In this document: positions 1-64,000 of the stretch, piece after piece | Numbering within the stretch: the first letter of the stretch is position 1 | Layout: each line of letters starts with the position of its first letter | From: Octopus vulgaris | Lineage: Eukaryota | Length of the DNA stretch: 64,000 nt | NCBI GenBank assembly: GCA_951406725.2 | Contig: OX597833.1 | Location: 8,556,001 to 8,620,000 of the forward strand | Direction of reading: 5' to 3' | Translations under genes and position numbers: made by a program | The notes under the pieces: model-generated | What the model was told of the DNA's origin: nothing | The model's input: only the letters and a program-made list of their open reading frames with translations | Databases searched by the model: none

Positions 1-2180
1 TTTGTGACCACAGCATGTGCCAGAAATAGCAACCGAATCCTTTCGAATGCACTTTTCTTCTCCAGAAAAAACCTGGTCTAAAAAAAACAAGAAAAGCCAC
101 AGTAATTTCTGGACGGTGTAGGGATAATATAGAGCACGTGTAAAAGAAGTCCAGTGTCTATTTGTGCATGTGTCTAACGTGGGACAAATCTGGGCTAATG
201 AGGGACAAATCTGGACTAAAAGGTAGAATAAGTGGCTGTTGTTAACCTATAAGGTAAAAAGAAATGTTGGAAAGGTGTCGGGGAAAAGCTGAAGAAAAAC
301 TGAGAAGGCCTCGACAGACAGGAAGCATCTTTGTTTAGAGTTGTCTCCCCTTGTCCTCAACCACAACAACGACACATGGCCAGGTGCTCGCAAGCATTTC
401 TCCGATTCTCTTTCACGTAAACAAGATTTTATTCAACTTCCTTTCCATTTTACGTAAAATATCTTACATTTACATATAATATAACTTCTTTTTATACCAA
501 ATATAATACTCATATGAAATGTTGTACGTTAATATGCAATATAATATAAATTATAATACATGAAGATATAATATAGTACACGTATTTACGATATAATATA
601 ATACAATATGTAACGAATTTCTCGGTCGTCTTCTTACTAATTGTCCATTTAACAGGTTCGACTATACAAGGTTTGTGCAGTTTAAACAATAATTTATATC
701 TCAAACCATACTGTAACTACTTTCACCAAACACGCTGTCAAACTTGTCTGCACCTGACACGACATCAAACTCTCTTTTATACAATTATGTTTATTTGTGT
801 GTATATATATATATATATATAATATGTATGTATATGTAGATATACACCCATTCTTACACTGCTAGAGTTTCTCCACTGATACTGCATCAACTTTCACTCC
901 CTATACACCCAAATAATTTTGTCTTTTACAACGAACTGTTTTGTGTGTGTATGTATACAGACACTCATATAATTAAGTTTATATAGGATTTTGCATCCGT
1001 CTGAAACTCTCCTGTGTATATCTACTGATGTTAATGTTCTGTTTAGAACTGTTGTCTGAAATAACTCGCACCCATCCACCGTACCCCACTCAGTCCTGTT
1101 AAGGCTTGGTCTCTCACCAGACACTAATTCTGCTGTTGTTGACCAGTCTTCATCTGCAAACTCAGTTTCCAATAACGGAACTTCTGTACAATCTCTTGGC
1201 CTTCAAGAAATAGCAGCCAAGTCTCCATCAAATTACACTCAATGGGAAGAACACGGCATAATGTTACTCATGGTTGACTCGATCCCAACAAAAAGATAGG
1301 ATGGTCAGAGGTCTGTTTGATTATAGCTGACTAGACATGGCACTAATTAATTAGACGTAACGCTAATTAGATATGATACTAGACATAACAACACTAATGT
1401 ATAGAGCAAATAAAGAACTAATTAAATCCACTCTTATTTCTTGTGAAGTTTCATTATTTACTCCAGAGACTTTCCTAACATGACATACACTTAGAAAACT
1501 GAGATAGCATGGGAACAACCATGGTCACTATAATATGGACATGAAACGTTTTGACTGGACCGTCCCATCTTTTATTTAGAATAACAAAACAAAATGTTGT
1601 TTGAGGGAGATTTGTCTGCTGTTTCTAGCATGTTCAGGGCCCCATAGTAACCCCTTAATTCTAAACGGGAAATATTTGTTCTCTGTGTGGAGAAAAACCC
1701 TGAAAGTCCAAAGTGGACAAACCAACTCCGCTCCTTCTTCATCCACCCCAACCAAAAATGTATGTTTTTGTGTATTTGAAGTTGTTGGAAACTGGCAGAA
1801 TCATTACCATGGCAACCAAACATGCTCAGCAGCATTTTGCCTGTCTCTGTGTTCTGAGTTCAAATTCTGCCGAGATTGACTTTGTCTTTCATCCTTTTGC
1901 AGTTGATAAATTAAGTACCTGTCAAGTTCCGGGGGAGGGGGTCAATGTGATCGACTCCCCCCCCCCCAAATTTCAGGCCTTCTGCCCATAGTAGAAAGGA
2001 TTATTATTATTATTTCATTTTCTAATTAACCATGAGGTTCAGTGTGAATTTTGATGATTTAACTGTGAATTTAATATGAATAATTTGTGATTAATGAACA
2101 TTTGCTAATTAACTGTAATGATTAATTAACAGTGACAAAGACAATTGAACAGAGAAGATGAAACAGTGACCGCATCAAGA

Positions 2181-2282
2181 ATGGAGCTTGGACTAAATTT
2201 TGATGATACTTTTTATGAAGACAACAAAAAGGAGTTGAAACCTTTGCCAACTTGTTACAATGCAAAATATTGTTCAATGCTT
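2181..2282 (+). CDS. C8orf76: C8orf76 homologue, coding exon 1 (MELGLNFDDTFYEDNKKELKPLPTCYNAKYCSML)
   Basis: ATG at 2181, GTAAGT donor at 2283, phase 0. Resembles the C8orf76 N-terminus as I recall it (F-D/E-D-x-x-F/Y-E...Y-x-AK-x-C). Confidence 0.85.
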
Positions 2283-2483
2283 GTAAGTATGCGATTCGTT
2301 TGTCCCTGGGTTGTCATCTTGTGTTGGTTCAGAACTCTGCTTCTCAGCGATCTGGTTTTGGGTTCAGTCCCACTGTTGCACCTTGGCCAAGTGTCTTTTA
2401 CTTTTCCCCTGGGTTCACCAAATCCTTGTGAGTGGATTTGCTTGACAGAAACTGAAGCTTTTGTGTGTGTGTGTGTGTCTATG

Positions 2484-2517
<34 letters not shown>

Positions 2518-5174
2518 TACACAAACACATATGGGAGGGTCGTCTTATCTTGACATCACATGATTGTTGTAAATGAGTGTCACCATCATACAAGCGGTGT
2601 CCCATGTTTCCAATTTTTTGTGAAGACATATCCAGCCATAGGGAAATCTTGCTTGGAAACAAGTGTGGGTTGCTGACAGGAAGGGCAACAAATTCCACGT
2701 AACCCCTGCAATCCTGGAAAAGTGAACCTCAATAGCAATATCTTGTTTTAAGGTCATCTTATGTTGTTGTTGGATTCTCCCGGTTCCCTCCACTGCTGTT
2801 ATTTGTGGTTGATCCCAGTTTTAAATGCTGCCATCTTCTGACTAGTTTTCTTGATTATCTCAGTTTTACTCTGGCCATAGTTCTCATCCTTCCGAGATGT
2901 TGATCTCTCTCTTCCTCCAGAACATTCTCTACTTTAAGTAGTACTTTGAGCTTACCGTAAATAAGACAATGTCCTAATAATGGTTGGGAAATCCATGTCC
3001 GTTAATGATTGCTGTCTGACAGGGTGGGTTCGTTCCTTCCTTGCCTTAAGTTGACCTCTATTATTTAGTTGTGGAATAAAGTCTGTAATGTCCAGATCTC
3101 TTACTGTTGCTGCTGAAGGTCATTTATTCTGCAATTCCAAAAAAACGATGAAGTTCTTCGTCCCACAAACTTCATCTCGGTTCCTTCTCAATCAGCTTCA
3201 GCCCATTTGGAATTCAAACATTCTTTATGAACATTTGAAAATATTCTTCCAGTATTTCTTGATATTGACCAACTGCTCACATTCTTACAAATGTTGTACC
3301 TCACAAAGTAATTAAATGACTGCAACAGGGGTGGATACGAGAAACAACCCAAGGGTCATTTACTTTGAGCCTTTCACTTTCACATCACTTGGTCAAATGT
3401 AATCATTATTTATTTCACACTATTTTGAATTAATCAGGCATTCTCTTGAGCTTTGATATTTTGATTGTTAATTTTTAGAATGACATTGTAGGGTTAGTGT
3501 GAGAGGTAGGACCTGGCTGGTTTGAACGTAAAACAGGTAGGATATTTGGGCCTCAGGTATGTCTGGTTTAAATGCAAAAGGGACTAAATACATAAATAAC
3601 ATTTTTGTGTGACACAAGCCCCCTGCTTGTTTACAATAACTGATTGAATTCCAGGGTCTCTGGATCAACTTCTTCAATCTTGAAATTTGCTGATTAAAGA
3701 ATGTAACTTTTTATCTAAACCAGTTCTTCTCAAACCATCTGATCTGCTGTACTGGCTGTTTTTTCCAATGTGCCAGAGACTGGTAATATTTCTTAGTAAT
3801 ATTAATTTATAACGGAAACACTATATATAATGAATATAATAATAATTGACAATTTTTTTAATCGTATATTTATTTTGTAAACATCATCATCATCATCGTT
3901 TAACATCCGCTTTCAATGCTGGCATGGGTTGGACTCCAATCTTGATCTGGCAGAGTTTCTACAGCTGGATGCCCTTCCTAACACCAACCACTCCGAGAGT
4001 GTAGTGACGTTCTTTTAAAGTGCTACCGGCACGAGGGCCAAGCATTTTGTGATGTTTCTTTCTCTTCTGGAAACTCACTGTGTACCGGCAGCTGACGGCT
4101 CGCAGACCAGCACCGGTCCGTGGACCACCACTTTGAGTAGCACTAGTCTAAACCATGTGGAAACATTTGATAACAGATTGCTGCCTTTTTTTCCTTTTTG
4201 TCTCTCAAGTGACTTGGTGATCTCATTAATGCTTGTGCACTAACGAAGGCAGTCAGTGTGTTCTGTAAAGTGATTGATGTTAGGAAGGGTCTCTGGCTGT
4301 AAAAACCCTACCAAAGCAGATGTAAGAGCCTGACACAATCATTGAGTTTGTTAAATATCGGAGACAGAGAGAATCCCAAAGTTTTTATTAAATTCATTTT
4401 CCCTAAAAGAATCCGAAAGTCCTGAAACAGTTTCCGAGTTGTCTCCTCTTAAGATGGTCGCCTAAACGTCTCGGCTTGGTTGAATGACGTCTTTGGTAGA
4501 GAGCGATGCACCGCAACGGGTGGGCTGTGCACACTGGGGTGCCACAGTGTAACCTGAATATAATTTTCCCCCCCAATACTTTTAGTTGTATTTTTCGTTC
4601 AGGTGTGCTGCTTAATTTTGAAGAGAATATAAGTGTACTGCAGGTGAAAAAAAAAGGCCCCTTACAGCAATAATTACAATGTCTCATTACATGTAGAAGC
4701 AAGCGTGGAAGCCACTGTCACCATCACCGCCGCAATCAGAAAACAAAAGCTTCAGCAATAACATGGCTCCACAAAAACCTTCAATCTATAATCTCCATTT
4801 CTTATGCAAATGTTTTCAAATGTGTCCAAATTATTTTTATCTGGGTCCTCTTTGGTTTACATCTATATCCTACCATTACTACTCACAACTGTTACTCATT
4901 AATCTTGTTTCGTTAGTCATCACTCGCATGTGCATGCCATCACAGCACACCTCCATAATGCTATCATGTGGCTACTTAGGTTCCAGAAACTATGATTTCA
5001 GCCCCACGGCTTATTAAAATCTCGACTGTTAATTAAATAATTAACAGGAAACTTTCTACCATCCAAAGAGTTTTGATTATAAGTTATTGCTTTTAGTTAT
5101 TTTGGTGTTGGTGAAACATTAAACATTTCTTGTGGAAGATTTATTTCTCTCTGTCTGTCGATGTCTTTGTCCAG

Positions 5175-5298
5175 TGGTTTGAAGATGCTGTTGCGAAAGA
5201 AGATGAAGAAAAACTGCAGCATCTCAAGTTTAGTGCTGATTTCCATTTCGGACAAGGAAATTATTTGGAGGCCATCGAGAAATATGAGAAAGCCATTG
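5175..5298 (+). CDS. C8orf76: C8orf76 homologue, exon 2 (WFEDAVAKEDEEKLQHLKFSADFHFGQGNYLEAIEKYEKAI), TPR-like helix
   Basis: tctttgtccag acceptor, GTAAGT donor at 5299, phase 0->1. Matches the WF...KF.gD..y....Y..A...Y pattern. Confidence 0.9.
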
Positions 5299-5661
5299 GT
5301 AAGTGATTGTTATTGATCAGTGATGTCCTAAATGTCAGCTCTATATAGGTAGTATACACACCTTACATATGTAGGGTGTATATAAGGGAATCTCTGATAT
5401 ACACACCTCACATATAATGTGTATATACTGGTGAGATCTCTAATATACACACCTCATATCATCATCATCATCAGTGTTTTATTACCTGATGATCTCCTGG
5501 GGCCAACCCTTCTAATCTCTGGCTACAACACACAGGGATACAATCTATCTGTTCTAAGACAGAGCTTACTCATACACACACACACACACACACATATATT
5601 TGAACCACATGTAAGCTAATTAAACTCTTGCTAATGCATCTTCATTGTGTGTGTGTATATA

Positions 5662-5891
5662 GGCAGCAAGCTGGCAGAATCGTTAGCACACCGGGCAAAA
5701 TTCCTAGCGGTATTTCTCTGTCTTTACGCTCTGAGTTCAAATTCTGCCAAGGTCATTTTTGCTTTTCATCCTTTTGGGCTTGATTAAATAAGTACCAGTT
5801 ATGCACTGGGGGTCAATGTAATTGACTTAATCCCTTTGTCTGTCCTTGTTTGTCCCCTCTATGTTTAGCCCCCTGTGGGCAATAAAGAAAT
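5662..5891 (+). mobile_element. SINE with a Nin-like core. Other copies at about 1830-2005, 15268-15450, 15483-15665, 17410-17635, 43248-43460 (+) and 27580-27770, 56250-56340 (-)
   Basis: ctggcagaatcgttagc...gagttcaaattc...tttgcctttcatcctt..gggtcgat.aaataagtacc repeated at each locus. The Nin-domain assignment is from memory. Confidence 0.75.
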
Positions 5892-5985
5892 ACATATATT
5901 ACACACACATACATCTCATATATTGTATATGATGATGATGATGATATATATATATATATATATACTAGTGAAGTTTTAATATTAG

Positions 5986-6860
5986 ACTAGCTTAAGGTAA
6001 CCCGCTCTACGCGGGGGTAAGAGTGTGGTTGTTACTTTCTGTTGCTTCCTTTCCATTTCTTATCACCACATTCTCCCTCATTGTTTCTCTCTCACTTTCC
6101 CACTCTCTTACTCTTCCTTTCTCTCAGACTCGCCCTCACTTTCTCTTACTCTCTATCTTTCTCTATCTATCTCTCTCCCATTTATAAACAACAAAAGATC
6201 TTGAGTAAGTTGAGAAAGAAAATATCAGGCAGTGACAACAAAAAGGTCTGCTTCAAGGCAGACAGCAAAACACTAACATTTAAAAGGGACAGACGAACTT
6301 GCGAGCTGAATAAAAATAAAAAAAAATATTGGAAACCAAAGTTTTGAAGGGATAGAATCTGAGAATAGTAGAGTCACCTTGGCTGGCATTTCTTAACGAC
6401 GGACAGCAACATAGTGGCAGTTTAACGGGTGCCGTAAAATTTTGAACTTGATGTAAAAGAAAATTCCTAAATAAACACCAAGTTTTGAAGTGATTCTTTC
6501 TCACGACAGTAGACTCACCATGGCCAGCATTCAAAACTTCTTCATCATGGACGGCAAGACATTGAAGATTTAAAGGCTGGTGCAAATTTTTTAGTTTGAT
6601 GTAACAGAGAATTCCTAAACACTCGCTCCTGTAAATTTTAATTCCCTTCCAGCCCCATTTAGACCCCTTTTCACATTTTGGTTAATATAACCCGATTTCA
6701 TTCGGGTCTACTTGGGCCACATTTTATTAGATGAGGAATTTTGTCTTAGAGGTCACACCTTTCATTTGAGGAAAAAAATAGTTACCATGCAAACTCGCCA
6801 GCACTCTTAACATAGGTGTGCATATTTTTCAGCTCAACTGACCACATAATGCACACATTA
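5986..6860 (+). mobile_element. Probable non-autonomous Helitron/Helentron-type element
   Basis: 5' ACTAG...AACCCGC-tctac-GCGGG hairpin, CT-rich tract, two diverged ~120-140 bp internal repeats (about 6365-6470 and 6505-6620), flanked by (TA)n. Confidence 0.45.
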
Positions 6861-6870
6861 TATATATATA

Positions 6871-6925
<55 letters not shown>

Positions 6926-7482
6926 ACGCATTATATATACAAATGTATACAAATTATATATATATAAATACAGATATATACACTTTGTATATACGCATTA
7001 TATATACATATTTATATATAGAACACACACATATATAAATTAGCCCAATAAATATCTGATTCATAATATTTTTTCTCATGATTGTGTGGTGGTGGTGGTG
7101 ATAATAATTCTCTCTATGAATGCAGACAGACGTAGAGAGAGAGAGAGAGGATGTGGGAGAAAGAGTGCACCTTACACCTCCTTTTCATGTTAGACACGGA
7201 TATTATGTATATGTGTCTGTGATAGAGATATTAAATGAATGTTCCATCAGTTTTAAATAACCAACTAATTCTGTGTTTAATAACAGAAACCAGGGAGGGT
7301 TTGGTGTTTCTGTTAGGAGGACAGTTTGTAAAATAGCCTTGGCGCTAACATCTTCCATTTTATCATCTTACTACTACGACAAAGACGACGACCACCACCA
7401 CTATCACCCTCACTACACCTCTTCCATCAGTGTCCTTATGCTCCTGTTCCATCATCTGTTAAATGTGTGTCTTCTATTGCAG

Positions 7483-7595
7483 GACTTCTCCCAGAACATA
7501 ATTCTTCAATGCTCCAAGACATGACAGAGTCTTTGGCCAGAGCTCACCTAATGACAGGAGACCACCATCAAGCCATCCACATTGCAAACAAATTG
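7483..7595 (+). CDS. C8orf76: C8orf76 homologue, exon 3 (GLLPEHNSSMLQDMTESLARAHLMTGDHHQAIHIANKL)
   Basis: cttctattgcag acceptor, GTCAGT donor, phase 1->0. Similar to the N..M..D..E..AR.....G.H..A..IA..L TPR-like segment. Confidence 0.9.
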
Positions 7596-10500
7596 GTCAG
7601 TCCATATTTCTTCACCAATCTTGAACTTTTCTTCCATAATCTAAGGAGTGGGAGGCAAAGAAAAAGGGTCAGCGCTGCTTTTCATCTTTGGTGTCTGGAG
7701 ATTTCTAACTCTGCCAGGTTACCTTTCTTATGTAGTTCTTCTCTTGTTGTTCACTCACAAAGAACAACACAGGGATACTGCAGACAGGTTTATTGTTTGT
7801 CTCTCAGACAAAGGCAAAAAGAGAAACGTCCCCCTACCAGCTCTGCTTGTATAGCTGTAAGCCATTAGAACATTCTAGAGACTTCTACAACTTTCCATTT
7901 CATTCTGTTGAACTGATTCGCATTCCAGCAATTGGACAGATTTAGATGCTAGCGATCTCCACAACATGTAGTCTATGATGATGATGGTTTGTGTGTGTGT
8001 AGTAGCATTTTGATTGCAGGTGTGGTGTTCAGACCCAGGTCACTCTCAATCAAGTAAATCCTATAATCCAAAGGTTTTTGTGAAAGTCCCCGTAATATGG
8101 AGTCCCACATGTCTTGTTGAGACAAAGTATTTTCTGGCCCCTAAAGACAAAGCCCCTTTCTCTCTGACAGGTAGGTTTGGCAATGTTATCAATGTCATTC
8201 ACATTGCCTCCCACCATTTCTCACCACAACCTCTATGTCCACTCCTTTTCCTCCACCAAAATGGTCTCCTCTGGAATCCCTCTTTTTTCCTTCTATCATC
8301 ATTGACTTAAAATCATTCATCAAGAACAATAACCATTCTTAAAAAGCCTTTGGATGCCATAGGTACACTCCCTTCTCTCAGACCATTCCAATAAAATGTA
8401 GAAGACTCCAAGAGTGAGGTAAAGCGCATTCATTTCTTGACTTACATCAGTCACATTTTGCTGTGTCTGTTAATTACTTTCTCTGCTTGTCTCAACCTCC
8501 TTAATTATCGACCAAATCACATTTGGAAACCCAAAATATGAGGGTAAAATATTTCAGTTGTAAAACCACAGGATTAATAATTTCCTTAAAAATTCCTGGA
8601 TTTACAAAACCATCCAACCCATTCATAAAATCATAACAGAAGAATCCTGGTTGTCACTAAAAAAGAATTGTTTCACTCAATGTCCTTGTATTACCCATGG
8701 CTGGTGTTATTCTATGGTATGGCCATCATTTGGCACCAAGGATGACTTGGTAATATATGCCAAGGTTTCACTAGTTGTGAATAGACATAGATGTGATCTC
8801 ATCCCTTCCACCCATGACCCAGTGGAATATCAAGTGTGTCACAACTGGAGAAGGGAAAAGGTTGCATCAGCACTGGGTTGGTACACATTTACGGCTGAGT
8901 AGACTGGAACAACATGATATGAAACACCTTGCTCAAGGACATAATGTACTACCTTATCCAGGAATTGAACCCATGATCTTATCATCCTGAATCCAGTGGC
9001 TTAATCACTAGTCCAGATTGATAAGAGATGGCTTCAGCTTGTATATCTGTCCAGAGCTCAGGAAATTTAGGAGGTAGGAGTATGTCCACTATCTGCTGGG
9101 CCCCTAAAACCTCATAGCTCCTTTGAATTTTAAACGGATTACCCTCTCACCCATCTCCCAGTCTTCTTTGCTGAATTCCTTTGGGAGGCTTTGTCATCCA
9201 ATTATTGTTGTCAATTATTTTGTGATTGTCTGAGACACAATAAGCCTCTGTTGTTCCATTCTTTTAGGAAGGTGAAAATATTGGCTGTTTAAGACATCAG
9301 CACCAGGAGAATCTTTGATTCTTTTTACCAAATCAAGGAATCTCACTTTTTGTCGTTGATTCATTTAAAGCCACAATGAATCGAGTCTTTTCTGCAATTT
9401 GTTGAAACTAAATTTTATTGTTTGATCACCAAAGATAAAGAGCATCTTCATCATTTAACACCCGTTTTTCATGCTGGCATGGGTTGGACGGTCTGACAGT
9501 GGCTGGCAAGGCTGGAGAGCTGCACCCCAAGTTTCACTGTCTGTTTTGGCAGGTTTTTTTATGGCTGGATGCCCTTCCTAACACCAACCACCTTATAGAA
9601 TTATTATTATTATTGATTCATTCACTTCTGATTTGTTTATGTCTCAACTCCTTCCTGCAGCTCACAGACATTACACTTTCCTCAATACATGTGCTGTTTC
9701 CAAAAATTGCTGCCAATTTTGTATTTCATGCCAGAATAATGCTTTCTTTGAGACAGTCCCAAATGCACCAATCACGATAGGATCCCACTCACTTTTGAGG
9801 CTCTATGGATGTATTTCACTTCCAATGATAGGTCTCAGTACTTCTGGACTTTCTCCATGTCTGTCTTCCCACTATTCTGGTCTGCAGGTATGCCTATGTT
9901 GATGAAGATCCATTCTTTGGATTCCTTCTGTAGGAGAGTGATATCTAGTTGGTTATGTTGCAACTTTTTATCTGTGTAGATTGGCACATCCTATGTGAGA
10001 TTCACCCAATCATTCTCTGTTACTGGCAAACGTTGGTGTTTATATCACTTGTTAGAACATTCTAGCCCATACTTTCTGCACAACTCACAGAGTATTTACA
10101 CTTCTACTTTGTAATGGAATGTTTGTACTCTATTGGGGGCTAGTTTTCAGTATATACTAATTATGTCTAGTAGATCATCATCATCATCATCATTATTATT
10201 GGTGGTGGTGGTGGTGGTGGTAGTAGTATATGTAACATTACGTATTGAAGAAAGTCAGCGAACTGGATGAAATACTGTGGCATGTTGTAGTTTGCTGCCC
10301 TCGAATAAGCCCTTAAATGAACAAAAGGACCATCGTTTATATCCCCCCTCTTCCATCATCATCATCGTCTTTTAACATCCTTCTTCCTTTCTGATATGTA
10401 TCCAACAGATCCAAAGACTGCATCAAGCGCCAAAGTCTAAAATGGTTTCTATGACTGGATCTCCTTCTTAATGCCAACCATTTTTAAAGAGTGTTTCGGG

Positions 10501-10995
10501 TTCTTTTTGTGTGGCACCAGCATTAGTGAGGTTGCCTTACAGCGTGCAAGACTAAGATCCCTTTTGTTTGAGTGGGGCCACATAGGGAGCGAAGTGGTTT
10601 AATGCCAGGAGATAAAGGGTTAAAGTATGAAAGAAGGGACCAGAAGAGGTTTCTTGTAGCAGAAAAGGAAATAAATGGATTGTTTGCATTCTACAAGAAT
10701 GGGTGGGATTTATTGGTGTGGAGGTGAAAAGAGAAATAACGATAATGAGGGGTCAGGGTGGAGCCTTGATGTAGAAGGTGAGTGGGGACAGGAGAATAGG
10801 GAGAAGGGAGAGGTAGATAGAAGGGGGGGGAATTAGAGATGGTGAATGAGTGGGGTTGGGGTGAAATATAATGAAGGAAGAACAAGAAGTAAAGAATGGC
10901 TGATGATAAATATGGATGAGAGGGAAAGTGAGAAAGTAAATGTTTATGGATTGAATTATTTTGTTCTGATTTGTTGTTTTCTTTTGTGGCTGTAG

Positions 10996-11080
10996 TATCA
11001 TCAAGCTGTGATCCCTTCACATCGTACACGACACCTCTACCTGCTGCACAACATTTACACTGCTGTTGGCGACTCTGAAG
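10996..11080 (+). CDS. C8orf76: C8orf76 homologue, exon 4 (YHQAVIPSHRTRHLYLLHNIYTAVGDSE)
   Basis: Pyrimidine tract plus tgtag acceptor, AAG|GTAAAC donor, phase 0->1 fits both neighbours. H....LYL...I motif. Confidence 0.8.
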
Positions 11081-11783
11081 GTAAACATTCATCAACAATT
11101 GGCATTTACTGACTTTGGAAATTGTTTCTTTTTTGGTCTTTTACATCCACTTTTGTTTTGTTTTGTTTTGTTTATATATATATGCTCAAACCCAAATGGA
11201 GGCTAACACCTTTTTCCATGTGATCGGCTTGAAAAATTGTTTAGACACTAGGATATTTTCCTACTTTTCTTAACACAAATCCATTGGTAGCCTTAATTCA
11301 CAAATAAAGAAATTATATATATATATATATAAAATATATTTAAAAATAATTATGTTCTCTAATTGGCAACATTAACTGCAGTAAATTATTAACTGCAGAA
11401 CTCTTTCCGGAATTTAGCACGCCAGAACTCAGACATTTGAAATTAACCCCAATGTAATCGGTAGAACTAAGCATGAGTCTGGTTTTATACAGAATACTGG
11501 TGTTTAGTTTTGCAAATTATATTGATTTTGAAACGATTGTACTGATGAATCTACAGATGAAGGATTACGTAAGTAATTTATTCGGTAATAGAAGAAACCA
11601 GTCTACGATTAATTCTTGATTTTATATAATTTTCATCTGTTTTGCCTGCTTATGTTCTGGTGTTCGCTGAATTTTCTCTGGAGAACATTCTTTCTTTGTA
11701 GTTAGATCGTATGTGATCTTCTTCTAGCATATGGCTATCCACATTGTGGTTTTTTAGCCCTAAATACACACACACATATATAT

Positions 11784-12098
11784 ATATGAAATATAAATTA
11801 GAGATAAAACCACTCTTATGCAACTCAAACAGTGACAGACATAAACCAAAACATGAATGACTAATAATATATATTTTTATAAAACATATAACTAGATCTC
11901 AAAAGTATAAAAATGAATAATCAATATATAATAAGTAAATATATATTTACTTATTATATATTGATTATTCATTTTTATACTTTTTGAGATCTAGTTATAT
12001 GTTTTATAAAAACATATATTATTAGTCATTCATGTTTTGGTTTATGTCTGTCACTGAGTTGCATAATAGTGGTTTTATCTCTAATTTATATTTCATAT
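11784..12098. repeat. ~315-bp near-perfect palindrome without spacer
   Basis: atatgaaatataaattagagataaaaccact...taagtaaatat|atatttactta...agtggttttatctctaatttatatttcatat, centred at 11942/11943, with few mismatches and indels. Confidence 0.92.
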
Positions 12099-12734
12099 TT
12101 TATACATTTATACTGTGAAATTTGATTTAATACTAAATTGAATTTTTCCCTGTAAGTTTGGAGTTATACTCCCTAATATTATTATTACACACACACATAC
12201 AATATACACACACACACACACATATATATATATACCCACACATATATATATATATGTAGGCATGGCTGTGTGGCTAGGAAGTTTGTTTCAGAACTGTTTG
12301 GTTACGGGTTCAGTCCCACGGTATGGACATTGTCAGCTGGTGTTCTCTACTATCGTCACCTGTTGACCAGTTGACCTTGTGAAAGAACCTGGGAGATGGA
12401 ATTGGGGAAAAAAAAGTTTGTTGTGTGTGTGTGATGATAAGGATGACAAATGTCATGGCAACAAGACCTTGCCCTCTTTATGATACAAATGAACAACCGG
12501 TGAACCAACAATGTGTGTCATCATGATTTATTGTCCATTTTCCATGCTGGCATGGGTGGATGGTTTGACAGCAGCAGTTAGCTTAGGGACCTCACTCTCT
12601 CCTTTCATATCATTTCTACAGCTCAATGCCCTTCCTAACATGCCAACCACCCAGCAGAGTGTGCTGGGTGCTTTTTATAATTATATAGGTTTCATTTCTC
12701 AATTGGAGTTACAAAATTGTACATGTAAAATAAA

Positions 12735-13658
12735 CATGTAGAACATCTATATGATGTACCCCGGTGTAAGCTATGGACACATAAGAGGTGCAGCAATATC
12801 AAAGGAAGGCTAACTGAAAAGGTTTTGTGTGCGGCAGATGCACAGGTGCAATAAACACTGAAAATGTACAGAAAACAGATTCTATCACATGCCAGGGGGG
12901 AAAATAGAAGTAGTTGATAGCTTCCATTACCTAGGTGTTGCTCTAAGAGTGTAACTGCTAGAGTAAGAACAGACTGGGCAAAGTTCAGAGAGCTTCTACC
13001 TTTGCTAGTAACAAAGGGCCTCTCACTCTGAATGAAAAGTAGACTGTATGATGCTACATGGCAGGGAAACATGGGCGTACATAGGCTTGAAAGAAATGAA
13101 GCTTGTATGATCCACTGGATGTGTAATGTCAGTGTGCATGGATGACAGAGTGTAAGCGTCCTGAGAGAAAAGATGGACCTAAGAAGCATCAGATGTGGTG
13201 TGCAAGACAGATGACTGTGCTGGTATGGTCATGTGCTATGTATGGATGAGGAGAGCTGTGTGAAGAAGTGTCACACTCTAACAGTAGAGGGAACCTGTGG
13301 AAGAGGTAGACCTAAGAAGACCTGGGATGAGGTGGTGAAGCATGTTCTTTGGATGTTGGGCTTCACAGAGACAGTGACCAGTGACCGAGACCTTTGGAGA
13401 CATGCTGTGCATGAGAAGACCCAGCAAGCCAAATGACATCATAGCCATAACCAATGCTGGTGCCGCCTGATTGGCTCCCTGGCTGGTGGCATATAAAAGT
13501 ACCCTCTACACTCGGAGTGGTTGGCACTAGGAAGGGCATCCAGCTTTAGAAACCTTGCAAAATCAGATTGGAGCATGGTGCAACCTCCTGGCTCGCCAGT
13601 CCTCAGTCGAACCATCCAACCCATGCCAGCATAAAGGATGATGATGATGAGGATGATT
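12735..13658 (+). mobile_element. RTE LINE 3' part (second family) with 3' UTR and (GAT)n tail
   Basis: WYGHVL, GRGRPKKTW coding remnant, then gagtggttggc..aggaagggcatccagc...aacccatgccagcat...gatgatgat. Confidence 0.85.
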
Positions 13659-13932
13659 GCTCTGGCAGGGTCTGCTTTGGGCAGGGTTTTACAGTTCTAT
13701 GATATTGATGACATCATAAGAATTTGATAAACTTTTGAGAAAACCCGAAATAATTCTGTTCTGGAATATTCCAAAACAGAAATATATAAATATATGACAT
13801 CATTTTCCTTGCCAAAGTTAATAAATATGTTCTCTACTAAAATGTATGATGTCAGTCTTCATTTGAAGCATCATCATCGTTTAACATCCACCTTCCAGGC
13901 TGGCAATTGTTTTATGTGACATCAAAGAAACA

Positions 13933-13968
<36 letters not shown>

Positions 13969-14041
13969 TTACACACACACACTCACACACAGTTTCCCCT
14001 TTGGCTCGTCTCTATTTCTTCCATTTGTCCATTGGTCACAG

Positions 14042-14405
14042 AAAACAAGAAAGTCCTGCATAATTTGCTGCTGCTTCATCCGGTCAATGTCCACTTTTGG
14101 ATGGCTTTGACCAACTGTTATTCACCAGAGACTGCGGCTACAACTGACCACTGCAATAGTCTACACCCACATGTCACTGACCATCACATCAGTCCACAGC
14201 TAGAGACCACATCCACAACTGGCCACCACAACTGTGTACAACCAGTGGCCACATGTAGAACTGACCACCACAATAGTCTATTGCCAGAGGTCAAGGATCT
14301 TCACAACTGTCCACAGACAGAGACCCCATCCACAGCTGACCACCACAACAGTCCACAACCAGATGCCACGCTTTTGAAATATCTAACTTGTCTTCATCGA
14401 TGTTC
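14042..14405 (+). CDS. C8orf76: C8orf76 homologue, exon 5 (ENKKVLHNLLLLHPVNVHFWMALTNCY...LLKYLTCLHRCS), contains His-rich repeats
   Basis: cacag acceptor, GTAAGT donor at 14406, phase 1->2. L..L..LHP.N...W..L...Y motif. Open for 364 nt. Confidence 0.85.
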
Positions 14406-15821
14406 GTAAGTAGAACCGTTTTTGTCCTAAAACTGTTAACAAAAGTCCAAGCCCATGTGTGTATCATCATCATCATCATCGTTTAACGTCCGTTCTCCAT
14501 GCTAGCATGGGTTGGATGGTTCGACCGGGGATCTGGGAAGCCAGAAGGCTGCACCAGGCTCCAGTCTTGATCTGGCAGTGTTTCTACAGCTGATGCCCTT
14601 TCTAACACCAACCACTCCGTGAGTGTAGTGGGTGCTTTTTACGTGCCACCTGCATGGAAGTCAGTCGAGGCGGCACTGGCATTGGCCACGATTCGGATAG
14701 TGCTTTTTACATACCACCAGTCCAGAGGTCCTGGCATCTGCCGGGTGCCAGTCATAGGATTGGTTCAATGTGTGCATGAGTTTGTCTTTCCTCTGCATTC
14801 TCTGTTTTGTAAATAGTGACTTCCTGACAGTGTCATTTACTTAAAGTCCCCCAACAGGTCCCGGCTTCTTGACGTTGCAATCTTTGCACAGAAAAAGTTT
14901 CCTTCAACCGATTCCGTTCATCTTCCGTTCTCGACATGAAACCTCTCCAGGTTGTTTGTTGTTCAACAGACAGGGAGGTCATTGCTTGGAAACAAAGTGA
15001 TGGCACGGCAACAGGAAGGGGCCACAGGAATGGGCCATAGGAAACTCTGCTTTAAACAAACTCTACTTTGACCATTGCAAACATAGAAAAGCAGATGTTG
15101 CAAAATGGATTCTGATGATGATGGTCAGTTTTACAAGCTGCCTATTATTTACACAGGTGAGATGCACCTTGCATCTGGTACATTCTTTTTTAGGAATACC
15201 AGGACTGTTGCTCACCTTTTGTCAACATTTGGAACAATTTCTGTTGTTGTTGTTATTTGCAGCAAAAGGAGGTGAAATGGCAGAACCAATAGTGACCTCC
15301 TCCTGGCTTTTTTACATTCTGAGTTCAAATTCCATTGAAGTTCACTTTGCCTTTTTTCCTTCCAGGGTCAATAAGTACTGGAGTTGATGTAATTGACTGG
15401 CCCCCTCCCTCAAAATTTCAGGCATTGTGCCTATTGTAGAGAGGATTATTATTATTATTATTATTAGTAGTAGTAGTAGTAAGGCAACGAGCTAGCAGAG
15501 TCGTTAGCCTGCTGGATGAAATGCCTAGCGGTATTTCCCCCATCGCTACATTCTGGGTTTGAATTCCACTGAGGTTGACTTTGCCTTTCATCCTTTTCGG
15601 GTCGATGTAATCAACTCATCCCTTCCCTCAAATTTGCTGCCCTTGTGGCAAAATTTGAAACCATTATTATTAGTAGTAGTAGTAGTAGCAGCAGCAGCAA
15701 TATCAGTCGTAGAATCATGAGCATCAATTGTCATCATTGAAATGTTGAAAACTTTTGGGTTTTGTTTTAATTTCTAAACTGGAAACAACATAAATTAATT
15801 TCACATTTTCCCCTCCGTCAG

Positions 15822-15894
15822 CTCCTTACTGATGCACACCCTGAAGACAACTTCATCTTTTGTTAAGAAACGCCATAAAACATTATTTAACAAG
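15822..15894 (+). CDS. C8orf76: C8orf76 homologue, exon 6 (SLLMHTLKTTSSFVKKRHKTLFNK)
   Basis: ttttcccctccgtcag acceptor, AAG|GTAAGT donor, phase 2->0. LL..T.....SF...R motif. Confidence 0.85.
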
Positions 15895-16075
15895 GTAAGT
15901 CAAATATTTTAAGCTTTTCCCCCGTTTCTCAATTCTGTGCCTGGAATTCTTCCGTCTCCAAAATATTACATTTTGTTTTAAAGACGATGCATGTTTTCTT
16001 GTTTTTCCAAAAAATATTCTGTGTTTTCTGGTGAAATTCCTCAGAATTTAGACCAACATCCTTTGTCTGGTTGAA

Positions 16076-17107
16076 CCCTTTCGTTACTATATTTCTGACC
16101 AAAATACACCCCTCATGAGTTTCAATTAAATTCTAAAATAATCATGAATCTAGGCTTATTTCATTAAATAACCGTAACTTTTTTACTTATCAACATATTA
16201 ATGTGATATTTGGAACATAATTAAAGAAAGGGTTCTTAATCAATTCTATTGCATAACTTTTAAAGTGACTTTAATTACAGGTAAATATAAAAATTTTGTT
16301 TAAACATCACCATAGAAAATGAATCATCAGCTAATATTCAAATGGGTATGCAACAAAATTTTGATAAAGAAGAATTGTACACATCACTATATCATCAGTT
16401 GAATTTAATGCACAACAGGTGTACCATAAAGGTGGAATAAAGTGAAATATTGGAATCCACCGTAAGTTTGACCGAACTAAAGAAATCGGTCAAAAAATAA
16501 TATACGGCCCTGGTTATGGTATGGAAGTGATAAATTCCAGACCACATCGTTCCCTAGGCCATGCTGACTAACATTATTTTCCTTGTATAAAAACTAAATC
16601 CACAAAGTACCCAGTATTTGCTTCACAAATTTTCCAAAATTTGAACCCCCATTTTGTGTTTGTTTACATTCTGCGTAAGTTTGTTTCCGCATTGATCGCT
16701 TCAAACAATAACTTCCAGACCACATCGCATACCCTAAGCCATGCTGACTAACATTAGTTTCCCTGTATAAAAACTAAATCCACAACAGTACCCAGTATTT
16801 GTTTCACAAATTTTCCAATTCGGAATCAATGCTTGATAACATGAAACTCCTATCCATTTTCAAAGTTGAAGAAAAATCGATGCCGAAAAAAATCTCCCAA
16901 AATTCAGGGAATTAAAATTACACGTCGATCATTGTACAAAACTGTAGATGAACTGTTTACGAAGTATAATCACGTGTTTTCACGAATGTACTAAAGAGAT
17001 TTGCTCTGATATTCTCATTTAAATATGAATAGGTAAATTCGGACGGGTTTGGTCACATTAACCAAAATGTTTTTCGGGCGGCTTTGGGCAGTTTGGTATC
17101 GAAAGGG
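16076..17107. mobile_element. Non-autonomous piggyBac-like element (MITE)
   Basis: Ends CCCTTTCGTTAC ... GTATCGAAAGGG, flanked by TGAA and TTAA. Internal ~105-bp direct repeat (about 16535-16637 and 16713-16818). No ORF. Confidence 0.7.
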
Positions 17108-17320
17108 TTAATGTTTGTTTTTCTGGTTGGGAGTTTTTACACCCGGATGCTCTTCCTTCTCTCTCTCTACTGGTTTGAACCCCACTGCCACAAAATGCAA
17201 CAGCTCCCTTTGTCCCTTTGTCCTCCCATTGAACCAGAAGATGTTACGAGAGGATAACAAATGACAAATTGTAAATTTAAAAATTCTAAATTTCGTTTCA
17301 AATATTTATTTCATTTCCAG

Positions 17321-17380
17321 GTCAATTCAGCAATTGAACAATTCCAGATTGGCAAATCAATCACGACTACAATCAAAGAG
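17321..17380 (+). CDS. C8orf76: C8orf76 homologue, exon 7 (VNSAIEQFQIGKSITTTIKE)
   Basis: tttcatttccag acceptor, GAG|GTTGGT donor, 60 nt, phase 0-0. Confidence 0.75.
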
Positions 17381-18254
17381 GTTGGTCAATATTTTATTAC
17401 CGTTGAGTAAGGTGGAAGCTGGCAGAATTGTTGGCACATCAGACAAAATGCTTTGAAGTATTTTGTCTGTCTTCGCATTCTGAGTTCAATTTCCAGCAAG
17501 GTTGATTTTTGCCTTTCATCTTTTCGGGGTCAGTAAAATAAGTACCAATCAGACCCTGGGTTTCATGCAATTGACTCTTCCTCTGTCCCCACAAAAATAT
17601 TTCAGGCCCTGTGTCTATAGAAGAAAGGATTATTCTTGTTATTATTTTATCCTTTGAATCCTTCATTTCCCCACATCTTGCCAAGTGTCATCCTGATTCC
17701 TGAGCCAAAATTTGGTTAAGATGCACATTTAACAATCAACTGTCACCATGACGACATAAACATGACATTAAATGGTTTTTGTCAGCTGGTGATGATGATG
17801 ATGATTCCTTCTTAAGGTGTCCAGTGCCGGTCAGCATTGTTTTCTAAATCTCTTGCAGGGACAGGTTTCCTATTTTATTTTTAATGCCTACATTGCTTTC
17901 ATTAGAATTCTATTGCCTGACCGTCATGCCTTGTGTTGGCCACCACTTGGAACGTCTGTTACTTATTCTCCTGTGGGAAGGACACGTTCCAGTCGTCAGT
18001 CAACATCCTCTGCATTGAGACACACTGTCACCTCTGATGCATAGACATGCATTCGAGTTGTGGCCCCTGCAGTGATTCCTCCATGCCAGATGTGTGTGGG
18101 GTTCGTTCCTGTGACAAATCTTCCAAAGTTCATCTCCTTGACAGATCTGCAATCTTGGAGGAAGGAAAGATTGAGACTGGCCCCCTGGCACCCAGAGTAT
18201 CATCAGGCACTTGCAGCCCCCACAATCGAGTAAAAGGGATCAGTGGATGCCCCA

Positions 18255-19090
18255 GTCTTCATCGTTTGACATCCGCTTTCCATGTTGGCATGGGTTGGAT
18301 GGTTTGACATGGTTTCTACGGCTGGATGTCCTTCCTAATGTCAACCACTTAGTGTGGGGCCACTTCTATGTGCCACTGGCACGGGTGCTTTTGAAATGGC
18401 ACCAGCAACTGAAAGGCCGAGCCTCTGTAAGTGTGGAAAACGGATCAAGCACAAGAAATTGCCATTATCTCCCAGTCCCTTAGTGAGGCCCAGCGTCTGA
18501 GGATTCTTTCTCACCACTTCATAGAACAACCCCTTCCACAGGTTCCCTTCACAATTAGGGCTTGGCACTTCTTTCTGCAGCTGTCCTCATCCATACATAC
18601 TGCATGACCAAACCAGCACACTCTTCTCTCTTGCACGCAACATCTGATGCTTCTTATACCCAGCTTTCCTCTTAAATCATTTACACTTTGTCGTGTGTGC
18701 ACCCTGACATTACCCATCAAAGTGGAGCATGCTAACTTCATTTCTTTCAACCCATCGCAGGTCCTCTGTAGTCAAAGCCCATGTTTCACTGTCACGTAAC
18801 ATAGTTGTACATACACAGACATCATACAATTTGCCTTTCACTCTGAGGGGGAGGCCTTTACTTACCAACAAAAGTCGAAGCTCTAACTTTGCCCAGCCTC
18901 TTTTTATGCCTTAACTACACTTTCAGAACTGTTTCCACCACTGCTAACTCGGTCTCCTAGGTAACAGAAGCCATCTATTACTTCTAACAACCCCCTGAGC
19001 AAGTGAGGGAGCCTATTATCTGAGCATTTTTGGTGTTTGTTGTACCCGCACATTTGCAACGCACAGACTGTGAGTGTCCAAAGCGTGCAC
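18255..19090 (-). mobile_element. RTE LINE 3' part
   Basis: Minus-strand ORF remnant QERRVCWFGHAV...GTCGRG plus the same 3' UTR. Confidence 0.8.
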
Positions 19091-19296
19091 TTAAGAGGAC
19101 TTTCGTGTCAGGGACCATCATGGGTAACTTCCTGATGTCTTTGGCCTGGTAGTGCTTCCGATTCAAGCCAAATTCTATAGGCATGGATGTGCTTGTCCGA
19201 GATGCGCATAGAGCAACAAAACGGTTCTGCAAGCGCTTGTTCAATGTTTGAGCATTGCTGACTTGTGGAGTTGTTTACAGCTGCTGTTGCATTTGA

Positions 19297-19538
19297 GACA
19301 GATCTATCAAGTAAGTCCATGGTGATGATTCCTCCCTCCATGGGATGGTAAGGCAGTTTTTGCCTGGTGGCAATTGCAAAAGGTTGTCTGATGGATGAGG
19401 TTAAAAGGCACAAGGACAGATCTATCAAGTAAGTCCATGGTGATGATTCCTCCCTCCATGGGATGGTAAGGCAGTTTTTGCCTGGTGGCAATTGCAAAAG
19501 GTTGTCTGATGGATGAGGTTAAAAGGCACAAGGACAGA
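19297..19538. repeat. Exact 118-bp tandem duplication
   Basis: gacagatctatcaagtaagtccatgg... starts at 19297 and 19415. Confidence 0.95.
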
Positions 19539-20592
19539 GACTTTCCTTTTTGGTAGATCCCTCAGCTTTTTGGAAGAGGAGGATTTATGACAGGAGTAGC
19601 TGATTGCTCTTTCTGAGAAATGGAACTGACATGGCCATCTTCTTGAAACTAGACCATGGGACCAAAAAACTACTTATTTCACGATACCTCCAGGCTTATC
19701 TACTGCAGTTTCATTACACACCTTGTCTTTTATGAGGATCATTGATGTTTTCAAAGACTAGGATTCAGTTTCTGTGGAGGGAGAAACTGAAGGGTTTTGA
19801 TGCAGAGTCCAGCAGTGGAGCCCCATAGTATCAAGACGTTCCTGCCTCTCACTTGATCTCTTCACCTCTTATTTTAACCCTGACCCCACTCTGAAGCTAC
19901 ATTATCAAAGCTGTAGGTTGCTGTTTCCATCCCATTGATGTTCACTTTACATCCTGTTTCTTTATTAGCCACAAGGGCCCAAATATAGATGGGGACAATA
20001 CAGCCTGATTGGGGTCAGACACACAATGATTATATGACTTTTAAAATTTTACAAAATATAACGAAATCGAATGAGATACAAGGACAAAATACAAACATGA
20101 AATGGAGCAGAGAGATGGGTTACCCTCTGACCCCACAGGCCCCATTCTTCTACTGGAACCTTTGTATCCAGACTTATGACATGTTCACGAGGAATCTTTC
20201 ATTCCCAGCACCTTCACAACCATCTTTCTTTGAACATTTTCTTTTACATCCAATTTCTTTATTAGCCACAAGGGCCCAAACACAGAGGGGGACAATACAG
20301 CCTGATTGGTCATCATCACCATCAGCATCATGTCTGCTTTTTATGCTGGTATGGGACCATTTCTTAGAACTACTCATCATTTGGCAGGGGGCTCTTCCTG
20401 TCACAAACCATTTTACAGCATGCTTGTTGCATTTTCTCCTGGCACCAGCAAGTTGAGTAACCCTCCACATTCTAGGTTCAAATCCTTCACATCATATCCT
20501 GAAACTGACCCTTAAAATGTCTGCTTTTTTGGTTGTAACTGATTAATCTTTAATCTCTCATTATTCATCATGTTCTATATTTTCTTCTCCAG

Positions 20593-20664
20593 GTTGTGTC
20601 TCAAGATCTCGGTTACAACACAGAATTGCCGGCATCAGACGACAAATTGGTTAATCAACAACAG
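20593..20664 (+). CDS. C8orf76: C8orf76 homologue, exon 8 (VVSQDLGYNTELPASDDKLVNQQQ)
   Basis: tttcttctccag acceptor, CAG|GTCAGA donor, 72 nt. E|VVSQDL parallels E-VMGEDI of vertebrate orthologues (from memory). Confidence 0.75.
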
Positions 20665-22492
20665 GTCAGACGGTTAATCTTTTTATATGAATGAATGCTT
20701 ATTGTGGTATCACTATGGCCAAACAGAATTCTATTATAGAGACTCGCTTATCTATTTCTGGAGATTTTACTTAGCTTCACTCATCTCCCAGCCACCTTCT
20801 CATTGCCTCAGGTATATCAAGATGACACTTGCTAAGATATGGGAAAATACAGGATTCAAAGGATTTTTAATAAAATCAATCCTTTCTTCTATAAGCAGAA
20901 GGCCTGAAATATTTTTGTAAGGACAAGGGACCAGTCGATTGCATCAGCCCCAGAATCTGACTGGTACTTATTTTATTGACTCCTGAAGTCAGCCTCAGTC
21001 TATAATAATGCACATGGATTGATATTGAAAGAGTCTCTGAAAACCAAGGTGCTAGATGATTGTTCTCTTAGAATTATAAACGTGTGTACATGGTAAAGCA
21101 GATATTGAGTGTATTTATAAATTCCAGTTAGCCATAGCAGGACCAATGACCATATTTGTCAGAATACAAACTGGTGCTCCAGCATGACCACAGCCACCTG
21201 GCTGAAACACATACAAGAATCAAAGAACCTACTCCTGTTTCACAAATATATTTTGTGGGGAAAATGTTTGATTCTCTCAAATAGAGAACCAAAAATTTAA
21301 TTTTTCAAATTTCTTATATTTTGGTCAAGAGAATCGCTAAGCAAGATGTTAAAACTTGTATTTCTGGCTGTAATTGGCCGGTCAAGAGGCTGGTGGTGCA
21401 GCCTGGCTCTGCTTTTGTTATCCACTCATAAATCATTGACCGGTGGAGGACAATTCAACTTTCATCGTCTTCCTCGGATTATTCTGTCAAAGGTGTGAAG
21501 CTTATTGTTTTCATTTAATCCTGGATTATCTCAAAAGTTTTTAAGATTTTGATGTCATCTTTACAATGCCATTATAGAGTAGGTGTGAGAGACTGGATCT
21601 GACTGGTTTGAACATGTTTGGGCCAGATGTGGCTGCTTTAAATGCTACACACACATGGAAGCCAGTCGAGGCTGTCAGCAATGAAACTGGCCTTTAGTCG
21701 AAGACCCTGCAATATGAAAAACAAAACTTGTCAAAGGACACAAACTCAGTAGGGTCAACAATGGTCCTCCCCTTGATGACCACTGAGAAACCCCTCATCT
21801 TTCAACATCTCTCAGGAGAAGCAAACTCTGATGTAACACCTGCAACTTGCATTGAATGAAGTAGATTAGTTCTTTTTAGGCAAATGGAACCAGCTCTGTG
21901 CAAGGCCTTTTCTCACCTTGACTTTTGACACCTTTGCAAACACTCAATGAATTTCAATGCTGGAACATAAGCCAAGTGGCAGTGAAGGTGGTAACTATGA
22001 ACACCTGCTGCAAGAGGTGCCCATCATTGCCACGTCTGTACGAAAAAAAGTGTAGGAGTCTAAAAGGACAAAAAGACCACATCTGGGCTGTTTTAAGAGA
22101 GCAATGGCATTACTTGAAATCTTGTTGCAGCCATCATCATCATCATCATCATCATCACACATATATTGTTTGTATGTGTGATCATCATCATCATCATTGT
22201 TGTAATGTCTATCTTTCCATGTTTACATTGATCAAACAGGATTCATGAAAGCAGATGTTCTGCAGCTGGGTGCTCTTTCTGTCACCAACCTTCATCAAAT
22301 AATGTTTTCCTCCTTGTGTAGAAGATTGCAAACAAACATTACTGTTTGTAGAAGATGGTTACCAAAGATACCAGAGGAACTGAACCCAAAACCATACAGC
22401 CATATATATGTGCGCGCGTGTACAAATGTGTAAATATACAAATATGCATCTGCATATTTGTATATATGTGAGTGTATATATATATATATGTC

Positions 22493-22528
<36 letters not shown>

Positions 22529-22928
22529 GTAGGTGTTGAGAGTTACAAATGAGAGAAGAAACTGACTCAAAATATGTAGCAGAGTTTATTCATGGATTCC
22601 AAGCTGGGATTTCACTTCGTCACGTTTTTCATTTCCGTTCTTCACTGCGAAGAAAATAATGTGAAGAATAAAAAATGGAAAACTCAGAGTAGCGACATTG
22701 TGAGGCTTCAAATAAACAAATATATATATTAAGTAGTCATTTGAACAGACTTACTCACTCTGTAACCACAAAAGACATCAACATTTCTCCTCCGAACATC
22801 AAATAACACAACACGTAACCATTACAACACTTCTATCATCTGTACTCTCATCTAACAATACTTTCTACGTACTCACATCCAACATGTACTCCAAACATAC
22901 AGTTGTATCTTTTATTTACTTTTTACAG

Positions 22929-23009
22929 GAAAATCCTGAAAGTTTATCAACAGAAGATTTTGAGACAAAATGGTTTTCTTGGATCAAAAACATGGGCCCA
23001 TGTTCTTAA
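22929..23009 (+). CDS. C8orf76: C8orf76 homologue, last coding exon (ENPESLSTEDFETKWFSWIKNMGPCS*)
   Basis: tttttacag acceptor, TAA at 23007-23009. S.E.FE.KWF..IK C-terminal motif. The nine exons sum to 1074 nt (357 aa plus stop). Confidence 0.9.
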   Translation, partial: ENPESLSTEDFETKWFSWIKNMGPCS

Positions 23010-23415
23010 ATGTTGACCAGATGGAAACCATTCCTGGTGAGGAATTAGTTGAGGAGGCAAACACACAACGGCTGCTTTAAAGTCTTGAAACAAACTCCTG
23101 TGGCAAGATTTAAAGACATCGCAGACAGATTCTAGCAGCATCTCCTCTCAACTTTAGAGAATGAGGACAAGTGACATTCTTACAAGACTTTATATTAGCA
23201 AAACATTACTTTCATTATCATAATTATGTTTTTTCTAGAATGTAATGGGTTGGATGGTTATGCAAATTTTGACATTTGCATAGATTTTTACAGTTGGATG
23301 TCCTTCATATTGAAGACTAAACTATCCTGCAAGTGTTTATGGCCCATGACCATGTTAGCAGTCAAATCACAATTACCTCACAGCCATGGAACCAATTCCA
23401 AGAGAATCTATTGTC

Positions 23416-23421
23416 TTTATT
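23416..23421 (-). terminator. Polyadenylation signal AATAAA of the - strand gene
   Basis: tttatt on the + strand. First canonical hexamer after the stop at 23585. Confidence 0.55.
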
Positions 23422-23584
23422 TTCCACAAAATAGTATTACAAAATATTCAACCAGTTATTTAGAAAGTCATTAATATAAAATCTGAAATACTTGATTTTG
23501 AAATGTTTTAATAATTTAGAATTTTTCCATAAGGTATAAACTAGAAATATTTAAATTTCAGTGAAGAGTACCAGGGAAACAGGA

Positions 23585-23658
23585 TCACTTGAGCCATGTC
23601 TGAATGATATTCATCATAATCAACCCTGTACTGCACACCATCAGTAGAGAATTAGCAG
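23585..23658 (-). CDS. Last coding exon (AANSLLMVCSTGLIMMNIIQTWLK*), GPI-signal-like hydrophobic tail
   Basis: tctttttgtttctttatttcag acceptor, phase 1, TGA at 23587-23585, AATAAA about 165 nt downstream on the - strand. Confidence 0.75.
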
Positions 23659-24204
23659 CTGAAATAAAGAAACAAAAAGAAACACCTTCAATTAGTCTCC
23701 ATCGTAAAACACGTTTCTACAAAAGAAAAAAAACTTCTAATTTGTAACTTGTTGTACATTTTGGTGGGTTTAGGTGATCCCTCAAGTGGAATTGCTAACA
23801 CCAAAGTCTACCTGTAAACTCTTGAAGGGATTACCATTTTTGTATAAACTAAAATCTCTTCAGGACCTCAATTCTGAAACTGGTTGCAACAAACCTTCAA
23901 AAGCTTTGCTCACCCTTACATATATTTTACAGCTCAGTAAAATAATGCAACTCACTCAACCATTAAGGCATAATCAAACCCATTGTCATTCAAGAAGAGT
24001 TAATATTATTCCTTAGCATTTAACACAACAGCAGGAGTAAGTTTTGAACTTGTGACCACTTGGTTACAATTATTATTACCACTTACTATATTTCCAGGGT
24101 TACAACTATTATTTGCCTAAAATTCACTTCTTTTCTCTCAAAAGTTAACAGCACAGTCAAAAGAATATTTCTAATAATTCCTTGTTTTAACATTTACATG
24201 TGAA

Positions 24205-24348
24205 TGAACAATGGTTAACAGAATTTGAAGTGAACCATGGTTAACAGAGTTTGAAGTGAACAGTGGTTAACAGAGTTTGAAGTGAACAGTGGTTAACAGA
24301 GTTTGAAGTGAACAGTGGTTAACAGAGTTTGAAGTGAACAGTGGTTAA
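24205..24348. repeat. 26-bp minisatellite, about 5.5 copies (tgaacagtggttaacagagtttgaag)
   Basis: Units start at 24205, 24231, 24257, 24283, 24309 and 24335. Confidence 0.95.
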
Positions 24349-24494
24349 TTCGCTGGACACTGTTCACTCCTTCAGCTCTTCTGGACCACTTTTAACTGCG
24401 GTTCTGTACAGCCTTTAACACTTATCCCCTGTGTGGAATGTGGCCCACTACTCTGCCTTAACTGGGATTCAATCAAAATTTAGTGGTCACTTAC

Positions 24495-24515
24495 CGTCAC
24501 TGGAGCCAGTTGATG
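24495..24515 (-). CDS. 21-nt microexon (TSTGSSD)
   Basis: tttttttttattatttatttcag|CATCAACTGGCTCCAGTGACG|gtaagt, phase 1-1. Confidence 0.75.
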
Positions 24516-25397
24516 CTGAAATAAATAATAAAAAAAACATAAATATATCAAATTAACAAAAATCAGTTCAGTTCTATTTTTTATCCAGTCATTTCAATAT
24601 TGCCTTCTTTATAGAAAAATGTAGCTAAGGTGGGTCAAATAGATTGAGACTACACACACACACACACACTGTATCTGTGTGTGTGTATGCATATGTATAT
24701 AGAATATAAATGAGCCACAAACATGTACAGATGGCTGCATAGGCTTCAAACAAAGGCTATAACTTTTTTTTTTTTTTTATCCTTATGTTTTAACGAGAAC
24801 AGTTTCTTTCAAATTGATGTAATTCTTCATTAATCAATTAAACGGAGCTGCTTGAAACGGCCAAAATGTATTGACACCTGTACACACCTTTGTTACTCAT
24901 TTATATTCTGTTCACCTAATTTTCGAATTTGCATTTCAGAAACACTACAGAAAGTACCTTTATAAAAAAAGTACCTGTCTGAATGACCAAGAGCAGGTAT
25001 CTTCACTCAGCTGCGTTGCAGTGTCTGCACACCTGGCAGGAATATCAGGTGCAAACGCCCCTGCATGGAGTCTTGATATTCAATTTTCAATTAATATTGT
25101 TTGGGTGTGCAGGTTATAGTGACCTAGTAATAAGGTGCTTCAATTCAAGCCCTTAATTCAATGGAATCTTATATCCTTTAAGTTCTTTTTAGGTGAAACG
25201 TTTTTGGTTGCCTCAAAAAAGCTCCTCTGCCATTTCTTCTGGCCCCTGCTCCTTATCCCCATCTTCCAGAGTAATTTTAGGGGATGGTTATTAATTGGGT
25301 GCTGCTGCTGCTCTGCTGTAGGATAAATATGGAAATGATAGACTGATGGGCTTCCATATAGTTTCTGTCTGTCAGTCCCACAAACAAGGTATTGGTT

Positions 25398-25795
25398 ATC
25401 ATCATCATCATCCTCCTCATCATCATTTAACGTCCGCTTTCCATGCTAGCATGGGTTGAACGGTTCAACTGGGGTCTGGCAAGCCCGAAGGCTGCACCAG
25501 GCCAGTCAGATCTGGCAGTGTTTCTACAGCTGGATGCCCTTCCTAACGCCAACCACTCCGAGAGTGTAGTGGGTGATTTTATGTGCCACCGACACAGGTG
25601 CCAGATGAGGCTGGCGAACGGCCACGCTCGGATGTGTTTGTTACGTGCCCTCAGCATGGAGGCCAGTCGATGCGGTACTGGCTACGGTCACGTTCGGATG
25701 GTTTTCTTATGTGCCACCGGCACTGGTACCACAAGGATACAAATTCCATTGATGTTCATCTATTTTGATTTGGTTTGATTTGATTTTCACTTGCT
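25398..25795 (-). mobile_element. Young RTE 3'-UTR-only insertion with (CAT)n. Similar short copies at about 3882-4040, 9445-9600, 14464-14770, 33200-33330 and 56512-56720 (-), and 46700-46900 and 62320-62716 (+)
   Basis: catcatttaacgtccgctttccatgctagcatgggttg...ggatgcccttcctaacgccaaccactccgagagtgtagtggg consensus. Confidence 0.85.
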
Positions 25796-26367
25796 GTTGT
25801 ATAAGAAGAAAATGCCTGACCATAACAGCCATTGCCGAAGAAGAGGTAAGGCATCAAAGGAGAGAGATATTCTGGTTTGGAATAAATTCTGCTGCTTAGA
25901 ACAGAATCCTTTTGTCATTCAGAAAGTATTCATGGCTCTTAAGCAGTTTTCAAACATACACTATTTTTTCAGTCTGCTACCAAAGTAATTTTTCAAGATA
26001 GCTTTTTTCCATTTATTTCCTTTCCTGAGCGTCCAAGTAACACAACACTTGCACCACATCCTCACATCCTTTTCTCTTCCTTGTTCTTGTTTGGATTGAC
26101 TACACGTTCACACGGACCCCGGCCTTCCGACTGACTCTGGAGGACCTAATTCCTGGAATCTATCTCCAGACTACTCTTCCTCTTCATTCCGATTTCGCCA
26201 CTCTACACCTTCATTGCAGAAATCATTACAATTTCTGCCGGACCCTTCCACTTTATCTCCTCCTACCTATCTTTTTTCTCTTTCCCTTTTTGTCCCCACC
26301 AATGACCCCTACTCTGTGCCTATCATTGGTGATTTTCTTTCTCTGTCTTTGGACTTTTTCTATATTT

Positions 26368-26395
26368 CTGATGAAGAGCTCCCGCTCGAAATGTG
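26368..26395 (+). ncRNA. Minimal hammerhead-ribozyme-like core in a Penelope-type repeat remnant (about 26005-26485)
   Basis: CTGATGA-a-GAGC-tccc-GCTC-GAAA-tgt. The downstream ~80 bp (26405-26480) repeats 26020-26101, like a partial tandem pLTR. Confidence 0.55.
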
Positions 26396-26924
26396 AATTC
26401 CTCTTTCTTTTCTTGAGCGTCCAACAACAGGACTTGAACCACAGCCTCACATCTTTGCTTTTTCTTGTTTGGATTGACTCTTGACTCTATATATATATAT
26501 ATATGTAAATGTATATATATATGTAAATATATATATATATATATTACTCTTTTCTCTTTTACTTGTCTCAGTCATTTGACTGTGGCCATGCTGGAGCACC
26601 GCCTTTAATCGAGCAACTCGACCCCGGGACTTATTCTTTGTAAGCCCAGTACTTATTCTATCAGTCTCTTTGCCAAACCGCTAGGTGACGGGGACATAAA
26701 CACACCAGCATCGGTTGTCAAGCAATGCTAGGGGGAACAAACACACACATATATATACATATATACGACAGGCTTCTTTCAGTTTCCGTCTACCAAATCC
26801 ACTCAAGGCTTTGGTCGGCCCGAGGCTATAGTAGAAGACACTTGCCCAAGGTGCCATGCAGTGGGACTGAACCCAGAACCATGTGGTTGGTAAACAAGCT
26901 ACTTACCACACAGCCATATATATT

Positions 26925-27212
26925 GGAGGTGCAATGGCCTAGTGGTTAGGGCAGCGGACTCGCGGTCGCAGGATCGCGGTTTCGATTCCCAGACCGGGCG
27001 TTGTGTGTGTTTGAGCGAAAACACCTAAAAGCTCCACGAGGCTCCGGCAGGGGGTGGTGATCCCTGCTGTACTCTTTCACCACTCTTTCTTCTGTTGGCC
27101 TGCTCGCTTAGCCAGCGAGGTGGCGTCATTCGAAGGCTAAAACAATGCGAATGCATTGTGACCAGCGATGTGTAACAACATCTGATGGTCTGGTCGGTCA
27201 CGTGATCACGTG
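26925..27212 (+). mobile_element. SINE with a tRNA(Arg)-like head. Related decayed copies near 49858-50160 and 57520-57750
   Basis: tggcctagtggttagggcagcggactcgcggtcgcaggatcgcggtttcgattcc has A and B boxes, no paired acceptor stem, and a ~210-bp body. Confidence 0.7.
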
Positions 27213-27213
27213 A

Positions 27214-27254
<41 letters not shown>

Positions 27255-27810
27255 ATATCATTTTAACATCTACTTTTCAATGTGGGGTCAAATGGAATTT
27301 ACTGAGGCAGATCCCTTTCCTGCAATCAACCTGTTTCCAAGAAAGGTAATATTTCCCCATTGTAGAATATTGGAAATAAATGACACTGTTTATGTCAGGG
27401 TCATTCATTTACAACCATCAGGTGATGTCATGTCAGACACACACATTTCAAAGATCATCCACGTTGAATATTTGGGCCTGAAAGATTGCTTGCAAACATC
27501 AGCTGTAAAACAAGCTTGCCAGTTTATTGTAAATAGAAAATTGAATATACAGAGTGTATTGATTGGCTTTCAAACTTTGGCCCAGAGCCAGCAAGTTGTG
27601 GGGAGGACGAAGTCAATTACATCGAACCCAGTGTTCAGCTGGTACTTGTTTTATTGACCCCAAAAGAATGAAAGGCAATGCTAACCTTGGTGGAATTTGA
27701 ACTCAGAACATAAAGACAGGCAGAATGCCAATAAGCATCTTGCCCAGCATACTAATGCTTGTGCCAGTTCACCATATATATGTGTATGTATATATTTATA
27801 TATGTATATA

Positions 27811-27845
<35 letters not shown>

Positions 27846-27863
27846 GTGTGTGTGTATATATAC

Positions 27864-27905
<42 letters not shown>

Positions 27906-28229
27906 ATATATATATATATGTATATATATTTATAAATAAGGATAATATTGATATTTAAATATCGATATTATCAAGTGGCCAGCATGGGAATAAATACCAA
28001 CAAAGGTAATAATTTTTTTACAACTAAACCAAAGCTAGAAATCCAGGATCTTGAATTATTCAGTAATTATCTTTTTGCTCGTCTATTTTGTTCCTCCGTC
28101 TTATCTCATGGTGCAATATGAACATTTAACGTGGTTTTTAGAGTCAAGGATTTGACTGCTATTTCGGCATGGTGGTATCTCTCAGACACCCTTGTTTTTA
28201 GTTGTATGTGTATATATATGTATATGTAT

Positions 28230-31200
28230 ACACAAGACCACCACAGCAAATAGACCCAAGGTGGACACCACCGGCAACAACACATACATCACCTCGATGC
28301 TCCTACTGAACATCAGAGGACTGCTAACACTCAGTGACAGGACAAAAATCCCGTTCTTGAGAGACTTTGTTGCATGCAATCAAGCCTTATGCATAGCACT
28401 TACGGAAACACACCTGAAACCGGACATAGCAGATGCGGAATTACACATACCACAGTATGTTGTATTACGGACCGACAGAAAAGAAAGGAGTCATGGTGGA
28501 GTTGCTATGTACATCCGCGAGGACCTCACACCCCAGGTCCTTTTGTCATACTCAAACTCGGTGTGTAACACTAATTGTACATATAAGGCAACTTGGTGTA
28601 GTTGTGTGTGCTACATATCGCCCTCCAGATGTCCCAAGCCATGTAGGCAAGTTTGAAGACTGCCTTATAAAAATAGAAGTTCTAGTCACATTAGAACAAC
28701 ACATAAGTGTACTTCTTATGGGAGACTTCAATCTACCCAACGTCAGATGGCCCAAGGGCCTTTCTCTCCCAGGAATGACATGATGTGAACGAGAACAGGC
28801 GAGGTCCCTCCTGAACCTCATCAACACCCTGTACATGGAGCAAGTAATACTCCAACCAACCAGGGCAGGTAACATACTGGATCTCTGCTTCACAAATAAT
28901 ATGGATCTCATCCATAATGTGAAAGTGACACCAACACTACTCTCGGATCACAACATGGTAGAGCTGACCATGTACGGGCCAAAGGAAAGCATGGACATGC
29001 AGCCTACAAGAAACTCTCAGAATCTTTCCAGCTTGAACTTCCATAAGGCAAACTGGAAACAAATTGAGAAAGAGATCCTCAAACAAAACTGGCCTGAATG
29101 TCTCTCCTCGCCAGACATCTACATGAAACTTCAACAATTCATGTCTGTAATGCAAGCCATATGCTACAAATGTGTCCCAGAGAGAAAGGCCACTGTACAC
29201 AAGAACGAAATCCCCAGAGAGAGGAAAATTCTAATGAGACGGCGTACAAAAGTTTCAAATCGCCTAAACAAATTGAAAGCAGTGAAAAGTCCTGCCTGAA
29301 AATAAAACTGTTGGAAATTGAAAAATGTCTGCAACTCTCCCATGAAAAGGAAAGAGCAGACAAAGAAGCCTGGGCTATAGACAACATAAAATCTAACCCC
29401 AGAGCTTTCTACAGGTATGCCAAAGAAACAGCTACGGTGCACTGTAGGATAGGGCCACTCCTTGAAAAGGATGGCACACACACAGGAAATCCAATGAGGG
29501 TAAGTGAAATACTAAATGAGCAATTCAAGAGTGTTTTCACTCCACCCCTTGGGCATTTCCAAATCAGCAATCCAACTGACTTCTTTACCACTGCAGATAT
29601 AAAATCAGAGGCAGCGATGATTGATTACATCAATATAAAGGAAGACGATGTAATAAAGGCTATAGATGAAATGAAAACAAACTCAGCTACTGGCCCCGAT
29701 GGATTCCCGGCAATCCTTCTAAAAGTATGTAAGAGAGTCCTAGCAAGACCACTGCAGTCTCTCTTTCAGAGCTTCCTTGCAGCTGGCAAACTTCCAAGAA
29801 AACTGAAGGAAGGTAAAATATGCCCTATTCATAAAGGAGGTAGCAGAGCGGAGGCCAAGAACTACAGACCTATCTCTCTGACCTCACACATCAGCAAGGT
29901 CATGGAACGAATAGAAGGAAACTAATCACCTTCCTTGAAGAAAATGACTTGCTGCCTGACACCCAACATGGTTTCCGACCAGGAAGAAGCTGCTTAACTC
30001 AGCTCCTACAACACTATGACTGGGTGCTGAAACGACTGCTCAACCACTCAAATGTGGAAGTGATATATCTCGACTTTGCAAAGGCCTTTGATAAAGTCGA
30101 TCATGGAATGATATGTCACAAACTGCGTGATCTTGGCATAGTTGGAAAATTGGGAGAATGGCTTCATGACTTTCTGAAGGATAGAAGTCAGGTGGTAGTA
30201 GCTAATGGGGCCACTTCCATTAACATGCAAACAGTGAGCGGTGTTCCACAGGGCACTGTTTTGGGACCACTACTGTTCATAATGGCCCTCTCAGACATGC
30301 CCTCAGCCATGCAGAGAGCCACAATCACAAGTTATGCAGATGATACAAAAGTTTCACAGGCAATACAGAACCCTGAGGACACTAAACGCCTGCAATGTGA
30401 GCTGGACGAAATATACAAGTGGGCTGAAAAGAATAGCATGCAGTTCAATGCTGAAAAGTTTCAAGCTTTACGCTATCAGCATGCAAAACTAAATGCAATA
30501 CTCAATGAATACACAGGACCTGGAGGGATTGCAATCCCAGAGGCACAATCAGTGCGTGACCTGGGTATTTACATGAGTGATGACGCAACCTTTCATATAC
30601 ATGTTGCTAAATTGGCAATGAAATGTAGACGGCTGGCCGGATGGATTCTTAGAACAAGAGACCAAGAAACCATGATGGTCCTCTGGAGGACATTTGTCCT
30701 AAGCCACTTTGACTATTGCTCTCAGCTATGGTCACCATCCAGTGTCAAGTTAATCACAGAACTTGAGGCGATCCAACGAAGCTACACGAAGAAGATAGCC
30801 TCTGCGCAGCATTTAAGTTACTGGGAAAGACTCAAACTCTATTCCTTGGAGCGTAGGCGAGAAAGATATGCCATAATATACATCTTGAAGATCCTGGAAG
30901 GACTTGTCCCAAACTTTGGCATCGATAGTTACACAAATGCCAGAACTGGGCGCCACTACGTGGTGCCAAGGACTCCAAATTTGCCATCAAGATGTAGGAC
31001 AAGATACTGTGATAGCCTGGGCTTCAGAGGCCCACAGCTCTTCAATATCCTCCCGAAGAACCTGAGGGACCTGCATGGGGTGGATGTGGATGTCTTTAAA
31101 GTAGGACTGGATCTCTTCCTGTCAGGTGTCCCGGATGAACCAACTTCACGGCAGGAGGTGCAGATGAGGGCAGCTGCATCGAACTCTCTCATACAGCAAA

Positions 31201-31318
31201 TGACAGTTGCTAAAAAGCATTCGTGAAGTAAAATTATGTAGCAACACCAAATGGTGGTGCCCCAGCATGGCCACAGCTCGTGAGTTGAAACTAGATAAAA
31301 TATATAAATAAATAATAC
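28230..31318 (+). mobile_element. CR1/L2-group LINE, near-complete ORF2 (APE endonuclease plus RT), inactivated by frameshifts and a stop
   Basis: LNIRGL, TETHL, GGVAMY, YRPP, MGDFN, LDL..TN, SDHN endonuclease motifs. NYRPISL, QHGFR, YLDFAKAFDKV, GVPQGTVLGPLLF, YADD RT motifs. Split over ORFs 28192, 28433, 28835, 29098 and 29949. Confidence 0.93.
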
Positions 31319-31320
31319 AT

Positions 31321-31492
31321 AGGCGCAGGAGTGGCTGTGTGGTAAGTAGCTTGCTAACCAACCACATGGTTCCGGGTTCAGTCCCACTGCATGGCATCTT
31401 GGGCAAGTGTCTTCTGCTATAGCCCCGGGCCGACCAATGCCTTGTGAGTGGATTTGGTAGACGGAAACTGAAAGAAGCCTGTCGTATATATG

Positions 31493-31541
<49 letters not shown>

Positions 31542-31752
31542 TTGTGTGTCTGTGTTTGTCCCCCTAACATTGCTTGACAACCGATGCTGGCTGGTATATT
31601 TACGTCCCCGTCACTTAGCGGTTCAGCAAAAGAGACCGATAGAATAAGTACTGGGCTTACAAAGAATAAGTCCCGGGGTCGATTTGCTCGACTAAAGGCG
31701 GTGCTCCAGCATGGCCGCAGTCAAATGACTGAAACAAGTAAAAGAGTAAAGA
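31321..31752 (+). mobile_element. tRNA-headed SINE with internal (TA)n and a LINE-like 3' tail. Other copies at 26545-26915 (-), 55341-55693 (+), 60012-60880 (+); partial at 2300-2470, 12258-12420, 61393-61548
   Basis: tggctgtgtggtaag (A box), ggttcagtccc (B box), conserved body, tail ggcggtgctccagcatggccgcagtc...gaaacaagtaaaagagtaaa. Confidence 0.88.
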
Positions 31753-31794
31753 GTATATATATACACAAACATATATGTATTTATATATTTATGT

Positions 31795-31825
<31 letters not shown>

Positions 31826-31830
31826 TATAT

Positions 31831-31884
<54 letters not shown>

Positions 31885-32009
31885 ATATGTATATATGTGT
31901 ATATGTATATATGTGTATATGTATATATATGTGTATATGTGTATATGTATATATGTGTATATGTATATGTGTATATGTATATATGTGTATATGTATATAT
32001 GTGTATATG

Positions 32010-32054
<45 letters not shown>

Positions 32055-32095
32055 GTGTGTATATGTATATGTGTGTATATGTATATGTGTATATG

Positions 32096-32126
<31 letters not shown>

Positions 32127-32148
32127 GTATATGTATGTGTATATATAT

Positions 32149-32179
<31 letters not shown>

Positions 32180-32196
32180 TATATGTATATGTATAT

Positions 32197-32228
<32 letters not shown>

Positions 32229-32329
32229 GTGTATATGTATATATATATATAGCATGGAAAGCGGACGTTAAATGATGATGATATATATATATATGTATAT
32301 GTATATATATATATGTATATATGTATATG

Positions 32330-32378
<49 letters not shown>

Positions 32379-32385
32379 ATATGTA

Positions 32386-32436
<51 letters not shown>

Positions 32437-32525
32437 GTGTATATGTATATATGTGTATATGTATATATGTGTATATGTATATATGTGTATATGTGTATAT
32501 GTATATATGTGTATATGTATATATG

Positions 32526-32562
<37 letters not shown>

Positions 32563-32691
32563 GTATATGTGTATATGTGTATATGTATATGTGTATATGT
32601 ATATGTGTATATGTGTATATGTATATGTGTATATATATGTGTATATATATATATATGTATATGTATATATGTATATGTATATATGTATATG

Positions 32692-32722
<31 letters not shown>

Positions 32723-32727
32723 GTATG

Positions 32728-32758
<31 letters not shown>

Positions 32759-32986
32759 GTGTATATGTATATATATATATAGCATGGAAAGCGGACGTTA
32801 AATGATGATATATATATATATATGTATATGTTTATGTATATATATATATATATATATATGTATATGTATATATGTATGTATGTATATGTATGTATGTATA
32901 TATGTATATATATATGTATGTATATATGTATATATATGTATATATATATATATGTATGTATATATATATGTATATGTGTGTGTATA

Positions 32987-33033
<47 letters not shown>
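31753..33033. repeat. ~1.3-kb complex (TA/TG)n microsatellite containing two RTE-tail 30-mers
   Basis: agcatggaaagcggacgttaaatgatgat at 32251 and 32781. Confidence 0.95.
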
Positions 33034-33034
<1 letters not shown>

Positions 33035-33357
33035 AAATGGGCTTCATTTAGTGTCTATTTACCAAATGCACTTTGGTCAGCCTGGGAATATAGTTAGGGG
33101 CACTTGTCCAAAGTGCCAAACTGGAGGACTGAACCTGTAGTAATGTGGGGTCACACATATTTTATCTGTATATATATATTTGGCCATGTCATCACCATCG
33201 TCCTCATTTAACATCCATTGTCCATGTGGGTTGGTCAGTTTGACCAGGGCTGGTGGGTGGTAGTGGCTGCACCAGACTCCACTCTAATTTGGCAGGGTTT
33301 CTATGGCCGGATGCCCTTCCTAATGCCAGCACAAGCCTCAGTAAAAAAATAATTTAT

Positions 33358-33518
33358 AGGGGCAGATGAGGGCAGCTGCATCGAACTCTCTCATGCACCA
33401 AATAGCAGTTGCTAGAAAGCCCCCATGAAGTGAAACCAAGTAGCAACACCAAATGGCGGTGCCCCAGCATGGCCACAGCTCATAAGCTGAAACTAGAATC
33501 AATCAATCAATCAATCAA
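33358..33518 (+). mobile_element. 3'-terminal fragment of the same LINE family with an (AATC)n tail
   Basis: gcagatgagggcagctgcatcgaactctctc...ccccagcatggccacagctc...gaaactaga matches 31160-31294. Confidence 0.9.
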
Positions 33519-34039
33519 AACTGCATAAAAATGTAATTTTGAATAAATCAGAATAGATTTATGGACAAGAAACTACAGTTCTTGAGAGTTGTACCAGTTG
33601 AGCAACAAAGAAAATTTTCCATCAGTTGACATATTTCACACCTTGTTTTCAGAAATCTATAAATTTTATGGATGCTTTCCATGCTGGCATGGGTTGGATG
33701 AGTAACTGCTCCCAATCAGCTGATGCTATTTGGCTTGGATACCCTTCTTATTACCATCCATTTTTACAGAGTCTACTGGTTTTGTTTTCTTGAGGCACCA
33801 ACACTGGATGTGTTGAATAAAGGGACCTCATAATATTCACTGATAAAAGTTATAGTCATAAATAGGTATTTGTTGGTCCTTATGCTTCAAGAAATATTGC
33901 TCTGTGTATTTACGGGACCTGATGTCACTGACAATTGCTAGATTCTTATTGAATCTGTTGGCACACCACACACTCCCATACATTACTCTCTCTCTCTCTC
34001 TCTCTCTCTCGAAATATTTTAGACAAAAAGACAACTTAC

Positions 34040-34069
34040 TGGAATCGTCTCCGCCAAGAGTTGTTGCCT
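34040..34069 (-). CDS. 30-nt microexon (EATTLGGDDS)
   Basis: cttgtcttattgcag|...|gtaagt, phase 1-1, composition matches the neighbouring exon. Confidence 0.75.
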
Positions 34070-35691
34070 CTGCAATAAGACAAGTTTGCGTTTATTTTTA
34101 TATCATTACAAATCTCTAAGAATACGTTAACATACAAACACTGACAGACATACGCAGATACTACACACACACACACACACAGACTGCTACATAGAGAGGA
34201 AGAGGGAACATCTGACCACAGACCCCAAGCTAATAGCTACACCCACAGATTGTTTCAGTCAGCCCAAACTGTGTTGGGTTGACACTCTTCACTTCTGCAG
34301 TGATTAGCATCTAATTGATAGTGAAGCAGTTGCAACATTTACAACCCCACCCACCCACCCATGCAATAGTTGATCAAATGACCTTCCCTCGTTAAGAGAT
34401 AAATCAAGACCAGCTGCAGCACTTCCCAATAGAAAATCTCTTCTGGTTCAAACGAAACCTGAAGAAATGCTATAAAGGCAGGAATCTTCCTGTCACCACC
34501 ACCAACTACTACATACATACCATATTAGCCAAGATTTTAAAAGGGCTGGAAGTAGATCCTTAGTGGACACTTGTTTGTACCCTAAATCTGTTGCCAGCCC
34601 CCCTCCCCACCCTTGCCCCCATGACCCATTTCTCTTCAATTTAATCCCTACCAATCCAACTACAGTCAAATACTTTGTCCAGACCTGAGAAGCTTCTCTT
34701 GCAGCCGTTTCTTTAGAACTATGGTCCTGTTTTCACCCTCCCATCCACAGAACCATGCTGTAGCTCCACCAGTCATTGACATTATACTCAATGGATTTCT
34801 TTTGAGGATTCAGTTGTTCAGTTGGCCGAATTCTTCTGGTAATTCCAAAGACACCCTTTACCTTTGAAATCCATCTAAAACAGCTTCCATCTTACTAATT
34901 TCACTCCTAAAATATGGTTTGACTGAACACAATAGTAAAAATAAAGCTTGGCCCAAGATATCACTGAGAGGGATTGAACATGTGACCTTGTGATTGTGAA
35001 GCAAGCAACCATTTGACATGCTATATATATATATATATATATATATATAGCCATTCTTTGCCACAATCCCTACTTACTACCAATCTAATACAATTAGTCT
35101 GATCACCACATCTGCTGCTTGACTAACCATCATCAATCCTACCGCTTTGCTGATTCCATTCAACCAATTTCATTTCTCAACCTCAGCGTCTCTCCCAGAC
35201 ATTATTCTACGACCACACTTGTTTCTATTTGAAACATTTCCTATTTCTTACATGAAACCTCCCATTCTGATCCTCTGGACTAGAAATGCTGGATTCTCTT
35301 GCTCTCCACTGTCTTCCTCATCTGACAACCTGAAGCATCATACTCTCGATCCCCACCAACTGGGATTCTCTGATTTGCAGCAGAAACACTTGTCCTCATC
35401 AGTCATCCTATGGTCTTTCAACACAGCTTCTCACAACTCTTCCCACCCCAACCTAAACTTACAGAGACAGATTAATAATTACAGATTCAACTGACATGCC
35501 AGTATGAAGTCTATTGCATCTCAATTTCAACAGCTCTAATCTCTCTCTCTCTCTCCATCTCTTCTGCCAAACTCCACTGACAAGTAAAATAGCTCTCATC
35601 CATTATTAAGCCGACTATTTGATTTCTATCTGTGGCACCAATCTGACACACGACACTCCTTCAGTCAACCCAAAGACTTCCGAGTACTTAC

Positions 35692-35916
35692 CAACACCAC
35701 CAGCATGGTCTGCAGGCATATCTGAATCTGGAGAACCCGGTTCATCGCCACCGCCGCCACCATCATCACCACCACCACCACCACCACCACCACCACCGCC
35801 ACCACCACCATTACCACCTCCAGGAGCAGCACCAGTAGTGTCGACGGCACCACCACCACCACCACCACCTTCACCACCACCTTCACCTCCACCTCCACCA
35901 CCAGCATCAGCAGTTT
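35692..35916 (-). CDS. 225-nt Gly-rich exon (ETADAGGGGGGEGGGEGGGGGGGAVDTTGAAPGGGNG...DDGGGGGDEPGSPDSDMPADHAGGV)
   Basis: Long T-rich tract plus ctag acceptor, TTG|GTAAGT donor, phase 1-1, open frame with mixed Gly codons. Confidence 0.8.
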
Positions 35917-36379
35917 CTAGGTTGCAAAAAATAAAAGTATAAAAATAAATATGAAACAGGTTGCTATTTAAGCATTTATCATTTATATATATATATATAT
36001 ATATGTATATGTATACATATATATATATATGTGTGTATATATATATACACACACATACATGTTGAGTTTAAAAAAAAAAGACTTATGGCAATGTGAGTGA
36101 AGAGTAAAACAACAAAACATGATGCTGTCAGTATTCTGATATTTCAAGATAAAAATTCCCTTCTTCTGGTTGTGTCCGTTCATGGCCAACTTGATCTGTC
36201 TTCTTCTGATAGAAAATTCCTTCTCCTCTCATTTGATAAGCTTAGCAGTTTTCAAATTAAGGAGGGAGCAGTGTCACTTGCAGGTGAAATGGTCAGACAG
36301 TGTGTGTGTGCAGGTGGAGAAGTGGGAAAGGCAGTGTAGCATAGAGAAGCAGTGAGGGGGTATATGTAATATATAAATA

Positions 36380-39226
36380 TATACGTGGGGGTCTCAGGGA
36401 GTAGCATCCTTGCCTTCGTGAGCTTCTAGTTTTCCACCACATTTCTTAAAAATCGTGGTAGAAGCCTTGGTCTCGGGACCACTCTTGTCTAGAAACTGAG
36501 GTTGGGAGTAAGCAAGGGGCATGCTCCCCATAGAAAATGCAGCTACAAAAAAGCCTCATGATAGCAAAAGAGGATGGGTACCAGCCAGCCAGCCCAAAGG
36601 CTGGGGTGAGGCTGCAAACCTACATTCTGGGTTGCCTTATGATGGCCAACGGCCTGAGGAGAAGCCTGGGGTGAGGTTGGGAAGTTGGAATGTGGACAGT
36701 TTGCGTGGAAGGGGAATTGAGGAAGAGGAGGGTGGATGTGTGCAGAAAGTTAGGTGGAAAAGCCAGGGTGCAAGATTTATGGGGGTCAAGGGAAGAAGGT
36801 ACGAGTTGTGGTAGTCAGGAAATTGCAAGGGGACAGGAGGTGTGGGACTTTTGGTGAAGGAAGAAGTCTGTGAGAAGGAGGTGGAGGTCAGGAGGAAGAG
36901 TGACAGAGGGATGACAGTAGTGGTGAGGGTGATTTGTGGGTCCGCAAAGTGGAAGAGGGATCACTGATAAGGAGTGGTTCTTTGATGAAATGGTGAATGA
37001 GTGGGACTTAGGTAAGGGAGATGAATTGGTTTTGGGCATGGGTGACTTTAATGGAGATGTTGGGAGATCCAGGGCTTTGAGGGTATGCATGGAGGAAACA
37101 GAATAGGGGAGAGAAATGTAGAGGGAAGGATGTTGTTAGTGTTTTGTGATGAGAAAGAGTTGTGAGTGGTTTAGGAAAACAGAGAAAAGGCAGGTGACTT
37201 TCAGTGCAGGAGGGAATGAGACAGAGATTGATTTCGTGTTGGTTGGCAGGAAAAACAGAAAATATCTGAGAGATGTGAAGACAAAACCAGGTGAGTTGCA
37301 GCACAGGTTGGTGGTTGCTGACTTGGATAAGAGGGAAGTTAAAAAGTGTGTGAGAAAGGGAACGGTTGAGGGGAGAAAGGTGTGGAAACTGGAGGAAGAA
37401 GAAACAAGAGCAAGGCTTGAGGAGAGAGTTGAGGAGTTGGTAAGCATTGATGCACCGGATTCGTGGAAGTCTTTTAAAGAAGGGGTGCTAAAGGCATGGG
37501 ACGAAGTGTGTGGAAGGGTGAAGGGTAGGAGAGATCGAGGTGATACGTGGTGTTGAAACAAGGATGCGATAGCAAGGAAGGAGGCACACAAAGCTTTATG
37601 TAATAAAAGGAGGGAGCAAGTGAAAGCCAGGTATAAGATGGAGAATCGTGCAAAGAGGGTGGTTGCGAGATCTATGAGGAAGGAGGCTGAGTGGGGTGGA
37701 TGAGAACCCAGAAAGGGTGTTTAGGTTTATTAAATCAATGAAAATGAGGTACTGAGTGTGGTGGTACTGATCTTCAAGGGAAAGGAGGATGCAGAGTTGT
37801 GGGGTGTATGGGGGAGTGAAGTTATTGGAGCAGGCAATGAAGATAGTGGAAAGGGTGTTGGAGAGGAGAATTTGGAAAGGGGTGGATGTGGACGAGATGC
37901 AATTTGGTTTTATGCCAGGAAGGGGGACAATAGATGCAGGGTTACTGAGATAAGGGAAGGAGTTGTACATGTGCTTCGTTGTTGATCTGGAGAAGGCATT
38001 TGATAGGTTCCAAGAAGGGGACTGAGTGGGCATTGAAGAAGAGAAGTGTAATGGAGGTAATAGTGGGGGCAGTGATGAGTTTGTATGAAGGGGTAAAGAC
38101 AAGAGTGAGAATTGGAATAGAGTTGTCGGAGGAGTTTACAGTGAAAGTTGGTGTGCATCAGGGATCTGTGTTGTCACCATTGTTGTTTGCAACAGTGGTT
38201 GATGAGGTGATGGAGAGCGCAAGAGAGGGATTGATGATGGAGATACTGTATGCAGAAGACCTTGTTCTGGTGAGTGAGATGGAGGAATTGAGAGAGAAGT
38301 TTTAGGAGGCATTTGAAAGTAAGGGTTTGAAGATAAATCTTGGGAGGACAAAGGTGAAGGTAAGTGTAGCGGAAGAAGAGGTGTTAGAGTGAGTAAGGTG
38401 GACCCATGTAGTGTATGTGGGAGGAGGGTAATGGCAAATGCAGTGTTGTGTATGAGATGTGAGAAATGGATTCATGGTAGATGGTATGAAAATGAAGAAG
38501 GTGACCTTAAGACTGGCAACAGAGTTTGTTTGTGGAAGATGTGAGAAAAGAGCTGGCAAAGTCAGCTCTTTTCTCACACTATGTGATGAGGTGGAGATGG
38601 TGAGAGGGTTTTGTTATTTGGGAGACAGGGTGGATTAAGAGGTGGATGTGAAGCAGGTGTGATTGCAAGAGTGAGACTTGGTTGGGTGAAGTTCAGGGAA
38701 TGTGGAGCAATGTTATATGGGAAAAGGGGTCTCATTGAAGACAAACGGAAAGGTCTATAGGAGTTGTGTGAGAGCTGCAATGCTTTATGGGAGTGAGACA
38801 CGGTGTTTGAGGGAGAGAAAGATGACAATTTTGAGAAGAACCGAGAGAGCAATGGTAAGAAAAATATGTGACATGAGGCTGTTTGATAAGAAGAGGAAGG
38901 CTGAGGACTTGATGAGGATGCTGGGGCTGGAGGAATTGGTGGAATGGCTGGTAAGGGCGAATGGTATGCGGTGGTATGGGCATGTGTTGAGGAGGGATGA
39001 GGAGCATGTTCTGAAGAGGATGCTAGAGTTTGAGGTAAATGGACAGCGAAAGCGAGGTAAACTGAACAAAATGTGGAGGGGACAAATGGAGATTAGGAAG
39101 GCTGGCTTGAGAAGGGAGGATGCCCAAAACCAGGCAAGATGGTGTGAGGGCAGTTGCTATGGCATTGAGGTAGATCTGGCCACCCCCGTTAACGGGGACA
39201 AAACCCGGATTCAAAATGATGGCTGA
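36380..39226 (+). mobile_element. Decayed near full-length RTE-clade LINE (APE plus RT plus PHD-like finger)
   Basis: GSWNV, GDFNG, IDFVLV, QHRLVV, DLEKAFDR, GVHQGSVLSPLLF, LYAEDL, MLYGSET and RWYGHVLR motifs across several frames. Confidence 0.9.
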
Positions 39227-39338
39227 TATATATATACACACACACACATGCCATTTAAATTGTGCCTGAACACAAAATACACAAACTTTGTATATAAACA
39301 TATGTAAACAAACATGAGTGGTGATTCTTGGTACTTAC

Positions 39339-39346
39339 AACAGAGC
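39339..39346 (-). CDS. Candidate 8-nt microexon (GCTCTGTT), frame-disrupting as assembled
   Basis: Minus strand reads ctttgatttctttcaaattgcag|GCTCTGTT|gtaagt. Good splice sites but length is not a multiple of 3. Confidence 0.35.
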
Positions 39347-39589
39347 CTGCAATTTGAAAGAAATCAAAGCTATATAACTTGACTAGAATACAGGTACCAT
39401 AGACCCTCACAGACAGTGACATCAGCAAGAATGGTTAGAAAACAAAAAAACATCCAGTTTTGATATCAACAACCAAATAGTGTGGTTATCATAATCACAG
39501 CTTGGCAAAGATTTATAGTTTTTGTGTTCGTATGTATGTATGTATGTAGGTGTGTGTATATATAAATAGGCATGTATATATAAGGCAAT

Positions 39590-40140
39590 TACGGATATGA
39601 AGACAAGGAATGTCTAAGGACCATCAGGAATTATTAGTGAGATGCTCAAAATACTTGGTGGCATAGTGTACGGCCTGGTCACTTGTGTAGCTGGGTTAGC
39701 CAGGATGACTGTAGCAGAAGTTTTATAGTTAGCTGCTGGAAGGGTTCAAAACAACTCCAGAAGTATCAAACTACTCGAGCAGGTCAGAGAGTTGTGTCCC
39801 AATTGATTAGGAATAGAATCGAACAAGATGAGAAGTAATTTGGTTTTGTGTCTGGGGAGAGTAGCACAGATGCCCTTAGTGAAACAGATACAAAAGCATT
39901 TGGCCAAAAGTTGACTATTGCACTTCAGTCAGCCTGGAGAAGGCTTTTGATAGAGACCCTCACTCTGTTATTTGGTGGTCTCCATCGAAGTTGGTAGACA
40001 AGTGGCTTTTGGGAGTTATACAAGCTTGTATAGAGGAGCTGCAAGGAATCCCATTCATTACACCCAGTGCAAAACTATAGACACCCACAAGAGGTGCAGC
40101 AGAATTACAGGTTGGTTAATGGAGAGATTACATGTTGCTG
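39590..40140 (+). mobile_element. Highly decayed RTE RT fragment
   Basis: ggtttt..gcctggagaaggcttttgataga (LEKAFDR) and C..CK...HKRC remnants. Confidence 0.6.
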
Positions 40141-41029
40141 AGTGTACATGTGGGAGTGCATGTATGCAAGTATGTGTGTTTGTGTATGTGTGGGTGTGAG
40201 AGGTGAGGTGACGAGTGTTAGTGCATCGGTGTGCTTGTGTGTGTGCCTGGATATGAGTGAAGGAGGACGGGTGTGCACATGTGCATACGTGTATTAGAGT
40301 GTGAAGAGGTCTTTTGTACATGCCAGGAAATGCGAGTGTGTGTGTAACATGTGAGGGATGCAAGCTGTGTGTGTGGAAGATGAATTGAAATTAAGAATAA
40401 TTTGTTTTAAAAAATAAAAAAAAAAACAAAATTAAAAAAATTAAGGTTAAAAGAATTTCTTTCAAAAGTTGTGTGGAAGATGTTCTGGGGGGGGGAGGAG
40501 GTTGTTCAGTTCAAACGAGGTTTGCGTTTGAAGAGAGAAGTTCTAGTACCAAGGCCAAAGACAGTGAGGTGCTGCGAGATGGAATGACCAGCAGAGCAAA
40601 AACGACACGGTCATGATGGGGGTATTTTCACACAGGTCGATATCCCATGAATGTTCAGTAAGTTGGTTGGCTTAGTCTATGGCCCGACTGACCAACTCAT
40701 AGACAGTCAAACCCAAGAATGCAATAGACTTATGCTATGTCCCCTAAACTTTGGTGTAAGTCGTGACAATTAAATCATTGTTATAACGAATATCATTTCC
40801 ATCAAGACTAGTGACCGAAAAAAAATAGCGCAGAATAGAGCGACTGCAAAGTGCAGTGCCTACTAATGCAGTAATAGTAAGCTAGATCTGCTAAAAATAG
40901 CAACCAAATCTCCTTCAAATGATGCTCAACCGTCTTTTACTTTAAAGAAAAAGAAACTAGAGAAAGGAAAGACTCGTTCGATAGTGTAGTCCTAGATACA
41001 TTATGGATTGAAGATAAGGGATTGATGGC

Positions 41030-42130
41030 CATACATGCAGATGCTCAGAAAACAGATTCCATCAGACTCCAGGGGAAGAAACTAGAAGTAGCTGATAGCA
41101 TCCGCTACCTAGGTGACCAAATTAGTTGTGGGGTGGATGCTCAGAGAGTGTTACCACTAGAATAAGAATAGCCTGGGAAAAGTTCAGAAAGCTTCTACTC
41201 CTACTGGTGACAAAGGGTCTCTCGCTCAGAGTGAAAGGTAGGTTGTACGATGCATGTGTGTGAACTGCCATGCTTCACAGCAGTGAAACATGGGCTGTGA
41301 CTGCAGAGGACATGCATGGGCGTGAAAGAAATGAAGCTAGAATGATCCGCTGGAGGTGTAATGTCAGTGTGTACACACGACAGAGTGTAAGTGCCCTGAG
41401 AGAAATGCTGGACATAATAAGCATAGGATGTGGCATGCAAGAGAGACGTCTGTGCTGGTAAGGTTCTGTACTACGGTTGGATGAGGAGAGATGTGTGAAG
41501 AAGAGCCACTCCCAAACAGTCGACGGAATCTAGAGTAGAGGCAGACCCAGGAAGACATGGGATGAGGTGGTGAAGCATGACCGTCAAACATTGGGCCTCA
41601 CAGAGGCAATGACGAAAGACCGAGACCTCTGGAGATAAGCTGTGACTGTGAAGACCTGGCAAATAAAATGAGTTCATGGCTGTATCGTACACCAGTTTCA
41701 CATAATCAGCCCCGGCCCATTCAAAAGTACCTTGGATCGTAGGGCGACCTGCTGTGCTTGAGGAGACCTATTGAGTCAAGTACATTAACATTAAAATGAA
41801 AATTGTAGTTGTGATACCTGTACTGGTGGCACGTAAAAAGCACCATCCGAATGTGGCTGATGCCAGCGTGGCCTTGAGTGGCTTCTGTGCTGGTAGCATG
41901 TAAAAAGCACCAACCGATCATGGTCGTTGCCAGCCTCCTCTGGCCCCAGTGCTGGTGGCACGTAAAAAGCACCCACTACACTCATTGAGTGGTTGGTGTT
42001 AGGAAGGGCTTCCAGCTGTAGAAACACTGCCAGATCAGACTGGAGCCTGGTGCAGCCTTCTGGCTTCCCAGACCCCAGTCGAACTGTCCAACCCATGCTA
42101 GCATAGAAAACGGACATTAAACAATGATGA
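41030..42130 (+). mobile_element. RTE LINE 3' part with 3' UTR
   Basis: MLHSSETWAVTAEDM...QERRLCW, then UTR ending ggacattaaacaatgatga. Confidence 0.88.
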
Positions 42131-42145
42131 TATAATATATATATA

Positions 42146-43035
42146 TCATCATCATCATCATTTAACGTCCGTTTTCCATGCTAGCATGGGTTGGACGATT
42201 TGACTGAGGTCTGGCGAACCAGACTCAAATCTGATCTGGCAGAGTTTCTACAGCTGGATGCCCTTCCTAGTGCCAACCACTCCGAGAGTGTAGTGGGTGC
42301 TTTTACGTGCCACCAGCACGATGGCCAGTTTGGTGGTACTGGCACTGGCAACGACCTCGCTCGTGTGCTTAACGTGCCATTGGCACAGAGGCCAGCTTGT
42401 TGCTCTGGCAATGATCTCACTCGTATGGTACTCTTAGCGCTCCACTAGCAACGGATACCAGTCACCGAATTTGATTTCGACTTCAATTTCACTTGCCTCA
42501 AAAGGTCTTCGCAAGCAGAGTTTAGTGTCCAATGAAGGAAAGGCACACACAAGTGGACTGGTTACACCCCTGGCATAGGCCACAAGGTTATGGTCTCACT
42601 TGCACTTCTGAAGTACAGCATATTTCCAGAGGTCCCGGTCACTAGTCATTGCCTCGGTGAGGCCCAATGTTTGATGGTCATGCTTCACCACCTCACCCCA
42701 GGTCTTCCTGGGTATATTTCTTCCACAGGTTTCCCTCAACCACTAGGGTGTGGCACTTTTTCACACAGCTATCCACATCCATTCTTGCCACATGGTCATA
42801 CCAGCACAGTCGTCTCTCTTGCACACCAAATCTGATGCTTCTTAGGTCCAACTTTTCTCTCAAGGTTCTTACACTCTGTCGAGCATGCACACTGACATTA
42901 CACATCCATCAGAGAATACTGGCTTTGTTCCTTGCAAGCTTACGCATGTCCTCAGCAGTCACGGCCCATGTTTCACTGCCATGTAGCATGGCTGTTTGTA
43001 CACATGTATCATACAGTCTACCTTTTACATCACGG
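42146..43035 (-). mobile_element. RTE LINE 3' part, tail-to-tail with the previous copy
   Basis: (CAT)n tttaacgtccg...; minus-strand MLHGSETWAVTAEDMRKL and QERRLCWYDHV. Confidence 0.88.
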
Positions 43036-44194
43036 GAGAGAAAAAAATAAGATGAAAGTTGGTGAAAGAGTAATAAAAGAATTTCACATGCAGTAAAACT
43101 TTGTGGAAGATAAAGGAGAAGAGCGAAATTCTGCTTCAACTATTTTAGAAGTAAGTTAAGTAAAAACTACCAATTTATAGTGTGTGTTCCAGCTAGAAGG
43201 AACAGCTGATTTAGAGTGTATAGTGTGGTCGTTTTTAGTGATGCTAAGGCGGCGAGTTTGCAGAATCCTTAGCACATCGGACAAAATGGTTAGCAGCATT
43301 TCGCTTGACTTCATGTTCTGAACTCAAACTGCTGCCAAGGTCAACTTTGCCTTTATTTCGGAATCGATGAAATAAGTACCAGTTGAGCATTGGGGGTCAA
43401 TACAATCGACGAGCTCTTCATCAAATTGCAGGCCTTGTGCCTATACTAAAAAAGGATTATTTACTGCTTCTCTACACTATGTTGATGGTTCTCACTCTGT
43501 CTACGGCTTTAGAGAGGTATATGATTGATTCGCTAGATTTACTGCAGAAAGCCTCTTCATTATGAACTCAAATCCGATCGAAATCAATGCAATCTTTCTT
43601 CCTTTGGGGATCAGAGTAGATAAAGTAAATAGCATTCACGTGCCTAAATTTAAAGTCCCCATTATTATTGGATGAGAGGCGACAGGACCAGAAGTGCATC
43701 AAATTGCATATCTTACAAGAGTTAGTTTCTTCATTTTCCGATTCCTCTGAGATCGAGTTTACCTTTCAGCCTTTGTCGATCAATAAAATTAAGTTACCGT
43801 TACGTAATGATATCCATGAAACTGGCTCTGTTCTCCCACAATTTCATAAACCCTGTGTTTGTATTAGAAATCAATATTGTACAGTACATAGCAGAATGTA
43901 TAGTGTCAGAGACTATTCATTTTGGTATTCAGTGAAGTCAATTTGCATTCTAAATTCAAATCCCACTGAGCTCAAATTTTTCTTTCGGTAATAAAAGTTG
44001 AGCTGACGAAGAAGCCTCTATGTGCACAACTAACATGCATGAAATGGGAGCCAATTTGTGAGAAACACCATGGGCGCCAAGTGAAAAGACACAATGGTTA
44101 CTGCAACCCTATATATATATATATATATCTGTGAAGAAATGGGATAGTCACAGCTGAAATGCTTTTCAGCAGAGGTGAGGCATGAAATTTTTCT

Positions 44195-45850
44195 TGTCAC
44201 CAGCAGAGGTAGGAGCTCTCTGAACTTAGCCCAGGCTATTCTTATTCTAGCAGCTACACTTTCAGAGCACCCACTTGGTCACCTAGGTAACGGAAGCTAC
44301 CAACTACTTCTAGTTTTTCTCCCTGGAATGTGGCAGAAGTTGTTCTCTGCACATTTTCAGTGTTTGTTGCTCCTGAGCATCTGCCACATACAAAAACTAT
44401 CTTCCCAGTTAGCCTTCCTTTGATATTGCTGCACCTCTTATGTGTCCATAGCTTACACTGGGTACATCTTATGGAGTTCCTACCTATGCCTTTTCTATAG
44501 ATTGAGCAGGGCTATCTAGCTGAAGGGATTTGTGGTTTGTTTGCCTTGCTACTTATTAGGACTTTGGTTTTAGCTAGGTTGACTCTAAGGCCCTTTCTCT
44601 ATGTCAACGAAAGCCAGGTACAGAGGTTTATCTTTGGCTAGGTATTTCTCATGCAGCTACACCAGTCATTGGGTATGACTCCGTGTATCATCTGGCTAAC
44701 TGTATGGGTGACTAGGCTATAGCCAACACTGCCAGATATTTTGAGCATCTCTGCATCTCTGATTCCTGATGCATCTCTGCATCTCTGATTCCTGATGGAC
44801 TGGGGGCTTTCCATCTTCATACTTTTAATTGCTTTATCTACCAAGGTACTGTCAATTCGGATAGCTGGTCCCTCTGTTGGGTCGACATTCAGCAGACTCT
44901 CTTTCTCCCATTCATTCTCTTTATTGAGCAACCTTTCACAGTGGTGTCTCCAAACCTCTCTCTTTGCAGCCTTGTTTAGTACAAGTGAACCATCATCCAT
45001 GCAGACACATTTCTCTCCTACATCACAATTCTCTCTCTCACACACTGTCTTGCAACATGAAATACCTCAAGTCTTTGGTCCTCACGGCGCAGAACATTGG
45101 TAAATTTTTTCTTATTTGCTTCCCCTCTGGCTAAATAAACCTGTCTCCCATCTTCTCTTCTGGCAGTCTGATACAATTCCCTACTACCTCTGTTCTTCCA
45201 GTCCTTGCAAGCCTGTTTCTTTTCTCTAATAGCCCTGTCAACCACATTGTTCCACCACCACGTTACCTTGGGTCGAGAGGGGACTTTGGCACCATCCACA
45301 GATCTGGTCAGTGGCTCTCAGCAGGTTCTCCCGTAGAAACCTCCAGTTGTCTTCCACAACATGTGATGCTATATCCCCTTCCATTTCGTCAAAGGCTTCG
45401 AGTAATACATCACTAAATCTCTGTCCATTTGCAGGATCTTTAAGCTTCCAGACCCTTCTACTCCATGCTGGTTGTCTTCTGATCCTGAAGTTGCTAACTA
45501 TTAGTCTATGTTGTGGGGTACATTCTTCGTCTGGGAAGGTTTTGGCATTTATAAACAGCCCTCTTTCCCTTTTTCTGGTGAGGATGTAGTCAATTTGGCT
45601 AGTGTGTCTGCCAGAATGGTAGGTGACTAGGTGACTGGCAGGTTTCCTGAAGTTGGTATTGCAAACCATAAAATCATTTGCATCACAGAACTCTAGCAGT
45701 CTGGTTCCCTCCTCATTGCGGGAACCAAAACCATAGCCTCCATGTACACCATGGAAGCCCCCAGCATGTTGTCCAACATGTCCATTGAAGTCACCAGCCA
45801 CCAAGAGAAGGTCCCTATCATTCGTCAACGCAGTTGTCTGCAAGAGGGTC
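44195..45850 (-). mobile_element. RTE LINE internal fragment (endonuclease C-terminal half to RT flank, with internal deletion)
   Basis: ORF 45238-45927 has AGDFNGHVG, RNEEG.RLLEFC, SQIDYIL, PQHRLIV, followed by TWWWN. Confidence 0.88.
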
Positions 45851-47394
45851 TCAAATTCACATGACCTGTACTGGTGCTTGCTGTGTCCTACATCAGATGC
45901 CAAAGTGATTGCAGAGTACCACGACATGGAGTGTTTTGCTCAAGAACACAACAGGGTCTGGTCTGGAAACTGAACCCACAATCTTGCAATCATGAGTGCA
46001 GCACATTAACCAGCAGGTTATGTGTCCTCATTACACAGGCAACTTCACAAGTCATTCTCATGTTGTAAGGGCAGAAGCAGAAAGCTCTGATGGCGACAAA
46101 AGCTCTCTCTCTGAGTGGAAGCAAGATTGTATTGTGCTTGAGAATGTTACCTGGCAGTGAGTTGTGGGCTGAATATGAAGAAGACCTGTGAAGAAGAGAG
46201 AGGAATAAAGCTAGGGGCTCCACTGGACAAAGTGCTGGTGTTTGAGAAAAAAAGGTAGAAAAGGAAGAAATGTGCAGAGAGAAGGCAATGCTTATTCTCA
46301 GGCAAACTGATGTAAATGGATGAGGAGAGTCACATCAAGTGCCGTTTGCTTAAAACCACTTTTCCTGAACAGAGTCCCCCCCACCTCCATCAAGCATTTC
46401 CCTCACATCACATTCCCTAACACTCATCTCTTCTCTATTTCTGATATTATTTGGCCACCATAATCACCTGAGAGCAGAATAGGTACAGATCACACCTGGC
46501 TCCCTTTCGTCCCCCAATGCCACAATCACTCCTATTCCACTAAGTCTCTTTCTCTCCTTTCTTCATCTCTAACTGGGACATCATCTTTTTTACAGCAAGA
46601 TGCTTATCTCTCTCTTCTTCTGTTATTCTTTTCAACCTCTCACCAACTGGCACAAACCCTTCTCCCTCGACACTACACCCTCCTCCAAATCGAAATGCCT
46701 GTCTTCAAAGCTAGTTGGTGACCCATTGGTGCTGCTGCCCACCAAAAAAGCACCTAGTAAATTCTCTAAAGCAGTTGGCATTAGGAAGGGCACCCAACCA
46801 TAGAAACCATGCTAAAGCAGATGGTAAGCCTGAGCCAACTCTTGCCATACTGTCCAACCCATGCCAGCATGGAAAATGTATATTGAATAACGATGTAAAA
46901 AGGAGAGGCCACCTCTTAAGCCTTTCAAACCAGTCCTCAGTCAGAAAAGGATTTGCTTCAAAAACTGACCATTCATTTCTTCTGCAATGGTCATTATGTT
47001 TATCTTCATGTCCTGTCAGACACAGGAGCCATTCCATATTAAACATAGAATCACATCAAGTAAACGGAGACACTTAAGCACTTGATGACATTTTGCTTTT
47101 CGTTTGCTGCAAACATTAACGATAATACTCTGGCAATATGGCTGAGTCATCTTCTCCAACAACATTCAACTTCATCCTTATAACTTCACCCCTTTAGATG
47201 AAACAGTCTTCCATTTTATTTGATGGATTTTCTTCTAGCCATCGTTAATAAAGGTAATACATTATGCTGTGTGCATTTGAAGTGAAGTCCAACCATGGCA
47301 GCAGAGAAATCCATCTCAAGCAGTAAAACAGAATTTAAATAGAGCTGTTATGTTCATGGTTGCTCATAAATTCAAAGACCTTTCCTGGTGAAGA

Positions 47395-48140
47395 ATATAC
47401 CCATCCACCAGCATAGACTTCAGGCTAGGAGTCCAAGAAGCAGACCATTCTGGAAAGGATTTGGAAGCTCAAGGATCCTTTAAATGGTCAGAGATTTAGG
47501 GATGCCCTAATTGAGAAACTTAATGAGGAGGAGAAGGAACTACAGACTTATAACATAGAGGGCAACTGGGAATTCCTACAGGACAGTTTGCCAAGTACCA
47601 CAGACTAAATCTGTGGCTGGTGCAAAGTCCCAAACCAAACCTAAAGTGATGTTATAGACAAGACCATTAGTGTAAAGAAACAGGCCTGGAAGAATGGTGG
47701 TAGCAGAGAACTATATCAGGTAGCTAGGCGGGAGGCTAGAAGACAGGTATACTCAGCCAGGGGAGAAGCAGAAGGGAGCAACTTTGCCAATGCTCTGTGG
47801 CATGAGGACCAGCGGCTTGAGAGGTTTTGGGTTGCAAGACAATGTGTCAGACAAAATTGTGATGTTGTAGGAGAGAAGTGTGTTCAGATGGATGATGGCT
47901 CACTTGCAGTTAGTGATTCTGCAAAGAAGGAGGCATGGCAGAGCCTCTATGAAAGGTTGCTAAATGTAGAGAATGCATGGAAGAAGGAGAACTTGCCTAA
48001 TGTAAACTCATCTGAGGGACAGGCTGCTATCTGTATCAACAGTAGTTTAGTAGATAAAGCAATTAAAGATACGAAAAACAGTGAAAGCCTCCAGCCAATC
48101 CCGAATCACAGCTGAAATGCTTAAAACATCTGGCAGAGTT
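47395..48140 (+). mobile_element. RTE LINE internal fragment, inverted relative to 44700-45520
   Basis: WKLKDP.NGQRF and MDDGSL...KKEAW...ERLLN shared with the - strand copy. Confidence 0.8.
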
Positions 48141-49676
48141 TCCGTAGCTTGGAGGATTCCTGTTCTATATTGGAATAATTTGGTTTGTAGTTAAGACGAC
48201 ACTAGTTTTATATGTCTTTAGCACAAAACAATATTTCGCAAAGGTCCTACTTACATCACACAAAAATTTGAGATGATTTGTTGCTGACATTTCAAGATGT
48301 TAATAACATTGGAAAACAAACACCCAGAACTTAAGTTAGACAAGTATTAAAAAATTATAAAATATTAGTAATAAATTAGAATACTTTACAATCATTTTTA
48401 TAAATTTATGTTAATTAGAAACTGTGATTCAAAATTCAACAGAATTGTATAAATATCACAAAATGTCTCCAGGAAGTCTTTCGCTTCACTTTGAAGGTGA
48501 AATTTGTTTTTCCTATGGTTTTTTTCTTCTTTTTCATGTATTTTCAACATTAATAACCAACAAAACCGTCAGAAATCACTTTTTTAAAACTAAAATTTCA
48601 CATTCAAAATGAAACGAATGTAAATAAAAAATTACCGAAATTTCGAAGATTCTTCCTCTTTCAGTTCTTTTGACCAGTTGTGTTGTTTACTCTTAGGTTG
48701 GCCATCTTTGAACACATCTAGGCTAGAAACAGTCCAGCAATGACCCTCCCTCACCAATTGCTAAAACCATTGCAGGCGTTTTCGTAAAATAGTTTTTTAA
48801 CGGCAAGAATGGTGCCACTAAATTACTACAATGTCTACTAGAAATAGCAACCAAATCCACCTCAACTCACTATCATTCTAAACTAAGTTCACCTCAGATA
48901 TTGTCATCTTAGACTTTAGTCTAAACGAGAAATCACAATACAGAACTAGAAATACAAAAACTACCGTTTCAGAAACACACCAAAACTTCCCAGTAATTAA
49001 TACTTTGATGTGGGTACAAACTGCCCAGTACTCTTCGCTCTTTGGTTGTTCAGTAACTACCGCCATTAATCCTTTTTCGTCAATGGACACGCGACCAAGT
49101 CTCAAAGACTTAATTCTTCCATTTCGTCCACAGAAAACCACCAAAGTCTGTGGAGCTCTTTTCAGTGGTTCCTCTTTTTGAAAATGAGATTTGGTGGCTG
49201 CATTAAACGTCCCCAGCAATTAGACACAAGTTTCCACAATACATTAAATACTAACTAAATAGAGACACAGTTTTGTTGGATAATTGCAGGAATTTGTTAG
49301 GAAAAACGAACCTAAAAAGAAAGAAATAATATCGAGGAGACAAATAAACCGGAAATTAGAGCCAGTGTCGTCCATAGACATGGAGCACACTTAGCATTAA
49401 TTAGTGATGGGCAGAGTTGGGGGACTTAATGCCATTTAATCTGTGAACAAGGCTCCAAATCTAGGAAAAGATATACGTTGATTTCAGGATTAAATCGACG
49501 TGACCTCGAAAATGCAAAAGTCGACTTTAGTAGGATTCAAACACAGATCGTATAATTTATGCGACTAAATACAAAAGTGTCCAATTACATCTTCATATAA
49601 AAATCCCAACAAAAAAAAATCATCTTCAGTCTTTCTTATTAAGTTTAAAACAAAAGAATAAGGAAGCAATACTTAC

Positions 49677-49682
49677 CATTTC
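49677..49682 (-). CDS. 6-nt microexon (GAAATG; adds G-N)
   Basis: Minus strand reads tttttctttttcctccag|GAAATG|gtaagt. Strong acceptor and donor, phase 1-1. Confidence 0.65.
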
Positions 49683-51889
49683 CTGGAGGAAAAAGAAAAA
49701 AATATATATATTATTCACAAAGATATGAAATAAAACATTTAAAATATATATCATAGAATTGTAATACATCTAATAGGCTTAAATTAAGCTAACGATAATA
49801 ATTTCTACTAAAAGCACAATGCCTGAAATTAAGCTAACGATAATGGTTAACTGGAGGGGGGTGGTTAGGGGCAACTCGGCTCGCGTCGCAGGTTCCGTTT
49901 CTGGATTGAGCAACATGTCATAGAGGAAGGCAAGTAATTTCATGTTGCCCCAGCAATCACCTGTAAAGGTGTACTATCAAGCACCCGGCTGGTACACCCG
50001 TTTCTCACATTCTCAATGTGCTACCGGGTCCAGGTTTGACTAAACAGACGAAAGCATGGCACATGCTAAGCAGCAGGTCACGGCTGAAGTCAATCGGATG
50101 TAATCCTAATGATACTAATGTCCTCCTTGACCGTTAAATTGCTTAAGACAAAAATAAATACATTAAAACAAAGGGATTTTAGGGAGAGGACATTTGCCTT
50201 TCAACATTTTTTCTAATCAAACTGTTTTAATAGTTCTAAACCTACCTAGAAGTTTTTCAGCCTTTATCGGTGAAAAATGTCTGTCTACATATTCTGTGAT
50301 TGAAGCCAATTCCCTCGTCAAAATATTATTGAAGAATACAGGCGTGGTAAATACTGTTGAAAATAAATAAGTGAGGGTGGTCATTCATTGTCTGACTAAA
50401 ACGTCCAGACATTTCAACAGTTTCTGTCTCTCTCTCTCTCTCCCACACACACACACACACGATCGTTTATTATGAGTATTATTCTCAACTAACAGCATAT
50501 TGGTGGACATTAGTACCTAACTGATTACATCTGTCATTTCTTTCTCCCCCACCGACATTGTTCCAGTTTTATTAACATCAGAATTACTCGTGGCTAAAAG
50601 ACAAGACTGTCAAAATATTCGCCAATTTGATATTTCGTTAACTTTTCATCATTTTATAAATAAAATTAATGAAACAGTAAAAACATTAAGATAAAAAAAT
50701 AATCCGAAATGTTCCATTTGAAACGAGGAAAATAAATATTTTGAATGAAGACGCCACAGTTGTGGCGTCTAACGAAGAGATGAACTGACATTTTTTTAAT
50801 TCAAACATTCAATGGAATGGTAAAGCCATTCCCGAAAAGCTCACTTTTCATTTACATTTATTCCCGGGCCTACATTCATAACAATATCTCATGTATAACA
50901 CTGTCTCCCATCTACCACTACCACATTTCCATTACTAACAATATTCAAAGAACCACAAATACAATAATTTGAAAAAGTTTCGAGAAAATGGTCCGAAGCA
51001 TAAAGAGAATATTTTGATAATCCATTTATGGGCCACCACCCTCAGTTGCCCCACAGTCAAGAAGTGTTAGTACAAAGTGAGTGACCCACCCACCCAAGGA
51101 CCCAAGTCTAAAAACTCATTCCCGCAAAACCTCAAAGTTCGGCCGATATTTCTTATGCACAACTTCTAAATCACAAGTCCTAAACCTTCTCCAGGTCTGA
51201 AACCAGTTGAATTTTCTTTTACTCCCCAGAGAAATAAACAGAAGAATGCATCCCAGGGCTGCTATTTTATCGTCCTCAAAAGGATGAATTCGCAAACAAC
51301 GCTTCCATCCAACGATCTTAATGCTTCTACCAAATTGTCCCATCTCTCTCAAGCTCTCTAGTCCTATGTGTATATATATATATATATATATAATCATGTT
51401 CCTATACTACTGAATCGGAAAGTATCTGGTGCGCCTCAAACGGTAATTTATTTAAAACATCATCAATTACGATTCTTGGGGGAGGGGCTTATTCACTCCC
51501 CTGGCCCCGCCCTTTCTCGAATTTTTCAGTTGTGACTTTTTTTAAAAAAATTATTTTTCCTTTGGAATTAATGATTCTCTCTAAACTACAAAAATATAAA
51601 TTTTTCATTTTTTCCCCATTTTCAGCCTTTTTCTCTCACATTTCCGCAATTTTGCCTTTCTTTGACATTCAAAAATTCTTTCAGATTTACATTTTTGTGA
51701 ACATTTAGAAATAAATAGTTTTCAAAAATTAAATTTTCTTCATTTCACTTTATTTGGCGGACTTTCAAAATTTCAATTACAAAAACAATTCTACCCCACC
51801 CCCACTTTCCAAAGTCTTTATTTTCCCCTTTTCCTGAGAACATCAATGAGTAAGAAATTTTCAAAAGCAAGTCAAAACTGAAAAATGAC

Positions 51890-51898
51890 AGAGAGAGA

Positions 51899-51944
<46 letters not shown>

Positions 51945-51959
51945 TAACTGCTTTATGTG

Positions 51960-52043
<84 letters not shown>

Positions 52044-52300
52044 CACACACACAGGTTTCAAAATTTGAATCAGCTGAGACAGAGAGGAGAGATTAGAGAG
52101 AGAAAGAAAGAGAAGAGAGAGAAGGGAGAGAGAGAGAGAGAAGAGAGATAACTGCTTTATGTGTATGTATATATATATATGCATACATACATTTATATAT
52201 GTATACGTGTATACATATATGTATATATATATTCATATACATACACACAGGTTTCAAAATTTGAATCAGCTGAGACAGAGAAGAGAGATTAGAGAGAGAA

Positions 52301-52334
<34 letters not shown>

Positions 52335-52335
52335 G
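51890..52335. repeat. Two-copy ~200-bp tandem duplication built from GA/TA microsatellites and unique spacers
   Basis: gagataactgctttatgtgtatg and cacacaggtttcaaaatttgaatcagctgagacagag each occur twice. Confidence 0.9.
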
Positions 52336-52396
52336 CAGTGGGTGGGGCGCAAACAAAAAGAATTACAAGAAATCAAATCGTTTGGTGTTTGTTTAC

Positions 52397-52478
52397 CTTG
52401 ACAGGAGACTTGGCTCATAAAACCACACATCATGACCAGTAAAATAAATACTCGCATGATACACATGGACTTCGACAT
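52397..52478 (-). CDS. Unnamed secreted/GPI Gly-rich protein, coding exon 1: signal peptide MSKSMCIMRVFILLVMMCGFMSQVSC-Q
   Basis: ATG at 52478, hydrophobic core with a V-S-C cleavage motif, CAAG|GTAAAC donor, phase 1. Confidence 0.75.
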
Positions 52479-52732
52479 TTTCTCTCTTGTGTATTTTACT
52501 TTCCTTTAACAGAATTTGTCTCAAAAGTTGGTTTATAGCAGCTTTTACCTATATATATATGCCTATACAACTAAATAAATATATATATATCTATATCTAT
52601 ATAAATATATAGATATAAAATATATATATATTTATTTTTTGTCTTAATTTAGTGAAATCAACTTAAAGAAAAGTTTCGACACTCCAGTTTCAAACGGGAG
52701 AATGGTTCAACGATGGACGCTGAGCGCCGATT

Positions 52733-52742
52733 GTGACGTCAC
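52733..52742. promoter_or_regulatory. Full CRE palindrome (GTGACGTCAC) in a CpG-rich patch, putative promoter of the - strand gene
   Basis: TGACGTCA at 52734-52741, about 255 bp upstream of ATG 52478. Local CpG enrichment at 52695-52757. Confidence 0.55.
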
Positions 52743-53847
52743 CGGCGACGGACGCTCAATTTTAAATTTCAAATTCACAGAGACAGAGGAGGAGGAGGAG
52801 GAGGAGGAAGAGAAATAAAGCGTTTATCACTTCTCCCTCTCCTTCCCTTCTCTCTCTCACTCTCTGTATATAGCATCTTTTCTTATTCCCTCGCTATCAC
52901 ATCTTACTCTCTTTATCTCATATATTCCTCACACACATTTCTCTCTCGTTCTCTTTACACCCTTCTCTCTCTCACTCTCTGTTTCCTCTTCCTCCTACTC
53001 TCATCATATTTTCATATTCAATCAATGAAATGTTTTTTTAAAAAAATCTTAACGTTTCTAAATTTCAAAATCTATATAATAACTGAATGACATCAATTAT
53101 TTATTTATTTATCTTCCATGTGAAGAGAAGTGAAATAACATCGATATATTATTTGCTGTTGTTGTTGTTGTTGTACAGCCCAGGTCAAACCTGATCAAGT
53201 AAAACCCTATGATCAAAGATGTTCCAACCGTGACCCATATGAAATAAAGCTAAATTTGGAAATGCCAGTCTATCTCCCATAGTCGGAGTGAAGAGATCTT
53301 TGGTTTAAAAAGGTTACAGATTTACAGTTTAAAGGGAAGATGTTGGTTGATATGGTTTTGATAAAGAAAATTGAAAGTTACTCTAGAAAACTAGTTTTAT
53401 TTGATTTGTAATTTTCAGAATGGTTAAATTAACGTATAACCCTTTCTTAGACATCACTGATCTGGTACCAACTGACTCAACACATTGTGTACAAGGAGTT
53501 TTCCTTTTGAAGAATATCAAAGACACTTTCCCGTTATTTACACAAGTTTTCTATCTTCTAGCCCCGAGTCATCCCTGATCTACCAGACTCTTGGGTCACA
53601 CTACATACAAATATGTCCGTTTTTTAAAAGATGGTAGGGTTTGATTAAGAGGGGACTTAGCTGCTATTTCTGACAGCTCGATTGACTAAGTAGAAACTGT
53701 ATGCAAATGAGAGAATTATTTGAAATGGGGGGAGGGGGGAGCTGATGAGATGTTCCCCCACCCCACTGTCCGCTTTCTGTTTTTGGTTTCCGGTTATAAA
53801 AATTTTTGTTTGAGTAACAACTTTGAGCAAACCAAGTTAACGAGAGT

Positions 53848-53848
<1 letters not shown>

Positions 53849-53920
<72 letters not shown>
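53849..53920. repeat. (GA)n microsatellite, about 35 units
   Basis: Read directly from the sequence. Confidence 0.95.
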
Positions 53921-53923
<3 letters not shown>

Positions 53924-55711
53924 GGGAGGAGGGAGAAAGACGGGAAAAGGTGAAATGGGCCCCGAGAGAGACAACTACAGGGGCTATTTAAAATGACGGG
54001 TTCGCAAGAAGCAGCCGCTATCCGTAACTTTGAATTTGAATTTGAGATTTATCTATGTTTTTATTTACTGAATTCTAATCAGTGCTTTTGAAACAGAGAA
54101 AGGTTGACTGAGGGGAAAAAAATTATTGATGAAAATATTGTAATTTTTAAAAAGTTTATTTTTATATTCTCTTCTTTTTGCAGTGTCAAAAAGACCGACA
54201 TCTAAAAGACAGAAAACCCGAAATGAATCGTCGACGAAAATTTGAAAGAAAGAAAAGTGGGTGGTTGGTGTGCTTCTTCCGAAATTTATGTCTGTAGAGA
54301 AACTGATGGGTCAAAGACTTGCCAGAGACACAATCACAGCGTGTATTGGGCCCCAGATTAGGGGCTTCACGGTGCTAAAGATCCAATATAATGCCGTGAC
54401 AACAAAACGGAATAAATTTCGGAAAAATTAAACAGAAATGCATAATTGTTTAATAATTCCAAAGATAGGCACCGAATTATGTGAGTTCGGAGGGGAACCA
54501 ATCAATGACATCGATCCCAGTACTTTATTTTATCGATTTCAGCGGGTTTTGAATTCGAAACGTAAAGAAGCGGAACGAATACCTAATAATAAAAAAATGT
54601 TCGACGCCGGTTTACCAAAAGCAAAAAAAATACTTTGTTTTACCGAAATCTTTGATTTTTTAACAATATTTTTTATGTAACGTGCAGGAGAAAGCAAGAT
54701 GAATGGGAATGGAACCTCTGGAAACGGTGCAACAACGGAGACGCATTCACAGACGCTTCGTCAGAATTTTCATATTTTGTAACTTTTATTCATTTGTTAA
54801 TATTTCTTTATTTTAGCTAATTTGTTGATTTAATTACGGAGTTAATGGAAGACTAGGGTAAAAGGAATTAAGACAGGCAACTTTATCTCTGGCCACAATT
54901 TACGATCTTTCTTTTCTTTTCATTTAAAAAGGAGAAGAAGTTGTCTGTCGGAGTTGTACGTTCCAAAAGAGATGGAAGCATGTTGCACGAGTGTTGGGCA
55001 TGCAAGGAACCGTGTGAATAGACTGGTCAAAAAGAAAATATAAAAAAGGTACCAGCGGTAGATCGGGGCTTGTGGGGTCGGGGCGTGACCTGATCATCGA
55101 TTCATTTGTATTGTTTATTTCATTCGATTTTTATAAATTGTATTAAATTTTAAAACCATATTATATGGAAACTCAGACCGTTTCACTGATCCCATCAGTT
55201 GCTTTGTCCAATTCTATGTTTGGCCCCTAGGGGGTAATAAAGAAATTGAGTCTATTTTATTGAGGAGGTTTTGTTTTGCAGTTTACATCAACAATATTTA
55301 TGCACATTTATAAGTGCATATATATATATATATATATATACATGGTTCTGGGTTCAGTCCCACTGCGTGGCACCTCGGGCAAGTTTCTTCTTCTATAGCC
55401 TCGGACCGACCAAAGCCTTGTGAGTGGATTTGGTAGACGGAAACTGAAAGAAGCCCGTCGTATATGTATATATATATGTGTGTGTGTATGTGTCTGTGTT
55501 TGTCCCCCCAACCTCACTTGACAACCGATGCTGGTGTGTTTACGTCCCCGTAACTTAGCGGTTCGGTAAAAGAGACCGATATAATAAGTACTAGGCTTAC
55601 AAGGAATAAGTCCTGGGGTCGATTTGCTCGACTAAAAGGCGGTGCTCCAGCATGGCCACAGTCAAATAACTGAAACAAGTAAAAGAGTAAAAGTGATACA
55701 TACATATATAT

Positions 55712-55747
<36 letters not shown>

Positions 55748-55801
55748 CTTTAAGTGCAATCGCACAAAACTCTCAGCTTTTAAGTCACTGTACACACACA
55801 C

Positions 55802-55889
<88 letters not shown>

Positions 55890-58800
55890 AAGGGGGAGAG
55901 AGATTGTAGCCATACGTACATTCATACACACTTGTTGAAGAGAGAATTCTCATCACTGTGGCGGTTATTTTAAACGTTATGTGGGTCTGCCCACCCGTGA
56001 CAGGGTCGCATTCGACATTGTCTCAATTCACTGTCCGATTCCACCACCCCTTAACCACAACACTATTCTTCGACTTTCCATTCCGTGTTGCACTCAACAC
56101 CCCCCGGAGACACTTTCCCCTCTAACATGTCAGTGTGTCTTTGTGGTGAGGATGCTGGTCCCGCGCTCAATCCTGGAGAAAGGACCACCGTGAATGATTC
56201 TTCCAAAACCCTTCTCACGCTACAACATAACCAAATCTGAGAGGGCAGAGAAATTGACCCCAGTAGTTGACTGGTATTTTATCATCACCCTCGGAGGAAT
56301 GAAAGGCAATGTTGACCTCAAAGGAATTGAACTTAGACAAGAGACCCCTGCGATGCATACTGCAGGGCCTCTCGTCGGATGCTCGAACCACTCGGCCAAT
56401 CGCTGACCTTTTACAGCAACAGCAACAACAACAACTAAAACAAAAAACTCAATCTCTTTACTTTCTAAAAACATTCTGTTTAACAAATGTTTCTTCATTC
56501 CTTTGAACAGACATCATCATCGTCATCATTCAACGTTCATGTTCCATATTGATGGGATCTGACGGGTGTGACGACCGCATCGTGCCCCAGCGTCTGCTTT
56601 GACAGGGTCTTTGACGACTGGATGCCCTTCCTAATGACCACCTCTTCACAGCATTTGCTAGCTTCTTTTTACATACTCCAGCACTTGTGAGGTCACTATG
56701 CAACTTGCAAGACTGCAAACCCCAAGAAAGGTGGTTTTCATGTTTTCATGCCAGGATATGAGGCCTTAAAGAAAGGGTCAAGCAGTGCAGAACAGATTTC
56801 TTGCTGAGGAGCGACACGGCCACTCATCTTTTAGAAGGGAGGATAAGAGCGGTCTGGTTGGAGCGGGAAAATGGTGAAAATAGGGGTGATGAGGTAGAAG
56901 GTGAATGGGGACAGAAGAACATGGAGGATGAGTGGGTGGGTAGAGGTTACAAGACTGCATAGGGAATGGTTAGAAATAAGGAATAAGTGAGGGGGTGAAT
57001 CAGTGGAAAACTCCCACTAGGCCCCTCCCACTGTTAACTGGGTCTCGCCCACTTTTTCACTATGCCCCTCCCACACTATTTTAATGGCCTTAATTCTCAT
57101 CAAAGACGGTAATGAAATATTCATTAGAAGAAATGCAACTATGGTAATTATGATTAAAGAATATAAATTCCTCTGAATTCTATAACGATTGTGGATTGTT
57201 GTTGAGAGAATTAGAAGACCAAAAGTGGAACCAAAATAGTTATTTCTCAAATAACTGACAAAAAAAATTTCCAGGTTAAAAGCTTTTCACCAATCAAACA
57301 TTTACTGAGAGGCAAGATTTTGCAGAATTCACGATAACCCCCACCACCACCACCACCACCACCACCACCCCACCGCCAAAAAAAAAGTCCAACATTTATT
57401 AACTGTAAATATTTGAGTCAGATTATTGAAATAATGAAGATTTAAAGTCTGCTATTAGAACAATCTGTTATGAATCTCATACAGAACACGGGTATGTATA
57501 TAATATGCGTTTGTGTGTGTGGCTCCGTGGTTAGGGATGTTGGACTCATGATCGTAAGTTCGTGGTTTCAGTTCCTGGGCCAGGCGAGCGACGCATTGAG
57601 TTCTTGAGCAAAACACTTCATTTCACTTCACTCCACTCAACTGTAGAAACGAGTTTATCCTGGAGTGGGACGGGGGCCGCCAGGCTCTCTCGCCCGAGAC
57701 AGGCTCCATGGCTGCAGGAGTGCCCCCAACGACCCCCAAAGGGTTAAGGAACTTGTCATTGTCATGTCATATATAAGGACTCTCCCGTCGAAGATTTGTT
57801 TAGCTCCCTCTCACCTCCTTCAAATCGGTATTGTCTGAACAGGTGTCACAGGTGTGCCATATGCCAGGTGTCGAAGGGATCGCAGAGCAACGTGGGATGA
57901 AGTGTTTTACTGAAGAACACAACGCACCACCCGGTCTAGGAATTGAAATCACGATTGCCAAATCCCAAATGCAACACCCTGACCACTAAGCCACGCGCCT
58001 AGTGCTTGTGGGTGCGTTTAACCCACGCTAGTATGAAACTTGTTTTAAATGATGATGATGATGGTGGGGAGGAAGAGGCTATTCTCTCAAACATTCATCC
58101 TCTCTGCCCCACCCCCGGACACTCATCCTGTCTGTCTCCCCTCCCTCCGCTTGCCCCACCCCCACAGCACCATCTTTTCCAGTCAGCTGCTCCTCGCCTC
58201 TCCATGCTCTTGTAAACTGCATCACTGTCTCTTCACAGATCTGAATAATCCACTTCTTAGGTGGTCTACCTCTTGGCCAAGGGTCAGAAAGTTTTGGTAA
58301 AATGCCTGCATTCCATAAATTATGAGGTGGTCTTCTGATTAAATGGCTAAACCACTCAAGTTCTTTCCTTATTTCTTCAGTAACGGTGTAAGTTATGCAA
58401 ATAGATTTTAATAACGATGTCTCGAGTATAAACCATAAACCTGCCATTTCAAGACTTTCTACTCTGCAATTATATTCACATTTTAGGGTCCAAGTAAGTG
58501 TATAATAGGGTACAACTGTCTGCAGGACCCTTGAGTTAGCAAGTAAATGATGTGTGGATGTAGTTTCCTACACTAACATGACCTCTACATGTGGCTCCTT
58601 CTAACATTCGTCAGGACCCAACTCTACAATAAACCTCACTGGATTAGCCTTGTTCATATCTCTTCTATGAACTCCAAGAAGGAAAGCGGAATGGCCAGGA
58701 ACATTTCAGTAAGTAGACTTAGCTGACCGCCAAACGTTGATCAGAGACAGAATAATGAACTACATCAATATTCTGAGTCCCTGACAGCAGTAAATGGCGT

Positions 58801-60177
58801 ATTCCACCCGTAGTTCTTCGAGGGGTGGACAACCTACGATGCTGTGCGGCAGGCCGTTGCTAATGAAGACAAAATCTCTTTACTGCAAATGCACTGGTCA
58901 CACTGTTTGGGGAAGTCCTTTATTGTGACCAAAGGGGAGATTTTCTTAAAGTTTCCAGCTACCAAATTTTTCCCTAAGGCATCAGTCAGCTGCACAGGAG
59001 ACTGAACCCCAAACCATTTGGTTAAGAAACTAGATTCTTTACCACCCAGTCGTGCCTGTACATACCCCCCCTCTCTCTGCATGTACGGCTGTGTGTCTAC
59101 GTAGTTTTACATAGACATTAGTTAACTCATTTCTAGTTTTTTAAAGAACATTCTCAGCGAGTGAATGATTCAGTTAAACGAATTAAGGCATGGCCTGTGA
59201 GCTAGAGACACACAGCTTATATATCTATAGGCAAACGGACAGAGATAGAGAAGTAATATAGACAGAATATACCCATAAAGTAGGTATTTTCTTTTCACTT
59301 TTTGCAATCAGTAGAGTCAGTAAGTAGATGTCGAGTGCAGCTAACATGTGGAGTGTGGTTCATAACTCGAGTGTGAGTCGAGTCTGTATGAATATAGAGA
59401 GCGTAGTTAACTGTGCGACGACGAATAGTTGTCGGATACTTAAGCTGAGTGTTTGTTAATTCTAAAGAAATATAACTGATTTCGCTGAAATATTCTTATT
59501 CTTAGCTCCATCCTGATTAGACTTGGCATCGGTAATGTTTAACTTCGTTTAGTGGCAATTATCCATCATATTTTTAGTAATGGAAGCAACTGGCTTTGCC
59601 CAAATTTCGTCTCCACCCAGTTCAGTTACTGAGTTGTCTCCCTTACATCTTAACCGAACCCCTTACTTCATTAGGGCTGCTGTTTAACCCCAGTTCGACA
59701 TTCCACCTGCAGACCTGGAATCAAATGCTTTCCTTGCACGTATATAATATTTTATAATCGAGTCTAGTGTCAGACATAATCTCTTTAAATCCTTTTCTTA
59801 CTGTATTTCTATCAAATCTTCTCTGTCGCTGTTTCAGTTTTCTTAAGGATGAAGGTTTTAGTAAAGAACAGGAATTAACTGGAAACTTTTGATGGAAACT
59901 TTTGATTTTCAAACAAAGTTTGTATCATTAAACTTAGTGAGGTTGGCACCAACAGATTTAAGGCAGAGGAGGGTGGTTTAAAGGGAGATTTGGCTGCTAT
60001 TTTTAACAAATGGTGCGGGAGTGGCTGTGTGGTAAGTAGCTTGCTTACCAACCATATGGTTCCGGGTTCAGTCCCACTGCATGGCACCTTGGGCAAGTGT
60101 CTTCTACTATAGTCTCGGGCCAATTAAAGCCTTGTGAGTGGATTTGGTAGAAGGAAACTGAAAGAAGCCTGTTGTAT

Positions 60178-60680
60178 ATCAAACCAAATCAAAATAGATG
60201 AACATCAATGGAATTTGTATCTTTGTGGTACCAGTGCCGGTGGCACATAAGAAAACCATCCGAACGTGGCCGTAGCCAGTACCGCATCGACTGGCCTCCG
60301 TGCTGTGGGCACGTAACAAACACCATCCAATCGTGGCCGTTCGCCAGCCTCGTCTGACACCTGTGTCGGTGGCACATAAAAAACACCATCCAAGCGTGGC
60401 CGTTCGCCAGCCTCGTCTGGCACCTGTGTCGGTGGCACATAAAAAAAACACCATCCGAGCGTGGCCGTTCGCCAGCTTCGTCTGGCACCTGTGTCGGTGG
60501 CACATAAAATCACCCACTACACTCTCGGAGTGGTTGGCGTTAGGAAGGGCATCCAGCTGTAGAAACACTGCCAGATCTGACTGGCCTGGTGCAGCCTTCG
60601 GGCTCCCCAGACCCCAGTTGAACCGTCCAACCCATGCTAGCATGGAAAGCGGACGTTAAACGATGATGATGATGATGATG
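60178..60680 (+). mobile_element. RTE 3'-UTR insertion with expanded ~63-bp internal repeats, nested in a SINE
   Basis: Near-identical to the reverse complement of 25426-25780. Interrupts the SINE at 60012-60880. Confidence 0.85.
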
Positions 60681-62222
60681 TGTGTGTGTCTGTGTCCCCC
60701 CCCCCATCACTTGACATGCGATGCTGGTGTGTTTGCATCCCCATAGCTTAGCGGTTTGGCAAAAAGAGACCGATAGAATAAGTACTGGGCTTACAAAGAA
60801 TAAGTCCTGGGGTCGATTTGCTCAACTAAAAGGTGTTGCTCCAGCATGGCCACAGTCAAATGACTGAAACAAGTAAAAGAATATAAAAAAACCACTTAGG
60901 GTCTTGGTGTAAAAGATTTTTCTATATTTCTAAGTGAATTTATAAAAATGGCGTGCAGTTAGGATTGGTCCATTTACTAACTTGGTTCTAACTTAAAATA
61001 CAGTCAGAGCTTGTTGAAACCCAGCCAAACATGAAGTTCTGTGAAACAATCTTTGCAATAAACACTAAAACAAGATTTCTCTCACAGAATTCAAAGCTAA
61101 ATGGAATTGGTTACCAAGTGATGTTGTTGAGTCAAAAGTCAGCAAACACCTTCAAAATAAATTTTATAATTAGTGAGAGAACAATTATTATTATTTTTTT
61201 TTTTTGCTTATTTGCAAACACACAATTATGGTGAACAAAATTGAATAAAAAATTCCTTAAAAACTAACAATTTAGGTAGCTTTTGGTCTCTGATTTTGTG
61301 GAAAAGGGAAAAAAATGGTGGACAGTGCCAAGTTATAGAGTTAATGATGATAACAAGTCTGGTGTTGGTAATGTTTTGCTATGCAATAGTCACAGGCATG
61401 GTCTTGTGGTAAGATGTTTGCGTCCCAACCACATGGTTCCAGGTTCATTCCCACTGCATGGCACCTTGAGCAAGTATCTTCTACTATAGCCTCGGGCAGA
61501 CCAAAGTCTTGTGAGTGGATTTGGTAGATGGAAACTGGAAGAAGCCCACAGAGGCAATGACAAGAGACCAAGACCTTTGGAGATATGCTATGATTGAGAA
61601 GATCTGGCAAGTAAAGTGAGATCACAGCCATAGCCTATACCAGTGTTGTAAAACCAGCCCATTTAAAAGTACCCTCGAATCATCGGGTGGTATGCTGCAC
61701 TTGAGAAAACCTTCTGAGTCAAGTAAAATCAAAATCAAAATGGAAACACTTTGCATCATACTTTGTTGTTTTTCTTTATGTTTATCACTGGAAAACCAAA
61801 ATAAGACGTTGCCACAGCATCAGATGAAGATTTACAACATTTTAAATTTCATCAAACATAATAAGGCATTTGTTCTCCACCACCACCACTTCTTTTAAAA
61901 TCCACATCGAGGCCCATCCTGACACAGCAATCCTAACAGGTTGATTGGTTGACTGAATGTGGCATACAGGATGTATACAAGTGTGTTTGTGGATGTATGT
62001 ACAAACATGTATACATACGTACACATGCACATACATATATACACAAATATATGCATACATGCATGTGTGTGTGTGTGTGTATGTATTGAAACAGGAGATT
62101 GGAAAAAATATTTATTATCTATTCACCATTACACATGTTTCATTTGGTAATAGGAATAACAAAACTGTACATGTTGGATAAACATGTAAGACATCTTTAG
62201 AAATTCTTCAGATGGAAAATCA

Positions 62223-62271
<49 letters not shown>

Positions 62272-63469
62272 TAGTATAATGTTGTGTGTGTCTATATATA
62301 TATACGTATATATGTTGCCAGGGCCACAGATTGGCTCCCGTGTCGGTGACACATGAAAAGCACTATTTGAACATGATTGTTGCCAGCATCGCCTTACTGG
62401 CACATGTGCTGGTGGCACGTGAAAGACAACATTCGAGTGTGGTCATTGCCAGTGCCGCCGGACTGGCTCCCGTGCAGATAGCACATAAAAGCACCTTTTG
62501 AGCGTAGTCGTTGCCAGAACCGCCCGACAGGCCCTCGTGCCGGTGGCACATAAAAGCACCCACTACACTCTCAGAGTGGTGGGCGTTAGGAAGAGCATCC
62601 AGCTGTAGAAACTTTGCCAGACCAGATTGAACCTGATGCAGCCTCTGGCTCACCAGTCTTCAGTCAAACCGTCCAACCCATGCCAGCATGAAAAGCAGAC
62701 GTTAAATGACGATGATTATATATATATATATATATATATATATTCTTTTATGTGTTTCAGCCAGATGGCTGTGGTCATGCTGGAGCACCACAGATGTGCT
62801 GAAGTTCACTACAACTGTTTCAGACATGTCTTTTATTGATGGACAAATCCATTACATTATGTAAAAACCCCGTTTTCTTCAGATGAATTGGAATTAAAAT
62901 AAAATTTAATATTTAGGATTTTTCAGAGTATAGAATGAATGTGTGTGTAACGGGATTAACTAAACAAAATACAAACAGTTGTGTGTGTGTTTGAATTGGG
63001 ATGAAAAGGGATTAACAATAAAATATATTGAAAGGGATTAACTTGACACACGTGTTCTTCTCCATCATCTAATACAATAAAAAAAACCCACATACATTTT
63101 ATAGGCACTCAGATCAAATCATTTATAACATTTTTTGTACAGAAGAGAGAAGAAAATAGGAAAACGAAGAGAATCCTGAGAGTGAAAGTTCATTGATTCC
63201 TCATAGACGGCACACACACACACGTACACACACACACACATACATAGACACGCACACACACCACATGTGCGCGCGTCAATAACCTTGAGAAAAACCTGGC
63301 CCAATGTCTTCTCTTGAATTTATTACGTGACAGTTTGAGATAATGTAAGAAATACAATCCACACGTGAAACGAATATAGTTTAGAGTCTTTATCTTCCCG
63401 TCAACATTTTCTGACAAATCTCACAAGTGTTTTTCCTTTATATAAACATTAAAACTTGATTGTGGCTCC

Positions 63470-63900
63470 CTAGGAAATGCTTCTCAGTCAGTCGCAACGT
63501 CTGAGACGACGTCTGTTTAGCGAAGCAACTGTTTTAAAAGGTTTCCCAATGACGGCAACCTGTTAATTTAGTTCGCATTCATCACCAACCGCCGCATATT
63601 TCAGAGGTAAATACTTCTGACAAGAGAACTTTTCATAGTCAGTAGTCGAGTTTCTGGGCGGCCAGCCAGGCCAGCCAGCCAACCAGCCTGTCTATTTTAC
63701 TGACAGACTCAGGAATGTGGTGTAAATAAACTTCTAGATTTGCTTTACCTCTTTTCTTTTTTACGCAACTAATTACGACCGACCGCCGGATTCGAACCGC
63801 GGAACACCGCGTCGTAAAAGAGAGAAAGGGAGGAAACATTTGGATCTGAAGATAGAAGAAAAAAAAAAAAAAAAAACCCGGCACCTTACTGAGTGGGTCA
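63470..63900. promoter_or_regulatory. CpG-enriched unique region, possible promoter or first exon of a neighbouring gene
   Basis: High CpG density relative to the window. Inr-like TCAGT at 63484, possible + donor GAG|GTAAAT at 63607, possible - strand donors near 63747 and 63889. Confidence 0.35.
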
Positions 63901-64000
63901 CCTCCTGGGGTTTATTTTACCTAAATCTATCGAATTTGTATGTAATTAGTCGCTATTTTAAGAAGCAAGTAGTTTGCTGTTAATAACACACTACCCTCCT

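Follow-up and report, generated by a model that had tools for sequence, protein, structure and literature searches.

Exon structure of the locus

The minus strand of the window, the 64,000-nucleotide stretch of Octopus vulgaris DNA that was analysed, likely carries a single gene of seven in-frame exons across 29 kb. Its features, in window coordinates, are the following.

52734..52741, no strand: palindrome TGACGTCA, presumably a cAMP-response element, about 260 nt upstream of the ATG
52397..52478, minus strand: exon 1, coding part; 27 codons, phase-1 donor, predicted signal peptide
50246..50353, minus strand: exon 1b; 108 nt, phase 1-1, 36 aa, predicted amphipathic helix
49677..49682, minus strand: exon 2, 6-nt micro-exon; Asn of the sole N-glycosylation sequon
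35692..35916, minus strand: exon 3; 225 nt, acidic Gly-rich disordered stalk
34040..34069, minus strand: exon 4, 30-nt micro-exon
24495..24515, minus strand: exon 5, 21-nt micro-exon; Ser/Thr-rich, predicted omega region
23585..23658, minus strand: exon 6, last coding exon; small residues, then a hydrophobic tail, predicted GPI signal
22570..23584, minus strand: likely 3' UTR; AATAAA at 23421, 22916 and 22590, putative end

A sequence-only reading had proposed six of these exons (82, 6, 225, 30, 21 and 74 nt), and their coordinates, the AG and GT around each inner exon, the phase 1 of all introns and the open 145-aa frame of the join were confirmed. However, that model was not complete, as it overlooked a 108-nt phase-1 exon at 50353-50246 in its 'intron 1'. 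The acceptor and donor of this exon 1b are both present in the sequence, and with it included all five inner exons are multiples of three. The proposed junction 52397/49682 is probably not the main one, since the evidence joins exon 1 to exon 1b and not to the 6-nt exon.

A strict splice-site scan covering the full window (14 or more of 18 pyrimidines, a GTAAG donor, exon length up to 120 nt) gave five hits on the minus strand, two of them open and symmetric, namely exons 2 and 5, and nine on the plus strand, one of them open and symmetric. In the looser matrix scan of 23659-52396, six candidates from the minus strand were open and symmetric, versus one on the antisense strand; it serves as a guide only, being built on rough generic frequencies with thresholds chosen after the exon scores were seen. 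The recovery of exons 2 and 5, together with the excess over the control strand, thus places the exon set beyond chance. Exon 2 has the best splice-site score of the gene and exon 1b ranks third in two matrix scans, while the matrix scores of the acceptors of exons 3 and 4 are low (1.3 and 1.9). Within 264 kb, the sequences flanking exons 1b, 2, 4 and 5 occur only once. A further 15-nt candidate exon at 47918-47904 was dropped, as it lies inside a dispersed repeat and one such hit also occurs in the antisense control.

The palindrome TGACGTCA is the only one in the window and sits in a CpG-rich patch, where CpG o/e reaches 1.78 at 52501-52750 compared with 0.41 window-wide. This patch is likely the promoter, a function suggested by its composition and position.

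Intron-less copies in the genome

The genome search returned 16 matches: two were the gene itself, one was an intron-less copy named C3, and 13 had E of at least 0.85, two of which were examined and had no match at the DNA level. When exon 1b, exon 1 and the C3 copy served as DNA queries, each recovered only itself; a known pair of 81% identity was missed, so more copies are possible. Within the limited sensitivity of the genome searches a single intron-bearing locus was found, and no paralogues were found within 100 kb on either side. Two decayed intron-less copies, C3 and C7, lie on other contigs and likely record the splicing of the gene as fossil cDNAs.

The C3 copy contains exon 1, exon 1b and the 6-nt exon as a circular permutation that spans about 1.4 units. 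The BLAST borders coincide with splice sites, including both borders of exon 1b. Past the end of exon 1, C3 agrees with exon 1b at 17 of 20 bases, versus 7/20 for the six-exon join and 4/20 for the intron. The 6-nt exon directly follows exon 1b at two junctions (5/6 and 6/6 bases), and the sequence past exon 1b fits the join to exon 2 at 17/20 and 18/20 bases, compared with 5/20 and 7/20 for read-through. The non-colinear junction running from exon 1b through exon 2 into the interior of exon 1 occurs twice, identically, 179 nt apart. The permuted exon 1'/1b/2 model reached an alignment score of 259 (237 without exon 2), whereas the linear 1-1b-2-3 model scored 178, the six-exon join 77 and unspliced DNA 76 and 96; the maxima of 500 shuffled and 500 genomic controls were 36 and 32.

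The permuted exon order over about 1.4 units points to retroposition of an RNA circle, and the pattern is most likely the one expected from such an event. No poly(A) tail was found at the copy (longest A-run 2 in the 60 nt downstream), nor a match to exons 3-6 or the UTR, nor a target-site duplication of at least 7 nt. The donor side of the permuted junction is exact at 49677, and the re-entry point is 52468, inside the first coding exon. An acceptor was not recovered there, with no AG directly before 52468, no pyrimidine tract and a score of -16 at 52469; these values refer to today's sequence, in which the nearest AG is one base off, and the ancestral sequence may differ. The circRNA-derived pseudogenes of mouse and human, as described in the available part of Dong et al. 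(PMC4897178), derive from internal exons that have an annotated splice site on either side. C3 resembles the pseudogenes described there in being intron-less, with non-colinear exons and without a poly(A) tail or exons from outside the circle; unlike them, it re-enters inside a first coding exon and covers more than one round. Judged by titles and the beginnings of abstracts, the matches listed for cephalopod circular RNAs and circRNA-derived pseudogenes included no mollusc pseudogene.

The C7 copy comprises the end of exon 3, possibly exon 4, and exon 5 joined to exon 6 without an intron. The model of exons 3-4-5-6 scored 115, that without exon 4 108, exons 5-6 only 103, and unspliced exon 6 75. 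The end of exon 3 was matched as well by 1 of 5000 shuffles; exon 4 is represented by spacing and its last bases only and is not significant alone (2012/5000). In the 5' direction, the end of exon 1b followed by exon 2 and the start of exon 3 gave the best fit among five models (13/400 shuffles), a weak, post hoc fit that involves a short form of exon 3. This fit weakly suggests the link between exons 2 and 3 across 13.8 kb, the weakest in the gene. Continuation into the 3' UTR was not significant (35 versus a shuffle maximum of 40). With eight non-synonymous and two synonymous changes in 23 codons, C7 is unlikely to be a working retrogene.

Predicted product and its relatives

With the extra 36-aa exon, the main product is likely 181 aa long, not 145 aa. 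It has a signal-peptide-like N-terminus, an amphipathic 36-mer, a disordered stalk that is acidic and rich in Gly, and a GPI-type tail. The signal peptide predicted from exon 1 (19-residue hydropathy 2.03) likely has Cys26 as its last residue. The helical moment of exon 1b is 0.59 over 18 residues, a value reached by 36 of 2000 shuffles, and over 11 residues it is not significant (693/2000). The single N-glycosylation sequon, N-E-T, takes its Asn from the 6-nt exon and continues in exon 3, and is present solely in isoforms with exon 2. In exon 6, mean hydropathy is 1.61 over residues 4-22 (19 residues), and the sole charge is the terminal Lys. By inspection and hydropathy, the C-terminus shows a small-residue omega region and a hydrophobic end without a cytoplasmic tail, from which GPI anchoring is predicted; the tail hydropathy is moderate (1.6), so that a weak transmembrane segment or a secreted tail could also be encoded. 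The spliced gene with signal-peptide-like and GPI-signal-like ends, as originally proposed, is supported by splice sites, frame and hydropathy.

Past the signal peptide, 47 of 155 residues are Gly. The (GGT)n part of exon 3 may be a young expansion. Such arrays are common in the genome, with at least 104 non-self matches among the 40 scored of 719 candidates, none of which reaches the unique 3' 49 nt; poly-Gly alone is therefore no evidence.

The protein search with exon 1 accepted one of two candidates, the Octopus bimaculoides gene model A0A0L8G1F3 (72 aa), in which 26 of the 27 exon-1 residues are identical. This model changes exon at the same point, using the same exon-1 donor and then the exon-1b acceptor. 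Its residues 28-72 are identical at 40/45 positions to exon 1b and the frame that reads through the exon-1b donor, which in O. vulgaris stops at 50219-50217 and gives a 72-aa form. Between the two species the nine residues of the read-through do not differ. A0A0L8G1F3 is the sole database protein; annotation appears to cover no more of the gene than a 72-aa fragment, in a single species.

A full-length protein or a homologue outside Octopus was not found in the protein collections searched. The 72-aa protein matched only itself among proteins of 39-126 aa. The exon 3 region gave no protein match at E ≤0.01 among 8000 scored candidates, and exon 3 had none among 1.84 billion representatives. 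Pfam returned no family at E ≤1 for any of four gene-derived queries, PDB no match for exon 1b, and the ESM Atlas no usable feature match for either query; its structure neighbours (TM 0.49-0.61, model pTM 0.25) all fell below the bar for naming. Restriction to one lineage is consistent with these searches, whereas the 'cephalopod-restricted' distribution first suggested is narrower as observed, namely two Octopus species. In sequencing runs searched with exon 6 and the 3' UTR, no run was listed as RNA; at least half of the words were present in 20 of 24 rows (seven studies, four organism labels), 14 of the 20 being only guessed to be RNA, and these rows carry no weight as evidence here. Full-text literature searches gave no match for four peptide motifs or the accession, and among the matches listed for octopus microexons, as far as their records describe, none concerned this gene.

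Known systems and alternative readings

We consider this a real, lineage-restricted gene that probably encodes a CD24/CD52-like surface glycoprotein and whose combinatorial splicing is possible. CD24 and CD52 have a signal peptide, a short disordered Ser/Thr body, an N-glycan site, a small-residue omega region and a hydrophobic tail. The octopus product shares this layout, a likeness by analogy, but its body is larger, with the 36-aa amphipathic segment and poly-Gly, and its gene has seven symmetric exons and a sequon split over a 6-nt exon. Sequence similarity to CD24/CD52 and the prion/Shadoo families was not found in Pfam, PDB or the 1.84 billion representatives.

Schistosome micro-exon genes (MEGs), as described in the accessible parts of PMC4671649, PMC4350168 and 10.1101/2023.06.21.545858, are multigene families of flatworms in which 10-20 very short exons make up most of the coding region, and for which splice variants have been demonstrated. 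The MEG-like layout proposed earlier holds in part. Similar to the MEGs described there, the octopus gene has symmetric inner exons behind a 5' flanking exon with a signal peptide (by hydropathy), a small, disordered, predicted secreted or anchored product, and is hard to annotate. In contrast, coding is not mostly by micro-exons (<36 nt): there are three, which together make up 57 of the 390 nt of inner coding sequence (15%; 20% in the six-exon model), at the one intron-bearing locus found, outside flatworms and with no MEG hit in Pfam or the 1.84 billion representatives.

In the reading that we moderately favour, this is a single seven-exon gene whose 181-residue product is exported, N-glycosylated once and GPI-anchored as a small acidic glycan-carrying surface tether. 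The signal peptide would be removed behind residue 26, and close to the border of exons 5 and 6 GPI would take the place of the tail, leaving a processed chain of about 130 residues with a net charge of the mature chain of -15. The amphipathic segment would likely be the binding end, with the N-glycan at its base, held off the membrane by a disordered stalk of about 90 residues that likely carries O-glycans. Without the 6-nt exon the N-glycan would be lost and the rest would stay untouched, so that this exon alone would act as a small glycan switch. The copies would imply transcription in the germ line or early embryo at some past time, C3 most likely arising by reverse transcription round an RNA circle of the 5' exons.

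An unlikely alternative is combinatorial skipping of the inner exons, by which cells or tissues would differ in their surface tags, with up to 32 forms in an MEG-like manner. All introns are in phase 1 and, as had been claimed, skipping inner exons causes no frameshift (32/32 combinations open); moreover, exons 3 and 4 have weak acceptors and the 6-nt exon toggles the sequon. However, the open combinations follow from phase alone, and introns of phase 1 occur commonly behind signal peptides and inside Gly codons. The claimed combinatorial splicing is so far unsupported, as neither fossil copy clearly has a skipped exon: each C3 unit includes exons 1b and 2, and C7 slightly favours inclusion of exon 4 (115 versus 108). 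The small share of micro-exons in the inner coding sequence also argues against it, as do octopus splicing rates, for which the available text of PMC9699675 gives no large difference from those of other invertebrates.

Very unlikely, in our view, is that the locus mainly produces a 72-aa secreted peptide precursor from exon 1 and the exon 1b read-through, with exons 3-6 belonging to another or a minor transcript. Such a precursor would equal the O. bimaculoides model, with its conserved read-through residues, and would bypass the weak link between exons 2 and 3. Against this, in C3 the exon-1b donor was used and exon 2 follows in both instances (17 and 18 versus 5 and 7 of 20 bases); the only poly(A) hexamer within 1.7 kb past the read-through stop, ATTAAA at 49440, lies beyond exon 2; and the consensus donor of exon 2 requires a downstream acceptor, with no alternative first exon noticed. 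Equally improbable is a seven-exon protein that is not GPI-anchored and is instead a secreted Gly-rich matrix protein or carries a single C-terminal transmembrane helix. The Gly content and the tail hydropathy of only 1.6 speak for it, and Gly-rich structural proteins exist in cephalopods, but the small residues and uncharged end without a cytoplasmic tail form a GPI layout, and poly-Gly is maybe a late addition, hence not the core function.

The available parts of 10.1101/2022.06.11.495763 and PMC9815951 describe a cephalopod-specific gene, obimac0019980, which marks immature optic-lobe neurons and encodes a mostly disordered protein with a signal peptide, a predicted transmembrane segment and two helices. 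It is probably a different gene, set apart by its description, because an annotated O. sinensis protein is given for it there (E about 3e-88), whereas the exon-1 search gave none.

A bolder extension of the favoured seven-exon reading, which we regard as unlikely, is an octopus-specific GPI-anchored neural surface tag, convergent with CD24/CD52, in which five skippable exons tune the binding helix, stalk length and N-glycan cell-type-specifically, and whose gene once yielded a first-coding-exon RNA circle copied for more than one round into the germ line. If true, it would add to a kind of pseudogene otherwise reported in mammals, according to the accessible text of PMC4897178. Lineage-restricted surface-protein genes are candidate cell-recognition tags in cephalopods. 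With its permuted exons, C3 is a candidate for an RNA circle returned to DNA in an invertebrate, and through retrocopies of this kind micro-exon splice junctions can be checked from the genome alone.

Gene anatomy and reading frames

The sequence-only reading had assembled a minus-strand gene for a Gly-rich surface protein from six exons. Their positions were borne out, with AG/GT borders present and the join open over 145 amino acids, but the model was incomplete, as it lacked a 108-nt exon of phase 1-1. The only protein retrieved in the exon 1 protein search (one of two candidates) was UniRef A0A0L8G1F3 from O. bimaculoides, a 72-aa sequence that is the only member of its UniRef cluster. It shares 26 of 27 residues with exon 1, and its next segment matches window positions 50354-50220 at 40 of 45. 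Such near-identity points to an octopus as the source of the window, which maps to C20:8556001-8620000 of a 2.8-Gb genome. The matching segment opens with a pyrimidine-rich CAG acceptor, 108 nt before an internal GTAGGT donor, and therefore holds the additional exon, here called 1b. In the O. bimaculoides model, the exon 1b donor is read through, on to a stop. The join with exon 1b encodes 181 amino acids, and whichever of the five inner exons are included, the frame stays open (32 combinations).

The strict splice-site scan of the window gave five minus-strand hits, of which two, the 6-nt and 21-nt exons, were open and symmetric; on the plus strand this was true of one of nine. The looser matrix scan of the gene found six open and symmetric candidates in coding orientation versus one antisense; as it used a generic matrix and thresholds fixed after the scores were known, it is supportive and yields no P value. 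The known exons stand out in these scans, which supports the model. We consider it very likely that this is a real gene, and probable that the seven exons belong to one single transcript.

Two processed copies of the gene

Genome searches with the 72-aa protein and with the last exon each returned, besides the gene, one match (E 7.8e-4 and 5.3e-6, respectively), on the contigs C3 and C7 (L numbers denote genomic pieces with internal coordinates):

C3 ~81,023,770-81,024,025 (L005:1430-1690), minus strand: intron-less, circularly permuted copy, ~1.4 units of exons 1 (part), 1b and 2
C7 ~36,926,545-36,926,685 (L032:1400-1575), plus strand: colinear, intron-less copy, exon 3 end to exon 6

The DNA alignment of the C3 copy covers exon 1 up to its donor and exon 1b from acceptor to donor, in the order exon 1b end, exon 2, exon 1 from 52468, exon 1b, exon 2, exon 1 from 52468. 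The permuted model with exon 2 scored 259 and the best one without it 237, compared with 178 for a linear 1-1b-2-3 arrangement, 77 for the six-exon join, and 76 and 96 for unspliced DNA; the control maximum was 36 in 500 shuffles and 32 in 500 genomic pieces. As read from these alignments, two splice junctions are recorded in the copy, exon 1 with 1b and 1b with the 6-nt exon. A complete unit measures 179 nt and is identical to the gene at 142 of 176 aligned bases (81%). Where the units overlap (46 columns identical, 4 all different, 12 gapped), each has changes of its own, 11 in one and 12 in the other, against only 4 shared differences from the gene, so they have diverged from about the time of insertion. 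The copy adjoins a TA-rich microsatellite.

Reverse transcriptase making one pass round an RNA circle would produce the C3 copy in one step; for a linear retrocopy, two duplications and the loss of both ends would have to be assumed. The context of the re-entry point 52468 counts against a textbook back-splice: no AG immediately precedes it, and the AG one base off has no pyrimidine tract (score -16). Circular RNA-derived pseudogenes are, in the accessible text of Dong et al. (PMC4897178), a class defined by a non-colinear junction, which other routes can also produce. Splicing and circRNA levels in octopus are described as ordinary, with low circRNAs, in the available part of PMC9699675, which tempers both the circle reading and the combinatorial splicing proposed earlier. 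We lean slightly towards the C3 copy as a candidate RNA-circle-derived pseudogene, and regard regulated skipping of any inner exon as unlikely.

In the C7 copy, exon 5 abuts exon 6, the intron being gone, and sequence matching the 3' end of exon 3 lies farther upstream (1 of 5000 shuffles). The model of exons 3-4-5-6 scored 115, that without exon 4 108, exons 5-6 103 and unspliced exon 6 75; exon 4 by itself was not significant (2012 of 5000 shuffles). Eight non-synonymous versus two synonymous changes resemble the pattern of a decaying copy, which has an open frame of 59 codons. Farther 5', exon 1b end, exon 2 and exon 3 start running directly into exon 3 end was the best of five models (13 of 400 shuffles; the others, 90-400), and, as it was picked after inspection in A-rich DNA, this fit gives no more than a hint that the two gene halves may form one transcript and that the poly-Gly may be a later microsatellite expansion. 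The C7 copy may keep an earlier state of the gene that had no poly-Gly. This genome has many (GGT)n arrays. After the copy comes a short stretch similar to a common dispersed repeat.

Predicted product and known systems

The first 26 residues resemble a signal peptide (hydropathy 2.03 over 19 residues). In exon 1b, amphipathicity stands out at a length of 18 residues (36 of 2000 shuffles), though not at 11. The 155 residues after the signal peptide include 47 Gly, and the net charge of the mature chain is -15. The C-terminal tail consists of small residues followed by 19 uncharged ones (mean hydropathy 1.61), with Lys as the last residue. Given a single seven-exon transcript, GPI anchoring of the product is quite likely. 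The sole sequon of the full form, N-E-T at 65, takes its Asn from the 6-nt exon; all 16 isoforms that skip this exon are sequon-free. A precedent for one N-glycan under splicing control is fibulin 2, according to the accessible text of PMC12095903. A weak hint of neuronal or activity-linked expression comes from one CRE palindrome and a stretch of CpG-rich DNA ~260 nt upstream of the start codon. The product would be exported, its signal peptide cleaved and GPI added, and a flexible acidic stalk would display a binding helix and glycans. Its role would be adhesion or recognition, as for CD24/CD52, which we take to be analogous.

The likeness to schistosome micro-exon genes (MEGs) drawn in the sequence-only reading is loose. 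In the available portions of PMC4671649, PMC4350168 and 10.1101/2023.06.21.545858, MEGs are flatworm gene families in which 10-20 micro-exons form most of the coding region, whereas here micro-exons are a minor part, 57 of 390 inner nt; the gene is therefore not a MEG. Pfam, PDB, ESM Atlas and distant protein searches gave no match to the gene products. The O. bimaculoides immature-neuron marker obimac0019980 has, by the partial description available, a similar layout; the O. sinensis protein reported for it was absent from the exon 1 protein search, and identity of the two genes, compared by description only, is highly improbable. An exact-term literature search, with subscription papers and unseen supplements outside its scope, returned no paper on this gene.

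Surroundings of the gene

The following features were found in and around the window:

28156-31226, plus strand: fragmented LINE-type element in intron 4; 460-aa frame at 29844-31223 hits Pfam RVT_1 (E 3e-24)
31754-33034: TA-rich array of 1.3 kb, after the LINE-type element
44600-48100, both strands: decayed LINE pieces; 45241-45939 matches an endonuclease domain (E 8e-6)
24201-24348: 26-nt minisatellite, 5.7 copies, 95%, ~150 nt downstream of the 21-nt exon
19297-19538: 118-nt perfect tandem duplication
L025:1463-4687, ~55 kb left of the window, minus strand: 1075-aa frame; by eye, a Cys/His finger-like motif, with no Pfam match at E 0.001
L017:5165-7447, ~77 kb right of the window, minus strand: 761-aa frame with TPR repeats

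The 1075-aa and 761-aa frames are the nearest long non-repeat frames seen around the window and serve as possible synteny anchors. A 15-nt exon-like candidate at 47918-47904 lies inside a decayed LINE piece and is probably due to chance. The 118-nt duplication is either very recent or an assembly duplication.
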